From a virus, in IMG/VR virus record IMGVR_UViG_3300042387_002331: DNA of 64,000 nucleotides. One strand, written 5' to 3'. Shown here piece by piece: positions 1 to 64,000 of this stretch; the first letter of the stretch is position 1, and every line of letters begins with the position of its first letter. Below the pieces are notes generated by a model that was given only the letters and a program-made list of their open reading frames with translations, made no database searches and was not told the origin of the DNA. The translations under genes were made by a program, and so were the position numbers.

Positions 1-1541
1 TTAATTACTTTAATAGTGGGGGAACTTCATTATTGGTTACACGTGTGGTTAGTGGTAGTACAACTACTGATTGGACTCCTGCAACTTCCTCATTTATTTC
101 TGCATCTGCTCATGCTGCTGGTGCTCCTTATAACACAGATGTGTTTGTTTTAGAAACAATTTCTGAAGGAGAACTAATGAACAATACTGGTCCTACAGGA
201 TCTAATGGAACATTATTAAGTGGCTCAACAAATAATTTTAGATGGCAAATAATCTCCCCAGATATTAATGCAGGAACATTTACTTTATTAATTAGACAAG
301 GAAATGATACTACAACAACTCCATCTATTTTAGAAACTTGGAGTAATTTATCGTTAGATCCATTTGCTTCAAATTATGTTGAAAAAGTAATAGGTAACCA
401 AGTTGAAGTAGTCACAAATGATCCATCTACAGGTGAATATTACATCCAACTTTCAGGAAGCTTTCCTAATAAATCAGCATACGTTAGAGTTAAACAAGTA
501 AACCAAACTACCCCAGGATATTTTGATAATAATGGTGTTCCTAAAAACCAATATACTGGTTCTTTACCTCTTATTGGTAGTGGATCATTTGGAGATGGAA
601 AGGGAAGTAACATTCCTACATTTGCCGCTGGCGCATATTATGAAAATATTTCAAATACCAATATCCAAGGTTTAACAGCTAATAACTATACAGAATCTAT
701 TTCTTTATTAGCTAATGCTGATGCATTTAATTATAACTTTATTACTGCTCCCGGATTAATAGGAGATAGTACAAATTTTGCTCTTCATTACCCCGTTGTT
801 CAACAATTAATCACAATGGTTCAAAATAGAGCAGATGCAATGGCTGTAGTTGATGTTGTAGGATATAACTCAAACATTATTCCTGTAACAGCAGCTGCAA
901 ATTCTTGGGATACATCATATGCTGCAACATATTGGCCTTGGTTAAAAACAATCGACCCTAATTCAGGACAACAAGTTTGGACCCCAGCTTCAACAATTGT
1001 ACCTAGTGTATATGCATTTAATGACAATGTAGCTTATCCTTGGTTTGCACCTGCTGGTATTAACAGAGGCCTTATGACAACAGTTATTCAAACCGAAAGA
1101 ACCTTAACTCAAGGAAATAGAGATTTACTTTATCAAAACAATATAAACCCAATTGCAACTTTTCCAGGATCTGGAGTTGTAGTATTTGGACAAAAAACAT
1201 TACAGAAGAAAAAAAGTGCTTTAGATCGTGTAAACGTTAGACGTTTATTAATTGAACTCAAAAGTTATATTTCCCAAATAGGTGATACTTTTGTGTTTGA
1301 ACAAAATGATGCAATTACAAGAAATAATTTTGTAGCAGCCATCAACCCATATTTATCATCCGTTCAACAACAACAAGGTTTAACAGCTTTTAAAGTTATT
1401 ATGGATGAATCAAACAATCCTCCTTCAGTAGTAGACCAAAATCAACTAATAGGTCAAATTTATTTACAACCTACTAGAACTGCTGAATTTATTATATTAG
1501 ACTTTAACATATTACCTACAGGTGCAACCTTCCCTCAGTAG
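1..1541 (+). CDS. Contractile tail sheath protein 1 (5' end outside window)
   Basis: Sheath motifs WFAPAGINRG, GQKTLQ and LDRVNVRRL. The frame is open from base 3 (NYFNSGGTSLLVTRV), matching an internal segment of the next sheath, so the true start is upstream. Confidence 0.93.
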   Translation, partial: NYFNSGGTSLLVTRVVSGSTTTDWTPATSSFISASAHAAGAPYNTDVFVLETISEGELMNNTGPTGSNGTLLSGSTNNFRWQIISPDINAGTFTLLIRQGNDTTTTPSILETWSNLSLDPFASNYVEKVIGNQVEVVTNDPSTGEYYIQLSGSFPNKSAYVRVKQVNQTTPGYFDNNGVPKNQYTGSLPLIGSGSFGDGKGSNIPTFAAGAYYENISNTNIQGLTANNYTESISLLANADAFNYNFITAPGLIGDSTNFALHYPVVQQLITMVQNRADAMAVVDVVGYNSNIIPVTAAANSWDTSYAATYWPWLKTIDPNSGQQVWTPASTIVPSVYAFNDNVAYPWFAPAGINRGLMTTVIQTERTLTQGNRDLLYQNNINPIATFPGSGVVVFGQKTLQKKKSALDRVNVRRLLIELKSYISQIGDTFVFEQNDAITRNNFVAAINPYLSSVQQQQGLTAFKVIMDESNNPPSVVDQNQLIGQIYLQPTRTAEFIILDFNILPTGATFPQ

Positions 1542-1565
1542 TAATATATTTTAGAAAAAAAATTG

Positions 1566-1575
1566 ATATTTATAA
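1566..1575 (+). promoter_or_regulatory. Late-type motif ATAT(T/G)TATAA (representative copy)
   Basis: Further copies at 3307, 6366, 7817, 10252, 26078, 28135, 29629, 36141, 42069, 48622, 52581, 55358, 56589 and 60283, each within about 25 nt of an ATG. Confidence 0.75.
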
Positions 1576-1587
1576 TAAAAAGATAAA

Positions 1588-3291
1588 ATGGCAAATTTCA
1601 CAACTTCTCCTGGAGTAGCAATTAGCGAAATAGATAACACCTTTTTAACCGGACAACCGGTTCAAGCAGGTGCCGCTATTATAGGACCAACAGTTAAAGG
1701 TCCTTATGAAAAACCCACTCTAGTAACTTCTTATTCAGATTTCCAAATGTTGTTTGGAGATTCTTTTATTAGTGGTGGTAATTCTTATTCATATTTAACT
1801 TCAATTGCTGCTTACAATTATTTCAATTATGGAGGAACTTCATTATTAGTAGCCCGAGTAGCTACAGGTTCTTATACTTCTGCTACAAGTTCTAAAATTG
1901 AAAATTACTTTACCTCAGAATCATTTACTTTAGAAACCATTTCAGAAGGAATCATCATGAACAATTCAGGTTCAGGAGCTTCAGGTTCTTTACTTTTAGG
2001 AACTAAGGATAATGTAAGATGGGAAATTACCAATTCAAATACTGGATCAGGTACATTTAACGTATTAATTAGACGTGGAAATGATACTCAAAATAATAAA
2101 ACTATTCTTGAAGCTTGGAATAATGTAACATTAGATCCAAATTCAAATCGTTATATTGCTAGAGTAATTGGTGATCAAAAATTACAATACAATTCTTCAG
2201 CTAATCAAATGGACTTATCTGGAAGTTATCCAAACAACTCAAGATATGTACGTGTAAAAGCTGTAAATTATCCAACACCAAACTATTTTGATGCAAACGG
2301 AATTGCAGTTTCTGCATATACTGCTTCAATTCCAGTAAATGGAAGTGGTTCTTTAGATGGTGCTTTTGGAGGTGCTACTGGAACAACAGGTAGTACTATT
2401 AATTTATATGATAATATCTCAACAAACACTCAAGGTGTAATGGGATATGATTATAACAACATGATTTCATTATTAGGTAATCCTGAAGCATATCAATATA
2501 ATTTATTGTTTACTCCTGGTTTATTAAACGATACTCATACTGCTCAAATTACTAACCTTATTACTAACACAACTGCTAGAGGTGATAGTATGTTAGTATT
2601 TGATTTAACTGATTTTAACAGTGTAATTGGAGATGCAGTAACACAAGCTCAAACTCGTGATACTTCATATGCCGCTTCATATTGGCCTTGGGTTCGTATT
2701 ATTGACCCAGCAACCGGAAAACATGTTTGGTCACCTGCTTCAACAGTAATCCCAGGCGTATATGCATTTAATGATAAAGTATCTGCTCCATGGTTTGCAC
2801 CTGCAGGTATTAATCGTGGTGGTTTAAGTACAGTATTACAAGCACAATATAAATTAACTCAAGCAAATAGAGATACTTTATATGCAAATAATGTTAACCC
2901 AATTGCAACATTACCTAAACAAGGTGTTGTAGTATACGGACAGAAAACATTACAAAAAGCTCAATCTGCTTTAGATCGTGTAAATGTACGTCGTTTGATG
3001 ATTGAATTAAAAAGTTACATTCGTCAAATTGCTGATACTATTGTATTTGAACAAAATACTATTCAAACTAGAACTTCATTTATATCAAGAGTTAACCCAT
3101 ATTTAGAAGCTATCCAACAAAAACAAGGATTATATGCTTTTAAAGTAGTAATGGATGATTCAAATAACGGACCAGCTGTAATTGATCAAAACCAATTAGT
3201 AGGACAAATTTACATCCAACCAACACGCACAGCTGAATTTATTTCTTTGGATTTCATCTTGTTACCAACAGGAGCAGAATTCCCAGGATAA
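1588..3291 (+). CDS. Contractile tail sheath protein 2
   Basis: N-terminal SPGV..EID, plus WFAPAGINRG, GQKTLQ, RVNVRRL and PTRTAEFI; paralogue of the upstream gene. Confidence 0.95.
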   Translation: MANFTTSPGVAISEIDNTFLTGQPVQAGAAIIGPTVKGPYEKPTLVTSYSDFQMLFGDSFISGGNSYSYLTSIAAYNYFNYGGTSLLVARVATGSYTSATSSKIENYFTSESFTLETISEGIIMNNSGSGASGSLLLGTKDNVRWEITNSNTGSGTFNVLIRRGNDTQNNKTILEAWNNVTLDPNSNRYIARVIGDQKLQYNSSANQMDLSGSYPNNSRYVRVKAVNYPTPNYFDANGIAVSAYTASIPVNGSGSLDGAFGGATGTTGSTINLYDNISTNTQGVMGYDYNNMISLLGNPEAYQYNLLFTPGLLNDTHTAQITNLITNTTARGDSMLVFDLTDFNSVIGDAVTQAQTRDTSYAASYWPWVRIIDPATGKHVWSPASTVIPGVYAFNDKVSAPWFAPAGINRGGLSTVLQAQYKLTQANRDTLYANNVNPIATLPKQGVVVYGQKTLQKAQSALDRVNVRRLMIELKSYIRQIADTIVFEQNTIQTRTSFISRVNPYLEAIQQKQGLYAFKVVMDDSNNGPAVIDQNQLVGQIYIQPTRTAEFISLDFILLPTGAEFPG

Positions 3292-3337
3292 AAATTTAAA
3301 ATTTAGATATTTATAATAAAATTAAAATAGAAAACAA

Positions 3338-3826
3338 ATGGCAATTTTAAATCCAAACGAAATATTTTATACAGCGTTTGAACCAAAACAAACAAACCGT
3401 TTTATCCTTTATATGGATGGAGTTCCTTCATACCTAGTAAAAGGAGTAGGAGCTGTTTCTTTAACCCAAACTGCAGTTGCTCTTAACCATATTAACGTTC
3501 AACGTTATGTAAAAGGAAAAACAAAATGGAATACCATTCAGTTTACAATGTATGAATCAATTACTCCTTCGGGTGCCCAAGCAGTAATGGAATGGGTACG
3601 TTTAGGCCACGAATCAGTAACAGGTAGAGATGGATATTCTGACTTCTACAAGAAAGATATTACATTTAATGTTTTAGGTCCTGTAGGTGATATTGTTTCT
3701 GAATGGATTATTAAAGGAGCTGTTATTACTGAAGTTAACTTTGGAGACTATAACTGGGACGACGATGGAACCCCAGTAAATATCCAAGTAACTGTTCAAC
3801 CTGACTACTGTATTTTGAACTACTAA
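3338..3826 (+). CDS. Tail tube protein (T4 gp19-like)
   Basis: 162 aa directly after the sheaths; FEPK..NRF, W..I.FT.Y, YKKDI and W...GA tube-type motifs. Confidence 0.88.
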   Translation: MAILNPNEIFYTAFEPKQTNRFILYMDGVPSYLVKGVGAVSLTQTAVALNHINVQRYVKGKTKWNTIQFTMYESITPSGAQAVMEWVRLGHESVTGRDGYSDFYKKDITFNVLGPVGDIVSEWIIKGAVITEVNFGDYNWDDDGTPVNIQVTVQPDYCILNY

Positions 3827-3850
3827 TATTAGGTTAAAAATATTTTTAAT

Positions 3851-3878
3851 AAAGCTCCAAAGAAATTTGGGGCTTTTA
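3851..3878 (+). terminator. Intrinsic terminator after the tube gene; right arm carries the TTG of the next promoter
   Basis: aaagctccaa-agaaa-tttggggctttt. Confidence 0.75.
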
Positions 3879-3901
3879 TTTTCTTTTAATATACTAAAGC
3901 T

Positions 3902-6361
3902 ATGAAAACAATTAAAGTACTTTTATTTACGTTATTGACTAGTTTTATTTATAGTCAATATTGCCCATTTTTAGGGCCCGATCAATATTTACCTTGTGGT
4001 ACAAACTCAACAACTTTAACCGCAGATTTAAGTCAATGTATTGCAGGTAATAACCCTAATCAAACAACAAATTATAGTGTAGCTAACATACCCTATGTGC
4101 CTCAAATTAATGCTGGTACTTTAGTTCCTTTAGGGGATGATGTTCAATCGAATCCTTATAATATAGGATTTACATTTTGTTTTTATGGTCAAACATATAC
4201 ACAATTTAGGATCGGTTCAAATGGTTGGATTTCATTAGGTCCTGGAGGTCAACCTACAAATTTTACTTCAATGCAGATTCCAACTGCAAATGCTGCCGCA
4301 CCTAAAAATTGCATTATGGGTCCTTGGCAAGATTGGAACCCTGGAGCCGGTGGACAAATTAGATTCCAAACATCAGGTATAGCACCATGTAGAAAATTAA
4401 CCGTAAGTTGGATTGGTGTCCCAATGTTTTCATGTATTAATTTACAGGGAACTTTTCATATCGTATTATATGAATCTACTAATGTAATAGAAAATCACAT
4501 AGCAAATAAACCAAACTGTCCTCAATGGGCCGGAGGAACAGCTGTTCAAGGTATTCATAATACAGCAGGAACACAAGCAGTAACTGTTCCCGGAAGAAAT
4601 TCTACCCAATGGACAACCACAAATAATGCTTGGCGATGGACACCTAGTGGACCCGTTGTTACTCCAACATTAACTTGGTATCAAGTAGGTAATCCTGTTC
4701 CAATTGCAACAGGTGTGAACCAAATTACCGTGACTCCCCCTGTTCAAGGAGCTTATTACACATGTCATTTAGAATACCCTACTTGTAATGCAGGATGGTC
4801 AACTTGTAATGCTGGAGTTGGGTTAGGTCCTGATACAGTGTTTGTACAACCGGGTCCACCAAATTTAAATCAACCAAATTTTGTAAACACAAATCCTTTA
4901 TGTAATGGAGATTGTAACGGATCTATTACAGTAAATCCTACAAATGGTACAGCTCCATTTAATTATGCTTGGGTTACTTTACAAACTACCCCAACAATAA
5001 ACAATTTATGTGCAGGAAACTATATAGTAACAATTACCGATGCAAATAACTGTACTGTAACAGCAAATACCACATTAATTGATCCTCCTGTTTTAGCAGT
5101 ACCTTTAATGGCTGCAACTAATCCTGTTTGTTTTGGAGATTGTAACGGTACAGCAACAGCAAACCCAACTGATGGTATTGCTCCATATACTTATTTATGG
5201 GGGGATGGGCAAACAAATCAAACTGCGATTAATTTATGTGCTGGAACGTATAGTGTAACAGTAACAGATGCAAATGGATGTCCTGCTTCAAATACTATTG
5301 CTTTAGTAAATCCTCCAATAGTCGTAGTAGGAAGTATTACTTCATTAGATACAATATGCTACTTATCCTCTAACGAAACATACTCAGTACCAAGTTTAGG
5401 CGCAGGATATTCTTATAATTGGTCTAGTATAGGAAATATTACCTCAGGTCAAGGAACTAATAATATCACAGTAGATTGGTCTACATTACCTGCAGGGTTT
5501 ATACCTGGAGCTGTTAACGTTATAGCGATAAATCAGTTTGGTTGTACAAGTTTACCACAAGCAGTTGATGTTCATATTTTAAACATTTTACCCACGATAG
5601 ACTCGATTGCTCCACTATGTGACTATAGTAATTGTGTAACCTTAACTGGAATCCCTATTGGAGGAATATTTACAGGAAATGGAATAAATGGAAATACATT
5701 TTGCCCTTCACCTTTAATTGCAGGAAATAATACGATAACATATACTTATGCACAATCAAATTGTACTTTTGATACTACTTGCCAAATAACTGTTTACCCT
5801 AGACCTGCTATTTCACAAATTCAAAATGATTTAGGAAACTTAACATCTGAATTTATAGAATTGTGTGAAGGAGATAGTATAGGTAGAATTTATAATGCAA
5901 CCGCTTTAGGTGGAGGTAATGTAGTATGGATTTTAAACCAAGATAGTATTGCAAACCCAACATTACCCATTGCATGGAATAGCTTTGGAACATTTACCTT
6001 TTCAGCTGTAACATATGAAAACGGATGTGTATCTTATCCTGTATCATTTGCAACTACCATCCAAAGATGCCCTGAAGAATTAATTTACATTCCAAACACA
6101 TTTACTCCAGATGGAGATGAAAATAACAATACTTGGTCCCCAGTATTTACTTCAGGTTTTGATCCTGCTGATTTCCATTTAACCGTTTATAATAGATGGG
6201 GAGAATTAGTATTTGAAAGTTATAACAGTGCTGCTTCTTGGGATGGAACATACAACAATACAAAATGTCAAGATGGAGTTTATACTTGGGTTATAGTTTA
6301 TGGAGATAAAAATACAGATAAAGAAACATTAATTAAAGGAAACGTTACCCTTATTAGATAG
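3902..6361 (+). CDS. T9SS cargo protein with SprB-like repeats and a gliding-motility-associated (type B) C-terminal domain
   Basis: Signal peptide MKTIKVLLFTLLTSFIYS|Q; C.G.C.G...GTAP(F/Y).Y.W...NLCAG.Y.VT.TDAN.C repeats; C-terminal IPNTFTPDGD..N...VYNRWG..VF...WDG...GVY. Confidence 0.88.
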   Translation: MKTIKVLLFTLLTSFIYSQYCPFLGPDQYLPCGTNSTTLTADLSQCIAGNNPNQTTNYSVANIPYVPQINAGTLVPLGDDVQSNPYNIGFTFCFYGQTYTQFRIGSNGWISLGPGGQPTNFTSMQIPTANAAAPKNCIMGPWQDWNPGAGGQIRFQTSGIAPCRKLTVSWIGVPMFSCINLQGTFHIVLYESTNVIENHIANKPNCPQWAGGTAVQGIHNTAGTQAVTVPGRNSTQWTTTNNAWRWTPSGPVVTPTLTWYQVGNPVPIATGVNQITVTPPVQGAYYTCHLEYPTCNAGWSTCNAGVGLGPDTVFVQPGPPNLNQPNFVNTNPLCNGDCNGSITVNPTNGTAPFNYAWVTLQTTPTINNLCAGNYIVTITDANNCTVTANTTLIDPPVLAVPLMAATNPVCFGDCNGTATANPTDGIAPYTYLWGDGQTNQTAINLCAGTYSVTVTDANGCPASNTIALVNPPIVVVGSITSLDTICYLSSNETYSVPSLGAGYSYNWSSIGNITSGQGTNNITVDWSTLPAGFIPGAVNVIAINQFGCTSLPQAVDVHILNILPTIDSIAPLCDYSNCVTLTGIPIGGIFTGNGINGNTFCPSPLIAGNNTITYTYAQSNCTFDTTCQITVYPRPAISQIQNDLGNLTSEFIELCEGDSIGRIYNATALGGGNVVWILNQDSIANPTLPIAWNSFGTFTFSAVTYENGCVSYPVSFATTIQRCPEELIYIPNTFTPDGDENNNTWSPVFTSGFDPADFHLTVYNRWGELVFESYNSAASWDGTYNNTKCQDGVYTWVIVYGDKNTDKETLIKGNVTLIR

Positions 6362-6379
6362 TACAATATTTATAATAGT

Positions 6380-6751
6380 ATGAAACTGAACCACTTACGT
6401 ACTTTAGTTAAAGAGGAGCTTAATAAGCGACTAAACGAAGAATACCAAGACAAATTTAAAATGGTTGGTATGCTTATAACCAACATTAAAAAACGCCCAC
6501 AAAAAGAAATATTTTCTGATATCCGATCAATCCCAGGAGTAACCGTAGCATCTGTTAAAGAACCTATGGAATATAGTGAACAAGACACAGAAAAATTCCA
6601 GTCAATTATGACTGTAAAAGTTGATGGTCATCCTTGGATTACAAAAGGTGGTTTTGATCGTACAAAAATGGAAGATATTCGTAAAGCAATATTAAAGGTA
6701 GAAGGAGTTTTATCATATAATGTAAATCCTGATAATATTTCTTCTCTTTAA
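6380..6751 (+). CDS. Hypothetical late protein with LRTLVKEE...LNEE leader
   Basis: 123 aa ORF with ATATTTATAA at 6366-6375. Confidence 0.7.
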   Translation: MKLNHLRTLVKEELNKRLNEEYQDKFKMVGMLITNIKKRPQKEIFSDIRSIPGVTVASVKEPMEYSEQDTEKFQSIMTVKVDGHPWITKGGFDRTKMEDIRKAILKVEGVLSYNVNPDNISSL

Positions 6752-6792
6752 TATATGTATATAGGACAATAAAGTTATATTAAATAAAAATT

Positions 6793-7521
6793 ATGAGTGA
6801 ATTTAAATTACCAACTGAAACAGTTGAATTACCTTCTAAAGGCTTACTATATCCTGAAGATTCTGAATTAGCAAAAGGTACTGTTGAAATTAAATACATG
6901 ACTGCTAAAGAAGAAGATATTCTTACCAACCAATCATATATTAAAAACGGTACTGTATTGGATAAATTAATGAAATCATTAATTGTGTCAAAAATTAATT
7001 ATGATGATATTTTAATTGGTGATAAAAATGCAATTATGGTTGCTGCTCGTATTTTAGGATATGGTGCTGAATATACTTTTAATTATTTAGGTGATTCTCA
7101 TACAGTAGATTTATCTCAAGTTGAAAATAAACCACTTAAAGAAGAATTATTTGCAAATCGTGTAAACGAATTTACCTTTACCCTTCCTAAATCAGGTAAT
7201 GTAGTTACATTTAAACTTTTAAGTCATAAAGACGAACAAGATATTGCTCGTGAACTAGAAGGTTTGAAAAAAATCAATAAAGATGCCTCTCCCGAACTTT
7301 CAACCCGTTTAAAATACCTAATCACCTCAGTAGAAGGAAAACGAGATAAAAAAGACATTCGAGAATTTGTCGACAATTATCTTCTCGCCCAAGACTCCAG
7401 GGCATTAAGAGAATATATTAGAGAGATTCAACCAGATGTTGATCTAACTTTTTTTCCCGACGGGAGTGACGATAGAATCAGTATCCCAATTGGGATTAGC
7501 TTTTTTTGGCCTGACCTATGA
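6793..7521 (+). CDS. Baseplate hub assembly / tail assembly chaperone (T4 gp26-like)
   Basis: LPS.G..Y, MTAKEEDIL and C-terminal ..FFWP; upstream of the tape measure gene. Confidence 0.75.
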   Translation: MSEFKLPTETVELPSKGLLYPEDSELAKGTVEIKYMTAKEEDILTNQSYIKNGTVLDKLMKSLIVSKINYDDILIGDKNAIMVAARILGYGAEYTFNYLGDSHTVDLSQVENKPLKEELFANRVNEFTFTLPKSGNVVTFKLLSHKDEQDIARELEGLKKINKDASPELSTRLKYLITSVEGKRDKKDIREFVDNYLLAQDSRALREYIREIQPDVDLTFFPDGSDDRISIPIGISFFWPDL

Positions 7522-7801
7522 AATAGCTCCCCAAGCTAGGGCTGCTGTATTTACACAAATTCATGAGATAGTTTTTCACGGTAAAGGTGGATACGATTGG
7601 GATACAATCTATAACATGCCTATATGGCTCCGCCGTTTTACATTCTCAAAAATTCAAGATTTTTATACCGAAGAAAAAAATGCTCTTGAAAACAAAGTAG
7701 GTGATGGAAAGAAAACAGTCATCAACCCAGATGGTACAATAAAAGCTCCTGAATTGCTTCAAAAAGCACTACAAAGCAAAAATGTTCCTAAATATAGCTA
7801 A
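7466..7801 (+). CDS. gp51-like / gpT-like chaperone extension, probably reached by frameshift
   Basis: YDWDTIYNMPIWLRRF motif; no usable ATG upstream of it; overlaps the previous gene across a T7 run. Confidence 0.65.
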   Translation: MTIESVSQLGLAFFGLTYEIAPQARAAVFTQIHEIVFHGKGGYDWDTIYNMPIWLRRFTFSKIQDFYTEEKNALENKVGDGKKTVINPDGTIKAPELLQKALQSKNVPKYS

Positions 7802-7839
7802 AAATGTTGATTTTCAATATTTATAATAAAATCATTTAA

Positions 7840-10245
7840 ATGGCTTTAACTCCTAAAGAACAAGAAAAGTTAAATAAACTTATCCAAGAAGGTATTAAAC
7901 TAGCTCAGCAGTTAAATGATACCCAACAAGCAACAAGTTTTCAAAATTTTACTGGGAGTCTTTCTGATGCTGAACGAATAGTTAAATCATTAAGACAAGA
8001 TTGGGCTGATTATGTTTCTGATATTGGAGGAGCTAGAGAAGGTTTTACTAGAATTGTTGATGAGATGAAAAACATGAATAGTGGACTTGGAAAATCTAAA
8101 GCAGCATTTTCAGATTTATCCAGTTTAGCAGCAAAATTACAAAGTCACCAACAAGGAATATCTACTTTATCAGTAAAAGAATTACAAAATTTAAAGAAAA
8201 AAGTTGCTGAAAAATTAAACGATTTAAAACTTTCCCAAAAACTTATAGCTGACGAAATTTCAGGATTAGAAAATAAAAGTACACTTGAAGCTAATGAGGT
8301 AGCTCGTTTAACTAAATTAAGGGCGGCTCAAAATGAAATTAATAGTGAATTAAGTGAACAAAGTGTCCATATAAATAGATTTAATGCTCAGTTAGACGAA
8401 CAAATTAAGTTAGAAGAACAAATCAATTCTAAACTTGGTCTTACAGGCAAGTTAATAAAAGGAATTAGCCAAGTACCATTAGTTGGTAAATTTATTGATG
8501 CTGATAAAGCATTAGGCAAAATGCGAGATACTGCTAAAGATGGTGGTGGAAAATTAGCAACTTTAGGAGCAGGATTTAAATCTATTGGCGGTGATATAGC
8601 AAAAGGACTTACAGACCCTTTATTTTTAGTCACTCAGCTAGTTAAAATGTTTATAGATGTAGATAAGCAAGCTGGAGCTTTTGCTAAATCACAAAACATA
8701 AGTTATAAAGATGCATTAAAAATGAGAGAAGAATATGCTGCTATGGCAGTTTCTTCTGGAGATATGTCATTAAATGCTAGGGCATTTATGGAAACCCAAA
8801 GTGCTATTGGCACCTCATTAGGAACAAATGCTAAACTTAATAAAGCTGATTTAGAAACCTTTACTAAACTACGTGAAAAAGCAGGACTTACTAATGAAGA
8901 GTTAGTTTCAATTCAAAAAGTATCCTTAGTAAACGGAAAAACCTTAGCCCAAAATTCCTCAGAAATATTAGGAGGTGCTAAAGCATATGCTATGCGTAAT
9001 AAACTTGTTATAAACGAAAAACAAGTATTAAAAGACGTTTCTAAAGCATCATCTGCTTTAACTTTAAGTTTAGGAGGAAGTTTAAAAGCTGTATCCGAAG
9101 CTGTAGTAAAAGCTAAACAATTTGGTTTGACTCTTGAACAAACCGAAAAAATGTCTGAAAGCTTATTAAACTTTGAACAATCTATTGAAAGTGAATTAAG
9201 TGCAGAATTACTTTTAGGTAAAGATTTAAATTTTGAACGAGCAAGAGGATTAGCATTAAACGGAAAAACTGCTGATGCTGCCGCTGAGATAGCAGCCCAA
9301 GTAGGCTCAGCTGCTGATTTTGGTAAATTAAACGTAATCCAACAAGAAGCTATTGCTAAAGCTATTGGGTTAAATCGAGAAGAATTAGCTAAATCATTAA
9401 TAGAAAGAGAAGCGTTAGCTAAAATTGGTTTTAAAGATGCTGAAGCTGCTAAAGCAAGATATGAAGAATTAAGAAAAACCCGTACTGCTGAAGAAGCAGC
9501 TAAAGAATTAGGTGATGAACAATTAGCTTTGCAATTTGAACAACAATCTAATGCTGAAAAATTTGCTCAAACTATGGAGCATGTTAAAGAAATTTTTGTT
9601 AGCATTGTTGATGGTCCTATGGGTTTAATACTAAACTTCTTAGGTGAAATGTTAAAAAATACTACATTAATATACTCAATTACTGGACTTTTAGCAGGAT
9701 TATATGCTGGAAAATTAGTTGGGGGTATTATTATGGCTATTGGACGAACTATAGCTTTAATAGCTGCTAATACCGCAAACGCTGCTGCAGCTACTGCTGC
9801 ATCTACAGCTATGTCATTTGGAGCTATAGTCCCTGTTATATTAGCAGGAGTAGGAGCCGTTATAGGAGCAATCGCTGCATATAAAGCTGATGACTTAATG
9901 TCCGCCCCTCCAGGATACGGTAAACGCACCTTAGTAGGCCCAGAAGGAGCAATCCAATTAAACGATAAAGATACAGTTATTGCAGGTACAAATTTATTTG
10001 GAAACGACGTTAAATCTGAACCAGGTAAAGCTACCAAAATGGGTGGGAAAGGAGAAATTAAATTAGGTGGTGATTCTTCATCTGTAGTAAATGCCATAAT
10101 GGAACTAAGAAAAGATGTAAACGCTTTAGCTAATCGTCCAATAAATGTAGCTATTGATGGTAAAAAAGTAATTGAAGCAACAACTGGTGATAACCCAAAT
10201 ACTCAAGGAGACGAAAATAGAAAAAATAGTTACAAAATGTCTTAA
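7840..10245 (+). CDS. Tape measure protein
   Basis: 801 aa, Ala/Leu/Lys/Glu-rich helical with a hydrophobic C-terminal stretch; follows the chaperone pair. Confidence 0.8.
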   Translation: MALTPKEQEKLNKLIQEGIKLAQQLNDTQQATSFQNFTGSLSDAERIVKSLRQDWADYVSDIGGAREGFTRIVDEMKNMNSGLGKSKAAFSDLSSLAAKLQSHQQGISTLSVKELQNLKKKVAEKLNDLKLSQKLIADEISGLENKSTLEANEVARLTKLRAAQNEINSELSEQSVHINRFNAQLDEQIKLEEQINSKLGLTGKLIKGISQVPLVGKFIDADKALGKMRDTAKDGGGKLATLGAGFKSIGGDIAKGLTDPLFLVTQLVKMFIDVDKQAGAFAKSQNISYKDALKMREEYAAMAVSSGDMSLNARAFMETQSAIGTSLGTNAKLNKADLETFTKLREKAGLTNEELVSIQKVSLVNGKTLAQNSSEILGGAKAYAMRNKLVINEKQVLKDVSKASSALTLSLGGSLKAVSEAVVKAKQFGLTLEQTEKMSESLLNFEQSIESELSAELLLGKDLNFERARGLALNGKTADAAAEIAAQVGSAADFGKLNVIQQEAIAKAIGLNREELAKSLIEREALAKIGFKDAEAAKARYEELRKTRTAEEAAKELGDEQLALQFEQQSNAEKFAQTMEHVKEIFVSIVDGPMGLILNFLGEMLKNTTLIYSITGLLAGLYAGKLVGGIIMAIGRTIALIAANTANAAAATAASTAMSFGAIVPVILAGVGAVIGAIAAYKADDLMSAPPGYGKRTLVGPEGAIQLNDKDTVIAGTNLFGNDVKSEPGKATKMGGKGEIKLGGDSSSVVNAIMELRKDVNALANRPINVAIDGKKVIEATTGDNPNTQGDENRKNSYKMS

Positions 10246-10275
10246 TACATAATATTTATAATAAAATAAATAACC

Positions 10276-10572
10276 ATGGGAATCTTAACTAAATTAACAA
10301 CTCAAGGATCTGCTTTTACAGCATATGATGGTACTACTCCAACTGTAAATCCACTTGCAACCCAGCAATCTAAATTACATGCTAATGGAAACCAACCAGG
10401 ATATTCATTAAATGGTGCTAATGCTGGTCAAGTAACAGCAGATTATAATGCATATCAAGATGGAACACCAAACCAAATTCCATTGCCTTCATTATTAGAC
10501 ATAAATGGAGTTATCCCACCAGTATCACCAGGTGGACAAGGTTTACCGTATTTGAATAATTTACCTGGTTAA
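10276..10572 (+). CDS. Hypothetical virion protein
   Basis: 98 aa in the tail module with the late motif at 10252. Confidence 0.55.
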   Translation: MGILTKLTTQGSAFTAYDGTTPTVNPLATQQSKLHANGNQPGYSLNGANAGQVTADYNAYQDGTPNQIPLPSLLDINGVIPPVSPGGQGLPYLNNLPG

Positions 10573-10582
10573 AACTAATTAA

Positions 10583-12655
10583 ATGGGTCTTTTACTGAAA
10601 TTAAATAATGGGGATACCCAATTAAAATCACTTAAATTTGGTAAAGATAGACCAGGAGGGGGAGATAGTGGACAACCTTTTATTCCTCAAAACATACAAA
10701 CAGGTCTTCAGAATCCTTCGTTTTATAACGATTTTGTATTGCGTGGAGGAATTGAAGCCCCTTTAAGTGCCGCTGAAGACGTTACTCGTTTAACCAAATA
10801 TTTTATAAACATAAAAAACCCTAGCGGGCTTTTATTTACAGCAAAACAAAACCTACTTTCTCGAGTAGGTACAAAAACTGAAGCATCTAAAGGGTTAGGT
10901 TATGCTGGGGGTGCTTTAAATGAAGGAGCATATACACCATTATCTACATTAGCTGAAGCTGGAATAGTATGGGCTGGAGGTCATGTAAACAAACAAGGTT
11001 TAGATCCTACTGGTTTATTTTCATTTGCTTCTATTAACAAATATCAAGATGTTATTGCCCAAAATCAACTTACTGGAAGAATTGATTTAGAAAACAATAG
11101 ACTAGTTAGACTTTCTACTTTAATTCCAGTAAATAGTGGTGAAAATAATTTTGCTTTTGTTAAAGGATATAGTTTAAATCCTACACTAGAAAATGATGTT
11201 TTAATTTCTTATGGAGGCGGATCCGACTCAGTTTTAGGAATAGGAAAAACTAAAATTAAATTTGCAACCGGAAACGATGGTGTTCCTTTAAAAACACTAG
11301 TACCAAAGCCAAAAGATTATTTAGTAGGTAAACCATATGATCCAACCAATGAGGATAAATTCCAATTACCTATTAACGCATCTTCAGATTATAACGAATA
11401 TATAAAAAGTTTTTCAAGTAATTTTGTTGAAAATGATTTAACCAAAAACGGAAAAAATTCGTTTACACAAAATTTTCCAATAGATGTTTACGAATCAGGA
11501 TCACTTAAAAGTAATAGTAATATAGGAAAAGGTTCATGGACACAACAAGACTTTACAAACCAACCTATTAATTCGGATGCAACTACATTAAATGATTTTA
11601 GACAAATACTAAAACCAACAGAAAGCCCTCAATATACCTTTTTAAGTTTAGCTCCTCCATATGCAACTAACAATATTGAAGATAATCTTAAATTGGGTAA
11701 TCCTGGAAGAAAAGGAAACATTTCAAGTTACACAGCAGGTAAAAAATCTATAAACGGACCTATTACCAATTTAGGACCTGTAGATAGAGTAAATGCTTCT
11801 CCAATATATAAAACAAACACTAAAGACGGATCTAAATACTCTACCGACCCAAATTTAAAAGACATTATTCCGTTTTTTATCGCTATATTAAACAATGATA
11901 ATCAAGTAGGAGGTACATATAAAAAATATATGCACTTTAGAGCTTTTATAGATTCATTTTCTGATTCATATGGTGCTGAATGGAAATCTATAGAATATAT
12001 GGGTAGAGCAGAAAAATTCTACAAATATGGAGGATTTACTCGAGAAATATCAATGGCATTTACTATTGTAGCTCAATCAAGAGAAGAAATAACAATTATG
12101 TATGATAAGTTAAACTTCCTTGCCTCTTCACTTGCTCCTGAGTACCTTGATAGTTACACATCAGGATATATGGCAGGAAACATTGCATACGTTACTTTAG
12201 GAGGTTATTTAGATGACCAACCAGGAGTTATAACATCATTAACATTTGATGTCCCTGAAGAATCACCTTGGGAAATAGGTATAGATGATGCGGGAAATGA
12301 TTTACCTATAAATGATATCAGACAAGTACCTCATATGATTAAAGTAACGGGTATTAAATTTATTCCAATTCACAAATTTAGACCTGAAAAACAATCATTT
12401 AGAAATGATAAACTTGGAACTGATAGTACTAGATTACTAAACACAGGTAAACAAAGATACATAGACCAACTTCGTCCTGAAACATCAAATTATGATAGAG
12501 AAAATTCACGATTAAATCAAATAGAGTCAGAAAAGATTGCTTTACAAAACCAAACCACTACAAACTTATTAGTATCCCAACAAGCCCCATCAGGGATAGA
12601 AAATGTTACAAATAACCAAGGTTTAATTAATTCTAATACACTTACTCAATTATGA
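10583..12655 (+). CDS. Baseplate / tube-initiator-like protein
   Basis: FRAFIDSFSDSY.AEW....YMGRAE.FY.Y.GF.R.IS..F tube-fold segment; position in the tail module. Confidence 0.6.
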   Translation: MGLLLKLNNGDTQLKSLKFGKDRPGGGDSGQPFIPQNIQTGLQNPSFYNDFVLRGGIEAPLSAAEDVTRLTKYFINIKNPSGLLFTAKQNLLSRVGTKTEASKGLGYAGGALNEGAYTPLSTLAEAGIVWAGGHVNKQGLDPTGLFSFASINKYQDVIAQNQLTGRIDLENNRLVRLSTLIPVNSGENNFAFVKGYSLNPTLENDVLISYGGGSDSVLGIGKTKIKFATGNDGVPLKTLVPKPKDYLVGKPYDPTNEDKFQLPINASSDYNEYIKSFSSNFVENDLTKNGKNSFTQNFPIDVYESGSLKSNSNIGKGSWTQQDFTNQPINSDATTLNDFRQILKPTESPQYTFLSLAPPYATNNIEDNLKLGNPGRKGNISSYTAGKKSINGPITNLGPVDRVNASPIYKTNTKDGSKYSTDPNLKDIIPFFIAILNNDNQVGGTYKKYMHFRAFIDSFSDSYGAEWKSIEYMGRAEKFYKYGGFTREISMAFTIVAQSREEITIMYDKLNFLASSLAPEYLDSYTSGYMAGNIAYVTLGGYLDDQPGVITSLTFDVPEESPWEIGIDDAGNDLPINDIRQVPHMIKVTGIKFIPIHKFRPEKQSFRNDKLGTDSTRLLNTGKQRYIDQLRPETSNYDRENSRLNQIESEKIALQNQTTTNLLVSQQAPSGIENVTNNQGLINSNTLTQL

Positions 12656-12966
12656 TTCGTTACAGAGGTTCTTTTACATATGATACTCCTAATGGATCTC
12701 AAATAGGATATGCTTTAACTAAATATCCAATAATTCCTTTGAGTTCTTTAGATATTTATGTATATACTACACAAGGTGATAGGTATGATGTTATAGCACA
12801 AAACTACTATAATGATTCAACTTTGTGGTGGATAATTAATCGTGCAAACCCAAATCAAGATGCAAATTCAATATTTCCTACTGTAGGGGCCCAAATCAGG
12901 ATTCCTGCTTTTGACAGAATAGGAGAAATTTTATTACAATATGAAGCATTAAATTTATCAATTTAA
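12652..12966 (+). CDS. LysM-like baseplate wedge protein (gp53 / P2 gpX-like)
   Basis: GDRYDVIAQNYYNDSTLWWII..AN...G.QIRIP. Confidence 0.8.
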   Translation: MIRYRGSFTYDTPNGSQIGYALTKYPIIPLSSLDIYVYTTQGDRYDVIAQNYYNDSTLWWIINRANPNQDANSIFPTVGAQIRIPAFDRIGEILLQYEALNLSI

Positions 12967-12973
12967 AAAAGTT

Positions 12974-15900
12974 ATGGCTATTATCGGAGAACCAATCCCA
13001 GGATATGTTGCAAATCAAATAGTTGTTAGACAACTACTTCATGGAAGTGGTGCTGGAACTGCTAATGATAAATCATCATTTTCTAGAACCGACCAACAAA
13101 TTAATCTTTTAAATTCTAATACAGCTTGGGTAAAATTAGCCTCTGGAATTTCAGTAAGTGCTGAAAGGTTAACGGATATAGGGGTATCTACTTCCCTTAA
13201 TGGAATGGGTTTAGCAAAAAAATATATTTTACATGCTGGATTTTCTAGATTAGAACAAGATGGAACTGATAGATTAATTCAACGACAAGGCTTTCTCCCC
13301 CAAGATCCAAATAGTTCATATACTTATGGAACATATGGATATTCTCCTATGCCTGGTATTTTAAGTGCTGATATAAAATCATTAAATAGGGGTTCAATTA
13401 AAAAAGCAACAGTTAGACTAATTGCTCATAATAAACAACAATTTGATATTATAGATCTTTTATATTTAAGACTAGGATATACTGTTTTACTTGAATGGGG
13501 AAATAGTCTTTTTACTGCTAATGGGGTAGATAGAGACATATTACGTGAGACATTACTTGAAAAAACGTTTTTTGATTTAGGTGAAAAAAAGTCATATCTA
13601 GATATGTTAACCCCTATTGAAACCTACAGACAAAAATATGCAGGAAACTACGATGGACTTTTAGGTAAAGTATCTAATTTTAGTTGGGCATTTCAACCTG
13701 ATGGATCATATAGTATAGAAATTACTATAATAAGTTTAGGTGATGTTATTGAATCATTAAAAACTAATATTTCGATCCCTCAAAGTTTTAAAAAGTTTAC
13801 AGAAATAGGTTCAATTTCTTTATCCGAAGAAGAAGCTAGTAAAATTAACAACCAAACTTCTTTTCAAGGTAGTACCTCTACAAACGAATCTTCAAATAAC
13901 CCCAACATAATAGAAGATAATAAAAGTTCTAATGCTCTATATGCTATGTTGTGGACATGGAAATGGACCAATAGAAATTTTGAAAACCCAGAATACGTTA
14001 AACAAATCCCTAAAGAACTTCAAGTTACATTTACTGATTTAAAAAATATGGGAACTTTTATTCCTCCTGGAGGAAAAACTGTTGAAGCCCAAACTACTAC
14101 AGTAGAATTTTATTATAAGATATCTTCAAAAAAACTTTCAGCAGGATTATCAGGAAAAAATGCTTTAGAACTTTCTAAAGTTCACCCAGAAGCTAAAAGT
14201 GAATGGTTCCAACCAGTAAAAGAAGAGCTTTCATCAAATTCTCCTAGTGTGCTTGAAGCTGCAATTACTCAAAAACAAAAATCATTAGAAGATGCTTTAG
14301 CAACAAAAACTAAAAACCCTAAAGAAGGTGAATATCCTGTTGTAAAAATTTGGAATAGTGCTAAAGTAAGATATGAAGTAGCTAATGATAGAGCAGGCAC
14401 TGTAAGAGAAATAGCAGATCCTGGATGGGATTATTATTATATCTATGTAGCTTACAAAAAATTAAATTCTACTACAGTTTCTGCTGAAAACCCTATTAGA
14501 AATTTTGGATGTGAAGATTGTTTTTTTCTAAGTATACCTACTTATCCATATTATCTTAGATTTGGAGCTTTATTAAAATATCTTGTTGAAGATATATTTC
14601 CAAAAATAGATGATGGTAATTCTGACTATGCAAGTAGACCTCCAATTGTAAATATTGATTACAGTGAAGAAAACAATGTTATGTTTACTTTAAAAAGTCA
14701 AGTTTCTTTAGACCCAAGAGTTTGTTTAGTAAGAAATGATTCTTTAGGAGGCAAATATAAAGTCCTCCCAGAAATTTTTCCTTTTCAAGTTACAGAAAAT
14801 AAAAATGTAGCAACCCCTATGAATATTTATTTGAATTTTGACTTTATTACGGAATGCATAAGTTCAAATGCCGATGAAAGGGGAGATGTTAATGTATATA
14901 ACTTTTTAAAATCAATATGTGATGGTTTAAATAAAGCTTTAGGTGGAGTAAACAACCTAGAACCAGTAGTTGATGAAAATAGTAATGTTCTTAGTATTGT
15001 AGATACAACCCCTATCCCTGGGTTAAACCAAAATGATGTCTCAAATTATATCCTCCAATTATATGGATATAAAAAAAATGGAAACTTATATGAATCTAAT
15101 TTTGTTAGAAAAGTCGACTTAAAAACAGCCATAACCCCAGAGTATGCTACTATGATTACTGTAGGAGCAACTGCTGGAGGATATGTTAAAGGAGTTGAAG
15201 CAACTGCATTTTCAAAATGGAATGTTGGATTAACTGATAGATTTAAAGAATCCCTTATACCTGGAAATCCAAACTCAGCCCCTCCTTCTTCTTCAGTTTC
15301 GGGCTCAGAAGATGAAGCTGTTGTAAACTATAATAAAAATTACTATGGAGGAAAGGTTGCAAGACTTTATGGATTTGGAAATGATGACAATAATAAAGTT
15401 TCTATTTCTTCTGATATTATAGATAAAAATATTTCTATAGTAACAGAATATAACAAATATACAATGGCTTCTAATGGTATAAAATCAGGAGGAACAATTG
15501 GATTTATACCATTTAAAATTTCATTTGTTATGGATGGAATATCGGGTATAAAAATATATAGTAAATTACAAGTTGATACTCGATTTTTACCCAAAGCGTA
15601 TGGTGACAATTTAAATTTAATTGTTACTGGGGTAAACCATAAGTTAGCAAATAATGATTGGGAAACTGAAATAGAAGCAACTGTTATTCCTAAAACAGGA
15701 GATATTACTGAAATTGATCAAACAGTTTCAAACCCTATTTACCAAACATATTCTCAAGCAGTTCAAGCAGCATCAACCTCAGGAAATGTAAAATCATGCA
15801 GTAGTATTCCTCAAGGCAATGGAATATTATCTTCAGAAAGATCTATTTTAAAATCAAGAAACATTAATTATCTTAATTACAAAGGTATTCAAAATACTGA

Positions 15901-16642
15901 TAAATCTGTTATTGACTTTATTAGAGGAAAAAATGAAGGAGGATACTTTCATCCTATCCAATATGTTGTATATACATCTGAAAATAATGTATCCCCTAAA
16001 CCAGGAGGAGTAGGAATGGGAGCTTCAGGAGAAACTCTTTGGGGAGAAGATAGATTTGCTGGTGATGGAGACGGCACTGCTAATAAACGAGAATTTTGGA
16101 GTATAGTAGATAAATATTCTGGGTTTGGAGCCTTTTCATCCCTTAGTTTAAAATATGGCAAAAAATGGAGCGGCTGGCAAAAGTGGAAAAGTCCAGGAGG
16201 GTTAATTTATAAAAATTATCAAGATAAAGGATGGAAATATGATAATCTTCATTATCCTGATAAAGATCCTTATTGGGGTGGAAGAAACATTAATCAAACC
16301 CAATGGAAAAAAGATCTTGAAAGACTTAAAGAACTTAAATATAAAATAGTTGAAGAATCATTTTACACAATGTTAAATGGTAATTTTAAAACTCATCCTG
16401 AACTTAAAAATCTTATTTTAAGTGATGTAAGAACAAGATATATGTGGTATAGAGCTAGATATAATGGACCAGGATATTTTCAAGCTTATGCTAAAAATTT
16501 AAAAAATGTTTGGGATGGTGGAGAAAGAAATATAGATAAATTAATATGTATTGATTTTACTTTTAGGTATAATTATAATAAAGGAAAAACATATGAACCT
16601 GATGTAAAACGAATGGCCGATTATGTAATTCCCAATAGATAA
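12974..16642 (+). CDS. Large baseplate hub protein with a putative C-terminal muramidase domain
   Basis: Follows the LysM gene; PMPGI, LYLRLGYTVLLEWG and VTGVNH...WETEI hub-type motifs; C-terminal EGGY...GETLWG. Confidence 0.65.
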   Translation: MAIIGEPIPGYVANQIVVRQLLHGSGAGTANDKSSFSRTDQQINLLNSNTAWVKLASGISVSAERLTDIGVSTSLNGMGLAKKYILHAGFSRLEQDGTDRLIQRQGFLPQDPNSSYTYGTYGYSPMPGILSADIKSLNRGSIKKATVRLIAHNKQQFDIIDLLYLRLGYTVLLEWGNSLFTANGVDRDILRETLLEKTFFDLGEKKSYLDMLTPIETYRQKYAGNYDGLLGKVSNFSWAFQPDGSYSIEITIISLGDVIESLKTNISIPQSFKKFTEIGSISLSEEEASKINNQTSFQGSTSTNESSNNPNIIEDNKSSNALYAMLWTWKWTNRNFENPEYVKQIPKELQVTFTDLKNMGTFIPPGGKTVEAQTTTVEFYYKISSKKLSAGLSGKNALELSKVHPEAKSEWFQPVKEELSSNSPSVLEAAITQKQKSLEDALATKTKNPKEGEYPVVKIWNSAKVRYEVANDRAGTVREIADPGWDYYYIYVAYKKLNSTTVSAENPIRNFGCEDCFFLSIPTYPYYLRFGALLKYLVEDIFPKIDDGNSDYASRPPIVNIDYSEENNVMFTLKSQVSLDPRVCLVRNDSLGGKYKVLPEIFPFQVTENKNVATPMNIYLNFDFITECISSNADERGDVNVYNFLKSICDGLNKALGGVNNLEPVVDENSNVLSIVDTTPIPGLNQNDVSNYILQLYGYKKNGNLYESNFVRKVDLKTAITPEYATMITVGATAGGYVKGVEATAFSKWNVGLTDRFKESLIPGNPNSAPPSSSVSGSEDEAVVNYNKNYYGGKVARLYGFGNDDNNKVSISSDIIDKNISIVTEYNKYTMASNGIKSGGTIGFIPFKISFVMDGISGIKIYSKLQVDTRFLPKAYGDNLNLIVTGVNHKLANNDWETEIEATVIPKTGDITEIDQTVSNPIYQTYSQAVQAASTSGNVKSCSSIPQGNGILSSERSILKSRNINYLNYKGIQNTDKSVIDFIRGKNEGGYFHPIQYVVYTSENNVSPKPGGVGMGASGETLWGEDRFAGDGDGTANKREFWSIVDKYSGFGAFSSLSLKYGKKWSGWQKWKSPGGLIYKNYQDKGWKYDNLHYPDKDPYWGGRNINQTQWKKDLERLKELKYKIVEESFYTMLNGNFKTHPELKNLILSDVRTRYMWYRARYNGPGYFQAYAKNLKNVWDGGERNIDKLICIDFTFRYNYNKGKTYEPDVKRMADYVIPNR

Positions 16643-16651
16643 TAAATTTTT

Positions 16652-17260
16652 ATGTATTACCCAAAATCTCAAATAAAAACTAATCTTTTCACTAATGGTG
16701 ATGCTTATAAACTTTCTTCTACTAACGAGATATATACTGGATATTACTATGAAGTTTCAAATGGAAGTAAATTTACTGGAAAAAATCCTCAAAACCCACC
16801 TAATATTCTTTTAATCCCTATTAATAACCAATTTTCTAACATTTTTAATACAGGAGTTACTAACAATGTCATACCTCCAATAATAACCCTTGAAACTATA
16901 GATTTAGAATATAATTTGTCTCTCCTTCAAGAAAGATTTATCCCCTTATTTAACCCAACTATACCCACTCCTCAGGACCAACAAAATAAACAATTTACAA
17001 GGTATTTTTGTAAAAAAAATAATGAAATACAATATCTAGAAATTGATTTAAATACATACAAAAAACTTGCAAATCAAGACCCTCAAATAGCATGGGATCT
17101 GTATACTCCTGCTATATTAAATTGGCAAATTGTAGGCAATAAAGAACAAGTTTATAAATCAAATAAAGCATCTGCTGTTGCTATAGAGCAAAACTTAAAA
17201 TGGTATGGGTTCTCTCAATATTTTCAAGACAAGTTTTTAAAATATTACGTGGAATCCTAA
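16652..17260 (+). CDS. Hypothetical phage protein (end of the tail module)
   Basis: 202 aa ORF with Y.GYY and FTRYF.KK segments. Confidence 0.55.
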   Translation: MYYPKSQIKTNLFTNGDAYKLSSTNEIYTGYYYEVSNGSKFTGKNPQNPPNILLIPINNQFSNIFNTGVTNNVIPPIITLETIDLEYNLSLLQERFIPLFNPTIPTPQDQQNKQFTRYFCKKNNEIQYLEIDLNTYKKLANQDPQIAWDLYTPAILNWQIVGNKEQVYKSNKASAVAIEQNLKWYGFSQYFQDKFLKYYVES

Positions 17261-17283
17261 AAAATCTTTAGTATCTTCAAAGC

Positions 17284-18531
17284 ATGTATTGGCTTATAGA
17301 AGATCCTAAACATATAGACATTTTAGCAAGAGCAAGACACGAAGTTGCTTATGTTGAAGTAATTCCAACTTCACACAACTTACACCCTGTTGAAAATGAA
17401 GTATGTGCTCTTTACATTCGTCCAAGGGATGATTTAAAAGGATATATTATCCCAATCAACCATAGCGAAACAATAAATTCTACAATAGATGATTGTTTAA
17501 AAGTATTAAACAGTATAAAAAACATTTACGTAAGGGATAGAAAGGAATTTTTACATTATTTTTGCCTTAAGCATTGTTACCAATACTCACCCTCCCCCCA
17601 TACGTATATACCTCAACAAACAACGGCTCACACACACATTTACAACAAGTATCCAAATATACAATATTTAAACACAATAGTACCGATCGTAAAACACTAT
17701 GAGGTATGTGAACAAAACTATGCTAACTTTAAAGGTGAAATAAACCCATTTTACAATAAAGCAGCACTTGTGTTTAATCAACTAGAACGAGCGGGTATTA
17801 AAGTAGATCCATTATTGTTCGAGGAGTACTTCGATCAACAAGTAGATGAATTTGTATACACGCAATACAATTTAAACACATTAACAACAAGACCATCAAA
17901 TACATTTAATACTATTAACTTTTCAGCCCTAAACAAAGACAATGAAGAAAGAAAATGCTTTATACCCCGTAATGAGAGTTTTATTGAGTTTGACATATCT
18001 GCTTATCACCCTACCCTTTTGGCTAGTCTTTGCGGTTACGACTTTGGTAGTGACGATATCCACTTATCTTTTTCTAAAATGTATGGTGTGGATTACACCA
18101 AAGCGAAAGAGATCACGTTTAAACAGCTTTATGGAGGAATATGGAAGGAATACGAAACCTTGGACTTTTTTCGACAAGTAAAAACATATACAGATGATTT
18201 GTGGAAAACATTTAACACAAACGGATACATTAAATGCCCCATTTCAAATCATAAATTTATGAAAAAGGATCTGGAAAATATGAATCCACAAAAGCTTTTA
18301 AATTACGTACTACAAAATTTGGAGACCGCAAATAATGTTCTTATATTATATGAGATATTTAAGATTTTGCGAGGAAAAAATACTAAACTCGTACTATATG
18401 TGTACGATTCGTTTTTATTTGATGTAGATGAAAGTGAAATAGATATGATAGAACAGATAAAACAGGTATTTAAAGACAAAAAATTACAAATTAAAGTAAA
18501 ACAAGGTAAAAACTACAACGATATTAAATAA
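17284..18531 (+). CDS. Compact family A DNA polymerase-like protein
   Basis: Motif A EFDISAYHP, motif B KAKEITFKQLYGG, motif C LYVYDSFLFD. Confidence 0.78.
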   Translation: MYWLIEDPKHIDILARARHEVAYVEVIPTSHNLHPVENEVCALYIRPRDDLKGYIIPINHSETINSTIDDCLKVLNSIKNIYVRDRKEFLHYFCLKHCYQYSPSPHTYIPQQTTAHTHIYNKYPNIQYLNTIVPIVKHYEVCEQNYANFKGEINPFYNKAALVFNQLERAGIKVDPLLFEEYFDQQVDEFVYTQYNLNTLTTRPSNTFNTINFSALNKDNEERKCFIPRNESFIEFDISAYHPTLLASLCGYDFGSDDIHLSFSKMYGVDYTKAKEITFKQLYGGIWKEYETLDFFRQVKTYTDDLWKTFNTNGYIKCPISNHKFMKKDLENMNPQKLLNYVLQNLETANNVLILYEIFKILRGKNTKLVLYVYDSFLFDVDESEIDMIEQIKQVFKDKKLQIKVKQGKNYNDIK

Positions 18532-18536
18532 AAGTT

Positions 18537-18998
18537 ATGTATAGTACTTTAGAACAACCTCAATATATGTATGATCAATACGACTATGATTTTACATTTG
18601 ATACGCTATTAATGAATAACAGACTGTTTTGTACTTTTACCCCATTGAGTGAGTTAGAGGCGTTGATTGATGCGTTATCTAAACGCTATAGTATTATGTA
18701 CGATAAAATGTTTGTATTGCACATTAAAAGCAATAATGAATATGTTATTACATATAATGTAGATCAAGGAAATGTAAATGATATTCCCGATAATACCATT
18801 TTAGTACATAGAAAAAAAGAATCAAACACACTTTATACAATAAACGCATTAAATGAGTTAATTAAAAAGTTAAATGGAGGTGTAGTTGATACCAAATACC
18901 CAGTAAACTGGCAACATTATAGAAATTGTATTTTATTAACTCAACACAATGAGATTAAACAATTAAATACAAGAATTTTCAAGATTATTGAACTATAA
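18537..18998 (+). CDS. Hypothetical protein
   Basis: Intact ORF between the PolA-like gene and SSB; start uncertain (MNNRLF at about 18612 is an alternative). Confidence 0.6.
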   Translation: MYSTLEQPQYMYDQYDYDFTFDTLLMNNRLFCTFTPLSELEALIDALSKRYSIMYDKMFVLHIKSNNEYVITYNVDQGNVNDIPDNTILVHRKKESNTLYTINALNELIKKLNGGVVDTKYPVNWQHYRNCILLTQHNEIKQLNTRIFKIIEL

Positions 18999-19030
18999 TT
19001 TGGTTATTTAAAAAAAGGTTATTATATTAA
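18999..19030 (+). promoter_or_regulatory. Bacteroidota-type housekeeping promoter TTG-N20-TAnnTT (representative copy)
   Basis: Same 20 nt spacing at 3867, 22001, 27083, 34036, 36713, 43721, 49178, 53930, 57332, 58526 and 60967; variant -33 elements at 17249, 49963 and 62770. Confidence 0.75.
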
Positions 19031-19059
19031 ACGTTGTAAACAATAAAAATAGTTATATT

Positions 19060-19884
19060 ATGAATCTCGATGCAATCAAGAAAAAACTTGAATCAATGCA
19101 AAAGACCTCTAATGGAGGATCTAACAATTCAAGTAACGTCAAGCGTTTTAAACCAACAATTGGCAAACAAACAATCCGTATTGTACCTTTTAAATACAAT
19201 AAGGAATTTCCATTTACGGAAATGAAATTTTATTACGGAATTGGAAGCCGTAAAGTAATTGCTTCTCCTTTAAACTGGGGTGAAAAAGATCCAATTGCAG
19301 AATTTGCAAAACAACTTCGTGGAACAAACGACAAAGAAAATTGGCGTTTAGCTAAAAAATTAGATCCGAAAACTCGTATCTATGCTCCTGTAATTGTACG
19401 TGGTGAAGAAGCTGAAGGTGTTCAAATGTGGGAATTTGGTAAAGAAATTTACGAAGCGTTCTTACAAATGGCTGCTGATGAAGAAGTAGGTGATTTTACA
19501 GATGTTATGTCTGGTAGAGACATTAAGTTAGTTACTGTAGGACCTGAATCAACAGGAACCGCTTACAATAAAACAACTATTGCTCCGTCAATGAAAATGT
19601 CTGCATTGTCTGAAGATTCTAAACAAATTGAAAAATGGTTAGAGGAACAAGAAAATCCAAAAGATATGTACAAGCCACTTCCATTTGATACAATCAAACA
19701 AGCGCTTCAAGAGTGGTTAAACCCTGAGGCAGATGAAGAAGAAGTTTTGGCAGAGGTTGAAGATGAAGTAAAAGAAGAACCAAAATCAAATTACAGCTTA
19801 TCCACCAAACCAGCAGCTAAAAAATCAAAAGCAGAAGCATTTGATGATTTGTTTGGTGAAGATGATGATGATGCTCCATTTTAA
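19060..19884 (+). CDS. Single-stranded DNA-binding protein (gp32-like)
   Basis: IRIVP, GEKDPI and GRDIK motifs; acidic tail DDDDAPF; next to the recombinase. Confidence 0.8.
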   Translation: MNLDAIKKKLESMQKTSNGGSNNSSNVKRFKPTIGKQTIRIVPFKYNKEFPFTEMKFYYGIGSRKVIASPLNWGEKDPIAEFAKQLRGTNDKENWRLAKKLDPKTRIYAPVIVRGEEAEGVQMWEFGKEIYEAFLQMAADEEVGDFTDVMSGRDIKLVTVGPESTGTAYNKTTIAPSMKMSALSEDSKQIEKWLEEQENPKDMYKPLPFDTIKQALQEWLNPEADEEEVLAEVEDEVKEEPKSNYSLSTKPAAKKSKAEAFDDLFGEDDDDAPF

Positions 19885-19899
19885 TTAAGTAAATAAGTT

Positions 19900-20985
19900 A
19901 TGGCTAGAGGAAGAAAATCGCTTACTGAAGCGGCGGGTAATGAACTAAAATCCGCGTTCAATTTAGATAAATTTAAAGCAAATAAGGGTTTAGCATCAAA
20001 TGTTAAATTCAAAGAGCAAAGGTGGATTCCATTTTCACCTGCTCTTCAAGAAGCATTGTCCATCCCTGGTATTCCTATGGGTCATAATTCAATGGTTCGA
20101 GGTAAAAGTAACACAGGTAAATCAACTATGACTATCGAAATTGCAGTTAATGCTCAAAAGATGGGAATATTACCTGTGTTAATCATTACCGAAATGAAAC
20201 ACGATTGGAATCACTGGAAAACAATGGGTTTTGAAATTGAGGATGTAGTTGATATGGAAACTGGTGAAGTTATAGACCAAACAGGTTTCTTTATTTATCG
20301 AGATAGAAGTTCATTGAATTCAATTGAGGACATTGCTGAGTTCATCATTGACTTATTAACTGAACAGAAAAAAGGTAATTTACCATATGATCTACTATTC
20401 ATTTGGGATTCAGTTGGTTCAATTCCATGTCAAATGTCAATTGAACAAGGTAAAAATAATCCAATGTGGAATGCAGGAGCAATTGCAACTCAATTCGGTA
20501 ATTTTATCAATCAACAGATTGTAATGTCTCGTAAAGAAAGTTCAAAATACACGAATACCTTGTTTATTGTAAACAAAGTAGGTGTTGCTCCGGCTTTAAC
20601 TCCTATGTCACAACCTAGGATGACAAATAAAGGTGGAGATACATTTTACTATGACGTTTCACTATGTTTAACTTTTGGAAATGTTACAAATGCTGGTACT
20701 TCTAAACTTAACGCTGTTAAGGACAAGAAAAAAGTTGAATTTGCATTGCGTACAAAAATTGCTTGTGATAAAAACCACATCAACGGTATTACAACAATGG
20801 GTACTATTGTTTCAACAGTACATGGATTTATTAAAGATGATCCAAACGCAATTAAAAAATACAAAGATGCACATTCACATGAATGGGCAGATATTTTAGG
20901 ACAAGGTAATTATACATTACAGGAAGATAATAGTGAGTGGGACGAAAAAGCACCAACACCTGATTTATTTGAAAACGAAGATTAA
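19900..20985 (+). CDS. RecA/UvsX-like recombinase
   Basis: Walker A GKSNTGKST, Walker B FIWDSVGS, KGG and KNH motifs. Confidence 0.82.
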   Translation: MARGRKSLTEAAGNELKSAFNLDKFKANKGLASNVKFKEQRWIPFSPALQEALSIPGIPMGHNSMVRGKSNTGKSTMTIEIAVNAQKMGILPVLIITEMKHDWNHWKTMGFEIEDVVDMETGEVIDQTGFFIYRDRSSLNSIEDIAEFIIDLLTEQKKGNLPYDLLFIWDSVGSIPCQMSIEQGKNNPMWNAGAIATQFGNFINQQIVMSRKESSKYTNTLFIVNKVGVAPALTPMSQPRMTNKGGDTFYYDVSLCLTFGNVTNAGTSKLNAVKDKKKVEFALRTKIACDKNHINGITTMGTIVSTVHGFIKDDPNAIKKYKDAHSHEWADILGQGNYTLQEDNSEWDEKAPTPDLFENED

Positions 20986-20986
20986 T

Positions 20987-22018
20987 ATGAAAAAAGACCT
21001 CTTAAACCTCTTAGATAACATACAAGAACACGGGGAAGAAACCCCACAATCGGAGCGCTACCTGCTTATAGATGGACTCAATCTCTTCTTTCGAAATTTT
21101 AGTGCAATTAATGCCGTCAATTCAAATGGAGTCCACATTGGAGGTTTAGGAGGATTTTTTCGTTCTTTGGGGGCTTTAATTCGCACCATCCAACCAACAC
21201 AAGTTTATGTTGTGTTTGATGGTGTGGGTTCCTCCAATAATAGAAAAAACATTATTCCTGAATACAAATCAAACAGAAATGTAACTCGAGTAACTAAACA
21301 TGAATTATTTGATAGTTTAGAAGAAGAAGATGACTCTAAAGTAGATCAAATTGTTCGAATTATCCAATACTTAAAGACATTACCTGTTAAAACAATATCC
21401 TTACCTCGAGTAGAAGCAGATGATATTATCGCATACTTAAGTGCTACATTACCTACAAAACCTGAAGATAGAGTATTCATAGTATCCAGTGATAAAGATT
21501 ATTTACAGTTAGTAACCGAAAAAGTAATTGTTTATCGCCCAATTGAAAAAGAATACTATACTACAGATACTGTAAAAGAAAAATTTAATGTGCCCCCACA
21601 CAATTTCTTGTTATACAAGTTATTAATGGGTGATAATTCTGATGGAATCACAGGTATTAAGGGATTAGGACCTAAAGGTTTATTTAAAAAATTTCCTGAA
21701 TTAGCTGAACGTGATTTGTCGTTTGATGATTTGCTAGATATAGCGGAAGCTAAATTAAAAGAACATGTTGTATATGCAAGAGTATTACATGATGTTCCCC
21801 TATTAGAAGATAAATATAAAGTTATGGACTTATCTAATCCTATGATAAGTGATGCAGATAAAATATTTATAGATAACTTCGTTGTAAACACTCCATTAAA
21901 TTTTGTACCTAACATGTTTGTTGAAATGTGCAACGAAGATCAAATTGGAAACTTAATTCGAAATACTGAATTTTGGGTTCAAGATGTTTTTAAAGATTTG
22001 TTGGTTACCCGACAATAA
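20987..22018 (+). CDS. 5'-3' exonuclease / RNase H (FEN-like)
   Basis: LIDGLNLFFR, VFDG, YKSNR, EADD, SSDKD and GDNSD...GIKGLGPK; ATG at 20987 preferred. Confidence 0.92.
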   Translation: MKKDLLNLLDNIQEHGEETPQSERYLLIDGLNLFFRNFSAINAVNSNGVHIGGLGGFFRSLGALIRTIQPTQVYVVFDGVGSSNNRKNIIPEYKSNRNVTRVTKHELFDSLEEEDDSKVDQIVRIIQYLKTLPVKTISLPRVEADDIIAYLSATLPTKPEDRVFIVSSDKDYLQLVTEKVIVYRPIEKEYYTTDTVKEKFNVPPHNFLLYKLLMGDNSDGITGIKGLGPKGLFKKFPELAERDLSFDDLLDIAEAKLKEHVVYARVLHDVPLLEDKYKVMDLSNPMISDADKIFIDNFVVNTPLNFVPNMFVEMCNEDQIGNLIRNTEFWVQDVFKDLLVTRQ

Positions 22019-22046
22019 GTTATTAAATTTAAATAAAAGTTATAAA

Positions 22047-23399
22047 ATGACATTACAATCAATTGATGAATACGGACCATCGTTCCAGATGAAAGTAATT
22101 TCTTCTTTATTAACACATAAAGAATTTTTACAAAACATAAACGACGTACTAAGTGATGAATACTTTAGTAATCCGGCTCATAAATGGGTTATAAACGAGA
22201 TTCTTAAGTACTACGAAAAGTACCATACAACCATTTCAATGGATATTTTAAAAGTTGAAATGAAAAAGTTGGGCAATGAAGTGCTTAAAGTATCTGTTAA
22301 AGAACAGTTACGAGAAGCATATAGAGCAGACATTGAAGATTTAGCTTATGTGCAAGAAGAATTTTCTACATTCTGTAAAAATCAACAGTTAAAAAAAGCA
22401 CTATTAAATAGTGTTGACTTACTAAAAGCAGGTGACTACGACTCAATCAAATATATGATTGAATCAGCAATGAAAGCAGGTGCTGACAAAAACATTGGAC
22501 ACGAATATAAAAAAGATACTGAATCACGTTACCGTGAAGATCATAGAACAATAGTACCTACTCCTTGGCCTGAAATCAATGAATTAATTCAAGGTGGTTT
22601 AGGTAATGGAGATTTAGGTTTAATTTTTGGTAATCCTGGAGGAGGTAAATCTTGGACATTAGTTGCTTTAGGTGGTTATGCAGTAAAAATGGGATACAAT
22701 GTTATCCACTACACTTTAGAATTAAGTGAAGCATATACTGGAAGACGATATGACGCTTTCTTTACAGGTGTACCTGTTGACCAATTAGAAAAACATAAAA
22801 ATAACGTAGAAGCATCAACTTCTGACTTACCAGGTGAATTGATTATTCGTGAATTTCCGATGGGAAAAACCACAATTTCTACAATAGAAGCACACATAAA
22901 TAAAGTAAAAGATTTAGGAATCACACCAGATCTTATCATTATAGATTATATTGATCTTCTTTCTTCAAGACGAAAAAGAGGCGATCGCAAAGAAGAAATT
23001 GATGATATTTATACAAGCACCAAGGGATTAGCTCGTGAATTAAACATACCAATTTGGTCAGTTTCACAAGTAAATCGCGCAGGAGCTAAAGATGATGTTA
23101 TTGAAGGCGATAAAGCCGCAGGAAGTTATGATAAAATGATGATAACCGACCTTTCAATTTCATTATCAAGAAAGAAAGAAGATAAAGTTAACGGAACAGG
23201 AAGACTTCACATTATGAAAAACCGATATGGAATGGATGGACTTACCTTCCAAGTTGAAGTTGATACTTCAACCGGTAGAATTAAAGTAGGAAACCATTAT
23301 GACGAAGAAACTGATGCTCCAAAGAAAATGTCGAATGAGGAATACGAAAACATTGACAGAAAAATGCTAGCAAGTAAATTTTTTGAACTAAATACATGA
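22047..23399 (+). CDS. Replicative DnaB-like helicase (gp41-like)
   Basis: GNPGGGKS, TLELS, IIIDYIDL, SQVNR and KNRYG; ATG at 22047 preferred. Confidence 0.92.
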   Translation: MTLQSIDEYGPSFQMKVISSLLTHKEFLQNINDVLSDEYFSNPAHKWVINEILKYYEKYHTTISMDILKVEMKKLGNEVLKVSVKEQLREAYRADIEDLAYVQEEFSTFCKNQQLKKALLNSVDLLKAGDYDSIKYMIESAMKAGADKNIGHEYKKDTESRYREDHRTIVPTPWPEINELIQGGLGNGDLGLIFGNPGGGKSWTLVALGGYAVKMGYNVIHYTLELSEAYTGRRYDAFFTGVPVDQLEKHKNNVEASTSDLPGELIIREFPMGKTTISTIEAHINKVKDLGITPDLIIIDYIDLLSSRRKRGDRKEEIDDIYTSTKGLARELNIPIWSVSQVNRAGAKDDVIEGDKAAGSYDKMMITDLSISLSRKKEDKVNGTGRLHIMKNRYGMDGLTFQVEVDTSTGRIKVGNHYDEETDAPKKMSNEEYENIDRKMLASKFFELNT

Positions 23400-24346
23400 T
23401 AACAGAACCGCGTAATTTTTATAAACCATTTGAATACCAAATGGCGTTTGATTTCTACAAAGATCAACACAGAGCACATTGGTTAGCTGATGAAGTACCC
23501 TTAGCTTCAGACTTAAATGACTGGAAACTTAAATTAAACGATTCTGAACGAAATTTAATCGGAAACATTTTAAAGTCATTTGCTCAAACAGAAATACATG
23601 TAAACGACTATTGGTCAACAAAAGTATCTTTATGGTTTCCAAAACCTGAAGTACAAGCAATGGCTCGTGTATTTGCTGATTTTGAAAGCATCCATGCTGA
23701 AGCATATGCTCGTTTAAATGAAGAACTTGGTTTAGATGATTTTAAAGCGTTTTTAGAAGACGAAGAAGCTAAAGCAAAAATTGATCGTTTAGTTGAAACA
23801 CCTGGAGAAACATTACATGAAAAGGCACTTTCATTAGCTATATTTTCTGCATTTACAGAAGGTGTAAATTTGTTTTCTTCATTTGCTGTTTTGATGTCAT
23901 TTCAATTGCGTAACCTAATGAAAGGTACAGGTCAAATTGTAGAATGGAGCGTACGTGACGAGTCATTACATTCAAAAGCAGGATGCTGGCTATTCAGAAC
24001 ATTAGTTAGTGAAAACCCAGATTTAGATGACCATAAATTGATGGGGGAAATTTACAAAGCATGTGAAGTTTCAGTTAATCTAGAATTTGACTTTATAGAC
24101 AAAGCATTTGAAATGGGGGATATTGAAGGTTTATCAAAAGACCAATTAAAAAACTTTATTAAAGCACGTGCAAACGAAAAATTAAACGAATTAGGTTATA
24201 GTCCACTTTACAATGATGTAGATCCTAATTTAATGAGAGAAATGGAATGGTTTAACCATTTAACAAGCGGAAAAACACATCAAGATTTCTTTGCAAACCG
24301 AGTAACAGATTATTCAAAATCAACAGCTGATTGGAGCGATTTATAA
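23396..24346 (+). CDS. nrdB: Class Ia ribonucleotide reductase beta subunit
   Basis: ESIHAEAY, EGVNLFSSF, RDESLH and DFF..R..DY. Confidence 0.95.
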   Translation: MITEPRNFYKPFEYQMAFDFYKDQHRAHWLADEVPLASDLNDWKLKLNDSERNLIGNILKSFAQTEIHVNDYWSTKVSLWFPKPEVQAMARVFADFESIHAEAYARLNEELGLDDFKAFLEDEEAKAKIDRLVETPGETLHEKALSLAIFSAFTEGVNLFSSFAVLMSFQLRNLMKGTGQIVEWSVRDESLHSKAGCWLFRTLVSENPDLDDHKLMGEIYKACEVSVNLEFDFIDKAFEMGDIEGLSKDQLKNFIKARANEKLNELGYSPLYNDVDPNLMREMEWFNHLTSGKTHQDFFANRVTDYSKSTADWSDL

Positions 24347-24350
24347 AATT

Positions 24351-26075
24351 ATGAGCATACAAGTAGATACAACAAATTGGACAAAAGGGAAAAATTTCCC
24401 TACATGGATGGATGAAATTGGATTAAGTATTATCTCTAAAGGATACTTACTCCCAGATGAAGATGTATTTGGAGCATTTAAACGTGTATCTAAAGCAGCA
24501 TCACGTCGCTTAAAACGTAAAGATTTACAACCATACTTTTACGAAGCGATGACAAAAAATTGGTTATGTTTAGCTTCCCCTGTTTTATCAAATATGGGAA
24601 CCGAACGTGGAATGCCTATTTCATGCTTTGGAATAGACACAGACGATTCAATTGAAGGGATTGCATTAGCAAACTCTGAATTGATGCGTTTATCTTCTCA
24701 AGGTGGAGGTGTTGGTATTGGGGTATCTCGAATTAGAGGACGTGGTAAATCAATTAAAGATAATGGAGTAAGTGAAGGTGTAGTTCCGTGGATTAAAATA
24801 TATGATTCAACTATTTTAGCCACCAATCAGGGTTCAGTTAGACGTGGAGCAGCTTCAGTTAACTTAAACATCAACCACCCTGATGTTGAAGAGTTTTTAA
24901 TGATTCGTCGTCCAAAAGGAGATGTTAATCGCCAATGTTTAAACATGCACCAATGTGTTGTAATTGATGATGAATTTATGAACAAAGTTGAAGAACGTGA
25001 TCCTAAAGCATTAAAATTATGGGGTGAAATTTTAAAAACACGTTTAGAAACAGGTGAACCTTATATCATGTTTGAGGATAATGTAAACAACAATAATCCT
25101 GAAGCATATAAAAAGAACAATTTACATGTTTCTATGACAAACATCTGTTCTGAAATTTCATTATACACAGATGAATTACATTCATTTATTTGTTGTTTAT
25201 CTTCTCTTAATTTAGCAAGATGGGATGAATGGAAAGAATATACATTTGAAAATGGAATGACATTACCAGAACTAACTTGTTGGTTTTTAGAAGGTGTATT
25301 ACAAGAATTTATTGATCGAGCAAAAAATATCCGTTTTATGGAAAACACATACCGCTCAGCATCTAAAGGTAGAGCAATTGGTATTGGTGTTTTAGGATGG
25401 CATACATTTTTGCAAGAAAAAGGAATACCGTTTGCGGGATTGCAAGCAAACTCTTATACAAGAGTTATGTTTGATTTCATTGAAAAAGAAACACTAAAAG
25501 CTTCCCGCGCCCAAGCTGAATTATATGGAGAACCTGAATGGTGTAAAGGTACCGGACTGCGCCACACCCATCATTTAGCGATTGCCCCAACAGTTTCTAA
25601 TGCCCATATTTCAGGTGGTGTTTCACCTTCAATTGAACCAATCCCAGCAAACGTATTCAATTTAAAAACAGCAAAAGGTACTTTTATTAAGAAAAATAAA
25701 ACATTAGTAAAATTACTTGAATCTAAAGGATACAATATTGACAGTGTTTGGGATCAAATTGCAAAAGATAAGGGCTCAGTAATGGGATTACCTGATTACA
25801 TTTTAACACCTGAAGAAAAAGAAATTTTCTTAACGTTTAAAGAAATTAATCCATACGAAATTGTTCGCCAAAACGGTATTAGACAAAAATATGTTGATCA
25901 AGCAATTTCACTTAACTTAACTTTTGATCCTTCAGATTCACCAAAATATATTAGTGATGTACACAAATTAGCTTGGAAAGAAGGTATTAAAACGTTGTAC
26001 TATATGCGATCTGAAAGCATTTTAAGAGGAGATGCAATTCAAAGAGATGACAATTGTATTGCTTGTGAAGGATAA
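24351..26075 (+). CDS. nrdA: Class Ia ribonucleotide reductase alpha subunit (no ATP cone)
   Basis: SCF, GGGVG, RRGA, TNICSEI, APTVS, DQAISLN, KTLYY and C-terminal CIACEG. Confidence 0.95.
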   Translation: MSIQVDTTNWTKGKNFPTWMDEIGLSIISKGYLLPDEDVFGAFKRVSKAASRRLKRKDLQPYFYEAMTKNWLCLASPVLSNMGTERGMPISCFGIDTDDSIEGIALANSELMRLSSQGGGVGIGVSRIRGRGKSIKDNGVSEGVVPWIKIYDSTILATNQGSVRRGAASVNLNINHPDVEEFLMIRRPKGDVNRQCLNMHQCVVIDDEFMNKVEERDPKALKLWGEILKTRLETGEPYIMFEDNVNNNNPEAYKKNNLHVSMTNICSEISLYTDELHSFICCLSSLNLARWDEWKEYTFENGMTLPELTCWFLEGVLQEFIDRAKNIRFMENTYRSASKGRAIGIGVLGWHTFLQEKGIPFAGLQANSYTRVMFDFIEKETLKASRAQAELYGEPEWCKGTGLRHTHHLAIAPTVSNAHISGGVSPSIEPIPANVFNLKTAKGTFIKKNKTLVKLLESKGYNIDSVWDQIAKDKGSVMGLPDYILTPEEKEIFLTFKEINPYEIVRQNGIRQKYVDQAISLNLTFDPSDSPKYISDVHKLAWKEGIKTLYYMRSESILRGDAIQRDDNCIACEG

Positions 26076-26100
26076 CAATATGTATAATAAATTATCAGTT

Positions 26101-26346
26101 ATGGAAACCAGAAAAACATTACTGAAAATGAAAACAAATTATTGGAAACCAACTCCAAAAAAATGGAGAAAAATTGGAGATACTCTTTTAGCAGTATCTT
26201 CAGTACTAGCTATTGGTGGGCTATGGCAATTTGACAATCTTAAAGACATCTTTACAGCATTTGAAATCAAAGCAATGATAGTTGCTTCTATTGCTATGGG
26301 TGCCTTAGGAAAATTTTTAACAAACTTTTTTAAAGAAGAAGAATAG
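26101..26346 (+). CDS. Small two-TM membrane protein, holin candidate
   Basis: Two hydrophobic helices; directly upstream of the endolysin; late motif at 26078. Confidence 0.5.
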   Translation: METRKTLLKMKTNYWKPTPKKWRKIGDTLLAVSSVLAIGGLWQFDNLKDIFTAFEIKAMIVASIAMGALGKFLTNFFKEEE

Positions 26347-26347
26347 T

Positions 26348-26866
26348 ATGAGTTACGAATGGTTAAAAGAAGAAAAATCTCCAAAACTTTTAGTAGAAGC
26401 TGTTAAACATATTGGAGTTAAAGAAATTGTAGGTTCAAAACACAACCCAGTTATCCTTGGATGGGCCGGAGCTTTAGGACTTAAAAGTATTTATACTAAT
26501 GATGAAATTCCTTGGTGTGGTTTATACATAGGGTATTGTGCTCATGCTGCAGGATTACAAGTAGTAGAAAGACCATTATGGGCTTTAAACTGGGCAAAAT
26601 ATGGAAATAAAGTTGATGAACCTATGCTTGGTGACATTTTAACATTTAAAAGAAATGGAGGTGGACATGTTGGAATATATGTTGGTGAAGATGAAAAATA
26701 TTTCCATGTTTTAGGTGGAAACCAAAACAACTCAGTAAGCGTTAGCAGAATTGCTAAATCAAGATTACACCAAGCAAGAAGAACAGCATGGAAAGTAGCT
26801 CAACCTGCTAACGTAAGAAAAGTATTCTTAGAAGCAAAAGGAGCTATTACTACAAATGAAAGCTAA
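26348..26866 (+). CDS. Endolysin candidate, NlpC/P60-CHAP-like (TIGR02594-type) peptidase
   Basis: DEIPWCG...GGHVG...LGGNQ catalytic Cys/His pattern. Confidence 0.85.
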   Translation: MSYEWLKEEKSPKLLVEAVKHIGVKEIVGSKHNPVILGWAGALGLKSIYTNDEIPWCGLYIGYCAHAAGLQVVERPLWALNWAKYGNKVDEPMLGDILTFKRNGGGHVGIYVGEDEKYFHVLGGNQNNSVSVSRIAKSRLHQARRTAWKVAQPANVRKVFLEAKGAITTNES

Positions 26867-26894
26867 CAAAAAGTAACCAATAAAAACAAATAAA

Positions 26895-27062
26895 ATGACA
26901 AAAGAACAAGTACTAGGAATTATCCGTCATACTTTAACATTTGTTGGAGGTATCCTTTTAATGAAAGGGATCATGGATGAAGCAACTTGGACTGAACTTT
27001 CAGGTAGTGCAATGACACTAGTTGGAACTGTTTGGTCAATAGTTGATAAAAATAAAAAATAA
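26895..27062 (+). CDS. 55 aa two-TM holin-like protein (not in ORF track)
   Basis: Hand translation MTKEQVLGIIRHTLTFVGGILLMKGIMDEATWTELSGSAMTLVGTVWSIVDKNKK; follows the endolysin. Confidence 0.7.
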   Translation: MTKEQVLGIIRHTLTFVGGILLMKGIMDEATWTELSGSAMTLVGTVWSIVDKNKK

Positions 27063-27085
27063 TTAATTTTTTTTAAAAACCTTTG

Positions 27086-27106
27086 AAGCCCCGAATGGGG
27101 CTTTTT
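27086..27106 (+). terminator. Intrinsic terminator nested in a TTTG-N20-TATATT promoter
   Basis: aagcccc-gaat-ggggctt followed by a T run. Confidence 0.8.
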
Positions 27107-27118
27107 ATATTTTTAAAT

Positions 27119-28135
27119 ATGAAACAAAAATTTTTACCTTGGTTCTTGCTGTTTTGTGCCATTGGATTATCAGCAACAGCAGCTTATTACAGTGTAATCG
27201 GATTATCTATTGTATTTGCCGGTGTAGCTATTCCTGTAATTGTAATGGGATCGTTTTTAGAAGTATCTAAAATCGCTATTGCAACTTATCTCCACAATGC
27301 TTGGAAAAATACCTATACACTTTTAAAAATTTATTTAACTATAGCGCTTGTAATTTTATCTGTAATTACCTCTATTGGAATTTATGGTTTATTAAGTACT
27401 GGATTTCAAGAAAACATTGCAAAACTTGAAATTGGAGGCAAACAAATCCAAAATATAGAAGTTAAAAAACAGAGATTTGAAGAAATTAAATCCGAATTAG
27501 AAAAAGAAAAATCAACACTAGACAAAGACATATCCCAGTTACGTAATGCTTTATCTACAAATACAACTACTCAATCAGTAGATGCTAGAACAGGACAAGT
27601 TGTTACTAGAGCAAATAATGCTAACCGCAAATCATTTGAAGCACAACTTGCAGCGGCACAAGTTAGTAAAGACAAATTATCTACTAAAATAGACGCGTTA
27701 AACGATTCAATTACAAACCTGGATATTAAGGTTTTAGATATGGAATCTAAAGCAAGTGAAGGCAATGAATTAGGTGCAGTACAGTATGTAAGTGAAATTA
27801 CTGGAGCTGACGTAAAAACAGTGGCAAATTGGTTCATATTTATGTTGATCTTTGTGTTTGATCCACTAGCCATAACCCTTGTTATAGCTACCAATCAAGC
27901 GTTTGATCGCATTAAACCTAAAATTAATATTTATGGTGAAATAAAATCAACTGAACCTATAGTAGAACCTGAACCTGTTTTTACCCCTAACCCATACTCA
28001 GAAAGGGATCGTATTTTAAACGAAATTCAGATGGTAGAAAGTTCAAATGTTTCCGGAAAAAGAAAAGGAGCAGTTTTACAAGATTTACGTAGTAAACTAT
28101 CATCTTTAAATGACGATAATACCAAAACATATTAA
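27119..28135 (+). CDS. Multi-pass membrane protein with a long coiled coil
   Basis: Three N-terminal TM helices, a heptad region and a C-terminal TM (IFVFDPLAI). Confidence 0.7.
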   Translation: MKQKFLPWFLLFCAIGLSATAAYYSVIGLSIVFAGVAIPVIVMGSFLEVSKIAIATYLHNAWKNTYTLLKIYLTIALVILSVITSIGIYGLLSTGFQENIAKLEIGGKQIQNIEVKKQRFEEIKSELEKEKSTLDKDISQLRNALSTNTTTQSVDARTGQVVTRANNANRKSFEAQLAAAQVSKDKLSTKIDALNDSITNLDIKVLDMESKASEGNELGAVQYVSEITGADVKTVANWFIFMLIFVFDPLAITLVIATNQAFDRIKPKINIYGEIKSTEPIVEPEPVFTPNPYSERDRILNEIQMVESSNVSGKRKGAVLQDLRSKLSSLNDDNTKTY

Positions 28136-28150
28136 TATTTATAATATGTA

Positions 28151-28489
28151 ATGGAAAATTTATACAACAATACCGACATAAACTGGGTTCAAGTTATTGA
28201 CCCTAGTACAAATTATGTTTACTATGTTCCTACTTCATATTTATACAATCCAAAAAACGGAGGAACATATTCGGAAATTGAAGGGGTATTTATTTCTAAT
28301 ACAATAATTAATGCTGTTGTTTACACAGGAAGTTTTAGTGACTCTCCATATATTGAATTTTACAAAGGAGATGGAACCACATTTACCCAATCATTAAGTA
28401 TTTCATCAACAAGTAGTTCTTTTGCTCTAAGTGCTTCATATGCTGATTATGCTGTAACAGCATCTTATATTGATGGGGGAACATTTTAA
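28151..28489 (+). CDS. Virion/fibre-associated protein ending IDGGTF
   Basis: Late motif at 28135; SASYA repeats. Confidence 0.55.
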   Translation: MENLYNNTDINWVQVIDPSTNYVYYVPTSYLYNPKNGGTYSEIEGVFISNTIINAVVYTGSFSDSPYIEFYKGDGTTFTQSLSISSTSSSFALSASYADYAVTASYIDGGTF

Positions 28490-28827
28490 TGATAACAAGA
28501 ATACCTTTTCAGTGGAACACAGCTAATTTTAATTGGGATGCAACAAATCCAACAGATGGAAAAGTGTATCCTACTTATGAAAGAGTAACAGGAACAAATC
28601 TTTGGAATGATTGTGCTTTAATAATTGAAATCATAGGAAAAACTCACCCTGATGAATTTCTAAACCAAAACCCTGAAAAGAAAAAACAATTTATAAAACT
28701 CCTTTGCAAAGTTCAGGGAAAAGAATATAAAGAAACTAAAGAGGTACATAAAACCAAAATATTTATACGAGATATAAAACTAGTTGCTAAAGAAGTACTA
28801 GGAGTAGATGTAAAAATTAACAAATAA
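28489..28827 (+). CDS. Hypothetical protein
   Basis: Coupled ORF, 112 aa. Confidence 0.55.
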   Translation: MITRIPFQWNTANFNWDATNPTDGKVYPTYERVTGTNLWNDCALIIEIIGKTHPDEFLNQNPEKKKQFIKLLCKVQGKEYKETKEVHKTKIFIRDIKLVAKEVLGVDVKINK

Positions 28828-29372
28828 TGTATACTTTATACACAGATAAACAAGAACTTTTTGAGTGCTCTATATCATTAGAGGGTGCTTCGGTTAAAAA
28901 CAGTAAAGTTCGCTTAGTAGTAGAAGCAGATAATTTAAATCTTTTATTTAAAGGAACCATTGACTCTAGTGGAAAATGTACCGTTCCTATCCGCAAACTA
29001 AAAAATCTTTTAGAAGAATCAACAAAAGGTAAAATAAGACTTGAGGTTATAGCAGACGATACGTATTTTACACCATGGGAATCTGATTTTGAAGTAGAAA
29101 CTGCCAAAAAAGTAACCGTGGAAGTAAAATCACAAGCAAACAAAAACACACTTACTGAAAATAAAACGGGAGTTACCGTTAAAAATATTAAAGTAGGTGA
29201 TCATGTTCAAAACATATCAAGAATGCTTGTAAAAGAAAACATTAATGTAAGTAATATGTCAAAAAATAAAGACAAATTAAACAACATTATAGCTTCCTAT
29301 TTGAAAACAAACAAAATCAGTGATGGTGAAAAAGGCAGAATAATAGAAGGTATTATCCAAATATTAATTTAA
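28827..29372 (+). CDS. Hypothetical protein (beta-rich N-terminus)
   Basis: Coupled ORF, 181 aa. Confidence 0.55.
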   Translation: MYTLYTDKQELFECSISLEGASVKNSKVRLVVEADNLNLLFKGTIDSSGKCTVPIRKLKNLLEESTKGKIRLEVIADDTYFTPWESDFEVETAKKVTVEVKSQANKNTLTENKTGVTVKNIKVGDHVQNISRMLVKENINVSNMSKNKDKLNNIIASYLKTNKISDGEKGRIIEGIIQILI

Positions 29373-29380
29373 AATAAGTT

Positions 29381-29629
29381 ATGGCAGGACCTTTTGATTT
29401 TACAGGTCAGAATATAGAAACAACATATCAAAGGGTTCTTCAAACCGATGGACAATTTGTGTATGACGGAACAGGCTCCACAGTTCCTATTAATTTAGAT
29501 TCAGCTTCATTTGCAACTACAGGTTCAAATATTTTTATTGGAGACCAAATAGTAACAGGAAGTATTTCAGTTACAAACTCCGTGACTGCCTCCTACTTTG
29601 TTGGTATTATAGACGGAGGCACTTTTTAA
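29381..29629 (+). CDS. Small fibre-associated protein ending IDGGTF
   Basis: FATTGSN.F.G.Q.VTGS motif, related to segments of the fibre proteins. Confidence 0.55.
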   Translation: MAGPFDFTGQNIETTYQRVLQTDGQFVYDGTGSTVPINLDSASFATTGSNIFIGDQIVTGSISVTNSVTASYFVGIIDGGTF

Positions 29630-29641
29630 TATTTATAAATA

Positions 29642-32600
29642 ATGAGCACAATAATAACTAGAAATAGCACAAATTCAGGAAGTACACCTTCTGTACTTGT
29701 ACAAGGTGAACTAGCAATTAATGTAACTGATGGACGTTTATTTTATGGTTCAGGTTCTGGAAACGTTGTAAAAGAATTTGGAGTAACGTCTTCATATGCT
29801 TTACAAGCTTTAAGTTCCTCATATGCTGAAACAGCTTCATATGCCCCAGCATATTTACCTTTAACAGGAGGTACAATAAATGGAGATGTAATAGTAAATG
29901 GTACTGCATCAATTGCGTTTTTAAACGTATCCTATGAATCTGCTTCTGTAATATATTCAAGTGGCTCAAATCAGTTTGGAGACGCTTCAAATGACGTTCA
30001 AACGCTTTACGGAACCGTAGATATAAAAACAGGACCTGTTTTAGTAACAGGATCTTTAGATGTATCTGGAGGAATAACAGGAAGTTTACTTGGAACTGCT
30101 TCATATGCTGCTCAAGCTTTATCAAGTTCATATGCCTTAAGTGCTTCACATGCTGATCATGCTACAAGTGCTTCATATGCCTTAACAGCATCTTATGTTA
30201 ACCCATTACACCAAATTGTTCAAATAACTGGATCTTTAAATTCAACAGGGTCTAATAATTTTTATGGAAATACTACTATTAACGGAGGATTAATAATATC
30301 TGGAGCTTATCTTCCTTTAGGTTTAGCCTCATCTTCTGTATTTTTTCATGCAAATCCAACATTTGATGGATTTTTAAAACTCAACCCAGTAAATGTAGTC
30401 CCAGACACTACAGTATCAGCTTCTTATATTTTTACTTCGGGTTCAACCCAAGATTTATATTTTTCTCAAAACAGTAACGGATATAGTAATGTAATACGTT
30501 TGCGTTGGTTAGAAGGTAATATCTATACAGGAATTTTAACTGGAGGTGTTGTTAGTGGAAGTGTAGGGGGCACTACATTTAATGTAAGTAGTGGTAGTGG
30601 CATAATAGTTACTTTAAATGCTACTACGGCTAGTATTGAACCTTATCCTACAGTTAACTATGTTCAATGGCCCTCATATACTAATGTTACTCCAACATAT
30701 TTGAATACCCATGACACAACGTGGCTTCTTATAAACAATTCAGGTAGTTTAATTCAACAAACTGATGCTCCAACTAATGGGCAATTTGATAATTTTATTC
30801 AAATTGGATCTCTAGTTCACCCTAATTTATCTACTATAAGTCTGTATAAAACTTTTACAGTAACTTCTTATGGCATTGCACAACAAACATATGAATTCAT
30901 TAGATCATTTGGTGGAATAAAAATTTCAGGCCATACTATATCTCCTAGTGGCTCTAGTTTATATGTTAATAGATCATCAGGTGTAGCATTTTCTTTAGGT
31001 AGAAATTATGTAAATAATGCTAATAAACCATCCTATGTACCTGATGCAGCATATAATTCACCATTAATATTTAAATATTATCTTTCAGGATCTACATTCG
31101 TTACTACAACAGGAAGTGTAATAGACCCAACCCAATATAATACACCTACTACCCCAACAGGCTTATCTCCTGTTCCAGGAGGACTTTATTCAATACAACG
31201 AATATTTTATTTTCCTAACCAACCTAATATATTAGGAGTTTATTATGGAAGATCTACGTATAATTCTATTTCAAATGCATTAGCTAATTTACCATACGAA
31301 GATTTTCAAGAAAATAATAACACATTAACCCAAGCAATATTTTGTGCTTATTTAATAGTAAAAAGTGGTACTTCTGATTTATCTAATACAACAGATGCTA
31401 AATTTATCCAAGCTGGTACTTTTAGAAATACTACAACTGGAGGAGGAGGTTCTACTGTAGCTAGTTTAGATGATTTATCCGATGTTAGTATTTCTTCTCC
31501 ACTTAATGGAGACTTATTAGCATATAATGGAGTTTCCTGGGTAAATACAAAAAATACTACAGGTTCATATAATATTAATGGTAATATAACTGCAAATTCA
31601 TTTACGGGATCTTTACAAGGTATAGCAACTACTGCTAGTTACGTTCAAACGGCTCAAACCGCTTCATACGTTTTAAATGCTGTAAGTTCATCATATGCTA
31701 CTCAAGCATTATCAAGTTCATATGCTTTAACAGCATCATATTCCGATACTTCAACAAGTGCATCATATGCATTGTCCGCTTCATATGCACCAAGCACACC
31801 CGCATTTCCTTATACAGGTTCTGCAGAAATTACAGGTTCATTAGGAGTAACAGGCTCATTTAGTACACAAACATTTGACGGATTAACATATGTTCCTGCT
31901 ATATCAATTAGTGATTTTTCTAGAACCATATATGATGTAATGGGCACTAGCAGCTTTGATGCTGATGCTAGAGATTTATATGATAGTACTACTGTTAATA
32001 GTATTAGTTGGGAATCTCGTAGATTATCTGACGGTTTAGGAGGTGCTAGTGTTTATTGGGATACTAGATGGTTAGTTGATCCATTAGGGATAACTACAGT
32101 GAATTGGGGTATTAGAACCGGATACGATTCATCTACTTCTCAATCAATAGATTGGGGTGGTCGTATTTTATATGATGCAAACGAATCTTATTCAATCGAT
32201 TGGGCAGCCAAAGCTTTATGGGGAACCGGTGGTTTTCCAACTTTAGAATGGGCTAGTAGATATTTAAACGATGCTAGTGGAAATGTTTCTGTAGATTGGG
32301 GTAACAGATTGACTAAAGATTCCTCTAATAAAGAGTCAATAGACTACCAGAACCGCCAATTAAAAAATTCAAATGGAAATGAAGTACTTAACTGGCAATC
32401 AGGTGTAACAATAACAGGATCGGCAATTGTTTCTGGAAGTCTTGAATCAACAGGTTCATTTAGTGTTCAAACATATAATTCATTTTTAGCTGCAACTGCA
32501 ACTGCTATTGAATTAAACGATACCACTCGAAGAATATATGATACATCGGGTTTATTAAGTATAGATGCTCTTTTTAGAACTGCAAATTATCAAAATCTTA

Positions 32601-33226
32601 GTCCGTCAATTGATTGGCAAAATAGCTTTTTATACGATTCATTAGGTAATACATCTCTTAATTGGGGTACTAGATCATTACTAGATTCATCAAACACTGT
32701 AGTTTTTAATTGGGATGCATTTGCTCTTAACTATAAAATAGAAACAAACACATACTTAAAAAGATTCATTGAAGTAGGCACCCAAGACCTATTTTCAGAT
32801 GTAGGAGTAGTAGGGTTTAACTATGAAGGAGAAGTTATAGAAGCAACATTAGATGGAACTGTAAACCAATTTGATCTAGTATATCTAGAAACAGATGGTA
32901 AATGGTATCCTGTTGCTCAAGGAACTGCAGATTGTACTAAACTTTTAGGAATATGTGCTGAAACAGGTGCTAGACCTAAAGTTATTTTAGAAGGGTCAAT
33001 TACAGTAAATGATGGTACCTATATTGATACTCCTATTGTTCAAGGAATTAATTTTGGGTTACCAATATATGTTAGAGAAAGTGCAGGAAATACAATGTCA
33101 ACTGTTGTACCTACAACTGCAGGGCAATATGTTAGAATTTTAGGACATGCATACTACCAAAATACAGGATCTCCTGAATATTGGACTATGAAATTTAGAC
33201 CATCTAACGATTGGTACGTAATATAA
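29642..33226 (+). CDS. Long tail fibre / receptor-binding protein
   Basis: N-terminal GELAIN..DGRLF, SASYA/TGS repeats, LDDLSDV linker, 16-aa Trp repeats; late motif at 29629. Confidence 0.8.
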   Translation: MSTIITRNSTNSGSTPSVLVQGELAINVTDGRLFYGSGSGNVVKEFGVTSSYALQALSSSYAETASYAPAYLPLTGGTINGDVIVNGTASIAFLNVSYESASVIYSSGSNQFGDASNDVQTLYGTVDIKTGPVLVTGSLDVSGGITGSLLGTASYAAQALSSSYALSASHADHATSASYALTASYVNPLHQIVQITGSLNSTGSNNFYGNTTINGGLIISGAYLPLGLASSSVFFHANPTFDGFLKLNPVNVVPDTTVSASYIFTSGSTQDLYFSQNSNGYSNVIRLRWLEGNIYTGILTGGVVSGSVGGTTFNVSSGSGIIVTLNATTASIEPYPTVNYVQWPSYTNVTPTYLNTHDTTWLLINNSGSLIQQTDAPTNGQFDNFIQIGSLVHPNLSTISLYKTFTVTSYGIAQQTYEFIRSFGGIKISGHTISPSGSSLYVNRSSGVAFSLGRNYVNNANKPSYVPDAAYNSPLIFKYYLSGSTFVTTTGSVIDPTQYNTPTTPTGLSPVPGGLYSIQRIFYFPNQPNILGVYYGRSTYNSISNALANLPYEDFQENNNTLTQAIFCAYLIVKSGTSDLSNTTDAKFIQAGTFRNTTTGGGGSTVASLDDLSDVSISSPLNGDLLAYNGVSWVNTKNTTGSYNINGNITANSFTGSLQGIATTASYVQTAQTASYVLNAVSSSYATQALSSSYALTASYSDTSTSASYALSASYAPSTPAFPYTGSAEITGSLGVTGSFSTQTFDGLTYVPAISISDFSRTIYDVMGTSSFDADARDLYDSTTVNSISWESRRLSDGLGGASVYWDTRWLVDPLGITTVNWGIRTGYDSSTSQSIDWGGRILYDANESYSIDWAAKALWGTGGFPTLEWASRYLNDASGNVSVDWGNRLTKDSSNKESIDYQNRQLKNSNGNEVLNWQSGVTITGSAIVSGSLESTGSFSVQTYNSFLAATATAIELNDTTRRIYDTSGLLSIDALFRTANYQNLSPSIDWQNSFLYDSLGNTSLNWGTRSLLDSSNTVVFNWDAFALNYKIETNTYLKRFIEVGTQDLFSDVGVVGFNYEGEVIEATLDGTVNQFDLVYLETDGKWYPVAQGTADCTKLLGICAETGARPKVILEGSITVNDGTYIDTPIVQGINFGLPIYVRESAGNTMSTVVPTTAGQYVRILGHAYYQNTGSPEYWTMKFRPSNDWYVI

Positions 33227-33236
33227 AAGAAATAAT

Positions 33237-33806
33237 ATGGGAAATATTAGTCAAATAAATGGTTTAAATATTAACGCAGCAACAGCTTCAATAGCAACAT
33301 CTGCATCATATGCTACAACAGCAGCATATGCTCAAGCTTCAAACCCTAGATTATTAGGTTTTTCTGGGATTACAGGAACTCAAACCACAAGCACGAATGT
33401 TACTACATGTCATTCACTTTTAATCCCTGCAAATTCTCTTGGAACAAATAATATTCTCCAACTTGTATTTAGAATGTTTAGACAATCTGGAAATGTTGGA
33501 CAATTATATGGGAGAATATATTTTAACACTAGTAATAGCTTAATAGGTGCTAGTTTATTCAATACTATCTTTACAATGAATGGAGCATCTACCCAATTCC
33601 TTGGATATGTTGAAAGAAACTTTAGCTATAATGGAACAACTTTAACAAGCTATTCAAATTCAGCATATTCAGAATATACTACTGGAAATGTTCAAACAGT
33701 TAATTTAAATAGAGCTGTAGACAATTATGTGCTATTTACTATGCAAGCACAAAATGCTGCAGATATAGGAAACATAAACTTATATAAAGTATTTTTATAT
33801 GAATAA
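33237..33806 (+). CDS. Fibre-associated protein
   Basis: TASIATSASYA repeat followed by a beta-rich domain. Confidence 0.55.
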   Translation: MGNISQINGLNINAATASIATSASYATTAAYAQASNPRLLGFSGITGTQTTSTNVTTCHSLLIPANSLGTNNILQLVFRMFRQSGNVGQLYGRIYFNTSNSLIGASLFNTIFTMNGASTQFLGYVERNFSYNGTTLTSYSNSAYSEYTTGNVQTVNLNRAVDNYVLFTMQAQNAADIGNINLYKVFLYE

Positions 33807-34029
33807 TATAACAAAAATAAAAGATGGATTTATATACAATAATATAGAATATAAATTCCAATCATACATTATTGAAGGGCAAGAAACTGAAGTTCAATAT
33901 GAAATTTTAAGTGAAACCCAATACCAAGTTGGAACAGACAACGGTATAATATTTTTTGATGTTTCTATTACAATTGATAATTTAAGTTTTCAAACTTCAT
34001 TAGAATATATAAATTATTTATTTAGTTAA
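33799..34029 (+). CDS. Hypothetical protein
   Basis: Overlapping 76 aa ORF. Confidence 0.5.
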   Translation: MNNITKIKDGFIYNNIEYKFQSYIIEGQETEVQYEILSETQYQVGTDNGIIFFDVSITIDNLSFQTSLEYINYLFS

Positions 34030-34081
34030 AAAAACTTGGCTTCTTAAAGAAGTCTTTTTATATTTAGCTAAAAAATAGGTT

Positions 34082-34594
34082 ATGTTATATAAAACGTCTG
34101 ATAAAAATTTAGTTTACAAAGAAATTAAAAAACTTCAACCACTAAACTACAATCAATTTAGATGGTGGAGACGTTTTGATACTAAAACAAAACCACTTCC
34201 TAAAGGTGCTACATTTCTTCAACGTATTCAAAACGGTGAATATGAATTTTCACATTATTTTTGGCAATGGAAATTAACTGAAATTGAATTAAACGATGTA
34301 TATGAAAAATACAACGGAAATATTCAAACGATGCTTGAAAAAAATGGAGTTGACTTTGCTCGTAGAAAACGTTTAATAGAAGATTTTAACAAGGACGAAG
34401 CTGACCGTTTAGAAGCACTTAAAAAAGGATTTTTACGTGAATTTGAGATGACGTCTGACGACTATGAAAATAGTCTTACAAATTTTGATGGGACTACTGA
34501 AGAATTTTATGTATATTGTTTGAAAAATTTTGAACGTTCTGGTAGACCGATTGAAAGACGTGGTCGTCCTAAAAAGGTAGTTGTATATGAGTAA
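34082..34594 (+). CDS. Hypothetical protein with C-terminal AT-hook-like RRGRPKK
   Basis: 170 aa ORF after a host-type promoter. Confidence 0.6.
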   Translation: MLYKTSDKNLVYKEIKKLQPLNYNQFRWWRRFDTKTKPLPKGATFLQRIQNGEYEFSHYFWQWKLTEIELNDVYEKYNGNIQTMLEKNGVDFARRKRLIEDFNKDEADRLEALKKGFLREFEMTSDDYENSLTNFDGTTEEFYVYCLKNFERSGRPIERRGRPKKVVVYE

Positions 34595-34811
34595 AATTTT
34601 GGATTTACATGGTTTAAAACATGAACATGTCTATACTATAGTAGACAAGTTTGTAGGCAGCCATATAATACAAGGTACAAAAGAGATTTATATTATTACA
34701 GGACATAGTAAAAAAATGAAAGAAATAGTTACTTACATAATCCAGGACTATGACATTCAAGGAAAAGAAGAATGGGGCAATGCTGGTAAAATAGTTTTAG
34801 AATTAAAATGA
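34587..34811 (+). CDS. Stand-alone Smr-domain protein
   Basis: LDLHG...IITG...N.G pattern. Confidence 0.75.
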   Translation: MSKILDLHGLKHEHVYTIVDKFVGSHIIQGTKEIYIITGHSKKMKEIVTYIIQDYDIQGKEEWGNAGKIVLELK

Positions 34812-35521
34812 GCAATCAAACAATCCAATGGTCAGGATATGAATGGCTGACCCAAGAAAGATGGGGTCAAATCCATCCAGACAAACCAATTTGTTGGTAT
34901 GATCCAACAGCTATACAAATAAATAGTGAAAGTGAAATTGTATTAAAAACACAATACAATCCAAAACAATTTGATGATGTAGTTTCCCCAATTGGAGTTG
35001 GGTTAATTTCATGTACTGAAAAATTTAGTTATGGAATGTTTAGCATAGAAGCTAAACTACCTAAAGGACCATATTTATGGCCTGCATTTTGGATGTATGC
35101 TTGGGAATCTTGGCCACCTGAAATAGATATATTTGAAGCATACTCAAACAGTAGATCAAGTTATTTTAACTGGGATTGGAAAAGTTTATTTGGAAAGTTT
35201 TGGAGAGTAGAAACTAATATACACTTAGGTGAATCCCCAAACAACTATAGTTTAGGAGCCCAACCAGGGTATGTAGGTTTTACACCACCAACAGAAAAAT
35301 TCAACACATATACAGTTGATTGGACTCCAACTTACATTAAAATATACTACAATAACAAATTAGTTAGACAAGTAACAGATCCGAATGTGTTAAAACAATT
35401 TGAAGGGAAAACAATGAATGTGATTATCAACAATGGTGTTCAAAATTCATATCCTACTAATAGCAATTTACAAACTGAATTTATAGCACGTAATTTTAAA
35501 TATATTCCATATGAAAAATAA
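34808..35521 (+). CDS. Glycoside hydrolase family 16
   Basis: YG..EAKLP.G..LWPAFWM...WPPEIDIFE (ExDxxE catalytic motif). Confidence 0.88.
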   Translation: MSNQTIQWSGYEWLTQERWGQIHPDKPICWYDPTAIQINSESEIVLKTQYNPKQFDDVVSPIGVGLISCTEKFSYGMFSIEAKLPKGPYLWPAFWMYAWESWPPEIDIFEAYSNSRSSYFNWDWKSLFGKFWRVETNIHLGESPNNYSLGAQPGYVGFTPPTEKFNTYTVDWTPTYIKIYYNNKLVRQVTDPNVLKQFEGKTMNVIINNGVQNSYPTNSNLQTEFIARNFKYIPYEK

Positions 35522-36137
35522 AGTTGAATTACTAGGACATTATGGAGATGATTTAATTCATGCTTGCTCAGCTTGGACAAGCACATCACGTGAATTAACT
35601 GACGAAAAAATAGAACGTGTACCAAAATTGCTAAACATGTTAGCAAGTGAAGGACACCACACCCCATTTGAAAAATCAAGTTTGCACTTTTTAGTCACAG
35701 TAGATCAAGCAACTCACATCCATTTGCTAAAACATAGAATTGGAGTTTCAATTAATGGAGAAAGCGCACGTTACAAAGAATTAAAAGAAGATAAAACATA
35801 TTTACCTGCAGATTGGCCTGAACGATGGGATACAGCATTACGTAATTTTACAAATGAATCTAATACACTTTATCATATGTGTTTAGAAGAATTAACTTCT
35901 GTTTTAGGCCGTAAACGTGCTAAAGAATCTGCTCGTTTCTTTAAAACATTCAACTCCCAGATTACAATGGATATTATGTTTAACTGGAGGAGTTTTGCTC
36001 ATTTTCAACAACTTCGAAACAGCGAACATGCACAAGTTGAAGTAAGAGAGTTAGCACAACAAATGTTAGAGCTAGTTAAAAATATTGAAGGTAATCCTTT
36101 TAAACACACAATAGAAGCATTTAAGTTATCCAATTGA
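35511..36137 (+). CDS. thyX: Flavin-dependent thymidylate synthase
   Basis: HHTPFE, KHR..SINGESARY, N.RS..HF..LR and HAQ.EVR. Confidence 0.93.
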   Translation: MKNKVELLGHYGDDLIHACSAWTSTSRELTDEKIERVPKLLNMLASEGHHTPFEKSSLHFLVTVDQATHIHLLKHRIGVSINGESARYKELKEDKTYLPADWPERWDTALRNFTNESNTLYHMCLEELTSVLGRKRAKESARFFKTFNSQITMDIMFNWRSFAHFQQLRNSEHAQVEVRELAQQMLELVKNIEGNPFKHTIEAFKLSN

Positions 36138-36164
36138 TTCATATTTATAATAAAGGTATAAACT

Positions 36165-36629
36165 ATGAAAAAATCTGATTTAAAAAAAATTATCCGAGAA
36201 GAAATTCAAAAAGAAATATTTGGTCTTTTTAACAAAAAAACACCTCCTCCCCCACCACCCCCAAGTACTCCAAAAAAACCTACCCCATCACCTTTATCTT
36301 CTTTTGAGCTTAATGGAAACCCAATAACAATAGAAGGGATAAGTGCTACTGGAAAAGGTTACCATGTTTGGAAAGGTAATAATCCTTTAGGAGATTTAAG
36401 ACAGATTGCTTCTAAAGCATATGAAAATGGATTTGGTGAAACCCAAGATAAAATATATTATATAGCAATCGTAAACCCAGAATCTTCTAGATACTTAAGA
36501 GACCATGTAGATAGACCAGCATATTTTACTGTTTCTACTCCAAAAGGAGGAGCAACTAAAGGTGAATTAAAAGCGATAGCTGATAGGATTTTAAAACTTA
36601 ACCCTGATGGGAAAATTAAAATATGGTAA
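36165..36629 (+). CDS. Hypothetical late protein with MKKSDLKKIIREE leader and a polyproline linker
   Basis: Late motif at 36141-36150. Confidence 0.7.
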   Translation: MKKSDLKKIIREEIQKEIFGLFNKKTPPPPPPPSTPKKPTPSPLSSFELNGNPITIEGISATGKGYHVWKGNNPLGDLRQIASKAYENGFGETQDKIYYIAIVNPESSRYLRDHVDRPAYFTVSTPKGGATKGELKAIADRILKLNPDGKIKIW

Positions 36630-36762
36630 TAGTTTTTCCGATTCCAACAACTTTAGGCGCATTTACAGGTTATAAATTAAGTTATTTTTTAGCTCAACTT
36701 TTTTAAAAATATTTGGTTCATTAAATCTTTTTTTGTATATTAAACTTATAAAAATAAGAGTT

Positions 36763-37080
36763 ATGACGTTTAAGACAAAAACAAAAAATCAATTTAAATT
36801 ACTTTTAAGGCGTTTAGGTTTTCTTTGTAAAAAACCAACTAAAAGAACTCGTTGCCTTAAAATTTCCCACACCCTTAATCCGGATGGAACAGTAACAGTT
36901 TATAACCAACCTATATTTTCCCTCCCAGAAAATGCTTATGGAATTGAATCTGAAATCCATGTGTTTTTAGAAGAAAAGAAATCAGTTAACCCAGGTTGTA
37001 AATTTGATACAAATGCAAAAACATGTGTTTGTGGAAAAACAATAGAAGAATTTTTAACAAATAAGTGCATAAATAAGTAA
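36763..37080 (+). CDS. Hypothetical Cys-containing protein
   Basis: ATG after a host-type promoter and GAGTT. Confidence 0.5.
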   Translation: MTFKTKTKNQFKLLLRRLGFLCKKPTKRTRCLKISHTLNPDGTVTVYNQPIFSLPENAYGIESEIHVFLEEKKSVNPGCKFDTNAKTCVCGKTIEEFLTNKCINK

Positions 37081-37099
37081 CCCCAAAAAAATAAGTTAT

Positions 37100-37417
37100 A
37101 TGAAAACAGTTGTGAACAAAGAACAAGTAATCGCAGTTACTAAAAAAGTATTTAGCTATGCAATCATAGTAGGAGCCCTAGGAGCAGGATTTGTAATAGG
37201 AAGATTTACCCAAACATATCCACCTGCAGAAGAAGTTAACCCGTATCAAAGCATTCATTCAATTAAAAATGTTTCAATTGCAGTAAACGAAAGCAATGAA
37301 TTGATGTTAATAGATCGAACCACTGGAGAATACCAAATGTATTCAGATTCTATTGGTATGGCAGTTTTTAAAATGTATTCAAACCGAATTTACCAAAACG
37401 CTGGTTCGAATGAGTAA
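37100..37417 (+). CDS. Single-TM membrane protein
   Basis: YAIIVGALGAGFVIG helix. Confidence 0.6.
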   Translation: MKTVVNKEQVIAVTKKVFSYAIIVGALGAGFVIGRFTQTYPPAEEVNPYQSIHSIKNVSIAVNESNELMLIDRTTGEYQMYSDSIGMAVFKMYSNRIYQNAGSNE

Positions 37418-37928
37418 ATTAAAGTTTTTAGGTATAGCTGCTATTTCCCTAGCAGCTGTATCTTCCCTTAGGTTTGATCCACCTGAGGAAGTAAAACAAC
37501 CACTGAGAGACATGTCTCCGGTTAAATCAACCGATCCACCTTGTTTGCAAATGTACTACTACATTGAAAAATATGCTGACAGTTTTAACATACCAAAACG
37601 ATATGCTTACGGAATTGCATTTGCAGAAACAAGATATAAAGGACCATTCCATTGGAACTACAACCCAGCACAAACGTCTTGTGTAGGCGCAGAAGGACCG
37701 ATGCAAATTATGTTATCTACAGCTCATGGAAACAATAAAGACAATGTTTCACGTGAACGCTTACGAACAGATATTGAATACAATGTTAGAACTTCAATGA
37801 AACTGCTTCGTAAACTACATAACATATATGGAAACTGGAAACTTGTATTTGGATGCTACAACACAGGAAGACCTTGTGTAAACGGATACGCAGAAAATGT
37901 ATATAATCACAAAATAAATTGGAGATGA
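37410..37928 (+). CDS. Lytic transglycosylase (SLT-like) with N-terminal signal anchor
   Basis: AET, GA.GPMQIM, N...SMK.L and YN.G motifs. Confidence 0.8.
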   Translation: MSKLKFLGIAAISLAAVSSLRFDPPEEVKQPLRDMSPVKSTDPPCLQMYYYIEKYADSFNIPKRYAYGIAFAETRYKGPFHWNYNPAQTSCVGAEGPMQIMLSTAHGNNKDNVSRERLRTDIEYNVRTSMKLLRKLHNIYGNWKLVFGCYNTGRPCVNGYAENVYNHKINWR

Positions 37929-38173
37929 AAAAAGTAGTTTGTATAAACGATAGAAAACAACCTGAAGGAGGAGAACTTGTTGAAGGGAAAGAATATGAAG
38001 TTGAGGAAGAGTTCATCAACAACTATGAACAAAAAACATTTGTCATAGCAGGTATTAACAATTACGGAATGACCAAACTTGGAATGCGCTGGTATGGTTA
38101 TGATGCAAAACGATTTGCAGATTTAGATGCTTTAGCAACAGAAACATATGAACACGCTTATGCCTATAATTAA
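37925..38173 (+). CDS. Hypothetical protein (SH3-like)
   Basis: KVVCI....L.EGKEYEV. Confidence 0.55.
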   Translation: MKKVVCINDRKQPEGGELVEGKEYEVEEEFINNYEQKTFVIAGINNYGMTKLGMRWYGYDAKRFADLDALATETYEHAYAYN

Positions 38174-38174
38174 T

Positions 38175-38969
38175 ATGAAAAAAATAAAAATATCACACGA
38201 GGTACCATTTTGCCTCTTAGAAAAAAGTAGAGAATTCAACGACTACGACTATTGTTTACCCCATTTAATGGATGAAAATGAAGAGTATCGTGATTTCTTC
38301 TACAAATCAAAAGAAATGGGTCGCTATATTGTAATGGATAATTCACTCCATGAGCTAGGTGAAGCATACAATACAAAGCGATTAATATATTGGATAAATG
38401 AAATTAAACCAGATGAATTTATTGTACCTGATGTTTGGGAAAATGCAAGAGCATCAATTAAAAACGCAGAAGAATGGGTTCAAATTAAACTTCCTGAAGG
38501 GGTATTAAAAGTTGCTGTAGTTCAAGCGAAACACATATGGGAAGCTAAAGACTGTGTTCAAGCATATAAAAATTTAGGATACCAAAAAATAGCATTTTCA
38601 TATGGTGCTTCATATTATAATGAATTATGCCCACATCCAAATAAAGATTTAGGTAAAGCAATTGGACGATACATGGCTGTTCATAAGTTATACAACAATA
38701 AAACATTAACCATGTTTGATCGTGTACATTTGCTTGGAACCGCTTCACCTATTGAATTTGGAATGTATAAAGATATTGAATGTATTGAATCTATAGATAC
38801 TTCAAATCCAATCATGGCTGCAATTGGAGAAATGCCCTATACAAAAATGGGATTGCATCAAAAACCACTTGCTAACATGAACAAATACCAAGATATGAGC
38901 ATTGACTTCTTAAACGAAGATCTAGTAGAATTCAATGTTGAAATGTTTAGAAAAATAAATGAATTATAA
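38175..38969 (+). CDS. TGT-fold DpdA-like 7-deazaguanine transglycosylase/transferase
   Basis: MDNS, PD, VVQ, HLLG and SIDTS motifs in the order seen in TGT/DpdA; adjacent to queC/D/E. Confidence 0.7.
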   Translation: MKKIKISHEVPFCLLEKSREFNDYDYCLPHLMDENEEYRDFFYKSKEMGRYIVMDNSLHELGEAYNTKRLIYWINEIKPDEFIVPDVWENARASIKNAEEWVQIKLPEGVLKVAVVQAKHIWEAKDCVQAYKNLGYQKIAFSYGASYYNELCPHPNKDLGKAIGRYMAVHKLYNNKTLTMFDRVHLLGTASPIEFGMYKDIECIESIDTSNPIMAAIGEMPYTKMGLHQKPLANMNKYQDMSIDFLNEDLVEFNVEMFRKINEL

Positions 38970-39228
38970 AATGGAATATTTAAGTTTATATGACTATCTA
39001 GGACATGCCGCAGGCAATGAATTAGGTAAAGAAGTAGCAATAGCTGCTAGTAAAGCAGGAATTAAATTAGAAACTCGGGAAGTTTCAAACCCAAAATATA
39101 CAGGAATAGTATATTTGTACCCCAAAGACTTTCTTGAAGCATATTTTAGAGAACCAGATTCTATCCATATGGAAGACCTTCCAGGATCTATTAACTATAA
39201 CATTGATGACGACGACTTACCTTTTTAA
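38959..39228 (+). CDS. Hypothetical protein with acidic DDDDLPF tail
   Basis: 89 aa ORF. Confidence 0.55.
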   Translation: MNYKMEYLSLYDYLGHAAGNELGKEVAIAASKAGIKLETREVSNPKYTGIVYLYPKDFLEAYFREPDSIHMEDLPGSINYNIDDDDLPF

Positions 39229-39230
39229 CT

Positions 39231-39404
39231 ATGGATAAATTAACAAAACAAGAATTTGAAAAATTTCGTGAAGTCTGGAAATCTGAATGGTACGACCATT
39301 GGAGGCTCTTGGATATTGACTTTAAAGTTTATATGTTAATGAGAGGATTAACCGAAAAACAATTTAAAAAATTAAATAACGACGAATTATGGAAAAACAT
39401 GTAG
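39231..39404 (+). CDS. 57 aa hypothetical protein (not in ORF track)
   Basis: MDKLTKQEFEKFREVWKSEWYDHW...LWKNM; fills the gap and overlaps the queC start. Confidence 0.55.
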   Translation: MDKLTKQEFEKFREVWKSEWYDHWRLLDIDFKVYMLMRGLTEKQFKKLNNDELWKNM

Positions 39405-40336
39405 TAATTTCCCTGTCTGGAGGAATGGATTCCAGCACACTTTTGTTACGCTGTCTAAAAGAATACGACACAGTAACAGCAATTTCATTTGATTATGGAC
39501 AAAAACATCGAGTTGAGCTTGAACGAGCTAAATCGTTGGTAGATTACATTAATGAAACCAAAATTAAAGTAACAGGAAATTTAGATCAAATTCAAAATGA
39601 TTTATTGAAATTTCATGGTATAACTCCGGAAGGTTTTAGTGATATGATTAAAGAAGTAAAAGGCGAAGCATCCCCTATCACTTATCGTGTCATCAAATTA
39701 GACGGATTAACAGACTTACTCAACTCAGCTTTAGTAACAGGTGGAGATGAAGTACCTGAAGGACACTATGCTGAAGAAAATATGAAAGCAACAGTTGTTC
39801 CTAACCGAAACAAAATATTTGCTTCTATTGTTCAAGCAGTTGCACTTTCAATTGCAGATAAAACAGGTGAACAATGTGATATTGCACTTGGAATACATGC
39901 AGGTGACCATGCAATTTATCCTGATTGTAGACAAGAATTTAGAGATGCAGATGACCATGCCTTTAGAGTAGGTAACTGGGGTTCTGAAAAAGTAGGTTAC
40001 TTTACACCTTATCTTGATGGAGACAAATTTATTATTTTGCAAGATGGAGAAAAATTATGTAGTGAATTAGGACTTGATTTTAACGAAGTATACTCACGTA
40101 CAAACACTTCATATAAACCAATTTACCATGAATTCGCTTACGAAGAGGGAGATGACATTGTTGAAGTCAAAGAATGGTTTTCCGATTACAAATCAGCAAG
40201 TTCCGTAGAACGTGTAGAAGCATTTATTAAACTAGGAAGAAAAGATCCTGTATTATATGCAGACGAAGAAGGTCCTGTAACATGGAACCATGTAGTAAAA
40301 GAAGTAACAAAAGTACTTGAAACACATGAAGGATAG
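39389..40336 (+). CDS. queC: 7-cyano-7-deazaguanine synthase
   Basis: SLSGGMDS, FDYGQKH..E, VPNRN and YPDCR. Confidence 0.93.
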   Translation: MEKHVVISLSGGMDSSTLLLRCLKEYDTVTAISFDYGQKHRVELERAKSLVDYINETKIKVTGNLDQIQNDLLKFHGITPEGFSDMIKEVKGEASPITYRVIKLDGLTDLLNSALVTGGDEVPEGHYAEENMKATVVPNRNKIFASIVQAVALSIADKTGEQCDIALGIHAGDHAIYPDCRQEFRDADDHAFRVGNWGSEKVGYFTPYLDGDKFIILQDGEKLCSELGLDFNEVYSRTNTSYKPIYHEFAYEEGDDIVEVKEWFSDYKSASSVERVEAFIKLGRKDPVLYADEEGPVTWNHVVKEVTKVLETHEG

Positions 40337-40520
40337 TTGTATATTAGACTGGGAATTATACCAAAAAGTTATGGAAAAGAAAAAAACAATTAAAGTTTGT
40401 ACTGGAGTAGGATTAGACCAAATCACTCCTGAATACATTACAATTTATCTTTCTGATATTGATACAGAAATTAAAAAACGAGGACGTAAACCAAAAACAA
40501 ATGAAAATGGCAAAATTTAA
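40317..40520 (+). CDS. Small hypothetical protein (start uncertain)
   Basis: Fills the queC-queD gap; KRGRKPK tail. Confidence 0.4.
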   Translation: MKHMKDSCILDWELYQKVMEKKKTIKVCTGVGLDQITPEYITIYLSDIDTEIKKRGRKPKTNENGKI

Positions 40521-40971
40521 TTCAACAAAATTATTTGACGGTTACTCAACATGTTTCCGTCAATGGAAAGCAGATGGAACACATTGTAAATTTTTACATG
40601 GTTATGCAGTTTCATTTAGAGTATGGTTCGAAGGCGAACTAGATGAAAGAAATTGGGTTTGGGATTTTGGTGGTATGAAACGTGCAAAAACACAAATCGA
40701 AGGTATGTCTCCAAAAGACTATTTTGCATACCTTTTAGACCACACTACAATCATAGCTGAAGATGATCCTCATTTAACTTTATTTAAACAAATGAATGCG
40801 GAAGGTATTATACAATTACGAATTTTACCTGCTACAGGATGTGAACGATTTGCAGAATATTTATATCATACAATAAATGATTTTCTAGCAGTAGAAACAA
40901 ACGGCAGAGTTAAAGCCACTAAAATTGAAGTTTATGAACATGAAAGAAACTCAGCAAGTTATGGAGAATAG
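40501..40971 (+). CDS. queD: 6-carboxy-5,6,7,8-tetrahydropterin synthase
   Basis: C..LHGY, DFG, LDH and EVYE...NSA. Confidence 0.9.
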   Translation: MKMAKFNSTKLFDGYSTCFRQWKADGTHCKFLHGYAVSFRVWFEGELDERNWVWDFGGMKRAKTQIEGMSPKDYFAYLLDHTTIIAEDDPHLTLFKQMNAEGIIQLRILPATGCERFAEYLYHTINDFLAVETNGRVKATKIEVYEHERNSASYGE

Positions 40972-41028
40972 TTATTATACAACAACCACCACTTTTGGTA
41001 ATATTAAATTTATATACACAATAACAAA

Positions 41029-41277
41029 ATGAAAGAAATACTTTATTTCAGCGCAACATGGTGCCAACCATGTAAAAATTTTAAACCGATTATGGAACGT
41101 GTAGGGCAAACAATCCCAGTTGCATTTATTGATGTGGATGCAGATCCTGGCATGACCTCAGCTTATGGTATAAAAAGTGTACCTACGCTTGTATTTTTAA
41201 AAGACGGGCAAGTTGCTCAAAAACAATCTGGAGTTTTATCTGAATCGCAAGTAAAAGATTTATGGAATCAAAATTAG
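41029..41277 (+). CDS. Thioredoxin
   Basis: WCQPC and SVPT. Confidence 0.92.
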   Translation: MKEILYFSATWCQPCKNFKPIMERVGQTIPVAFIDVDADPGMTSAYGIKSVPTLVFLKDGQVAQKQSGVLSESQVKDLWNQN

Positions 41278-52592: not shown

Positions 52593-53558
52593 ATGAAACT
52601 AACAGACATTTTACGCGAAGTAGAAGGAGAAGAAGATGGTATGCAACAAGTAAAGGTTCGTTACGACCTTGCTGTAGAACCCGCTGATCTTGATAAAGCA
52701 CTAGCTGCTTTAAACGATACCAAAAATTATGGTATTTACGCACAAAACATGCGAGATCCGCAAGCTATCATAAAAGCATTCGGACCTTCAATTCCTGCGC
52801 AAAAAGCTGGAGCTGCTTGGAAAGATTGGGATTCTCGTTCAGATGATGAAAAAGCATTTAAGCTAATCGATATTAAAAACAGAGTACCTGAAGCATGGAC
52901 TGCTACTGAAAAAGAAGCAGAATCAGGCTATGAAAGATGGCAAGCAGAAGGAAATGATGGGAGCTTAAACGACTATCTATTTACTCTATCAGGTAAAGAA
53001 CTTCCAAAAAGTTTAGTTGGAACATATGGCAAGAACTATTTTCCAATGAAAACACCAGACAACTTAAAAAAATATGGTGGTAAATTGGAACAAGGTGTTC
53101 ATTATGTAGTAAAAGGTGATAAAATTGTTTTTCCTTCAACTCTAGAAAACCCATATAAAACAAAACCATACTTGTCTAAAGTATTGAAAACAATTATGGA
53201 CAATGCAGGAGTTAGCTTTGAATTAATCGATGTTGAACAGGATGTTGAAGAACCAGTAGCCGTTCAAAAACCTGAAAAAGAAGTTATTCCACCTTTATCC
53301 TATACAGCTGATTCAAGAGACAAAGTTGAAAAAGCAAGAAGCATATTCCAAAAAGAAATTGGAGAAGTTCCAACTGTAAAATACGAAATAGAATCTTTTG
53401 AATCGCCTGAGGGAAGAAAGTATAAACTTGTAGTAACAGGATTCCAAAACAAAGATCAACGTGCAAAACTTTTAGTTAGAAAAACTACGTTGAAAGAAGA
53501 ACAAGAATTTGATTTTGAAAAATACCAAATGCTTAGACGAGCAGGAATAATTAAATAA
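52593..53558 (+). CDS. Late protein with MKLTDILRE leader and RAGIIK tail
   Basis: Late motif at 52581-52590. Confidence 0.7.
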   Translation: MKLTDILREVEGEEDGMQQVKVRYDLAVEPADLDKALAALNDTKNYGIYAQNMRDPQAIIKAFGPSIPAQKAGAAWKDWDSRSDDEKAFKLIDIKNRVPEAWTATEKEAESGYERWQAEGNDGSLNDYLFTLSGKELPKSLVGTYGKNYFPMKTPDNLKKYGGKLEQGVHYVVKGDKIVFPSTLENPYKTKPYLSKVLKTIMDNAGVSFELIDVEQDVEEPVAVQKPEKEVIPPLSYTADSRDKVEKARSIFQKEIGEVPTVKYEIESFESPEGRKYKLVVTGFQNKDQRAKLLVRKTTLKEEQEFDFEKYQMLRRAGIIK

Positions 53559-53559
53559 G

Positions 53560-53937
53560 ATGGACAATTTTGATTTAAAAAAGTATTTAGCTGAAAATAA
53601 GCTAAACGAAGCTGAAGGAAACGACTTGTACTATACAGCAGGTGAAATGATTTCCCAAGTTGGTTTATTCACCCAAGAAAATGCAGATAGACTAGAAGCA
53701 GAAGATAGAGGAAACCTATATCGTTTCTTTGACACCCCAGAAGAAAAAACAGAACTAATCAAAATTTCAGAAGAATATAAAAACTATTTAGCTAAAGTAA
53801 AAGCAACAATGGACGAGTTAGTAAACGATCCAATGTATAGAGTTGCAGTTGGTGATGTAGGTGGAAAATATAGAGATAGAGGACCAGGAGAAACTTTACA
53901 AAAAGCTTATTATAGATCAAAAACAGAGCTTGCCTAG
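53560..53937 (+). CDS. Late protein with MDNFDLKKYLAENKLNE leader
   Basis: Coupled to the previous gene. Confidence 0.7.
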   Translation: MDNFDLKKYLAENKLNEAEGNDLYYTAGEMISQVGLFTQENADRLEAEDRGNLYRFFDTPEEKTELIKISEEYKNYLAKVKATMDELVNDPMYRVAVGDVGGKYRDRGPGETLQKAYYRSKTELA

Positions 53938-53958
53938 TGCAAGCTTTTTTTGTATAAT
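53927..53958 (+). terminator. Terminator hairpin overlapping a TTG-N20-TATAAT promoter
   Basis: agcttgc-ctagt-gcaagct followed by a T run. Confidence 0.8.
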
Positions 53959-53964
53959 ACGGTT

Positions 53965-54873
53965 ATGAAAGAAAACACATTGTACGTAGAGCGTTTTCGT
54001 CCTACTGAACTACAATACTATGTAGGAAACGAAAATGTAAAAGACACAATCCAAAAGTACCTAGACCAAGGTGATATTCAAAACTTCATCTTCTATGGGC
54101 CTGCAGGTACAGGTAAAACTACCCTAGCTAAAATTATAGTCAAAAACCTAGACTGTGATTATCTTTACATCAACGCAAGTGATGAAAATGGAATTGACAC
54201 AATTCGAGAAAAAGTAAAGGGATTTGCTAGTGCTGCATCTTGGAAAGGAATTAAAGTAGTAATCCTAGATGAAGCAGACTTCATCACTATTCAAGGACAA
54301 GCCGCTTTACGAAACGTAATTGAAACATTTTCACGTTCAACACGTTTTATCTTAACCTGTAACTTTATAGAGCGAATTATTGATCCTCTCCAATCACGTT
54401 GCCAGGTACTTAAAATTGTACCCCCAACAAAAATGGATGTGTACAACCATTTAACTTGGATTTTAGCTGATCAATTAAACATATCCTATACACCTGAAGA
54501 TTTAAAATCACTGATAGTAAAATACTATCCTGACATGCGTAAAATGTTAAACGTTTTACAGATGTCTGTAAAAGACGATAGTGTTGTACTTGATGAAACA
54601 GTTTTGACCTCAAACAACTATATCAAAGAGGTATTGAAAGAATTAGCAGGTAAGAAAAATTGGACAACCATTAGACAAACCATAGCAGATTCAAACGTTA
54701 AAGACTTTGAAGAACTATACCGCTCACTATTCGAATATAGTTCAAAATATGCCCCAGGTAAAGAAGGTTCTGTTGCAATTATATTGAACGAGCACCTCTA
54801 TCAAGCAAATTTTCGAATTGACAAAGAAATTAACGTAATGTCTGCAATTGCAAAGATTATAGAAGTTATATGA
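53965..54873 (+). CDS. Clamp loader AAA+ subunit (gp44/RFC-like)
   Basis: ERFRP, GPAGTGKTT, NASDE, LDEAD and SRC. Confidence 0.93.
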   Translation: MKENTLYVERFRPTELQYYVGNENVKDTIQKYLDQGDIQNFIFYGPAGTGKTTLAKIIVKNLDCDYLYINASDENGIDTIREKVKGFASAASWKGIKVVILDEADFITIQGQAALRNVIETFSRSTRFILTCNFIERIIDPLQSRCQVLKIVPPTKMDVYNHLTWILADQLNISYTPEDLKSLIVKYYPDMRKMLNVLQMSVKDDSVVLDETVLTSNNYIKEVLKELAGKKNWTTIRQTIADSNVKDFEELYRSLFEYSSKYAPGKEGSVAIILNEHLYQANFRIDKEINVMSAIAKIIEVI

Positions 54874-55082
54874 AACATTTCCTAAAATACACTCTTTCGT
54901 GGGTATCAAGTAATTTGTCCGTACCTTTTTGGACAGTTGGACATATCCACCTGATGACATCTATTTATGCTGATTTACATGAAATACTAATGTCATTTGG
55001 AATGAATATAATTGTAGCAGCAGGGTTTATCCATGACTTTATAGAATATAGAAAAGAAAAAGTAACCAATAAAAACAAATAA
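54870..55082 (+). CDS. Small membrane protein
   Basis: Two hydrophobic segments. Confidence 0.5.
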   Translation: MKHFLKYTLSWVSSNLSVPFWTVGHIHLMTSIYADLHEILMSFGMNIIVAAGFIHDFIEYRKEKVTNKNK

Positions 55083-55083
55083 A

Positions 55084-55329
55084 ATGCAAGAACAACCAAG
55101 GTTGAACATCGACTTTAAAAACACAACAGCTGTAACTGGCTTTGATGGAGGTCATCTATTTGGACAAGCAATCATTGTCCGTAAAATTTCTAAATTTTTA
55201 ATCGGAGCTGAAGAAGATTCACTCATCCCAATCCCAGTATTTTATGATATGGAAAGTAAAAAAATCTTACCTGATTCACTCCCACCAGAACTTCGTGACG
55301 AATACAAAGATATTACTTTAGATGCCTAA
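55084..55329 (+). CDS. Hypothetical protein
   Basis: 81 aa ORF with RKISKF...PIPVFY. Confidence 0.6.
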   Translation: MQEQPRLNIDFKNTTAVTGFDGGHLFGQAIIVRKISKFLIGAEEDSLIPIPVFYDMESKKILPDSLPPELRDEYKDITLDA

Positions 55330-55380
55330 AAAACATACATAGATTTGTATCCTTCTAATATGTATAATAAACGAAGTGAT

Positions 55381-55977
55381 ATGAAAATATGTAATGTGTG
55401 TAAAACAGAAAAACCATTAGACGAATATTTTAGATCGAATCATGGTACCTGTAAAGTTTGTAATCGAGAAAAGAATCGTGAACGCAACAAAAAAAGGTAC
55501 CATGACGATCCCACCCATAAACAAGAACAGTTAAATAGAACAAAACAATATGTTAAAGAAACTGGATATTGGGCTAAATGGAGGGAAAATAACAGAGACA
55601 AAATAAAAGAATCCAATACAAAAAACAAAGAATATAAACGTCAGTGGTCCCAAAAACAAAGACAAAGTAACATCCAACACAGATTAAAAGAAAATATCCG
55701 AAGTAGAATATACTTAGCTTTAAAAAATAAAAGTAATTCAAGTAAAGAACTTTTAGGTTGCCCTATTAAAAAATATATTATATATTTAGAGCAACAATTT
55801 GACCAAAACATGAATTGGGAAAACTATGGAACATATTGGGAAATAGATCATATTAAACCAATTTCATTGTTTGATTTGACAAAAGAACAAGAAATTAAAA
55901 AATGCTTCAACTATAAAAATACAAAACCACTCTCTATAAATGAAAACCGGCAAAAAGGAAATAAAGAATATTTTTGA
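55381..55977 (+). mobile_element. Free-standing HNH homing endonuclease
   Basis: C..C...K....F...CK.C; MNWENYG..WEIDHI.P...N..PL...EN..K; own late motif at 55358. Confidence 0.8.
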
Positions 55978-56377
55978 ATGGCTTAATGAAATAACCCTCT
56001 ACAAAACCCCAATTAAAGGTATTTCGGAAGAATCATGGGAAAAATGGAATTCTTATATGGTTCACCGGTATTTATCAATGAATATAAATTATGTTGAACT
56101 AGCTAATTTTGTTCAAACTCTACCATACGAGAACAAACAACAAACATATTTAATTTATAGAGAGATGATCCCAAAAACTAAAACGTTCTTGAAGTACGTT
56201 AAGTCAAGAACAAAGAGACAGCCTGTTACTTTGGTAGAGTACGTAGCAAAACATTTTGAATGCAGTTTAGGCGAAGCTGAAGAATATATTGACATTTTAC
56301 GTGAACATGGAGTAAGAAATGTTCTATACAAAATGGGTGTTGAAGATAAAGAAGTAGAAAAACTATTAAAAAAATGA
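55940..56377 (+). CDS. Probable clamp loader small subunit (gp62-like)
   Basis: FEWLN.I...YMVHRYLS...AN...K.KTFLKYVK pattern resembles gp62; near the gp44-like gene. Confidence 0.6.
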   Translation: MKTGKKEIKNIFEWLNEITLYKTPIKGISEESWEKWNSYMVHRYLSMNINYVELANFVQTLPYENKQQTYLIYREMIPKTKTFLKYVKSRTKRQPVTLVEYVAKHFECSLGEAEEYIDILREHGVRNVLYKMGVEDKEVEKLLKK

Positions 56378-56589
56378 ATAGAGAAATTAAGGTTACAGAT
56401 TCAATTGTTGATTCAGTTATTGACCAGTTTGTTTCAAGAGCCACATTTGGTAAAACAAAATATGGAGTTGATTTAGACCGTGAAGATTTAAGCGTTTTAG
56501 AGTGGATTGAACACGCTAAACAAGAACACATGGATGCGATTTTATATTTGGAAAAATTGAAAAAAATCGTAGAGACCAAAGGACTATAA
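56374..56589 (+). CDS. Small hypothetical protein (possibly all-alpha NTP-PPase fold)
   Basis: G..KYG..L.R.DL...W..HA..E.MD..LY. Confidence 0.55.
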   Translation: MNREIKVTDSIVDSVIDQFVSRATFGKTKYGVDLDREDLSVLEWIEHAKQEHMDAILYLEKLKKIVETKGL

Positions 56590-56610
56590 TATTTATAATA
56601 AAATACCAAA

Positions 56611-57069
56611 ATGGATAAAGAAACATTACGTATGCAAATGCTAGCTGGGGTAATTACAGAAAGCGAATATAAAGCAAAATTAGAAGAATCTAAAAAAGAC
56701 TCATTAAACGAACACTACGTTGCAGGAGGAATTGTAGGAATTGGAGCTATCAACCAAATCCCACCTCGCGCTAAAACAGATTACGAAGATGCTTTTGAAT
56801 ACTTTTTAAGTCAAAAATACCCTTTAAACGAGGAAGAAAGCGTTAATGAAAACGTAATGGCCGTAGGTAATGAAGTTGAACATCCTGAAGGTACTGGTAC
56901 AATTGAATTAGTTACTGACTATGCTTCATATGCTGATGAGATTGATGCTAATCTTGGAATGGATTGGGAATCTATGACTCCAAAAGAAGAATTAACCTGG
57001 TATAAAATTAAAGGTGATGATGGAGAAACTTATTGGTTTGATGAAGAAGAATTAAGCGAATTTAATTAA
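56611..57069 (+). CDS. Late protein with LRMQMLAGVITE leader
   Basis: Late motif at 56589; leader nearly identical to that of 48653. Confidence 0.7.
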   Translation: MDKETLRMQMLAGVITESEYKAKLEESKKDSLNEHYVAGGIVGIGAINQIPPRAKTDYEDAFEYFLSQKYPLNEEESVNENVMAVGNEVEHPEGTGTIELVTDYASYADEIDANLGMDWESMTPKEELTWYKIKGDDGETYWFDEEELSEFN

Positions 57070-57077
57070 TATATTTC

Positions 57078-57311
57078 ATGAACCAAAGAGACACAATCAC
57101 ATTAGACGTTCCTCTATTTATTCGTTTACTCGAATACGCTAGAGAAGATGCTCAAACCGACATGGACTTACACAACGTATCAGAAAATGCAATCGGTTTA
57201 GCACTTTCAGGAAAAACGTTAACAATGAAAGACTACAACATGATTGTTGGTTCCCCTGAAGACATTGAAGAAATTAAAATGCTCCAAATACGAGCTGGGA
57301 TTATTAAATAA
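57078..57311 (+). CDS. Late protein with RAGIIK tail
   Basis: DVPLFIRLLEYARED; C-terminus shared with 52593. Confidence 0.65.
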   Translation: MNQRDTITLDVPLFIRLLEYAREDAQTDMDLHNVSENAIGLALSGKTLTMKDYNMIVGSPEDIEEIKMLQIRAGIIK

Positions 57312-57328
57312 AAATACTTTTACAGAAG

Positions 57329-57362
57329 AGCTTGCCTAACCGCAAGCTTTTTTTTATCTTTA
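57329..57362 (+). terminator. Terminator hairpin overlapping a TTG-N20-TATCTT promoter
   Basis: agcttgc-ctaacc-gcaagct followed by a T run. Confidence 0.8.
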
Positions 57363-57366
57363 GGTA

Positions 57367-58302
57367 ATGAAAAAAAAGTTACCTTCCATATTAAAGGAAA
57401 TAAAAACTAAGGTTTTACCACAAATAGACTACGCAACTCAAAAGTCTATTTCATATTCTCAAATGTCCATGTTTAATGAGTGCCCTAAAAAATGGTCACT
57501 ACAATATAGAGAAGGTCACAAACAATTTACTTCTTCAATTCATACTGTTTTTGGGACTGCACTACACGAAGTACTCCAACATTATCTTACAGTAATGTAT
57601 GAACAAAGCGGAGCAGAAGCAGACCGCATTAACACAGCTGAAATGCTCGAAGAAAAACTCCGTGAAGAATACAAAAAACAATACCAAGCAAACAACAACC
57701 AACACTTTGTTACCCCAGACGAACTCAGAGAATTCTATGACGATGGAGTAGAAATCATAAGAGAAATAGCAAAAGAAAGAGGTAAACACTTTAGCAAACG
57801 AGGATGGCATTTAGTTGGATGTGAAGTACCTCTTATATTGACTCCAAATCCAAAACTACAAAACATAATGTTTCAAGGGTTTTTAGATGTTGTTTTATAC
57901 CACGAACCAACCAACACATTCAAAATCATAGACATTAAAACAAGCAGACAAGGTTGGAGTAAAAAAGAAAAATCAAACGAACAAAAGCAATTTCAACTTA
58001 TCCTATACAAAAAATACTATTCGGAACTATACAACGTACCAATAGAAAATGTAGAGGTAGAATTTATGATTGTAAAACGTAAAATATTTGAAAGCGAACA
58101 ATTTACAATCAAACGTGTACAATGGTACAAACCGGCTTCGGGTAAAGTAAAATTAAATAAAGTAACGAAATCAATTGAAGAATTTATAGAACAGGCGTTT
58201 GATCGAAACGGCTTTAAACAAGTTGAACACCAACCAAAAGTAAATGATAATTGCAAGTGGTGTCCTTTTTACAAAACTCATTTATGCTCTGCGACCTACT
58301 AA
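57367..58302 (+). CDS. PD-(D/E)XK nuclease, Cas4/RecB-like
   Basis: SYS.....CP, GTALH, GFLD, IIDIKT, QL..Y and C-terminal CKWCPF....C. Confidence 0.85.
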   Translation: MKKKLPSILKEIKTKVLPQIDYATQKSISYSQMSMFNECPKKWSLQYREGHKQFTSSIHTVFGTALHEVLQHYLTVMYEQSGAEADRINTAEMLEEKLREEYKKQYQANNNQHFVTPDELREFYDDGVEIIREIAKERGKHFSKRGWHLVGCEVPLILTPNPKLQNIMFQGFLDVVLYHEPTNTFKIIDIKTSRQGWSKKEKSNEQKQFQLILYKKYYSELYNVPIENVEVEFMIVKRKIFESEQFTIKRVQWYKPASGKVKLNKVTKSIEEFIEQAFDRNGFKQVEHQPKVNDNCKWCPFYKTHLCSATY

Positions 58303-58345
58303 TATACTACCATATGTATATACGATAATATTAATTTAAAAACAT

Positions 58346-58543
58346 ATGAGTGAAAAAAACCAACAGTTAACAAGCGTCAAACTAGACAAAGACCTGTTTG
58401 AACAATTTAAAGTAGAGTGTATTAAACGTAAATTTTCGTTTCAAAAATTAAGTGAACGAGCAGTTCACCTTTATTTAACAGACGAAGACTTTAGAAAACA
58501 AATCCACAACCACAACAACCTAAGCTTGGAAAGCGAAGAGTAA
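58346..58543 (+). CDS. Small ribbon-helix-helix-like regulator
   Basis: LTSVKLDKDLFEQFK strand-helix-helix pattern. Confidence 0.55.
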   Translation: MSEKNQQLTSVKLDKDLFEQFKVECIKRKFSFQKLSERAVHLYLTDEDFRKQIHNHNNLSLESEE

Positions 58544-58576
58544 ATTTGTACATTAAACCAAAACAAATATAGTTAT

Positions 58577-60016
58577 ATGAATTCAAGTTTTAAGTATCTA
58601 CCGCAGAATGAGCGGAAAAAAATCATGCTAATTTGTGATGACATTCGAGTACACTCCGGTGTAGCAACAGTGGCACGCGAATTAGTTTTAAACACAGCCC
58701 AACATTTCAATTGGGTTAACATTGCGGGAGCAATAAATCATCCCGAAAAAGGAAAACGATTTGACATTTCCAAAGACACTAACACAAACACAGGTTTAAC
58801 AGATTCTTCTGTTTTCTTGTATCCGGTTGATGGCTATGGAAATCCAGATTTGATCCGTCAATTGATTGCAATTGAACAACCAGATGCAATCATGTTAATT
58901 ACCGATCCAAGATATTTTGAATGGTTATTTCAAATCGAAAACGAGATTAGAAAAGAAATGCCAATCATTTATTTGAACATCTGGGATGATTATCCGGCAC
59001 CGTTGTACAACAAAGCATTTTACGAGTCATGTGATGCATTGTTAGCAATTTCAAAACAAACAAAATTGATTAACGAGCTTGTTTTAGGTGAAAAAGCTAA
59101 AAACAAAGTGATTCACTATGTTCCTCATGGATTGAATCATGAAATATATTATCCGATTGAAAAGGAAAATGAATTAAAAGAACTTGAAGCGTTTAAAAAG
59201 CAAATTTTTGGAGGTGATGAAAAGGATTTTGTAGTGTTTTTTAATTCAAGAAACATTCGACGTAAACAAATTCCGGATACAATGTTAGCTTTTAGGTTGT
59301 TTTTAGACACATTACCGAAAGAAAAAGCAGATAAATGTGCTATGGTAATGCACACCGAAATTGTAAGCGATCACGGAACAGATTTAGAAGCAGTTAGAAA
59401 AGTATTGTTTCCAAAATACCCTAAAGCAATTTATTTTTCAACAAACAAGTTAGACAGTAAACAGTTAAACCAATTTTATAATTTAGCAGATGCTCAAATT
59501 TTATTGACATCAAATGAAGGTTGGGGATTGTCATTGACAGAAGCGATTTTAGCAGGAACTGTAATTATAGCAAACGTAACAGGTGGTATGCAAGACCAAA
59601 TGCGTTTTGAAGATGAATATGGTAATTGGTTTACACCGTCTCCGAAAATTCCTTCAAACCACACAGGCCGTTATAAAAACCATGGTTCATGGGCGTTTCC
59701 GGTTTATCCAACAAGCCGCTCAATTCAAGGTTCACCTAAAACACCTTATATTTGGGATGATAGATGTACTGCTGAAGATGCAGCAGCTCGTATATCCGAA
59801 GTATATGCGTTGGATAGAGCAACAAGAAAAGACCTTGGTAAAGTAGGAAGACATTGGGCTGTAAACGAAGCTGGTCTTACAGGAGAGCATATGGGAGTTA
59901 GAGCAATTCACGCGATAGATAAATTATTTAACACGTGGACTCCGCGAGAAAGATATGAGCTAATCAACGTTAATGAAGTTAAAGAAGACACAATTGATCA
60001 CGAATTTGTATATTAA
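58577..60016 (+). CDS. GT-B (GT4-like) glycosyltransferase
   Basis: SGVA, VPHG, RNIRRK and NEGWGL...EA. Confidence 0.85.
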   Translation: MNSSFKYLPQNERKKIMLICDDIRVHSGVATVARELVLNTAQHFNWVNIAGAINHPEKGKRFDISKDTNTNTGLTDSSVFLYPVDGYGNPDLIRQLIAIEQPDAIMLITDPRYFEWLFQIENEIRKEMPIIYLNIWDDYPAPLYNKAFYESCDALLAISKQTKLINELVLGEKAKNKVIHYVPHGLNHEIYYPIEKENELKELEAFKKQIFGGDEKDFVVFFNSRNIRRKQIPDTMLAFRLFLDTLPKEKADKCAMVMHTEIVSDHGTDLEAVRKVLFPKYPKAIYFSTNKLDSKQLNQFYNLADAQILLTSNEGWGLSLTEAILAGTVIIANVTGGMQDQMRFEDEYGNWFTPSPKIPSNHTGRYKNHGSWAFPVYPTSRSIQGSPKTPYIWDDRCTAEDAAARISEVYALDRATRKDLGKVGRHWAVNEAGLTGEHMGVRAIHAIDKLFNTWTPRERYELINVNEVKEDTIDHEFVY

Positions 60017-60022
60017 AAAGTT

Positions 60023-60259
60023 ATGGAAAATTTAACACAACAATTAACAGCAAAACAGATATACGATAACTATATCAATCATCCTACAACAGAGGATAGT
60101 TTCAAATTATTTTACACACGAAAACTTAATGATAGTGTAGAATTAAAGGCTCAAAAGTTTGAATCAAAAGACGAAGATTATTGTATTTCTTTATTAGAAT
60201 CAATAATGGACTTAGAAGATTTTTTAGGATGGCCATTTGGTGATAAAATTTTTAAATAA
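60023..60259 (+). CDS. Hypothetical protein
   Basis: 78 aa ORF preceded by AAAAGTT. Confidence 0.5.
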   Translation: MENLTQQLTAKQIYDNYINHPTTEDSFKLFYTRKLNDSVELKAQKFESKDEDYCISLLESIMDLEDFLGWPFGDKIFK

Positions 60260-60307
60260 ATTGTACTTTCCAATGGGCACACATATGTATAATAAAACGT
60301 GTGCCTA

Positions 60308-60985
60308 ATGGATTATACAAGAATATACAACCAAATTATTAAACGTGCCCAAACCCGTAAACTAGAGGGATATGTTGAAAAACATCATATAATCCCAAAA
60401 TGTATTGGAGGTTTAGATGAAAAAGAAAATATTGTTGAATTGACTGCTCGTGAACATTTTTTATGCCATATGTTACTTTGTGAAATATACTCAAAAGAAA
60501 ATAAACTCAAACATGCTTTGTTTTTGATGGCTATAGGAAAACAGAAAGTAAAAGAAAAAACATATGTTATAGGTTCAAGGGTGTATGAGCGGTTAAAAGA
60601 AGAATATTCTGCTATGTTAACTGGGAAAAAACAATCTCAAGATACCAAAAACAAGAAGAGTAAAAGTATGTTGGGTATTTGGGATGGAAAAACAAAAGAA
60701 GAAATGTCTGAAATTGGACAAAAAAGATGGAATACAAGGAAGGAAAATGGAACTGATAAAATAACTTGGGGAAACAAAATATCCCAATCTTTGAAAGGAA
60801 GAGATACTACCCAAGCAAACCAATCTAGAAGTAAACCTATTCTCCAATTTGATACTCAAAATAATTTCCTTAAAGAATGGCCAAGCATTTCAGAAGCTGA
60901 AAGGCAACTAGGAGGAGACATTAAAAGTGCAATTGCAGGAAGACAGAAAACAGCTGCAGGATTTATTTGGAAACCTAAAAATTAA
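60308..60985 (+). mobile_element. HNH homing endonuclease with NUMOD3/NUMOD1-like DNA-binding modules
   Basis: EKHHIIPKC.GG.D..EN...LTAREHF.CH; KPILQFD...EWPSISEA...TAAGFIWK; late motif at 60283. Confidence 0.85.
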
Positions 60986-61012
60986 ATTATATATTAAATT
61001 AAAATAAAAAAT

Positions 61013-62305
61013 ATGAGTAAACCAGTTTTTGTAATTAGTTGTGCAATTGATACATACAGTGGCTATGGAGCACGTTCTCGCGATATCGTTAAAGCGATTA
61101 TTGAATTAGATAAGTATGATGTAAAAGTCCTACCCCAACGATGGGGAAACACCCCATTTGGATTTATTAAAAACAATCCAGAGTGGGAATTTTTAGCAAA
61201 ACATTTACTTCAAACCCCTCAATTACCAGCACAACCTGAAATTTGGATGCAAATTACAGTTCCAAATGAATTCCAACCAGTAGGAAAATATAATATTGGA
61301 TGTACAGCTGGAATTGAAACCACAATAGCACCAGCTGAATGGGTTGAAGGTTGTGGTCGTATGAATTTGATTTTAGGTTCTTCTGAACATACAATTAAAG
61401 TACTTAAAGAAAGTAAATTTGAAAAGCGCGATCAACAAACAAACCAAACAGTAGGGATTATTGAATGGAAAGGTGATAGTGAAGTAATTTTTGAAGGCGC
61501 TAATACTGAAACATACAAACCAGTAAAATCAACATTTGATTTATCTAATATAAAAGAAGAATTTGCTTATTTGTTTGTAGGACATTGGATGCAAGGTGCT
61601 TTAGGTGAAGATAGAAAAAATGTAGGGTTATTAGTAAAAGCGTTTTATGAAACGTTTAAAAACAAAGCTAAAAAACCTGCACTTATCTTAAAAACATCTA
61701 CTGTAGGATCTTCTTACATGGATAGAGATGAATTGATTAAACGTATTCAAGCAATTAAAGCAACAGTAAAATCAACTAACCTACCAAACATTTATTTGTT
61801 GCATGGTGAATTTACTGATGTTGAAATGAACGAAATCTATAACCATTCTAAAGTTAAAGCAATGATTAACTTAACTAAAGGAGAAGGATTTGGTCGCCCA
61901 TTACTTGAGTTCTCACTTACAAACAAACCAATTATTACAACAAATTGGAGTGGCCATACTGATTATTTAAACCCTGAATTTACTACACTTCTACCAGGTA
62001 CATTAACAAAAGTACACCCTTCAGCAGCAAATAGTATGCTATTAGCAGATGCAGAATGGTTTAGTGTAGACACAGGTCATGTAGGACACTATTTAAAAGA
62101 TGTATTTGAAAACTATAAAGGGTATGCTGAAAATGCAAAACGACAAGGGTTTCAATCACGTAACAAGTTTTCATTTAGTGCTATGAAAGAAAAACTAGGT
62201 AACTTGTTTGAAAGTAAAATCCCTGAATTTCCAAAACATGTTCAACTACAATTACCTAAGTTAAATAAAATTGAATTACCAAAACTTAAAAAAGTAGAAG
62301 CATAA
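61013..62305 (+). CDS. GT-B glycosyltransferase
   Basis: SGYG, DRKN and GEGFGRPLLE. Confidence 0.85.
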   Translation: MSKPVFVISCAIDTYSGYGARSRDIVKAIIELDKYDVKVLPQRWGNTPFGFIKNNPEWEFLAKHLLQTPQLPAQPEIWMQITVPNEFQPVGKYNIGCTAGIETTIAPAEWVEGCGRMNLILGSSEHTIKVLKESKFEKRDQQTNQTVGIIEWKGDSEVIFEGANTETYKPVKSTFDLSNIKEEFAYLFVGHWMQGALGEDRKNVGLLVKAFYETFKNKAKKPALILKTSTVGSSYMDRDELIKRIQAIKATVKSTNLPNIYLLHGEFTDVEMNEIYNHSKVKAMINLTKGEGFGRPLLEFSLTNKPIITTNWSGHTDYLNPEFTTLLPGTLTKVHPSAANSMLLADAEWFSVDTGHVGHYLKDVFENYKGYAENAKRQGFQSRNKFSFSAMKEKLGNLFESKIPEFPKHVQLQLPKLNKIELPKLKKVEA

Positions 62306-62772
62306 TGCAACACGAAGAAATAATTAACTGTCCTAAATCAGGAGGCGACTTGTGCTATAAAACACAAGTTGCTCCTGAAATATATAACTATTTAAGTTTA
62401 TCTTGTGGATTTTGGACAAATTCATTTATGACCGAAGACCATGAGTTTTACAAACAACAAATAGAAACGTTACCTGAGCTATACAAAGATTTAGCTTGGA
62501 CTGACCCTGAAACTGGTTTAATTTGGCTTCCAAACACAATTAACCAGCCTGAATTAGGTATGATATTTGCTAATGGTTCAAGCATCTCTAATTGGGGATG
62601 GGCAGCTGTTAAAGCCATTAAGGTTTCAGAAGAAGATAAAGAAAAATATCCAATCCCTGGCAAACCAGGAGAGTTTATGAAATATAGAATGGATATGAAA
62701 AACATGAAAATGTTTGCAGAACGTGACTATATTGAAGCTTTAGATCATATTGGAATCTTTCAAAATAGTTAG
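62305..62772 (+). CDS. Hypothetical protein
   Basis: Coupled ORF, 155 aa. Confidence 0.6.
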   Translation: MQHEEIINCPKSGGDLCYKTQVAPEIYNYLSLSCGFWTNSFMTEDHEFYKQQIETLPELYKDLAWTDPETGLIWLPNTINQPELGMIFANGSSISNWGWAAVKAIKVSEEDKEKYPIPGKPGEFMKYRMDMKNMKMFAERDYIEALDHIGIFQNS

Positions 62773-62806
62773 GATATTTAAAAAATGTTTTGTATAATAA
62801 GAGCAC

Positions 62807-63430
62807 ATGAAAATTACATACGCAATCACAGTCTGTAACGAATTTATTGAAATTCAACGTTTAGTGAACTTTTTGCTTCGTCACAAACGCATACAAGACA
62901 ACATAGTGATTTTATTTGATGAAGCAAATGGTGACCCCGAAGTGGAAAGTTTTCTCCGCACCCACTCCATAAATGGAGAATTTTCATGGCACAAAGGAAA
63001 ATTTGATCGCCATTTCGCAGACTGGAAAAATAAATTGACCAGTTTGTGTAATGGTGATTACATTTTCCAGATTGATGCTGATGAGATACCTCATGAAAAT
63101 TTAATTAACAATTTACCTTATGTCTTAGAAAACAATCCACTTGTAGAAACGTTTACTATACCTAGAGTAAATACAGTAGAAGGTTTAACCCTAGAACATA
63201 TTCAAAAATGGAGATGGGGAGTAAATCAAGATGGTTGGGTAAATTGGCCTGATTTTCAAACCCGAATTTACAAAAACCGTCCTGAAATAAAATGGGTAAA
63301 TAAAGTACATGAAAGGCTTAGTGGTTATAAACAATTTGCTTACCTCCCAACAGAAGAAGAATGGGCTTTATATCATCCAAAAACTATTCAGAAACAAGAA
63401 AAACAAAATAATTTATACGATACGTTATGA
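62807..63430 (+). CDS. GT2-family glycosyltransferase
   Basis: ITVCNE, IDADE (DxD), PD.Q.R and VHE. Confidence 0.85.
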   Translation: MKITYAITVCNEFIEIQRLVNFLLRHKRIQDNIVILFDEANGDPEVESFLRTHSINGEFSWHKGKFDRHFADWKNKLTSLCNGDYIFQIDADEIPHENLINNLPYVLENNPLVETFTIPRVNTVEGLTLEHIQKWRWGVNQDGWVNWPDFQTRIYKNRPEIKWVNKVHERLSGYKQFAYLPTEEEWALYHPKTIQKQEKQNNLYDTL

Positions 63431-64000
63431 AAAATATCTTTTTAGATTGTGGAACTCATTTATGTGAAGGGTTAATCGATTTTTATAACAGAGGAATCAT
63501 TGATGATAGTTTTGAAATACACACATTTGAAGCTAATCCTGCTTGTAATATACATGAAAGAATTAAGCAATTACCACTTAATATAACACCTTATAATAAA
63601 GCAGTTTGGGTAGAAGATGGATTTGTAATTTTTAACCAAGAAAACCACCAAAAAAGCAAAACAGGCTCCCCTTCAGACGGATATTCAGATATTGATGGAT
63701 GGGGTTCCTCTATTAACGGAATAGGATTTAACCACCCAGGATATGATACACAAGTAAAAGTCCCCAGTGTAAATTTTTCCAATTTTATTTTACAATTTCC
63801 TGAAGATTCTAATATAATTTGCAAAATGGATATTGAAGGTAGTGAGTTTCAAGTTTTAAGGCATCTTATAAAAGAAAAAACTATCCTGAGAATAAAAGAG
63901 ATATACATTGAATTTCATGAAAGATTTATGCCTTCCGAATCTAAACATACAGTAGATGACTTAGTAAAAACCATTCAAAATATGGGAGTTAAAGTTAATA
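63427..64000 (+). CDS. FkbM-family methyltransferase (runs off the window; not in ORF track)
   Basis: Hand translation MKNIFLDCGTH..G...FEANP...NKAVW...KMDIEGSE...IEFH. Confidence 0.8.
   Translation, partial: MKNIFLDCGTHLCEGLIDFYNRGIIDDSFEIHTFEANPACNIHERIKQLPLNITPYNKAVWVEDGFVIFNQENHQKSKTGSPSDGYSDIDGWGSSINGIGFNHPGYDTQVKVPSVNFSNFILQFPEDSNIICKMDIEGSEFQVLRHLIKEKTILRIKEIYIEFHERFMPSESKHTVDDLVKTIQNMGVKVN

Follow-up and report, generated by a model that had tools for sequence, protein, structure and literature searches.

A gene in the tail operon of a T4-like freshwater phage forms part of a moron-type cassette which probably encodes a phage-adapted cargo of the host T9SS, whose displayed head would alter sticking, aggregation or gliding. 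The genome of the carrier phage has 166,116 bp with direct terminal repeats, and the phage appears to be lytic. The gene lies at positions 3902-6361 (plus strand) of the window, by which we mean the whole stretch of 64,000 nucleotides that was analysed, and the first 12 kb of this window had no match to GenBank phages by megablast; close relatives have been assembled from the Lake Mendota series. The reading frame is open throughout and its product of 819 aa, with 30 Cys, has in order a Sec signal peptide, a head of about 300 aa, two SprB repeats, a stalk of PKD/Ig-like domains and a type B T9SS C-terminal sorting domain (CTD). Judged from these features, the protein has the sequence hallmarks expected of a cargo exported through Sec and the type B route of the T9SS. 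The family is large, phage-specific and mobile, which the initial annotation of this DNA had missed.

Insertion in the tail operon and history of the gene

The gene is a true insertion, an optional accessory cassette of the moron type, with about 2.48 kb (window about 3887-6365), placed after the terminator of the tail tube gene and before the late promoter of the tail gene that comes next. The tube and baseplate genes are also present in 69 informative relatives, of which nine carry the gene and 60 have an empty slot, where the tube terminator directly abuts the next late promoter; the gap is of 81-150 nt in most of them, and the late motif comes 3 nt after the T-run of the terminator. At the empty site L141, whose tube is 97% identical, the terminator, ACT and the late promoter follow one another without the 2.48-kb insert found in the window, and in some carriers the identical slot is occupied by divergent alleles, with 657 and 733 aa. 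The position proposed initially, inside the tail operon and flanked by the tube terminator and the next late motif, was confirmed by the clean boundaries at empty sites. These boundaries, and the recurrence of both junctions in more than 20 independent IMG/VR contigs, show that the insert is not an assembly chimera, and the reading of the gene as phage-encoded was supported.

To the left, the tail tube gene is followed by an intrinsic-terminator-like hairpin, AAAGCTCCAAA-GAAA-TTTGGGGCTTT, with a T-run (3851..3886, plus strand), which was identified by folding and conservation. The hairpin itself (3851-3876) has 11 pairs, -13.7 kcal/mol and a z of -3.66; it is invariant in 13 relatives, is present also at the empty sites L141 and L158, and is a property of the recipient phage, not of the insert. 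The left end of the cassette is a short AT-rich leader, AATATACTAAAGCT (3887..3901, plus strand), conserved in relatives and containing the element TATAYTAARG. This 10-mer is found 8-17 nt before the gene in L020-type phages too, despite their different gene context, and has only two copies in the 64-kb window, which is the chance expectation.

A host-type promoter, TTG-N20-TATACT, had been proposed for the gene. The string is literally there, but its assignment to this promoter class found no support. The element before the gene, TTTTAATATA(C/T)TAA(A/G)GCT, located at the insertion junction, fits neither the late motif nor the early promoter consensus of the phage. It has neither the CG that is invariant in the roughly 35 early promoters nor their GGAAT box, and these promoters are presumably the ones read by unmodified host polymerase. 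The promoter consensus of Bacteroidota is TTTG-N18-21-TAnnTTTG, and with its -7 part, TAnnTTTG, the element agrees only in TAnnT (TAnnTT in relatives). A genome scan for this consensus gave one match on the coding strand versus 13 on the non-coding strand, so a perfect Bacteroidota consensus is not what marks the genes of this phage, and for the inserted gene the scan was uninformative. A scan with an E. coli-type sigma-70 model, which is not relevant to this phylum, found no site before the gene. A late-like ATATTTTTAA at 3840, with one mismatch, was dropped, as it is not conserved in relatives. Read-through of the terminator from the tube transcript is equally possible as a promoter of its own.

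On the right, the insertion is bordered by ATATTTATAA (6366..6375, plus strand), the late-promoter motif belonging to the gene that follows (6380-6751); it starts five bases past the stop of the inserted gene, and no terminator was found after the gene in these 5 nt. The motif was assigned from its count, since it has 15 copies in the window versus 2.05 expected, all of them on the plus strand and each preceding a gene. The inserted gene itself lacks this motif, whereas its tail neighbours have one.

The gene belongs to a family of more than 1,000 proteins. In a quick maximum-likelihood search, all 37 phage copies sampled and one chromosomal copy from Crocinitomicaceae formed one clade (SH-aLRT 99), which has as sister groups chromosomal cargo proteins of Flavobacteriales/Crocinitomicaceae. 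Its carriers are T4-like phages as well as phages of 270-436 kb and of 634 kb (overall 150 kb to 634 kb), and in the other lineages it is not tail genes that adjoin it but those for GroEL, thymidylate synthase, topoisomerase II, an elongation factor or an epimerase. The dN/dS values indicate purifying selection, with 0.15-0.20 overall, less than 0.3 for head, repeats, stalk and CTD alike (0.13-0.29 for the CTD) and 0.23-0.51 across the 19 signal-peptide codons. The GC content of the gene is slightly higher than that of its neighbours (0.355 versus 0.324), and its GC3 equals that of the phage genes, indicating that it has long been resident in phages.

Export signals and domain architecture

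The N-terminus has a predicted Sec signal peptide of 18 aa followed by Gln19 (3902..3958, plus strand), which was called by eye and from the alignment. It has an n-region rich in Lys, a hydrophobic core of 13 aa and Ser at -1, and was read as cleaved between MKTIKVLLFTLLTSFIYS and Q, Gln19 being the N-terminus expected once signal peptidase I has cut. Met1 is invariant, the hydrophobic core is kept, and Gln19 is found in 19 of 19 diverse homologues. A Gln after the signal peptidase I cleavage site follows the Q-rule of Bacteroidota (PMC5837995). At the other end, aa 726-819 and the stop codon (6077..6361, plus strand) correspond to a type B T9SS CTD, which matched CHU_C of Pfam at residues 729-807 (60.3 bits, cut-off 27) and TIGR04131 of NCBIfam at residues 729-819 (48 bits, cut-off 35; model positions 2-85 of 85). 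It thus sits at the extreme C-terminus and is above the curated cut-off. Type B CTDs have five motifs, A-E, within the last 100 aa, and each is required for secretion (PMC12618676). The blocks PN.FTP.G, NRWG, WDGT and G.Y are invariant across the homologues aligned, the TIGR04131 model was covered over its full length, and the domain is 56% identical to that of the Crocinitomicaceae homologue L060. The signal peptide with Gln19 and the CTD are retained in all phage homologues aligned. The Sec signal followed by Gln and the intact gliding-motility-associated CTD that had been described from the sequence were both borne out, the first by the alignment and the second by the HMM search. The 30 Cys also fit an extracytoplasmic protein, and the whole phage genome encodes no second protein with a CTD.

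The head (aa 20-320; 3959..4861, plus strand), which was delimited by the alignment, AlphaFold2 and a profile match to RemA, holds 11 Cys and is the most conserved part of the protein, with a mean column identity of 77%. In the model (pLDDT 93.7) the first strands and residues about 250-320 make up an Ig-like domain, into which a beta-sandwich of about 190 aa is inserted. No Pfam family matched this region, and the head family has 13,901 clusters in public data. The profile A3 matched residues 19-358 of RemA (PDB 8gl6 chain D) with an E value of 2.5e-11 and 46 bits, a comparison by which the head and the N-terminus of this gliding adhesin of F. johnsoniae are homologous. The relation is distant, since the narrower phage-only profile A2 did not reach RemA and had no match among PDB sequences, as opposed to the broader A3. 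Foldseek with both head models against the PDB gave nothing at E <= 0.001, and in a wide search with VIA-align the models matched nothing but Ig-like domains, over about 80 residues with Z up to 7.4; a few uncharacterised phage proteins also carry the head fold. The likeness to the NIDO domain (PF06119) is weak: a Pfam search of the 819-aa protein did not find it, 6 of 70 family members had weak matches (best E 0.0012), and an atlas feature score of 0.91 was to a cluster with NIDO in 12% of its members. Neither was a lectin domain found in the protein by Pfam.

After the head come two Cys-rich SprB repeats (aa about 325-470; 4862..5311, plus strand), which matched PF13573 in two stretches with 61.3 bits, the Pfam cut-off being 28 bits. 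The phage homologues have from 0 to 2 copies, with alignment gaps in L046, L050, L052 and L055. A weak PHROG match to Hoc-like decoration proteins is located in the same region. The remaining stalk (aa 471-725; 5312..6076, plus strand) consists of PKD-like/Ig-like domains, with a match to PKD_6 (PF19408) at aa 476-550 (37.1 bits, cut-off 25) and a Cys pattern that is conserved in the alignment. The protein had been called an SprB-like adhesin in the initial annotation; the repeats justify part of this label, but it is a loose one, as the head is akin to the N-terminus of RemA instead. An SprB orthologue was rejected, given the two repeats in 819 aa, their lack in some alleles and the absence of sprF from the phage.

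No PorP/SprF partner had been seen in the window, and this absence extends to the whole 166,116-bp genome, where PF11751 had no match. Type B cargo requires a PorP/SprF shuttle, which orphan cargoes share (PMC12618676), and it remains bound to the shuttle on the surface (PMC9143113). Thus, the phage protein would have to borrow a shuttle from the host, and host-like MAGs have 10-22 PorP/SprF genes each. From its sequence, the phage gene would be an "orphan" type B cargo, a known class (PMC12618676). However, the pairing between CTD and shuttle is highly specific (PMC12618676), and some hosts might be unable to export such an orphan. As for the bacterial homologues, a Pfam search of the immediate neighbours of L060, L061, L062 and L071, which left out a 1,609-aa gene upstream of L060 and a 224-aa gene upstream of L062, found no PorP/SprF, and tblastn with a single PorP/SprF seed, of low sensitivity, gave a match only near L079 and L080.

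Proposed role and alternative explanations

We infer a route in which the protein would be made in an infected cell of Flavobacteriales/Crocinitomicaceae type and would pass through Sec via its signal peptide. Signal peptidase I would expose Gln19, which would then be cyclised, and the Cys-rich domains would fold in the periplasm. The type B CTD would direct the protein through the T9SS translocon of the host, and a PorP/SprF-like shuttle, most likely the one used by the homologous "orphan" cargo of the host, would extract it and keep it on the surface. There the RemA-like head, on its SprB/PKD stalk, would bind a ligand and alter adhesion, aggregation or gliding of the infected cell. It is not obvious that a lytic T4-like infection would leave enough time for surface display to matter, which counts against this role. 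As the family is common to very different large phages, the surfaces of infected cells are probably re-dressed by these phages. More tentatively, the large phages of freshwater Bacteroidota might share a horizontally traded "surface-conversion" gene, a mimic of host type B adhesins that parasitises the PorP/SprF shuttle of the host.

The same export route could serve superinfection exclusion or protection of the progeny, a purpose that we consider rather unlikely. Once displayed, the protein would cover or supplant a receptor associated with the T9SS or gliding, or compete for the shuttle and stall the gliding adhesins, and there would be no adsorption by later phages or by progeny released beside debris. 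In Flavobacterium, the genes to which phage resistance maps are largely those of gliding and the T9SS (bioRxiv 10.1101/2020.10.02.323337; PMC9804748), indicating that these surface components govern adsorption. Moreover, the phage copy closely mimics host cargo, as the identity of its CTD to that of L060 illustrates, and its dependence on a host shuttle would produce competition with the type B cargo of the host. Morons of tail operons also include exclusion proteins, such as HK97 gp15 and T5 Llp, in line with this purpose. However, the conserved head is common to phages (150 kb to 634 kb) whose tail and receptor-binding modules are unrelated, which the blocking of one phage-specific receptor does not predict.

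It is very improbable that the product is a virion protein (tail, fibre or decoration) with Ig-like domains, in which the signal-like N-terminus and the CTD would be bacterial relics. Ig/PKD domains are frequent on virions, and the location in the tail module of this phage, the PHROG match and the occurrence of the head fold in uncharacterised phage proteins would agree with such a role, but purifying selection has preserved the signal peptide and Gln19 as well as the CTD, and the number of Cys speaks against folding in the cytoplasm. In addition, the gene is missing in 60 of the 69 relatives that have these tail genes, elsewhere sits among replication and metabolic genes and here lacks the late promoter motif of its tail neighbours. 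That the gene is a passenger with no phage role, picked up by chance from a host or mis-assembled, could be argued from its GC content and its bacterial homologues, but is hardly credible and already contradicted by the identical junctions in independent contigs, the monophyletic phage clade of more than 1,000 members and a dN/dS of about 0.15, and further opposed by the phage-like GC3 and the movement of the gene between phage lineages and slots.

The cargo reading that we prefer would have consequences beyond this phage. In Bacteroidota, adhesion to particles, movement and recognition by phages are governed by T9SS cargo and gliding adhesins. If the reading is true, infected cells would show an adhesin chosen by the phage, with gliding, aggregation and particle attachment altered or other phages excluded, and infection would reprogram the surface of abundant lake bacteria, which could affect aggregation, sinking, grazing and competition among phages. 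This would also be the first virus-specific family of type B cargo and a handle on the hijacking of shuttle specificity, offering a natural test case for what fits a type B CTD to a given PorP/SprF shuttle. For many uncultured large and huge phages, the gene identifies the phylum of the host and, roughly, its order, and it points to a very large family of head domains, RemA included, for which there is no Pfam model.

Comparison with known systems

The morons of lambdoid phages, such as lom and bor of lambda and gp15 of HK97, encode cell-envelope proteins that are expressed from the prophage, with their own promoter and terminator. The gene described here is likewise an extra gene within a late/tail operon, absent in close relatives, whose predicted envelope product would act on the host cell and not in the virion; it differs in that the carrier phage looks lytic and in its upstream element, which fits neither consensus of the phage.

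With RemA the phage protein has in common a homologous N-terminal part of about 210-340 aa, and the blocks DDxxS..FxFxFxGxxYTQ..SxNGW.SF and W.D and the LYE..N.IE strand are present in both. RemA has 1,436 aa, a type A CTD and a separate lectin domain, to which its lectin activity is assigned instead of the N-terminus, whereas the phage protein is shorter, with a type B CTD and no Pfam lectin domain. SprB, the main gliding adhesin, is largely a series of repeats, is about eight times longer than the 819-aa phage protein and has a gene that is transcribed together with that of its shuttle, SprF. Its repeats and type B CTD are of the identical Pfam/TIGRFAM families, but the phage protein has two repeats at most, another head and no sprF.

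Similar in their signals are the orphan type B substrates of F. johnsoniae, Fjoh_1123 and Fjoh_1720 as well as Fjoh_4934, for which Fjoh_1677 serves as orphan shuttle (Paillat et al. 2025, PMC12618676), their CTD determining both secretion and the final location, mobile or static (PMC12618676). They also have a Sec signal and a type B CTD, are putative adhesins with Ig-like repeats and have no adjoining PorP/SprF. However, they are chromosomal, with the shuttle elsewhere in their own genome, while here the cargo is viral and the shuttle would have to be that of the host.

Among phages, T9SS cargo has been published for the 'Cryophage' (Bellas et al. 2020, PMC7468147), whose authors termed it a unique occurrence, and for crAss-BACON ORFs with T9SS sorting domains (PMC6949934). 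The published cases concern type A domains and the PorV route, with enzymes and a PA14 protein (PMC7468147, PMC6949934). They are, as here, genes of Bacteroidota phages with a T9SS C-terminal sorting domain, flexible or variable and read as a hijack of host secretion. In contrast, the family described in this work has a type B domain, for a PorP/SprF-like shuttle, is adhesin-like and forms a single phage-specific clade across many lineages of large phages.

Insertion between the tube and baseplate genes

All genes of the phage, an IMG/VR virus record of 166,116 bp with direct terminal repeats of which the window covers 64 kb, lie on one strand. In the tail module, a tandem pair of tail-sheath paralogues (33-1541 and 1588-3291), each with its own late motif and kept as a pair in relatives, is followed by the tube protein (3338-3826), the 819-aa ORF (3902-6361), a small ORF (6380-6751) and a baseplate-hub-like protein (6793-7521). 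Further downstream, an 801-aa ORF (7840-10245) shows 27-69% identity among relatives, as opposed to 85-99% for the flanking tail genes, and is probably a hypervariable receptor-binding or fibre protein.

A search with the tube protein retrieved 80 related tail loci, 69 of them informative. In 60 of these, the small ORF or the hub comes straight after the tube gene, mostly across a gap of 81-150 nt, and a homologue of the 819-aa gene is present in nine. At the closest empty site, L141 (tube 97% identical), the order is stop, hairpin, TTTATTTTCTTTT, ACT, ATATTTATAA, ATG; in the window, an equal hairpin and T-run are followed by AATATACTAAAGCT-ATG, 2,460 nt, TAG-TACA and ATATTTATAA. The comparison of these junctions therefore delimits a cassette at about 3887-6365, which sits exactly between the predicted terminator and late promoter. 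The empty sites and the clean L141 boundary thus bear out the insertion proposed in the initial annotation. An assembly chimera is ruled out, because the window's junctions recur in more than 20 independent contigs. Moreover, divergent alleles of 657 aa (nearest to the L055 type) and 733 aa (nearest to the L048 type) occupy the same slot in other relatives, and therefore the slot is a hotspot for the exchange of family members. In one relative (L146:3865-4482) it holds a different ORF, of 205 aa, whose signal peptide is similar and ends in YSQ; the slot may collect genes for secreted proteins in general.

Upstream elements and expression

The late-type motif ATAT(T/G)TATAA(TA) is present in 15 copies in the window, where 2.05 would be expected (1566, 3307, 6366, 7817, 10252, 26078, 28135, 29629, 36141, 42069, 48622, 52581, 55358, 56589 and 60283), always on the coding strand and before start codons, at a distance of 14-31 nt in the five tail-module sites measured. 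Genome-wide, 34 copies are on the coding strand versus one on the opposite strand. None of these copies directly precedes the 819-aa gene. Screening the other upstream regions for k-mers revealed a second, bipartite promoter class, GGAAT(A)-N17-TTCGTATATT(G), with about 35 copies upstream of small ORFs at ~72,000-98,500 on the window-strand scale, beyond the window end. Presumably these serve as early promoters for the unmodified host polymerase, and they depart from the textbook Bacteroidota consensus TTTG / TAnnTTTG. The element preceding the 819-aa gene, TTTTAATATA(C/T)TAA(A/G)GCT, has neither the invariant CG nor the GGAAT box of this class, and therefore cannot be called a host-type promoter, as it had been at first. 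Expression from a weak promoter or by read-through of the tube terminator is possible. The core TATAYTAARG is also found 5' of the gene in L020-type phages, which carry it outside the tail context near tRNA, thymidylate synthase and GroEL genes; its presence in two contexts hints that a short leader may travel with the gene. A tRNA-like sequence lies directly 5' of the homologous gene in these phages (L020:7890-7965).

The head family and its history in phages

The 819-aa protein comprises a signal peptide, a 300-aa head region (3959-4861), two SprB repeats, a PKD-like domain and a complete type IX secretion system (T9SS) sorting domain (CTD) of type B, which scores 60.3 bits with CHU_C and 48 bits with TIGR04131, both above the cut-offs. 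The signal peptide, repeats and CTD first noticed from the sequence alone were confirmed. The head has no Pfam match, and no Pfam model was found for its family. A structure model from 19 phage sequences was mediocre (pLDDT 71); that from 70 sequences (pLDDT 93.7) predicts an Ig-like domain, formed by the first strands and residues ~250-320, with a large inserted beta-sandwich. PDB structure searches matched the Ig-like part only, BFVD returned a few uncharacterised phage proteins (best E 3.6e-10), and a NIDO signal is a weak lead. The broad head-family profile has matches in the F. johnsoniae gliding adhesin RemA, over its N-terminal 340 residues (E 2.5e-11), which belong to the family, and in GhpA, a grappling-hook protein of Aureispira, over its repeats and C-terminus. 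The family has 13,901 clusters (50% identity, E<=1e-3), including giant proteins of 2,000-4,600 aa with up to 14 matched stretches each.

A head-only search gave 1,175 proteins (90% clusters), with the same architecture in the best 120. Phage copies were found at 57 IMG/VR loci, on contigs up to 436 kb, and in the uncultured GenBank phages LR745206 and LR756502 (634 kb and 642 kb). The tail context is retained by copies of 79-90% identity, and copies of 45-64% identity adjoin GroEL, thymidylate synthase, topoisomerase II, nucleotide-sugar epimerase, dehydrogenase or elongation factor. Scanning the genomes of 185,579 species yielded 195 loci, nearly all labelled as Bacteroidota MAGs (Crocinitomicaceae, Flavobacteriales, Sphingobacteriaceae, 'Bacteroidia'), with head identity up to 68% and in chromosomal contexts, with enolase, carA and E1 dehydrogenase nearby. 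Three contigs (L062, L078, L087) labelled Competibacteraceae (Pseudomonadota) and 'Akkermansia' carry Bacteroidota-type cargo, in L062 beside a CarboxypepD_reg (TonB-receptor-like) neighbour, and are probably mis-binned or mislabelled.

In a quick IQ-TREE search of 100 head regions, every one of the 37 phage rows falls in a single clade (SH-aLRT 99), which also takes in one chromosomal Crocinitomicaceae copy (L060) and has Flavobacteriales/Crocinitomicaceae proteins as sisters. The GC3 of the gene (0.16) equals that of its phage neighbours, and its overall dN/dS, calculated against six relatives, is 0.15-0.20 (head 0.11-0.15, CTD 0.13-0.29, signal peptide 0.23-0.51); both agree with long residence in phages. 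The gene is old in phages, under selection as a predicted secreted protein and mobile between phage lineages. Compared with the same relatives, the head has a dS of 0.8-1.4, roughly double the 0.4-0.65 of the remaining gene, a difference suggesting that alleles have exchanged head segments by recombination.

Proposed export and function, and known phage cargo

To be exported by the T9SS, a protein must have both a Sec signal and a CTD; CTDs of type B are specific in their pairing with PorP/SprF-like shuttles, one orphan shuttle is common to orphan cargoes, and the CTD also sets whether cargo moves along the gliding track or is static (PMC12618676). At the surface, cargo of type B is still held by its PorP-like protein (PMC9143113), and Gln is the first residue of signal peptidase I substrates in Bacteroidota (PMC5837995). 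The 819-aa protein, the sole CTD protein of the whole phage genome, appears to have every sequence requirement for export except the shuttle: no PorP/SprF gene was found in the whole phage genome, which extends the absence first noted for the window. Host-like genomes encode 10-22 shuttles each. Since the phage CTD has 56% identity to the L060 CTD and at most 46% to those of other bacterial homologues, the simplest inference is that the phage protein would borrow the shuttle serving the host homologue.

A single conserved head is common to phages whose tails are unrelated, and for this reason we favour the view that the displayed protein would alter adhesion, aggregation or gliding. The main rival is superinfection exclusion by the displayed protein, supported by the fact that susceptibility to phages in Flavobacterium is tied to gliding/T9SS genes (10.1101/2020.10.02.323337; PMC9804748).

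Our literature search found no published account of a type B, adhesin-like, phage-specific family. A T9SS domain was noted on crAss-BACON ORFs (PMC6949934) and Q-rule signal peptides in P. gingivalis phages (PMC10367356). Phage T9SS cargo of type A has been described in one report, on Cryophage, which termed it a 'unique occurrence' (PMC7468147), whereas the 819-aa protein carries a type B domain.

Follow-up and report, generated by a model that had tools for sequence, protein, structure and literature searches.

Copies of a scaffold protein's C-terminal end on unrelated cassette proteins of a T4-like phage: candidate labels for capsid loading

Seven open reading frames (ORFs) in a 64,000-nucleotide stretch of phage DNA (the window) encode proteins with unrelated bodies that carry short terminal peptides, and the key peptide family, (L)RMQxLAG(I/V)I, reproduces the C-terminal tail of the phage's own scaffold-position protein. 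The source phage is T4-like, with a 166-kb genome of 32% G+C, and its hosts are of the freshwater Flavobacteria type. The short and presumably removable peptides on these small, unrelated, putatively late proteins are most likely capsid-loading labels of the kind represented by the T4 capsid-targeting sequence (CTS). The cassette products are probably prohead-core proteins, either cargo or accessory. Each has a short address peptide at one end and would be made late, docked at the scaffold's site and cut by the gp21-type protease. An earlier sequence-only reading of this DNA had proposed a packaged-effector system; it had not seen the copying of the scaffold tail, by which the capsid-targeting idea gains a concrete physical basis. 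All seven ORFs with the shared end peptides that it named are present and translate as quoted (Table 1).

Table 1. Tagged ORFs, promoter-like boxes and terminator-like hairpins of the window
Feature	Position	Strand	Description
Late-type box ATATTTATAA	6366..6375	+	4 nt before ORF 6380; present upstream in 69/80 orthologues
ORF 6380, 123-aa basic protein	6380..6751	+	N-terminal helix MKLNHLRTLVKEELNKRLNEE (nt 6380-6442), ferredoxin-like domain
Late-type box	36141..36150	+	14 nt before ORF 36165
ORF 36165, 154-aa basic accessory protein	36165..36629	+	leader MKKSDLKKIIREE (nt 36165-36203), proline-rich linker, ~100-aa domain
Late-type box ATATGTATAA	48622..48631	+	21 nt before ORF 48653
ORF 48653, 164-aa acidic protein	48653..49147	+	N-terminal scaffold-tail tag MAKELLRMQLLAGVITE (nt 48653-48703), then I-T-E
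Terminator-like hairpin	49171..49198	+	ends the 48653 cassette
Terminator-like hairpin, fourth	52549..52572	+	ends the GroES/GroEL operon, just ahead of box 52581
Late-type box	52581..52590	+	2 nt before ORF 52593; conserved ahead of orthologues
ORF 52593, 321 aa	52593..53558	+	tagged at both ends: MKLTDILRE (52593-52619), YQMLRRAGIIK (within 53508-53555)
ORF 53560, 125-aa acidic protein	53560..53937	+	leader MDNFDLKKYLAENKLNE (nt 53560-53610), L-A-E and L-N-E sites
Terminator-like hairpin	53925..53947	+	ends the 52593/53560 cassette
Late-type box	56589..56598	+	12 nt before ORF 56611
ORF 56611, 152 aa, very acidic	56611..57069	+	N-terminal scaffold-tail tag MDKETLRMQMLAGVITE (nt 56611-56661)
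ORF 57078, 77 aa	57078..57311	+	C-terminal tail IKMLQIRAGIIK after I-E-E site (nt 57264-57308)
Terminator-like hairpin	57324..57353	+	ends the 56611/57078 cassette

The head module has the gene order TerL, portal, three ORFs, Peptidase_S77 protease, a 412-aa acidic protein and the Gp23 capsid protein. The protease is of the gp21 type (PF03420, 3.4e-27; 95.7 bits, cut-off 27), and the capsid protein matches PF07068 (7e-75). The acidic protein between the two genes, in the scaffold position, ends FLRMQKLAGII. A DNA pattern for RMQKLAGII, searched across viral loci, gave at least 120 matches against about 0.3 expected; in 100 of the loci listed the peptide lies at the extreme C-end of 300-480-aa proteins, and in 82/83 testable loci among those listed the gp23 gene is directly downstream. 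In an unbiased set of relatives, collected by their capsid gene only, the scaffold-position protein ends R[MWF][QRK]x[LI]A[GFN] in all 72, and [IL]xE lies 5-6 residues before the tail in 66. The scaffold is also enriched in [LI]xE (19 vs 10.6 expected, P = 0.003), which suggests that it is a substrate of the protease. Two cultured phages carry the tail: Flavobacterium phage vB_FspM_immuto, in which two tagged cargo ORFs were found, and Microcystis phage Mel-JY01 (ERMKKLAGIVK, with L-N-E upstream). Contigs holding both the scaffold and the cargo regions have M variants only. A strict M/W/F match of scaffold tail and cargo tag is nevertheless not required, because in immuto the scaffold tail is of the W variant and the cargo tags are of the M variant. 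In the literature searched no paper containing the motif was found, and the phage collection held no near-identical DNA.

The tag peptides of the seven window ORFs fall into at least four families. Apart from the scaffold-tail copy, the addresses are T4-CTS-like N-terminal helices ending (I/L)xE, namely MKxSxLKxIIREE, MDNFDLKKYLAE and MKLTDILRE; these non-RMQ leaders have no demonstrated counterpart in a head protein. The claim that portable tags sit on unrelated bodies holds up, with 31 pairs of N-terminal 12-mers reaching a score of at least 30, where internal segments gave 5.3 such pairs on average and 11 at most, and with similarity between bodies gone after 14-38 residues. At the other terminus, AG[ILV][ILV] occurs within five residues of the C-end in three proteins, the scaffold-position protein included, and the degenerate C-tails in the window (MLRRAGIIK, MLQIRAGIIK) have orthologues with canonical tails. 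It is very improbable, and already disfavoured, that these likenesses are a by-product of AT-rich codons, of paralogy, or of the A-rich starts of coding sequences on which translation initiation depends where the host lacks Shine-Dalgarno pairing, with no addressing role. Such an origin would suit the 32% G+C genome, in which K/E/I/L-rich N-terminal helices are common, as well as the three MIKLxDIL proteins, which are true paralogues, and the 6380 leader, whose resemblance to other leaders is modest (score 29-32). The leader patterns, however, match 0/75 early-region genes and 13 genes elsewhere, pair scores are some fivefold those of the internal segments used as control, and composition cannot place an 11-residue scaffold-end peptide on 42 unrelated bodies with a mirrored Glu.

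That count comes from 80 relatives found through GroEL, where the scaffold-tail tag starts 77 small ORFs in 42 unrelated body clusters. I-x-E directly follows the N-terminal tag in 68/77 of these ORFs. The MDNF leader of 53560, which ends Y-L-A-E, recurs in the relatives on 19 ORFs in 12 body clusters, and the MKxSxLKxLIKEE leader on 17 ORFs in 10. Almost always (I/L)xE stands between tag and body, with the Glu mirrored in the N- and C-terminal versions of the tag. Since N-terminal tags are followed by I-x-E and C-terminal tags preceded by Glu, the cut motif lies between tag and body in both. The proposed (L/I)xE motif of a gp21-type protease therefore flanks the tags on the body side, in a genome that encodes the protease.

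The scaffold-tail tag is seen most directly in 48653, of which residues 5-15 are identical to the last 11 residues of the scaffold (402-412) at 8 of 11 positions; nowhere else do the two proteins match. A deeper homology, considered from hydrophobic Gly-rich segments and AEF..KASS, was rejected, as pairwise BLASTP gives the tag-to-tail match only. In 56611 the first ~80 aa are conserved among relatives and the C-terminal part varies. The 57078 family carries its tag at the C-end: all 26 orthologues have the Glu before the tail (E65), with I/L at -2, and among their tails are RMQVRAGIIK, RMQRLAGILK and FRRMQKQAGL. In one relative (locus L176) the 57078 body has become the C-terminal part of a fusion with an N-terminally tagged protein and has lost its C-tail. 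The C-tail of 52593 is preceded by an L-K-E site, and orthologues in 42 loci have tails ranging from YQMLRRAGIIK to YRMQKLAGL and FLRMQKLAGIITE. Its AF2 model (pLDDT 74; residues 1-24 below 50) makes the tail a helix at 308-316; Foldseek gave no PDB match for the model at E <= 0.001, and VIA-align gave generic ferredoxin-like domains only (residues 228-307, Z up to 8.2). The leader of 53560 is also found on two other unrelated proteins of the same genome. That of 36165 shares 75% identity, across 16 aa, with an unrelated 114-aa protein, again of the same genome; among 5.8 billion proteins 36165 has only 3 homologues, which retain the leader but differ in the linker. None of the seven ORFs had a Pfam or PHROGs match above threshold, and the ESM Atlas gave no usable match for the bodies.

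The cassettes occupy hot spots. Between conserved flanking genes, slot A has 0-3 ORFs, slot B 0-5 and slot C 0-5 (mostly 2-3); in slot B 93/108 ORFs are tagged, and the slot after PolB is empty in 33/56 relatives. Like the scaffold, five of the seven proteins in the window are acidic (pI 4.1-5.5), and they may be expelled as scaffold fragments are. The tagged proteins could enter the prohead as accessory scaffold or core parts that tune assembly, size, protease or DNA entry, be degraded or expelled before or during packaging, and never act as effectors in the next host. We consider this rather unlikely. It would fit the mostly acidic nature of the RMQ-tagged window proteins, the conservation and synteny of 52593 and 57078, which are not variable, and the solved scaffold-tail mimic of another system, SaPI1 CpmB, which acts in assembly rather than as an effector (PMC5644958). 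It would also fit the lack of protease-motif depletion in cargo bodies (176 [LI]xE observed vs 167 expected), because of which survival of the cargo under the protease is not evident from sequence. Against it, 42 unrelated bodies on one tag, often-empty slots and the near-singleton 36165 point to fast-turnover accessory genes, and the internal proteins of T4 are equally hypervariable yet injected (PMC3012670).

The packaged-effector proposal is supported in part, in its portable tags, late-type box, hypervariable cassettes and (L/I)xE motif. Its suggestion of anti-defence or takeover factors is without support, the bodies matching no family or informative fold. The idea of a swappable set is carried by the hypervariable slots of the relatives and fails for ORF 6380, a fixed gene.

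Putative expression signals mark out the cassettes as units. The box ATAT[TG]TATAA occurs 15 times in the window, always on the + strand, where 2.05 copies are expected and 100 shuffles gave at most 6; genome-wide, 34 copies are on the gene strand and 1 on the opposite strand. As had been claimed, a box stands ahead of each gene or gene pair, five boxes in all and 2-21 nt before the ATGs (distances in Table 1), with 53560 and 57078 being second genes in two box-led units. The three hairpins reported at cassette ends are likewise there. Whether tags go with the late motif had been set beforehand as one of the points on which the idea could fall; the box is directly upstream of 7/13 leader genes and of 22/210 other genes (Fisher p = 3e-4). 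The genes around the cassettes, which we infer to be early, are ThyX and QueC for 36165, PolB ahead of 48653, GroES/GroEL and a clamp-loader ATPase for 52593/53560, and a PD-(D/E)XK nuclease after 57078.

These surroundings bear on a further explanation, that RMQxLAGII recruits its carriers to a partner outside the shell such as the phage GroEL/GroES chaperonin or the portal. Of the three cassettes, two lie next to the GroES/GroEL operon, and GroEL is present in both complete uncultured tag-carrying relatives and in immuto. The peptide also loosely recalls what we take to be the GGI(V/F) stretch of the co-chaperonin mobile loop. The explanation is nonetheless improbable: Mel-JY01 has the scaffold tail, but its complete 190-kb record gave no GroEL match to a query that matched other relatives; slot B is empty in many GroEL-carrying relatives; every scaffold-position protein in the capsid-found set ends in this conserved peptide; and the adjoining protease motif fits removal inside the prohead.

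If the tags are capsid-loading labels, the course of events can be proposed as follows. Late in infection, the ATAT(T/G)TATAA box would drive the cassette units. One address, (L)RMQxLAG(I/V)I, repeats the amphipathic helix and GII(K) 'hook' at the scaffold protein's end, and a tag would dock its carrier where the scaffold docks, most likely on the gp23-type capsid protein (at its inner face or N-arm) or into the scaffold core. The gp21-type protease would then cut at (I/L)xE, leaving the body free inside the head, where it could be retained in the virion and delivered to the next host. Complex modelling of the capsid protein (48-row alignment) with the 57078 family (26-row alignment), run without controls, returned no answer (score 0.00) and weighs neither for nor against binding. 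A more ambitious version is put forward only tentatively: that the RMQKLAGII helix-and-hook docks onto the site at which gp23-type capsid proteins bind the scaffold, whatever its position in the polypeptide, and that its carriers, tagged at either end, are loaded in competition with the scaffold, clipped at (I/L)xE and delivered with the DNA. From this it would follow that a large, mostly uncultured clade of aquatic T4-like phages shares an arsenal of exchangeable, injected proteins, encoded by the cassettes at fixed hot spots between replication genes.

The nearest precedent is T4, in which a CTS is cleaved by gp21 after L/I-x-E and Alt is cut at both ends (PMC9026906, PMC3012670). Common to both phages are a gp21-family (S77) protease gene beside the genes of the scaffold and a gp23-type capsid protein, short terminal peptides on unrelated, fast-changing proteins, (L/I)xE at the tag-body junction and hypervariable cargo loci (PMC9026906, PMC3012670); the one protein tagged at both ends here, 52593, may be compared with the processing of Alt. 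In contrast, the peptides here appear to differ from the T4 CTS, and the main RMQ tag has no T4 counterpart, being a copy of a scaffold C-tail that is absent from T4 gp22. The T4 precedent therefore covers the principle and not the RMQ peptide. The scaffold N-termini here (..KQAIAEAK) do resemble that of gp22 (MLKEQLIAEAQK), the T4 comparison being made with gp22. Further differences are the use of the tag at either end of its carrier, the coexistence of at least four tag families, the placing of genes in promoter-to-terminator cassettes among replication genes, and the mostly acidic window cargo, T4 internal proteins being basic.

For the docking itself, a parallel exists in phage 80alpha, whose scaffold shares with SaPI1 CpmB a C-terminal helix-and-hook ending RIIK that binds the N-arm of the capsid protein (PMC5644958). 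There too a second protein copies the last ~16 residues of the scaffold (PMC5644958), as an amphipathic helix and short hook with I-I-K at the very C-terminus; the tails here read ...LAGIIK or ...RAGIIK, and that of 52593 is predicted to be helical. The comparison implies no homology of sequence, capsid lineage and host differ, and CpmB is a satellite's size-redirecting scaffold rather than cargo, whereas the copy here also occurs N-terminally, is flanked by the protease motif and sits on dozens of unrelated bodies, its capsid binding being putative. The giant phages phiKZ, 201phi2-1 and SPN3US have many head-internal proteins cut after Glu by a diverged gp21 homologue (PMC9026906, PMC5694885); their cleavage motif and genome organisation differ, and no portable tag copying a scaffold end has been described in them.

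The address in the present phage is a visible copy of the scaffold's conserved end, and so names a specific candidate docking interaction, that of scaffold tail with capsid protein. To our knowledge, the route by which the T4 CTS reaches the prohead core has never been resolved structurally. If true, the present reading would account for the way in which phage heads take in very different proteins by either terminus. It would also supply a rule for recognising virion cargo from sequence, possible anti-defence or takeover candidates included, in thousands of uncultured aquatic phages, and would provide T4-type capsids with a second, natural tag for the loading of foreign proteins.

ORF 6380 stands apart as a conserved, fixed tail-module gene and is a doubtful member of the cargo set. 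It has 946 homologues, the best 120 of which are 87-100% identical, and in 80/80 related loci the order is tube, [w3902], 6380 and baseplate hub, with 6380 conserved at 80-94%. It is at most a possible tail terminator, the matches being below threshold for both PF23818 (14.1 bits, cut-off 27; E = 0.037) and phrog_3907 (E = 0.029). Both sub-threshold matches span nearly the whole protein. The AF2 model (pLDDT 80) has a long helix and a ferredoxin-like domain; the Foldseek matches are generic ferredoxin-like only (best rows NikR C-domain, EF-1beta and S6), with no tail-terminator structure among the matches listed. A 6380 paralogue (52%) sits in a cargo slot of one relative, at locus L181.

A six-frame scan of the 166,116-bp virus record to which the window belongs (minus strand, bases 95875-159874; G+C 32%; genes nearly all on one strand) finds six occurrences of (R)MQxLAG(I/L/V)(I/L) or its AGIIK variant. 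Three are N-terminal, in 48653 and 56611 (ORFs are named by window start) and in an ORF of 93 aa beyond the window, and two are C-terminal, in 52593 and 57078. The sixth, FLRMQKLAGII, forms the very last residues of a very acidic 412-aa protein encoded between the protease and the capsid gene, where T4 has its gene 22. It holds 19 (L/I)xE sites against 10.6 expected (P = 0.003), the look that would be expected of a scaffold chopped by the protease. Its sole significant match to 48653 is that of tail to tag, with 8 of 11 residues identical. T4 gp22 has a different C-end (...AKVASRF), and its N-terminus, MLKEQLIAEAQK, resembles the scaffold N-termini here (..KQAIAEAK).

The T4-type head module lies outside the window and comprises the large terminase, portal, three unassigned ORFs, a Peptidase_S77 (gp21-type) prohead protease, the 412-aa protein and a Gp23-family capsid protein. 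A 149-aa ORF between portal and protease has a 21-residue stretch in common with residues 61-81 of the capsid protein (57% identical), directly after Glu in both, as if the same new N-terminus were exposed by cleavage in the two proteins. The window itself encodes PolB, a family-B DNA polymerase that shares 31% identity with its nearest match from the phage collection and is split in relatives, along with a tube protein and two tail sheath paralogues. The relatives in culture are Flavobacterium phage vB_FspM_immuto, whose host is Flavobacterium sp. LMO8, and, more distantly, Microcystis phage Mel-JY01. Relatives such as immuto also encode a full 7-deazaguanine DNA-modification pathway (QueC/D/E/F, DpdA).

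A degenerate DNA pattern for RMQKLAGII matched at least 120 viral contigs, against about 0.3 by chance. Among the matches listed, 100 lie at the extreme C-end of proteins of 300-480 aa, and of the 83 whose downstream sequence is long enough, 82 are followed directly by a gp23 homologue. Because this set was chosen by the motif itself, the test was repeated on a second set gathered through the capsid gene alone. There, R[MWF][QRK]x[LI]A[GFN] lies 1-6 residues from the stop in every scaffold-position protein (72 of 72), and 66 of these carry [IL]xE precisely 5-6 residues upstream of the tail; in this clade, therefore, the scaffold has the tail as its conserved end. The RefSeq annotation of the immuto scaffold-position gene is probably a mis-annotation arising from an acidic low-complexity region.

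Two cultured phages, immuto and Mel-JY01, have the scaffold tail. This bears on the possibility that the RMQ peptide recruits its carriers to the chaperonin, as the position of cassettes beside GroES/GroEL and the presence of GroEL also in complete relatives might suggest; that explanation is weakened by Mel-JY01, in which GroEL was not detected. At least 598 viral contigs encode a relative of the phage GroEL, and identity to it is 67-99% in the 80 loci retained; the chaperonin thus belongs to the stable core genes of the phage group.

These 80 relatives, obtained via the phage GroEL with 10-kb flanks, were surveyed for tagged ORFs, or cargo. A sequence-only reading had held that seven unrelated late proteins (6380, 36165, 48653, 52593, 53560, 56611 and 57078) carry putative capsid-targeting or cleavage peptides as a candidate packaged-effector system, and the survey bears out conserved tags on variable bodies: the RMQ tag, (L)RMQxLAG(I/V)I, begins 77 ORFs in 42 unrelated body clusters, with I-x-E right after it in 68. 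Two further leaders, MDNFDLKK (19 ORFs, 12 clusters) and MKxSxLKxLIKEE (17 ORFs, 10 clusters), recur likewise. Among orthologues of 52593 the C-end reads YQMLRRAGIIK, YRMQKLAGL or FLRMQKLAGIITE; among those of 57078 it reads RMQVRAGIIK, RMQRLAGILK or FRRMQKQAGL, with an invariant Glu immediately upstream of the tail and I/L at -2. To judge from these orthologues, the odd C-tails of the two window proteins are diverged forms of the canonical tail. The protease motif follows N-terminal tags and precedes C-terminal ones, thus always standing between tag and body. Immuto has tagged ORFs as well, namely KNV73_gp230 (131 aa, MKKQILSEQFKRMQFLAGIITE..., behind TATATTTATAA) and a 154-aa ORF near 111.7 kb. 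In one relative the 57078 body is naturally fused behind a 56611-like segment that bears the RMQ-type tag at its N-terminus; the N-terminal tag is kept and the C-tail lost, as expected if one address were needed per polypeptide.

Within this genome, N-terminal 12-mer pairs scoring at least 30 number 31 against 5.3 for internal segments (about six times commoner), the leader patterns have 0 matches among 75 early-region genes, and BLAST similarity between carriers ends after 14-38 residues. By these sequence comparisons, composition does not explain the shared peptides.

By sequence and by analogy, a T4-like capsid-addressing system is the best-supported reading. A putative address peptide, mainly the scaffold's own tail, would load cargo into the head in the manner of the T4 CTS, and the gp21-type protease is predicted to cut at (I/L)xE between tag and body. 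In T4 the scaffolding core receives internal proteins, which are unrelated and evolve fast, by means of a 10-residue CTS that gp21 cuts off at L/I-x-E; Alt is trimmed at both ends (PMC3012670, PMC9026906). New here, relative to the T4 CTS, is a main address copied from the scaffold's own tail. A structurally solved precedent for such copying exists in staphylococcal phage 80alpha, where the last 16 residues of the scaffold and of SaPI1 CpmB form the same helix-and-hook, ending RIIK, that binds the N-arm of the capsid protein (PMC5644958); tails here end ...AGIIK, and that of 52593 is predicted to be helical. The literature searched yielded no paper containing an RMQKLAG-type motif. Against published knowledge, this is a known capsid-addressing principle with the scaffold tail, as main peptide, for its new element.

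What the cargo does is a separate matter. Profile, fold and structure-atlas searches found no recognisable function in the bodies, five of the seven window proteins are acidic, and no avoidance of protease motifs was found within the bodies. Together these make assembly or accessory-core components a serious rival to injected effectors.

The seven ORFs all translate as the sequence-only reading quoted them. The late-type box, ATAT(T/G)TATAA, which it placed before each unit, ends 2-21 nt 5' of the first ORF in all five units, and the hairpins said to close three cassettes were recovered as terminator-like hairpins at the ends of three units; a fourth ends the GroES/GroEL operon, just upstream of the box at 52581. 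The box occurs 15 times in the window, always on the coding strand (2 expected), and genome-wide 34 times against 1 on the opposite strand. It is found upstream of structural genes too, among them those for sheath, tube and fibre. Tag and box are associated genome-wide, 7 of 13 leader genes having a box compared with 22 of 210 others (p = 3e-4). Genes flanking the cassettes are ThyX, QueC, PolB, GroES, GroEL, a clamp-loader ATPase and a PD-(D/E)XK nuclease. Several boxes end just 2-6 nt before ATG, and a -10-like role of the box would leave these mRNAs with little or no 5' leader. Amid nucleotide-metabolism genes, a box is followed by a 534-aa tail-fibre paralogue (N-terminus MSTLKVNNIEP) without leader tag; late cassettes in the region are therefore not tagged cargo only.

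Cassette slots and other located features (window positions unless a retrieved locus, Lnnn, or genome, G001, is named; w49213 and w56374 are window ORFs named by start)
Feature	Position or bounds	Content
Slot A	PolB to w49213	0-3 ORFs; empty in 33/56 loci
Slot B	87-aa ORF after GroEL to clamp loader	0-5 ORFs; 93/108 tagged
Slot C	w56374 to nuclease	2-5 ORFs in 29/31 loci
Tandem tail-sheath paralogues	3-1541; 1588-3291	55% identical over full length; own late-type box each
Late-type boxes close to ATG	6366-6382; 29629-29644; 52581-52595	
ThyX	35511-36137	
Box and tail-fibre paralogue	42069-43693	
QueC	39389-40336	
PolB	45854-48583	unbroken
PolB, relative	L181:424-3393	570 aa + 310 aa pieces around 94-aa ORF
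PolB, relative	G001:C1:10640-16383	three separate matches
GroES, GroEL	50369-52298	Cpn10, 1e-19; 545 aa
228-aa ORF	60283-60985	behind ATATGTATAA at 60283
149-aa ORF	L001:5714-6163 (-)	outside window
Capsid protein	L001:160-1842 (-)	outside window
Natural fusion	L176:8921-9700	259 aa
Immuto scaffold-position gene	L285:5998-7239 (NC_055915.1 125626-126867)	RefSeq 'DNA polymerase phi-like protein'

ORF 6380 had been counted among the swappable cassettes and proves instead to be a fixed core gene, lying between the tube and baseplate-hub genes in 80 of 80 related loci. Of its 946 homologues, the best 120 share 87-100% identity and have a uniform length of 123 aa. Matches to tail-terminator profiles are weak and near full-length, all below threshold, and the AF2 model shows a helix of 20 residues and a ferredoxin-like domain of generic type. 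One distant relative has, in its cargo slot C, a 52% paralogue that starts with the canonical MNKSELKQLIKEE, so the family is not unconnected to the cargo set.

Three slots, each bounded by conserved flanking genes, were compared across loci, and the late-type box usually stands before the first ORF of a slot. Among 5.8 billion proteins ORF 36165, a rare accessory gene, has 3 homologues, in which the leader is conserved and the proline linker variable. The 228-aa ORF has 33-44% identical copies in several relatives (L129, L130, L134, L140, L160), inserted between GroEL and the 87-aa ORF, and behaves like a mobile gene of homing-endonuclease type.
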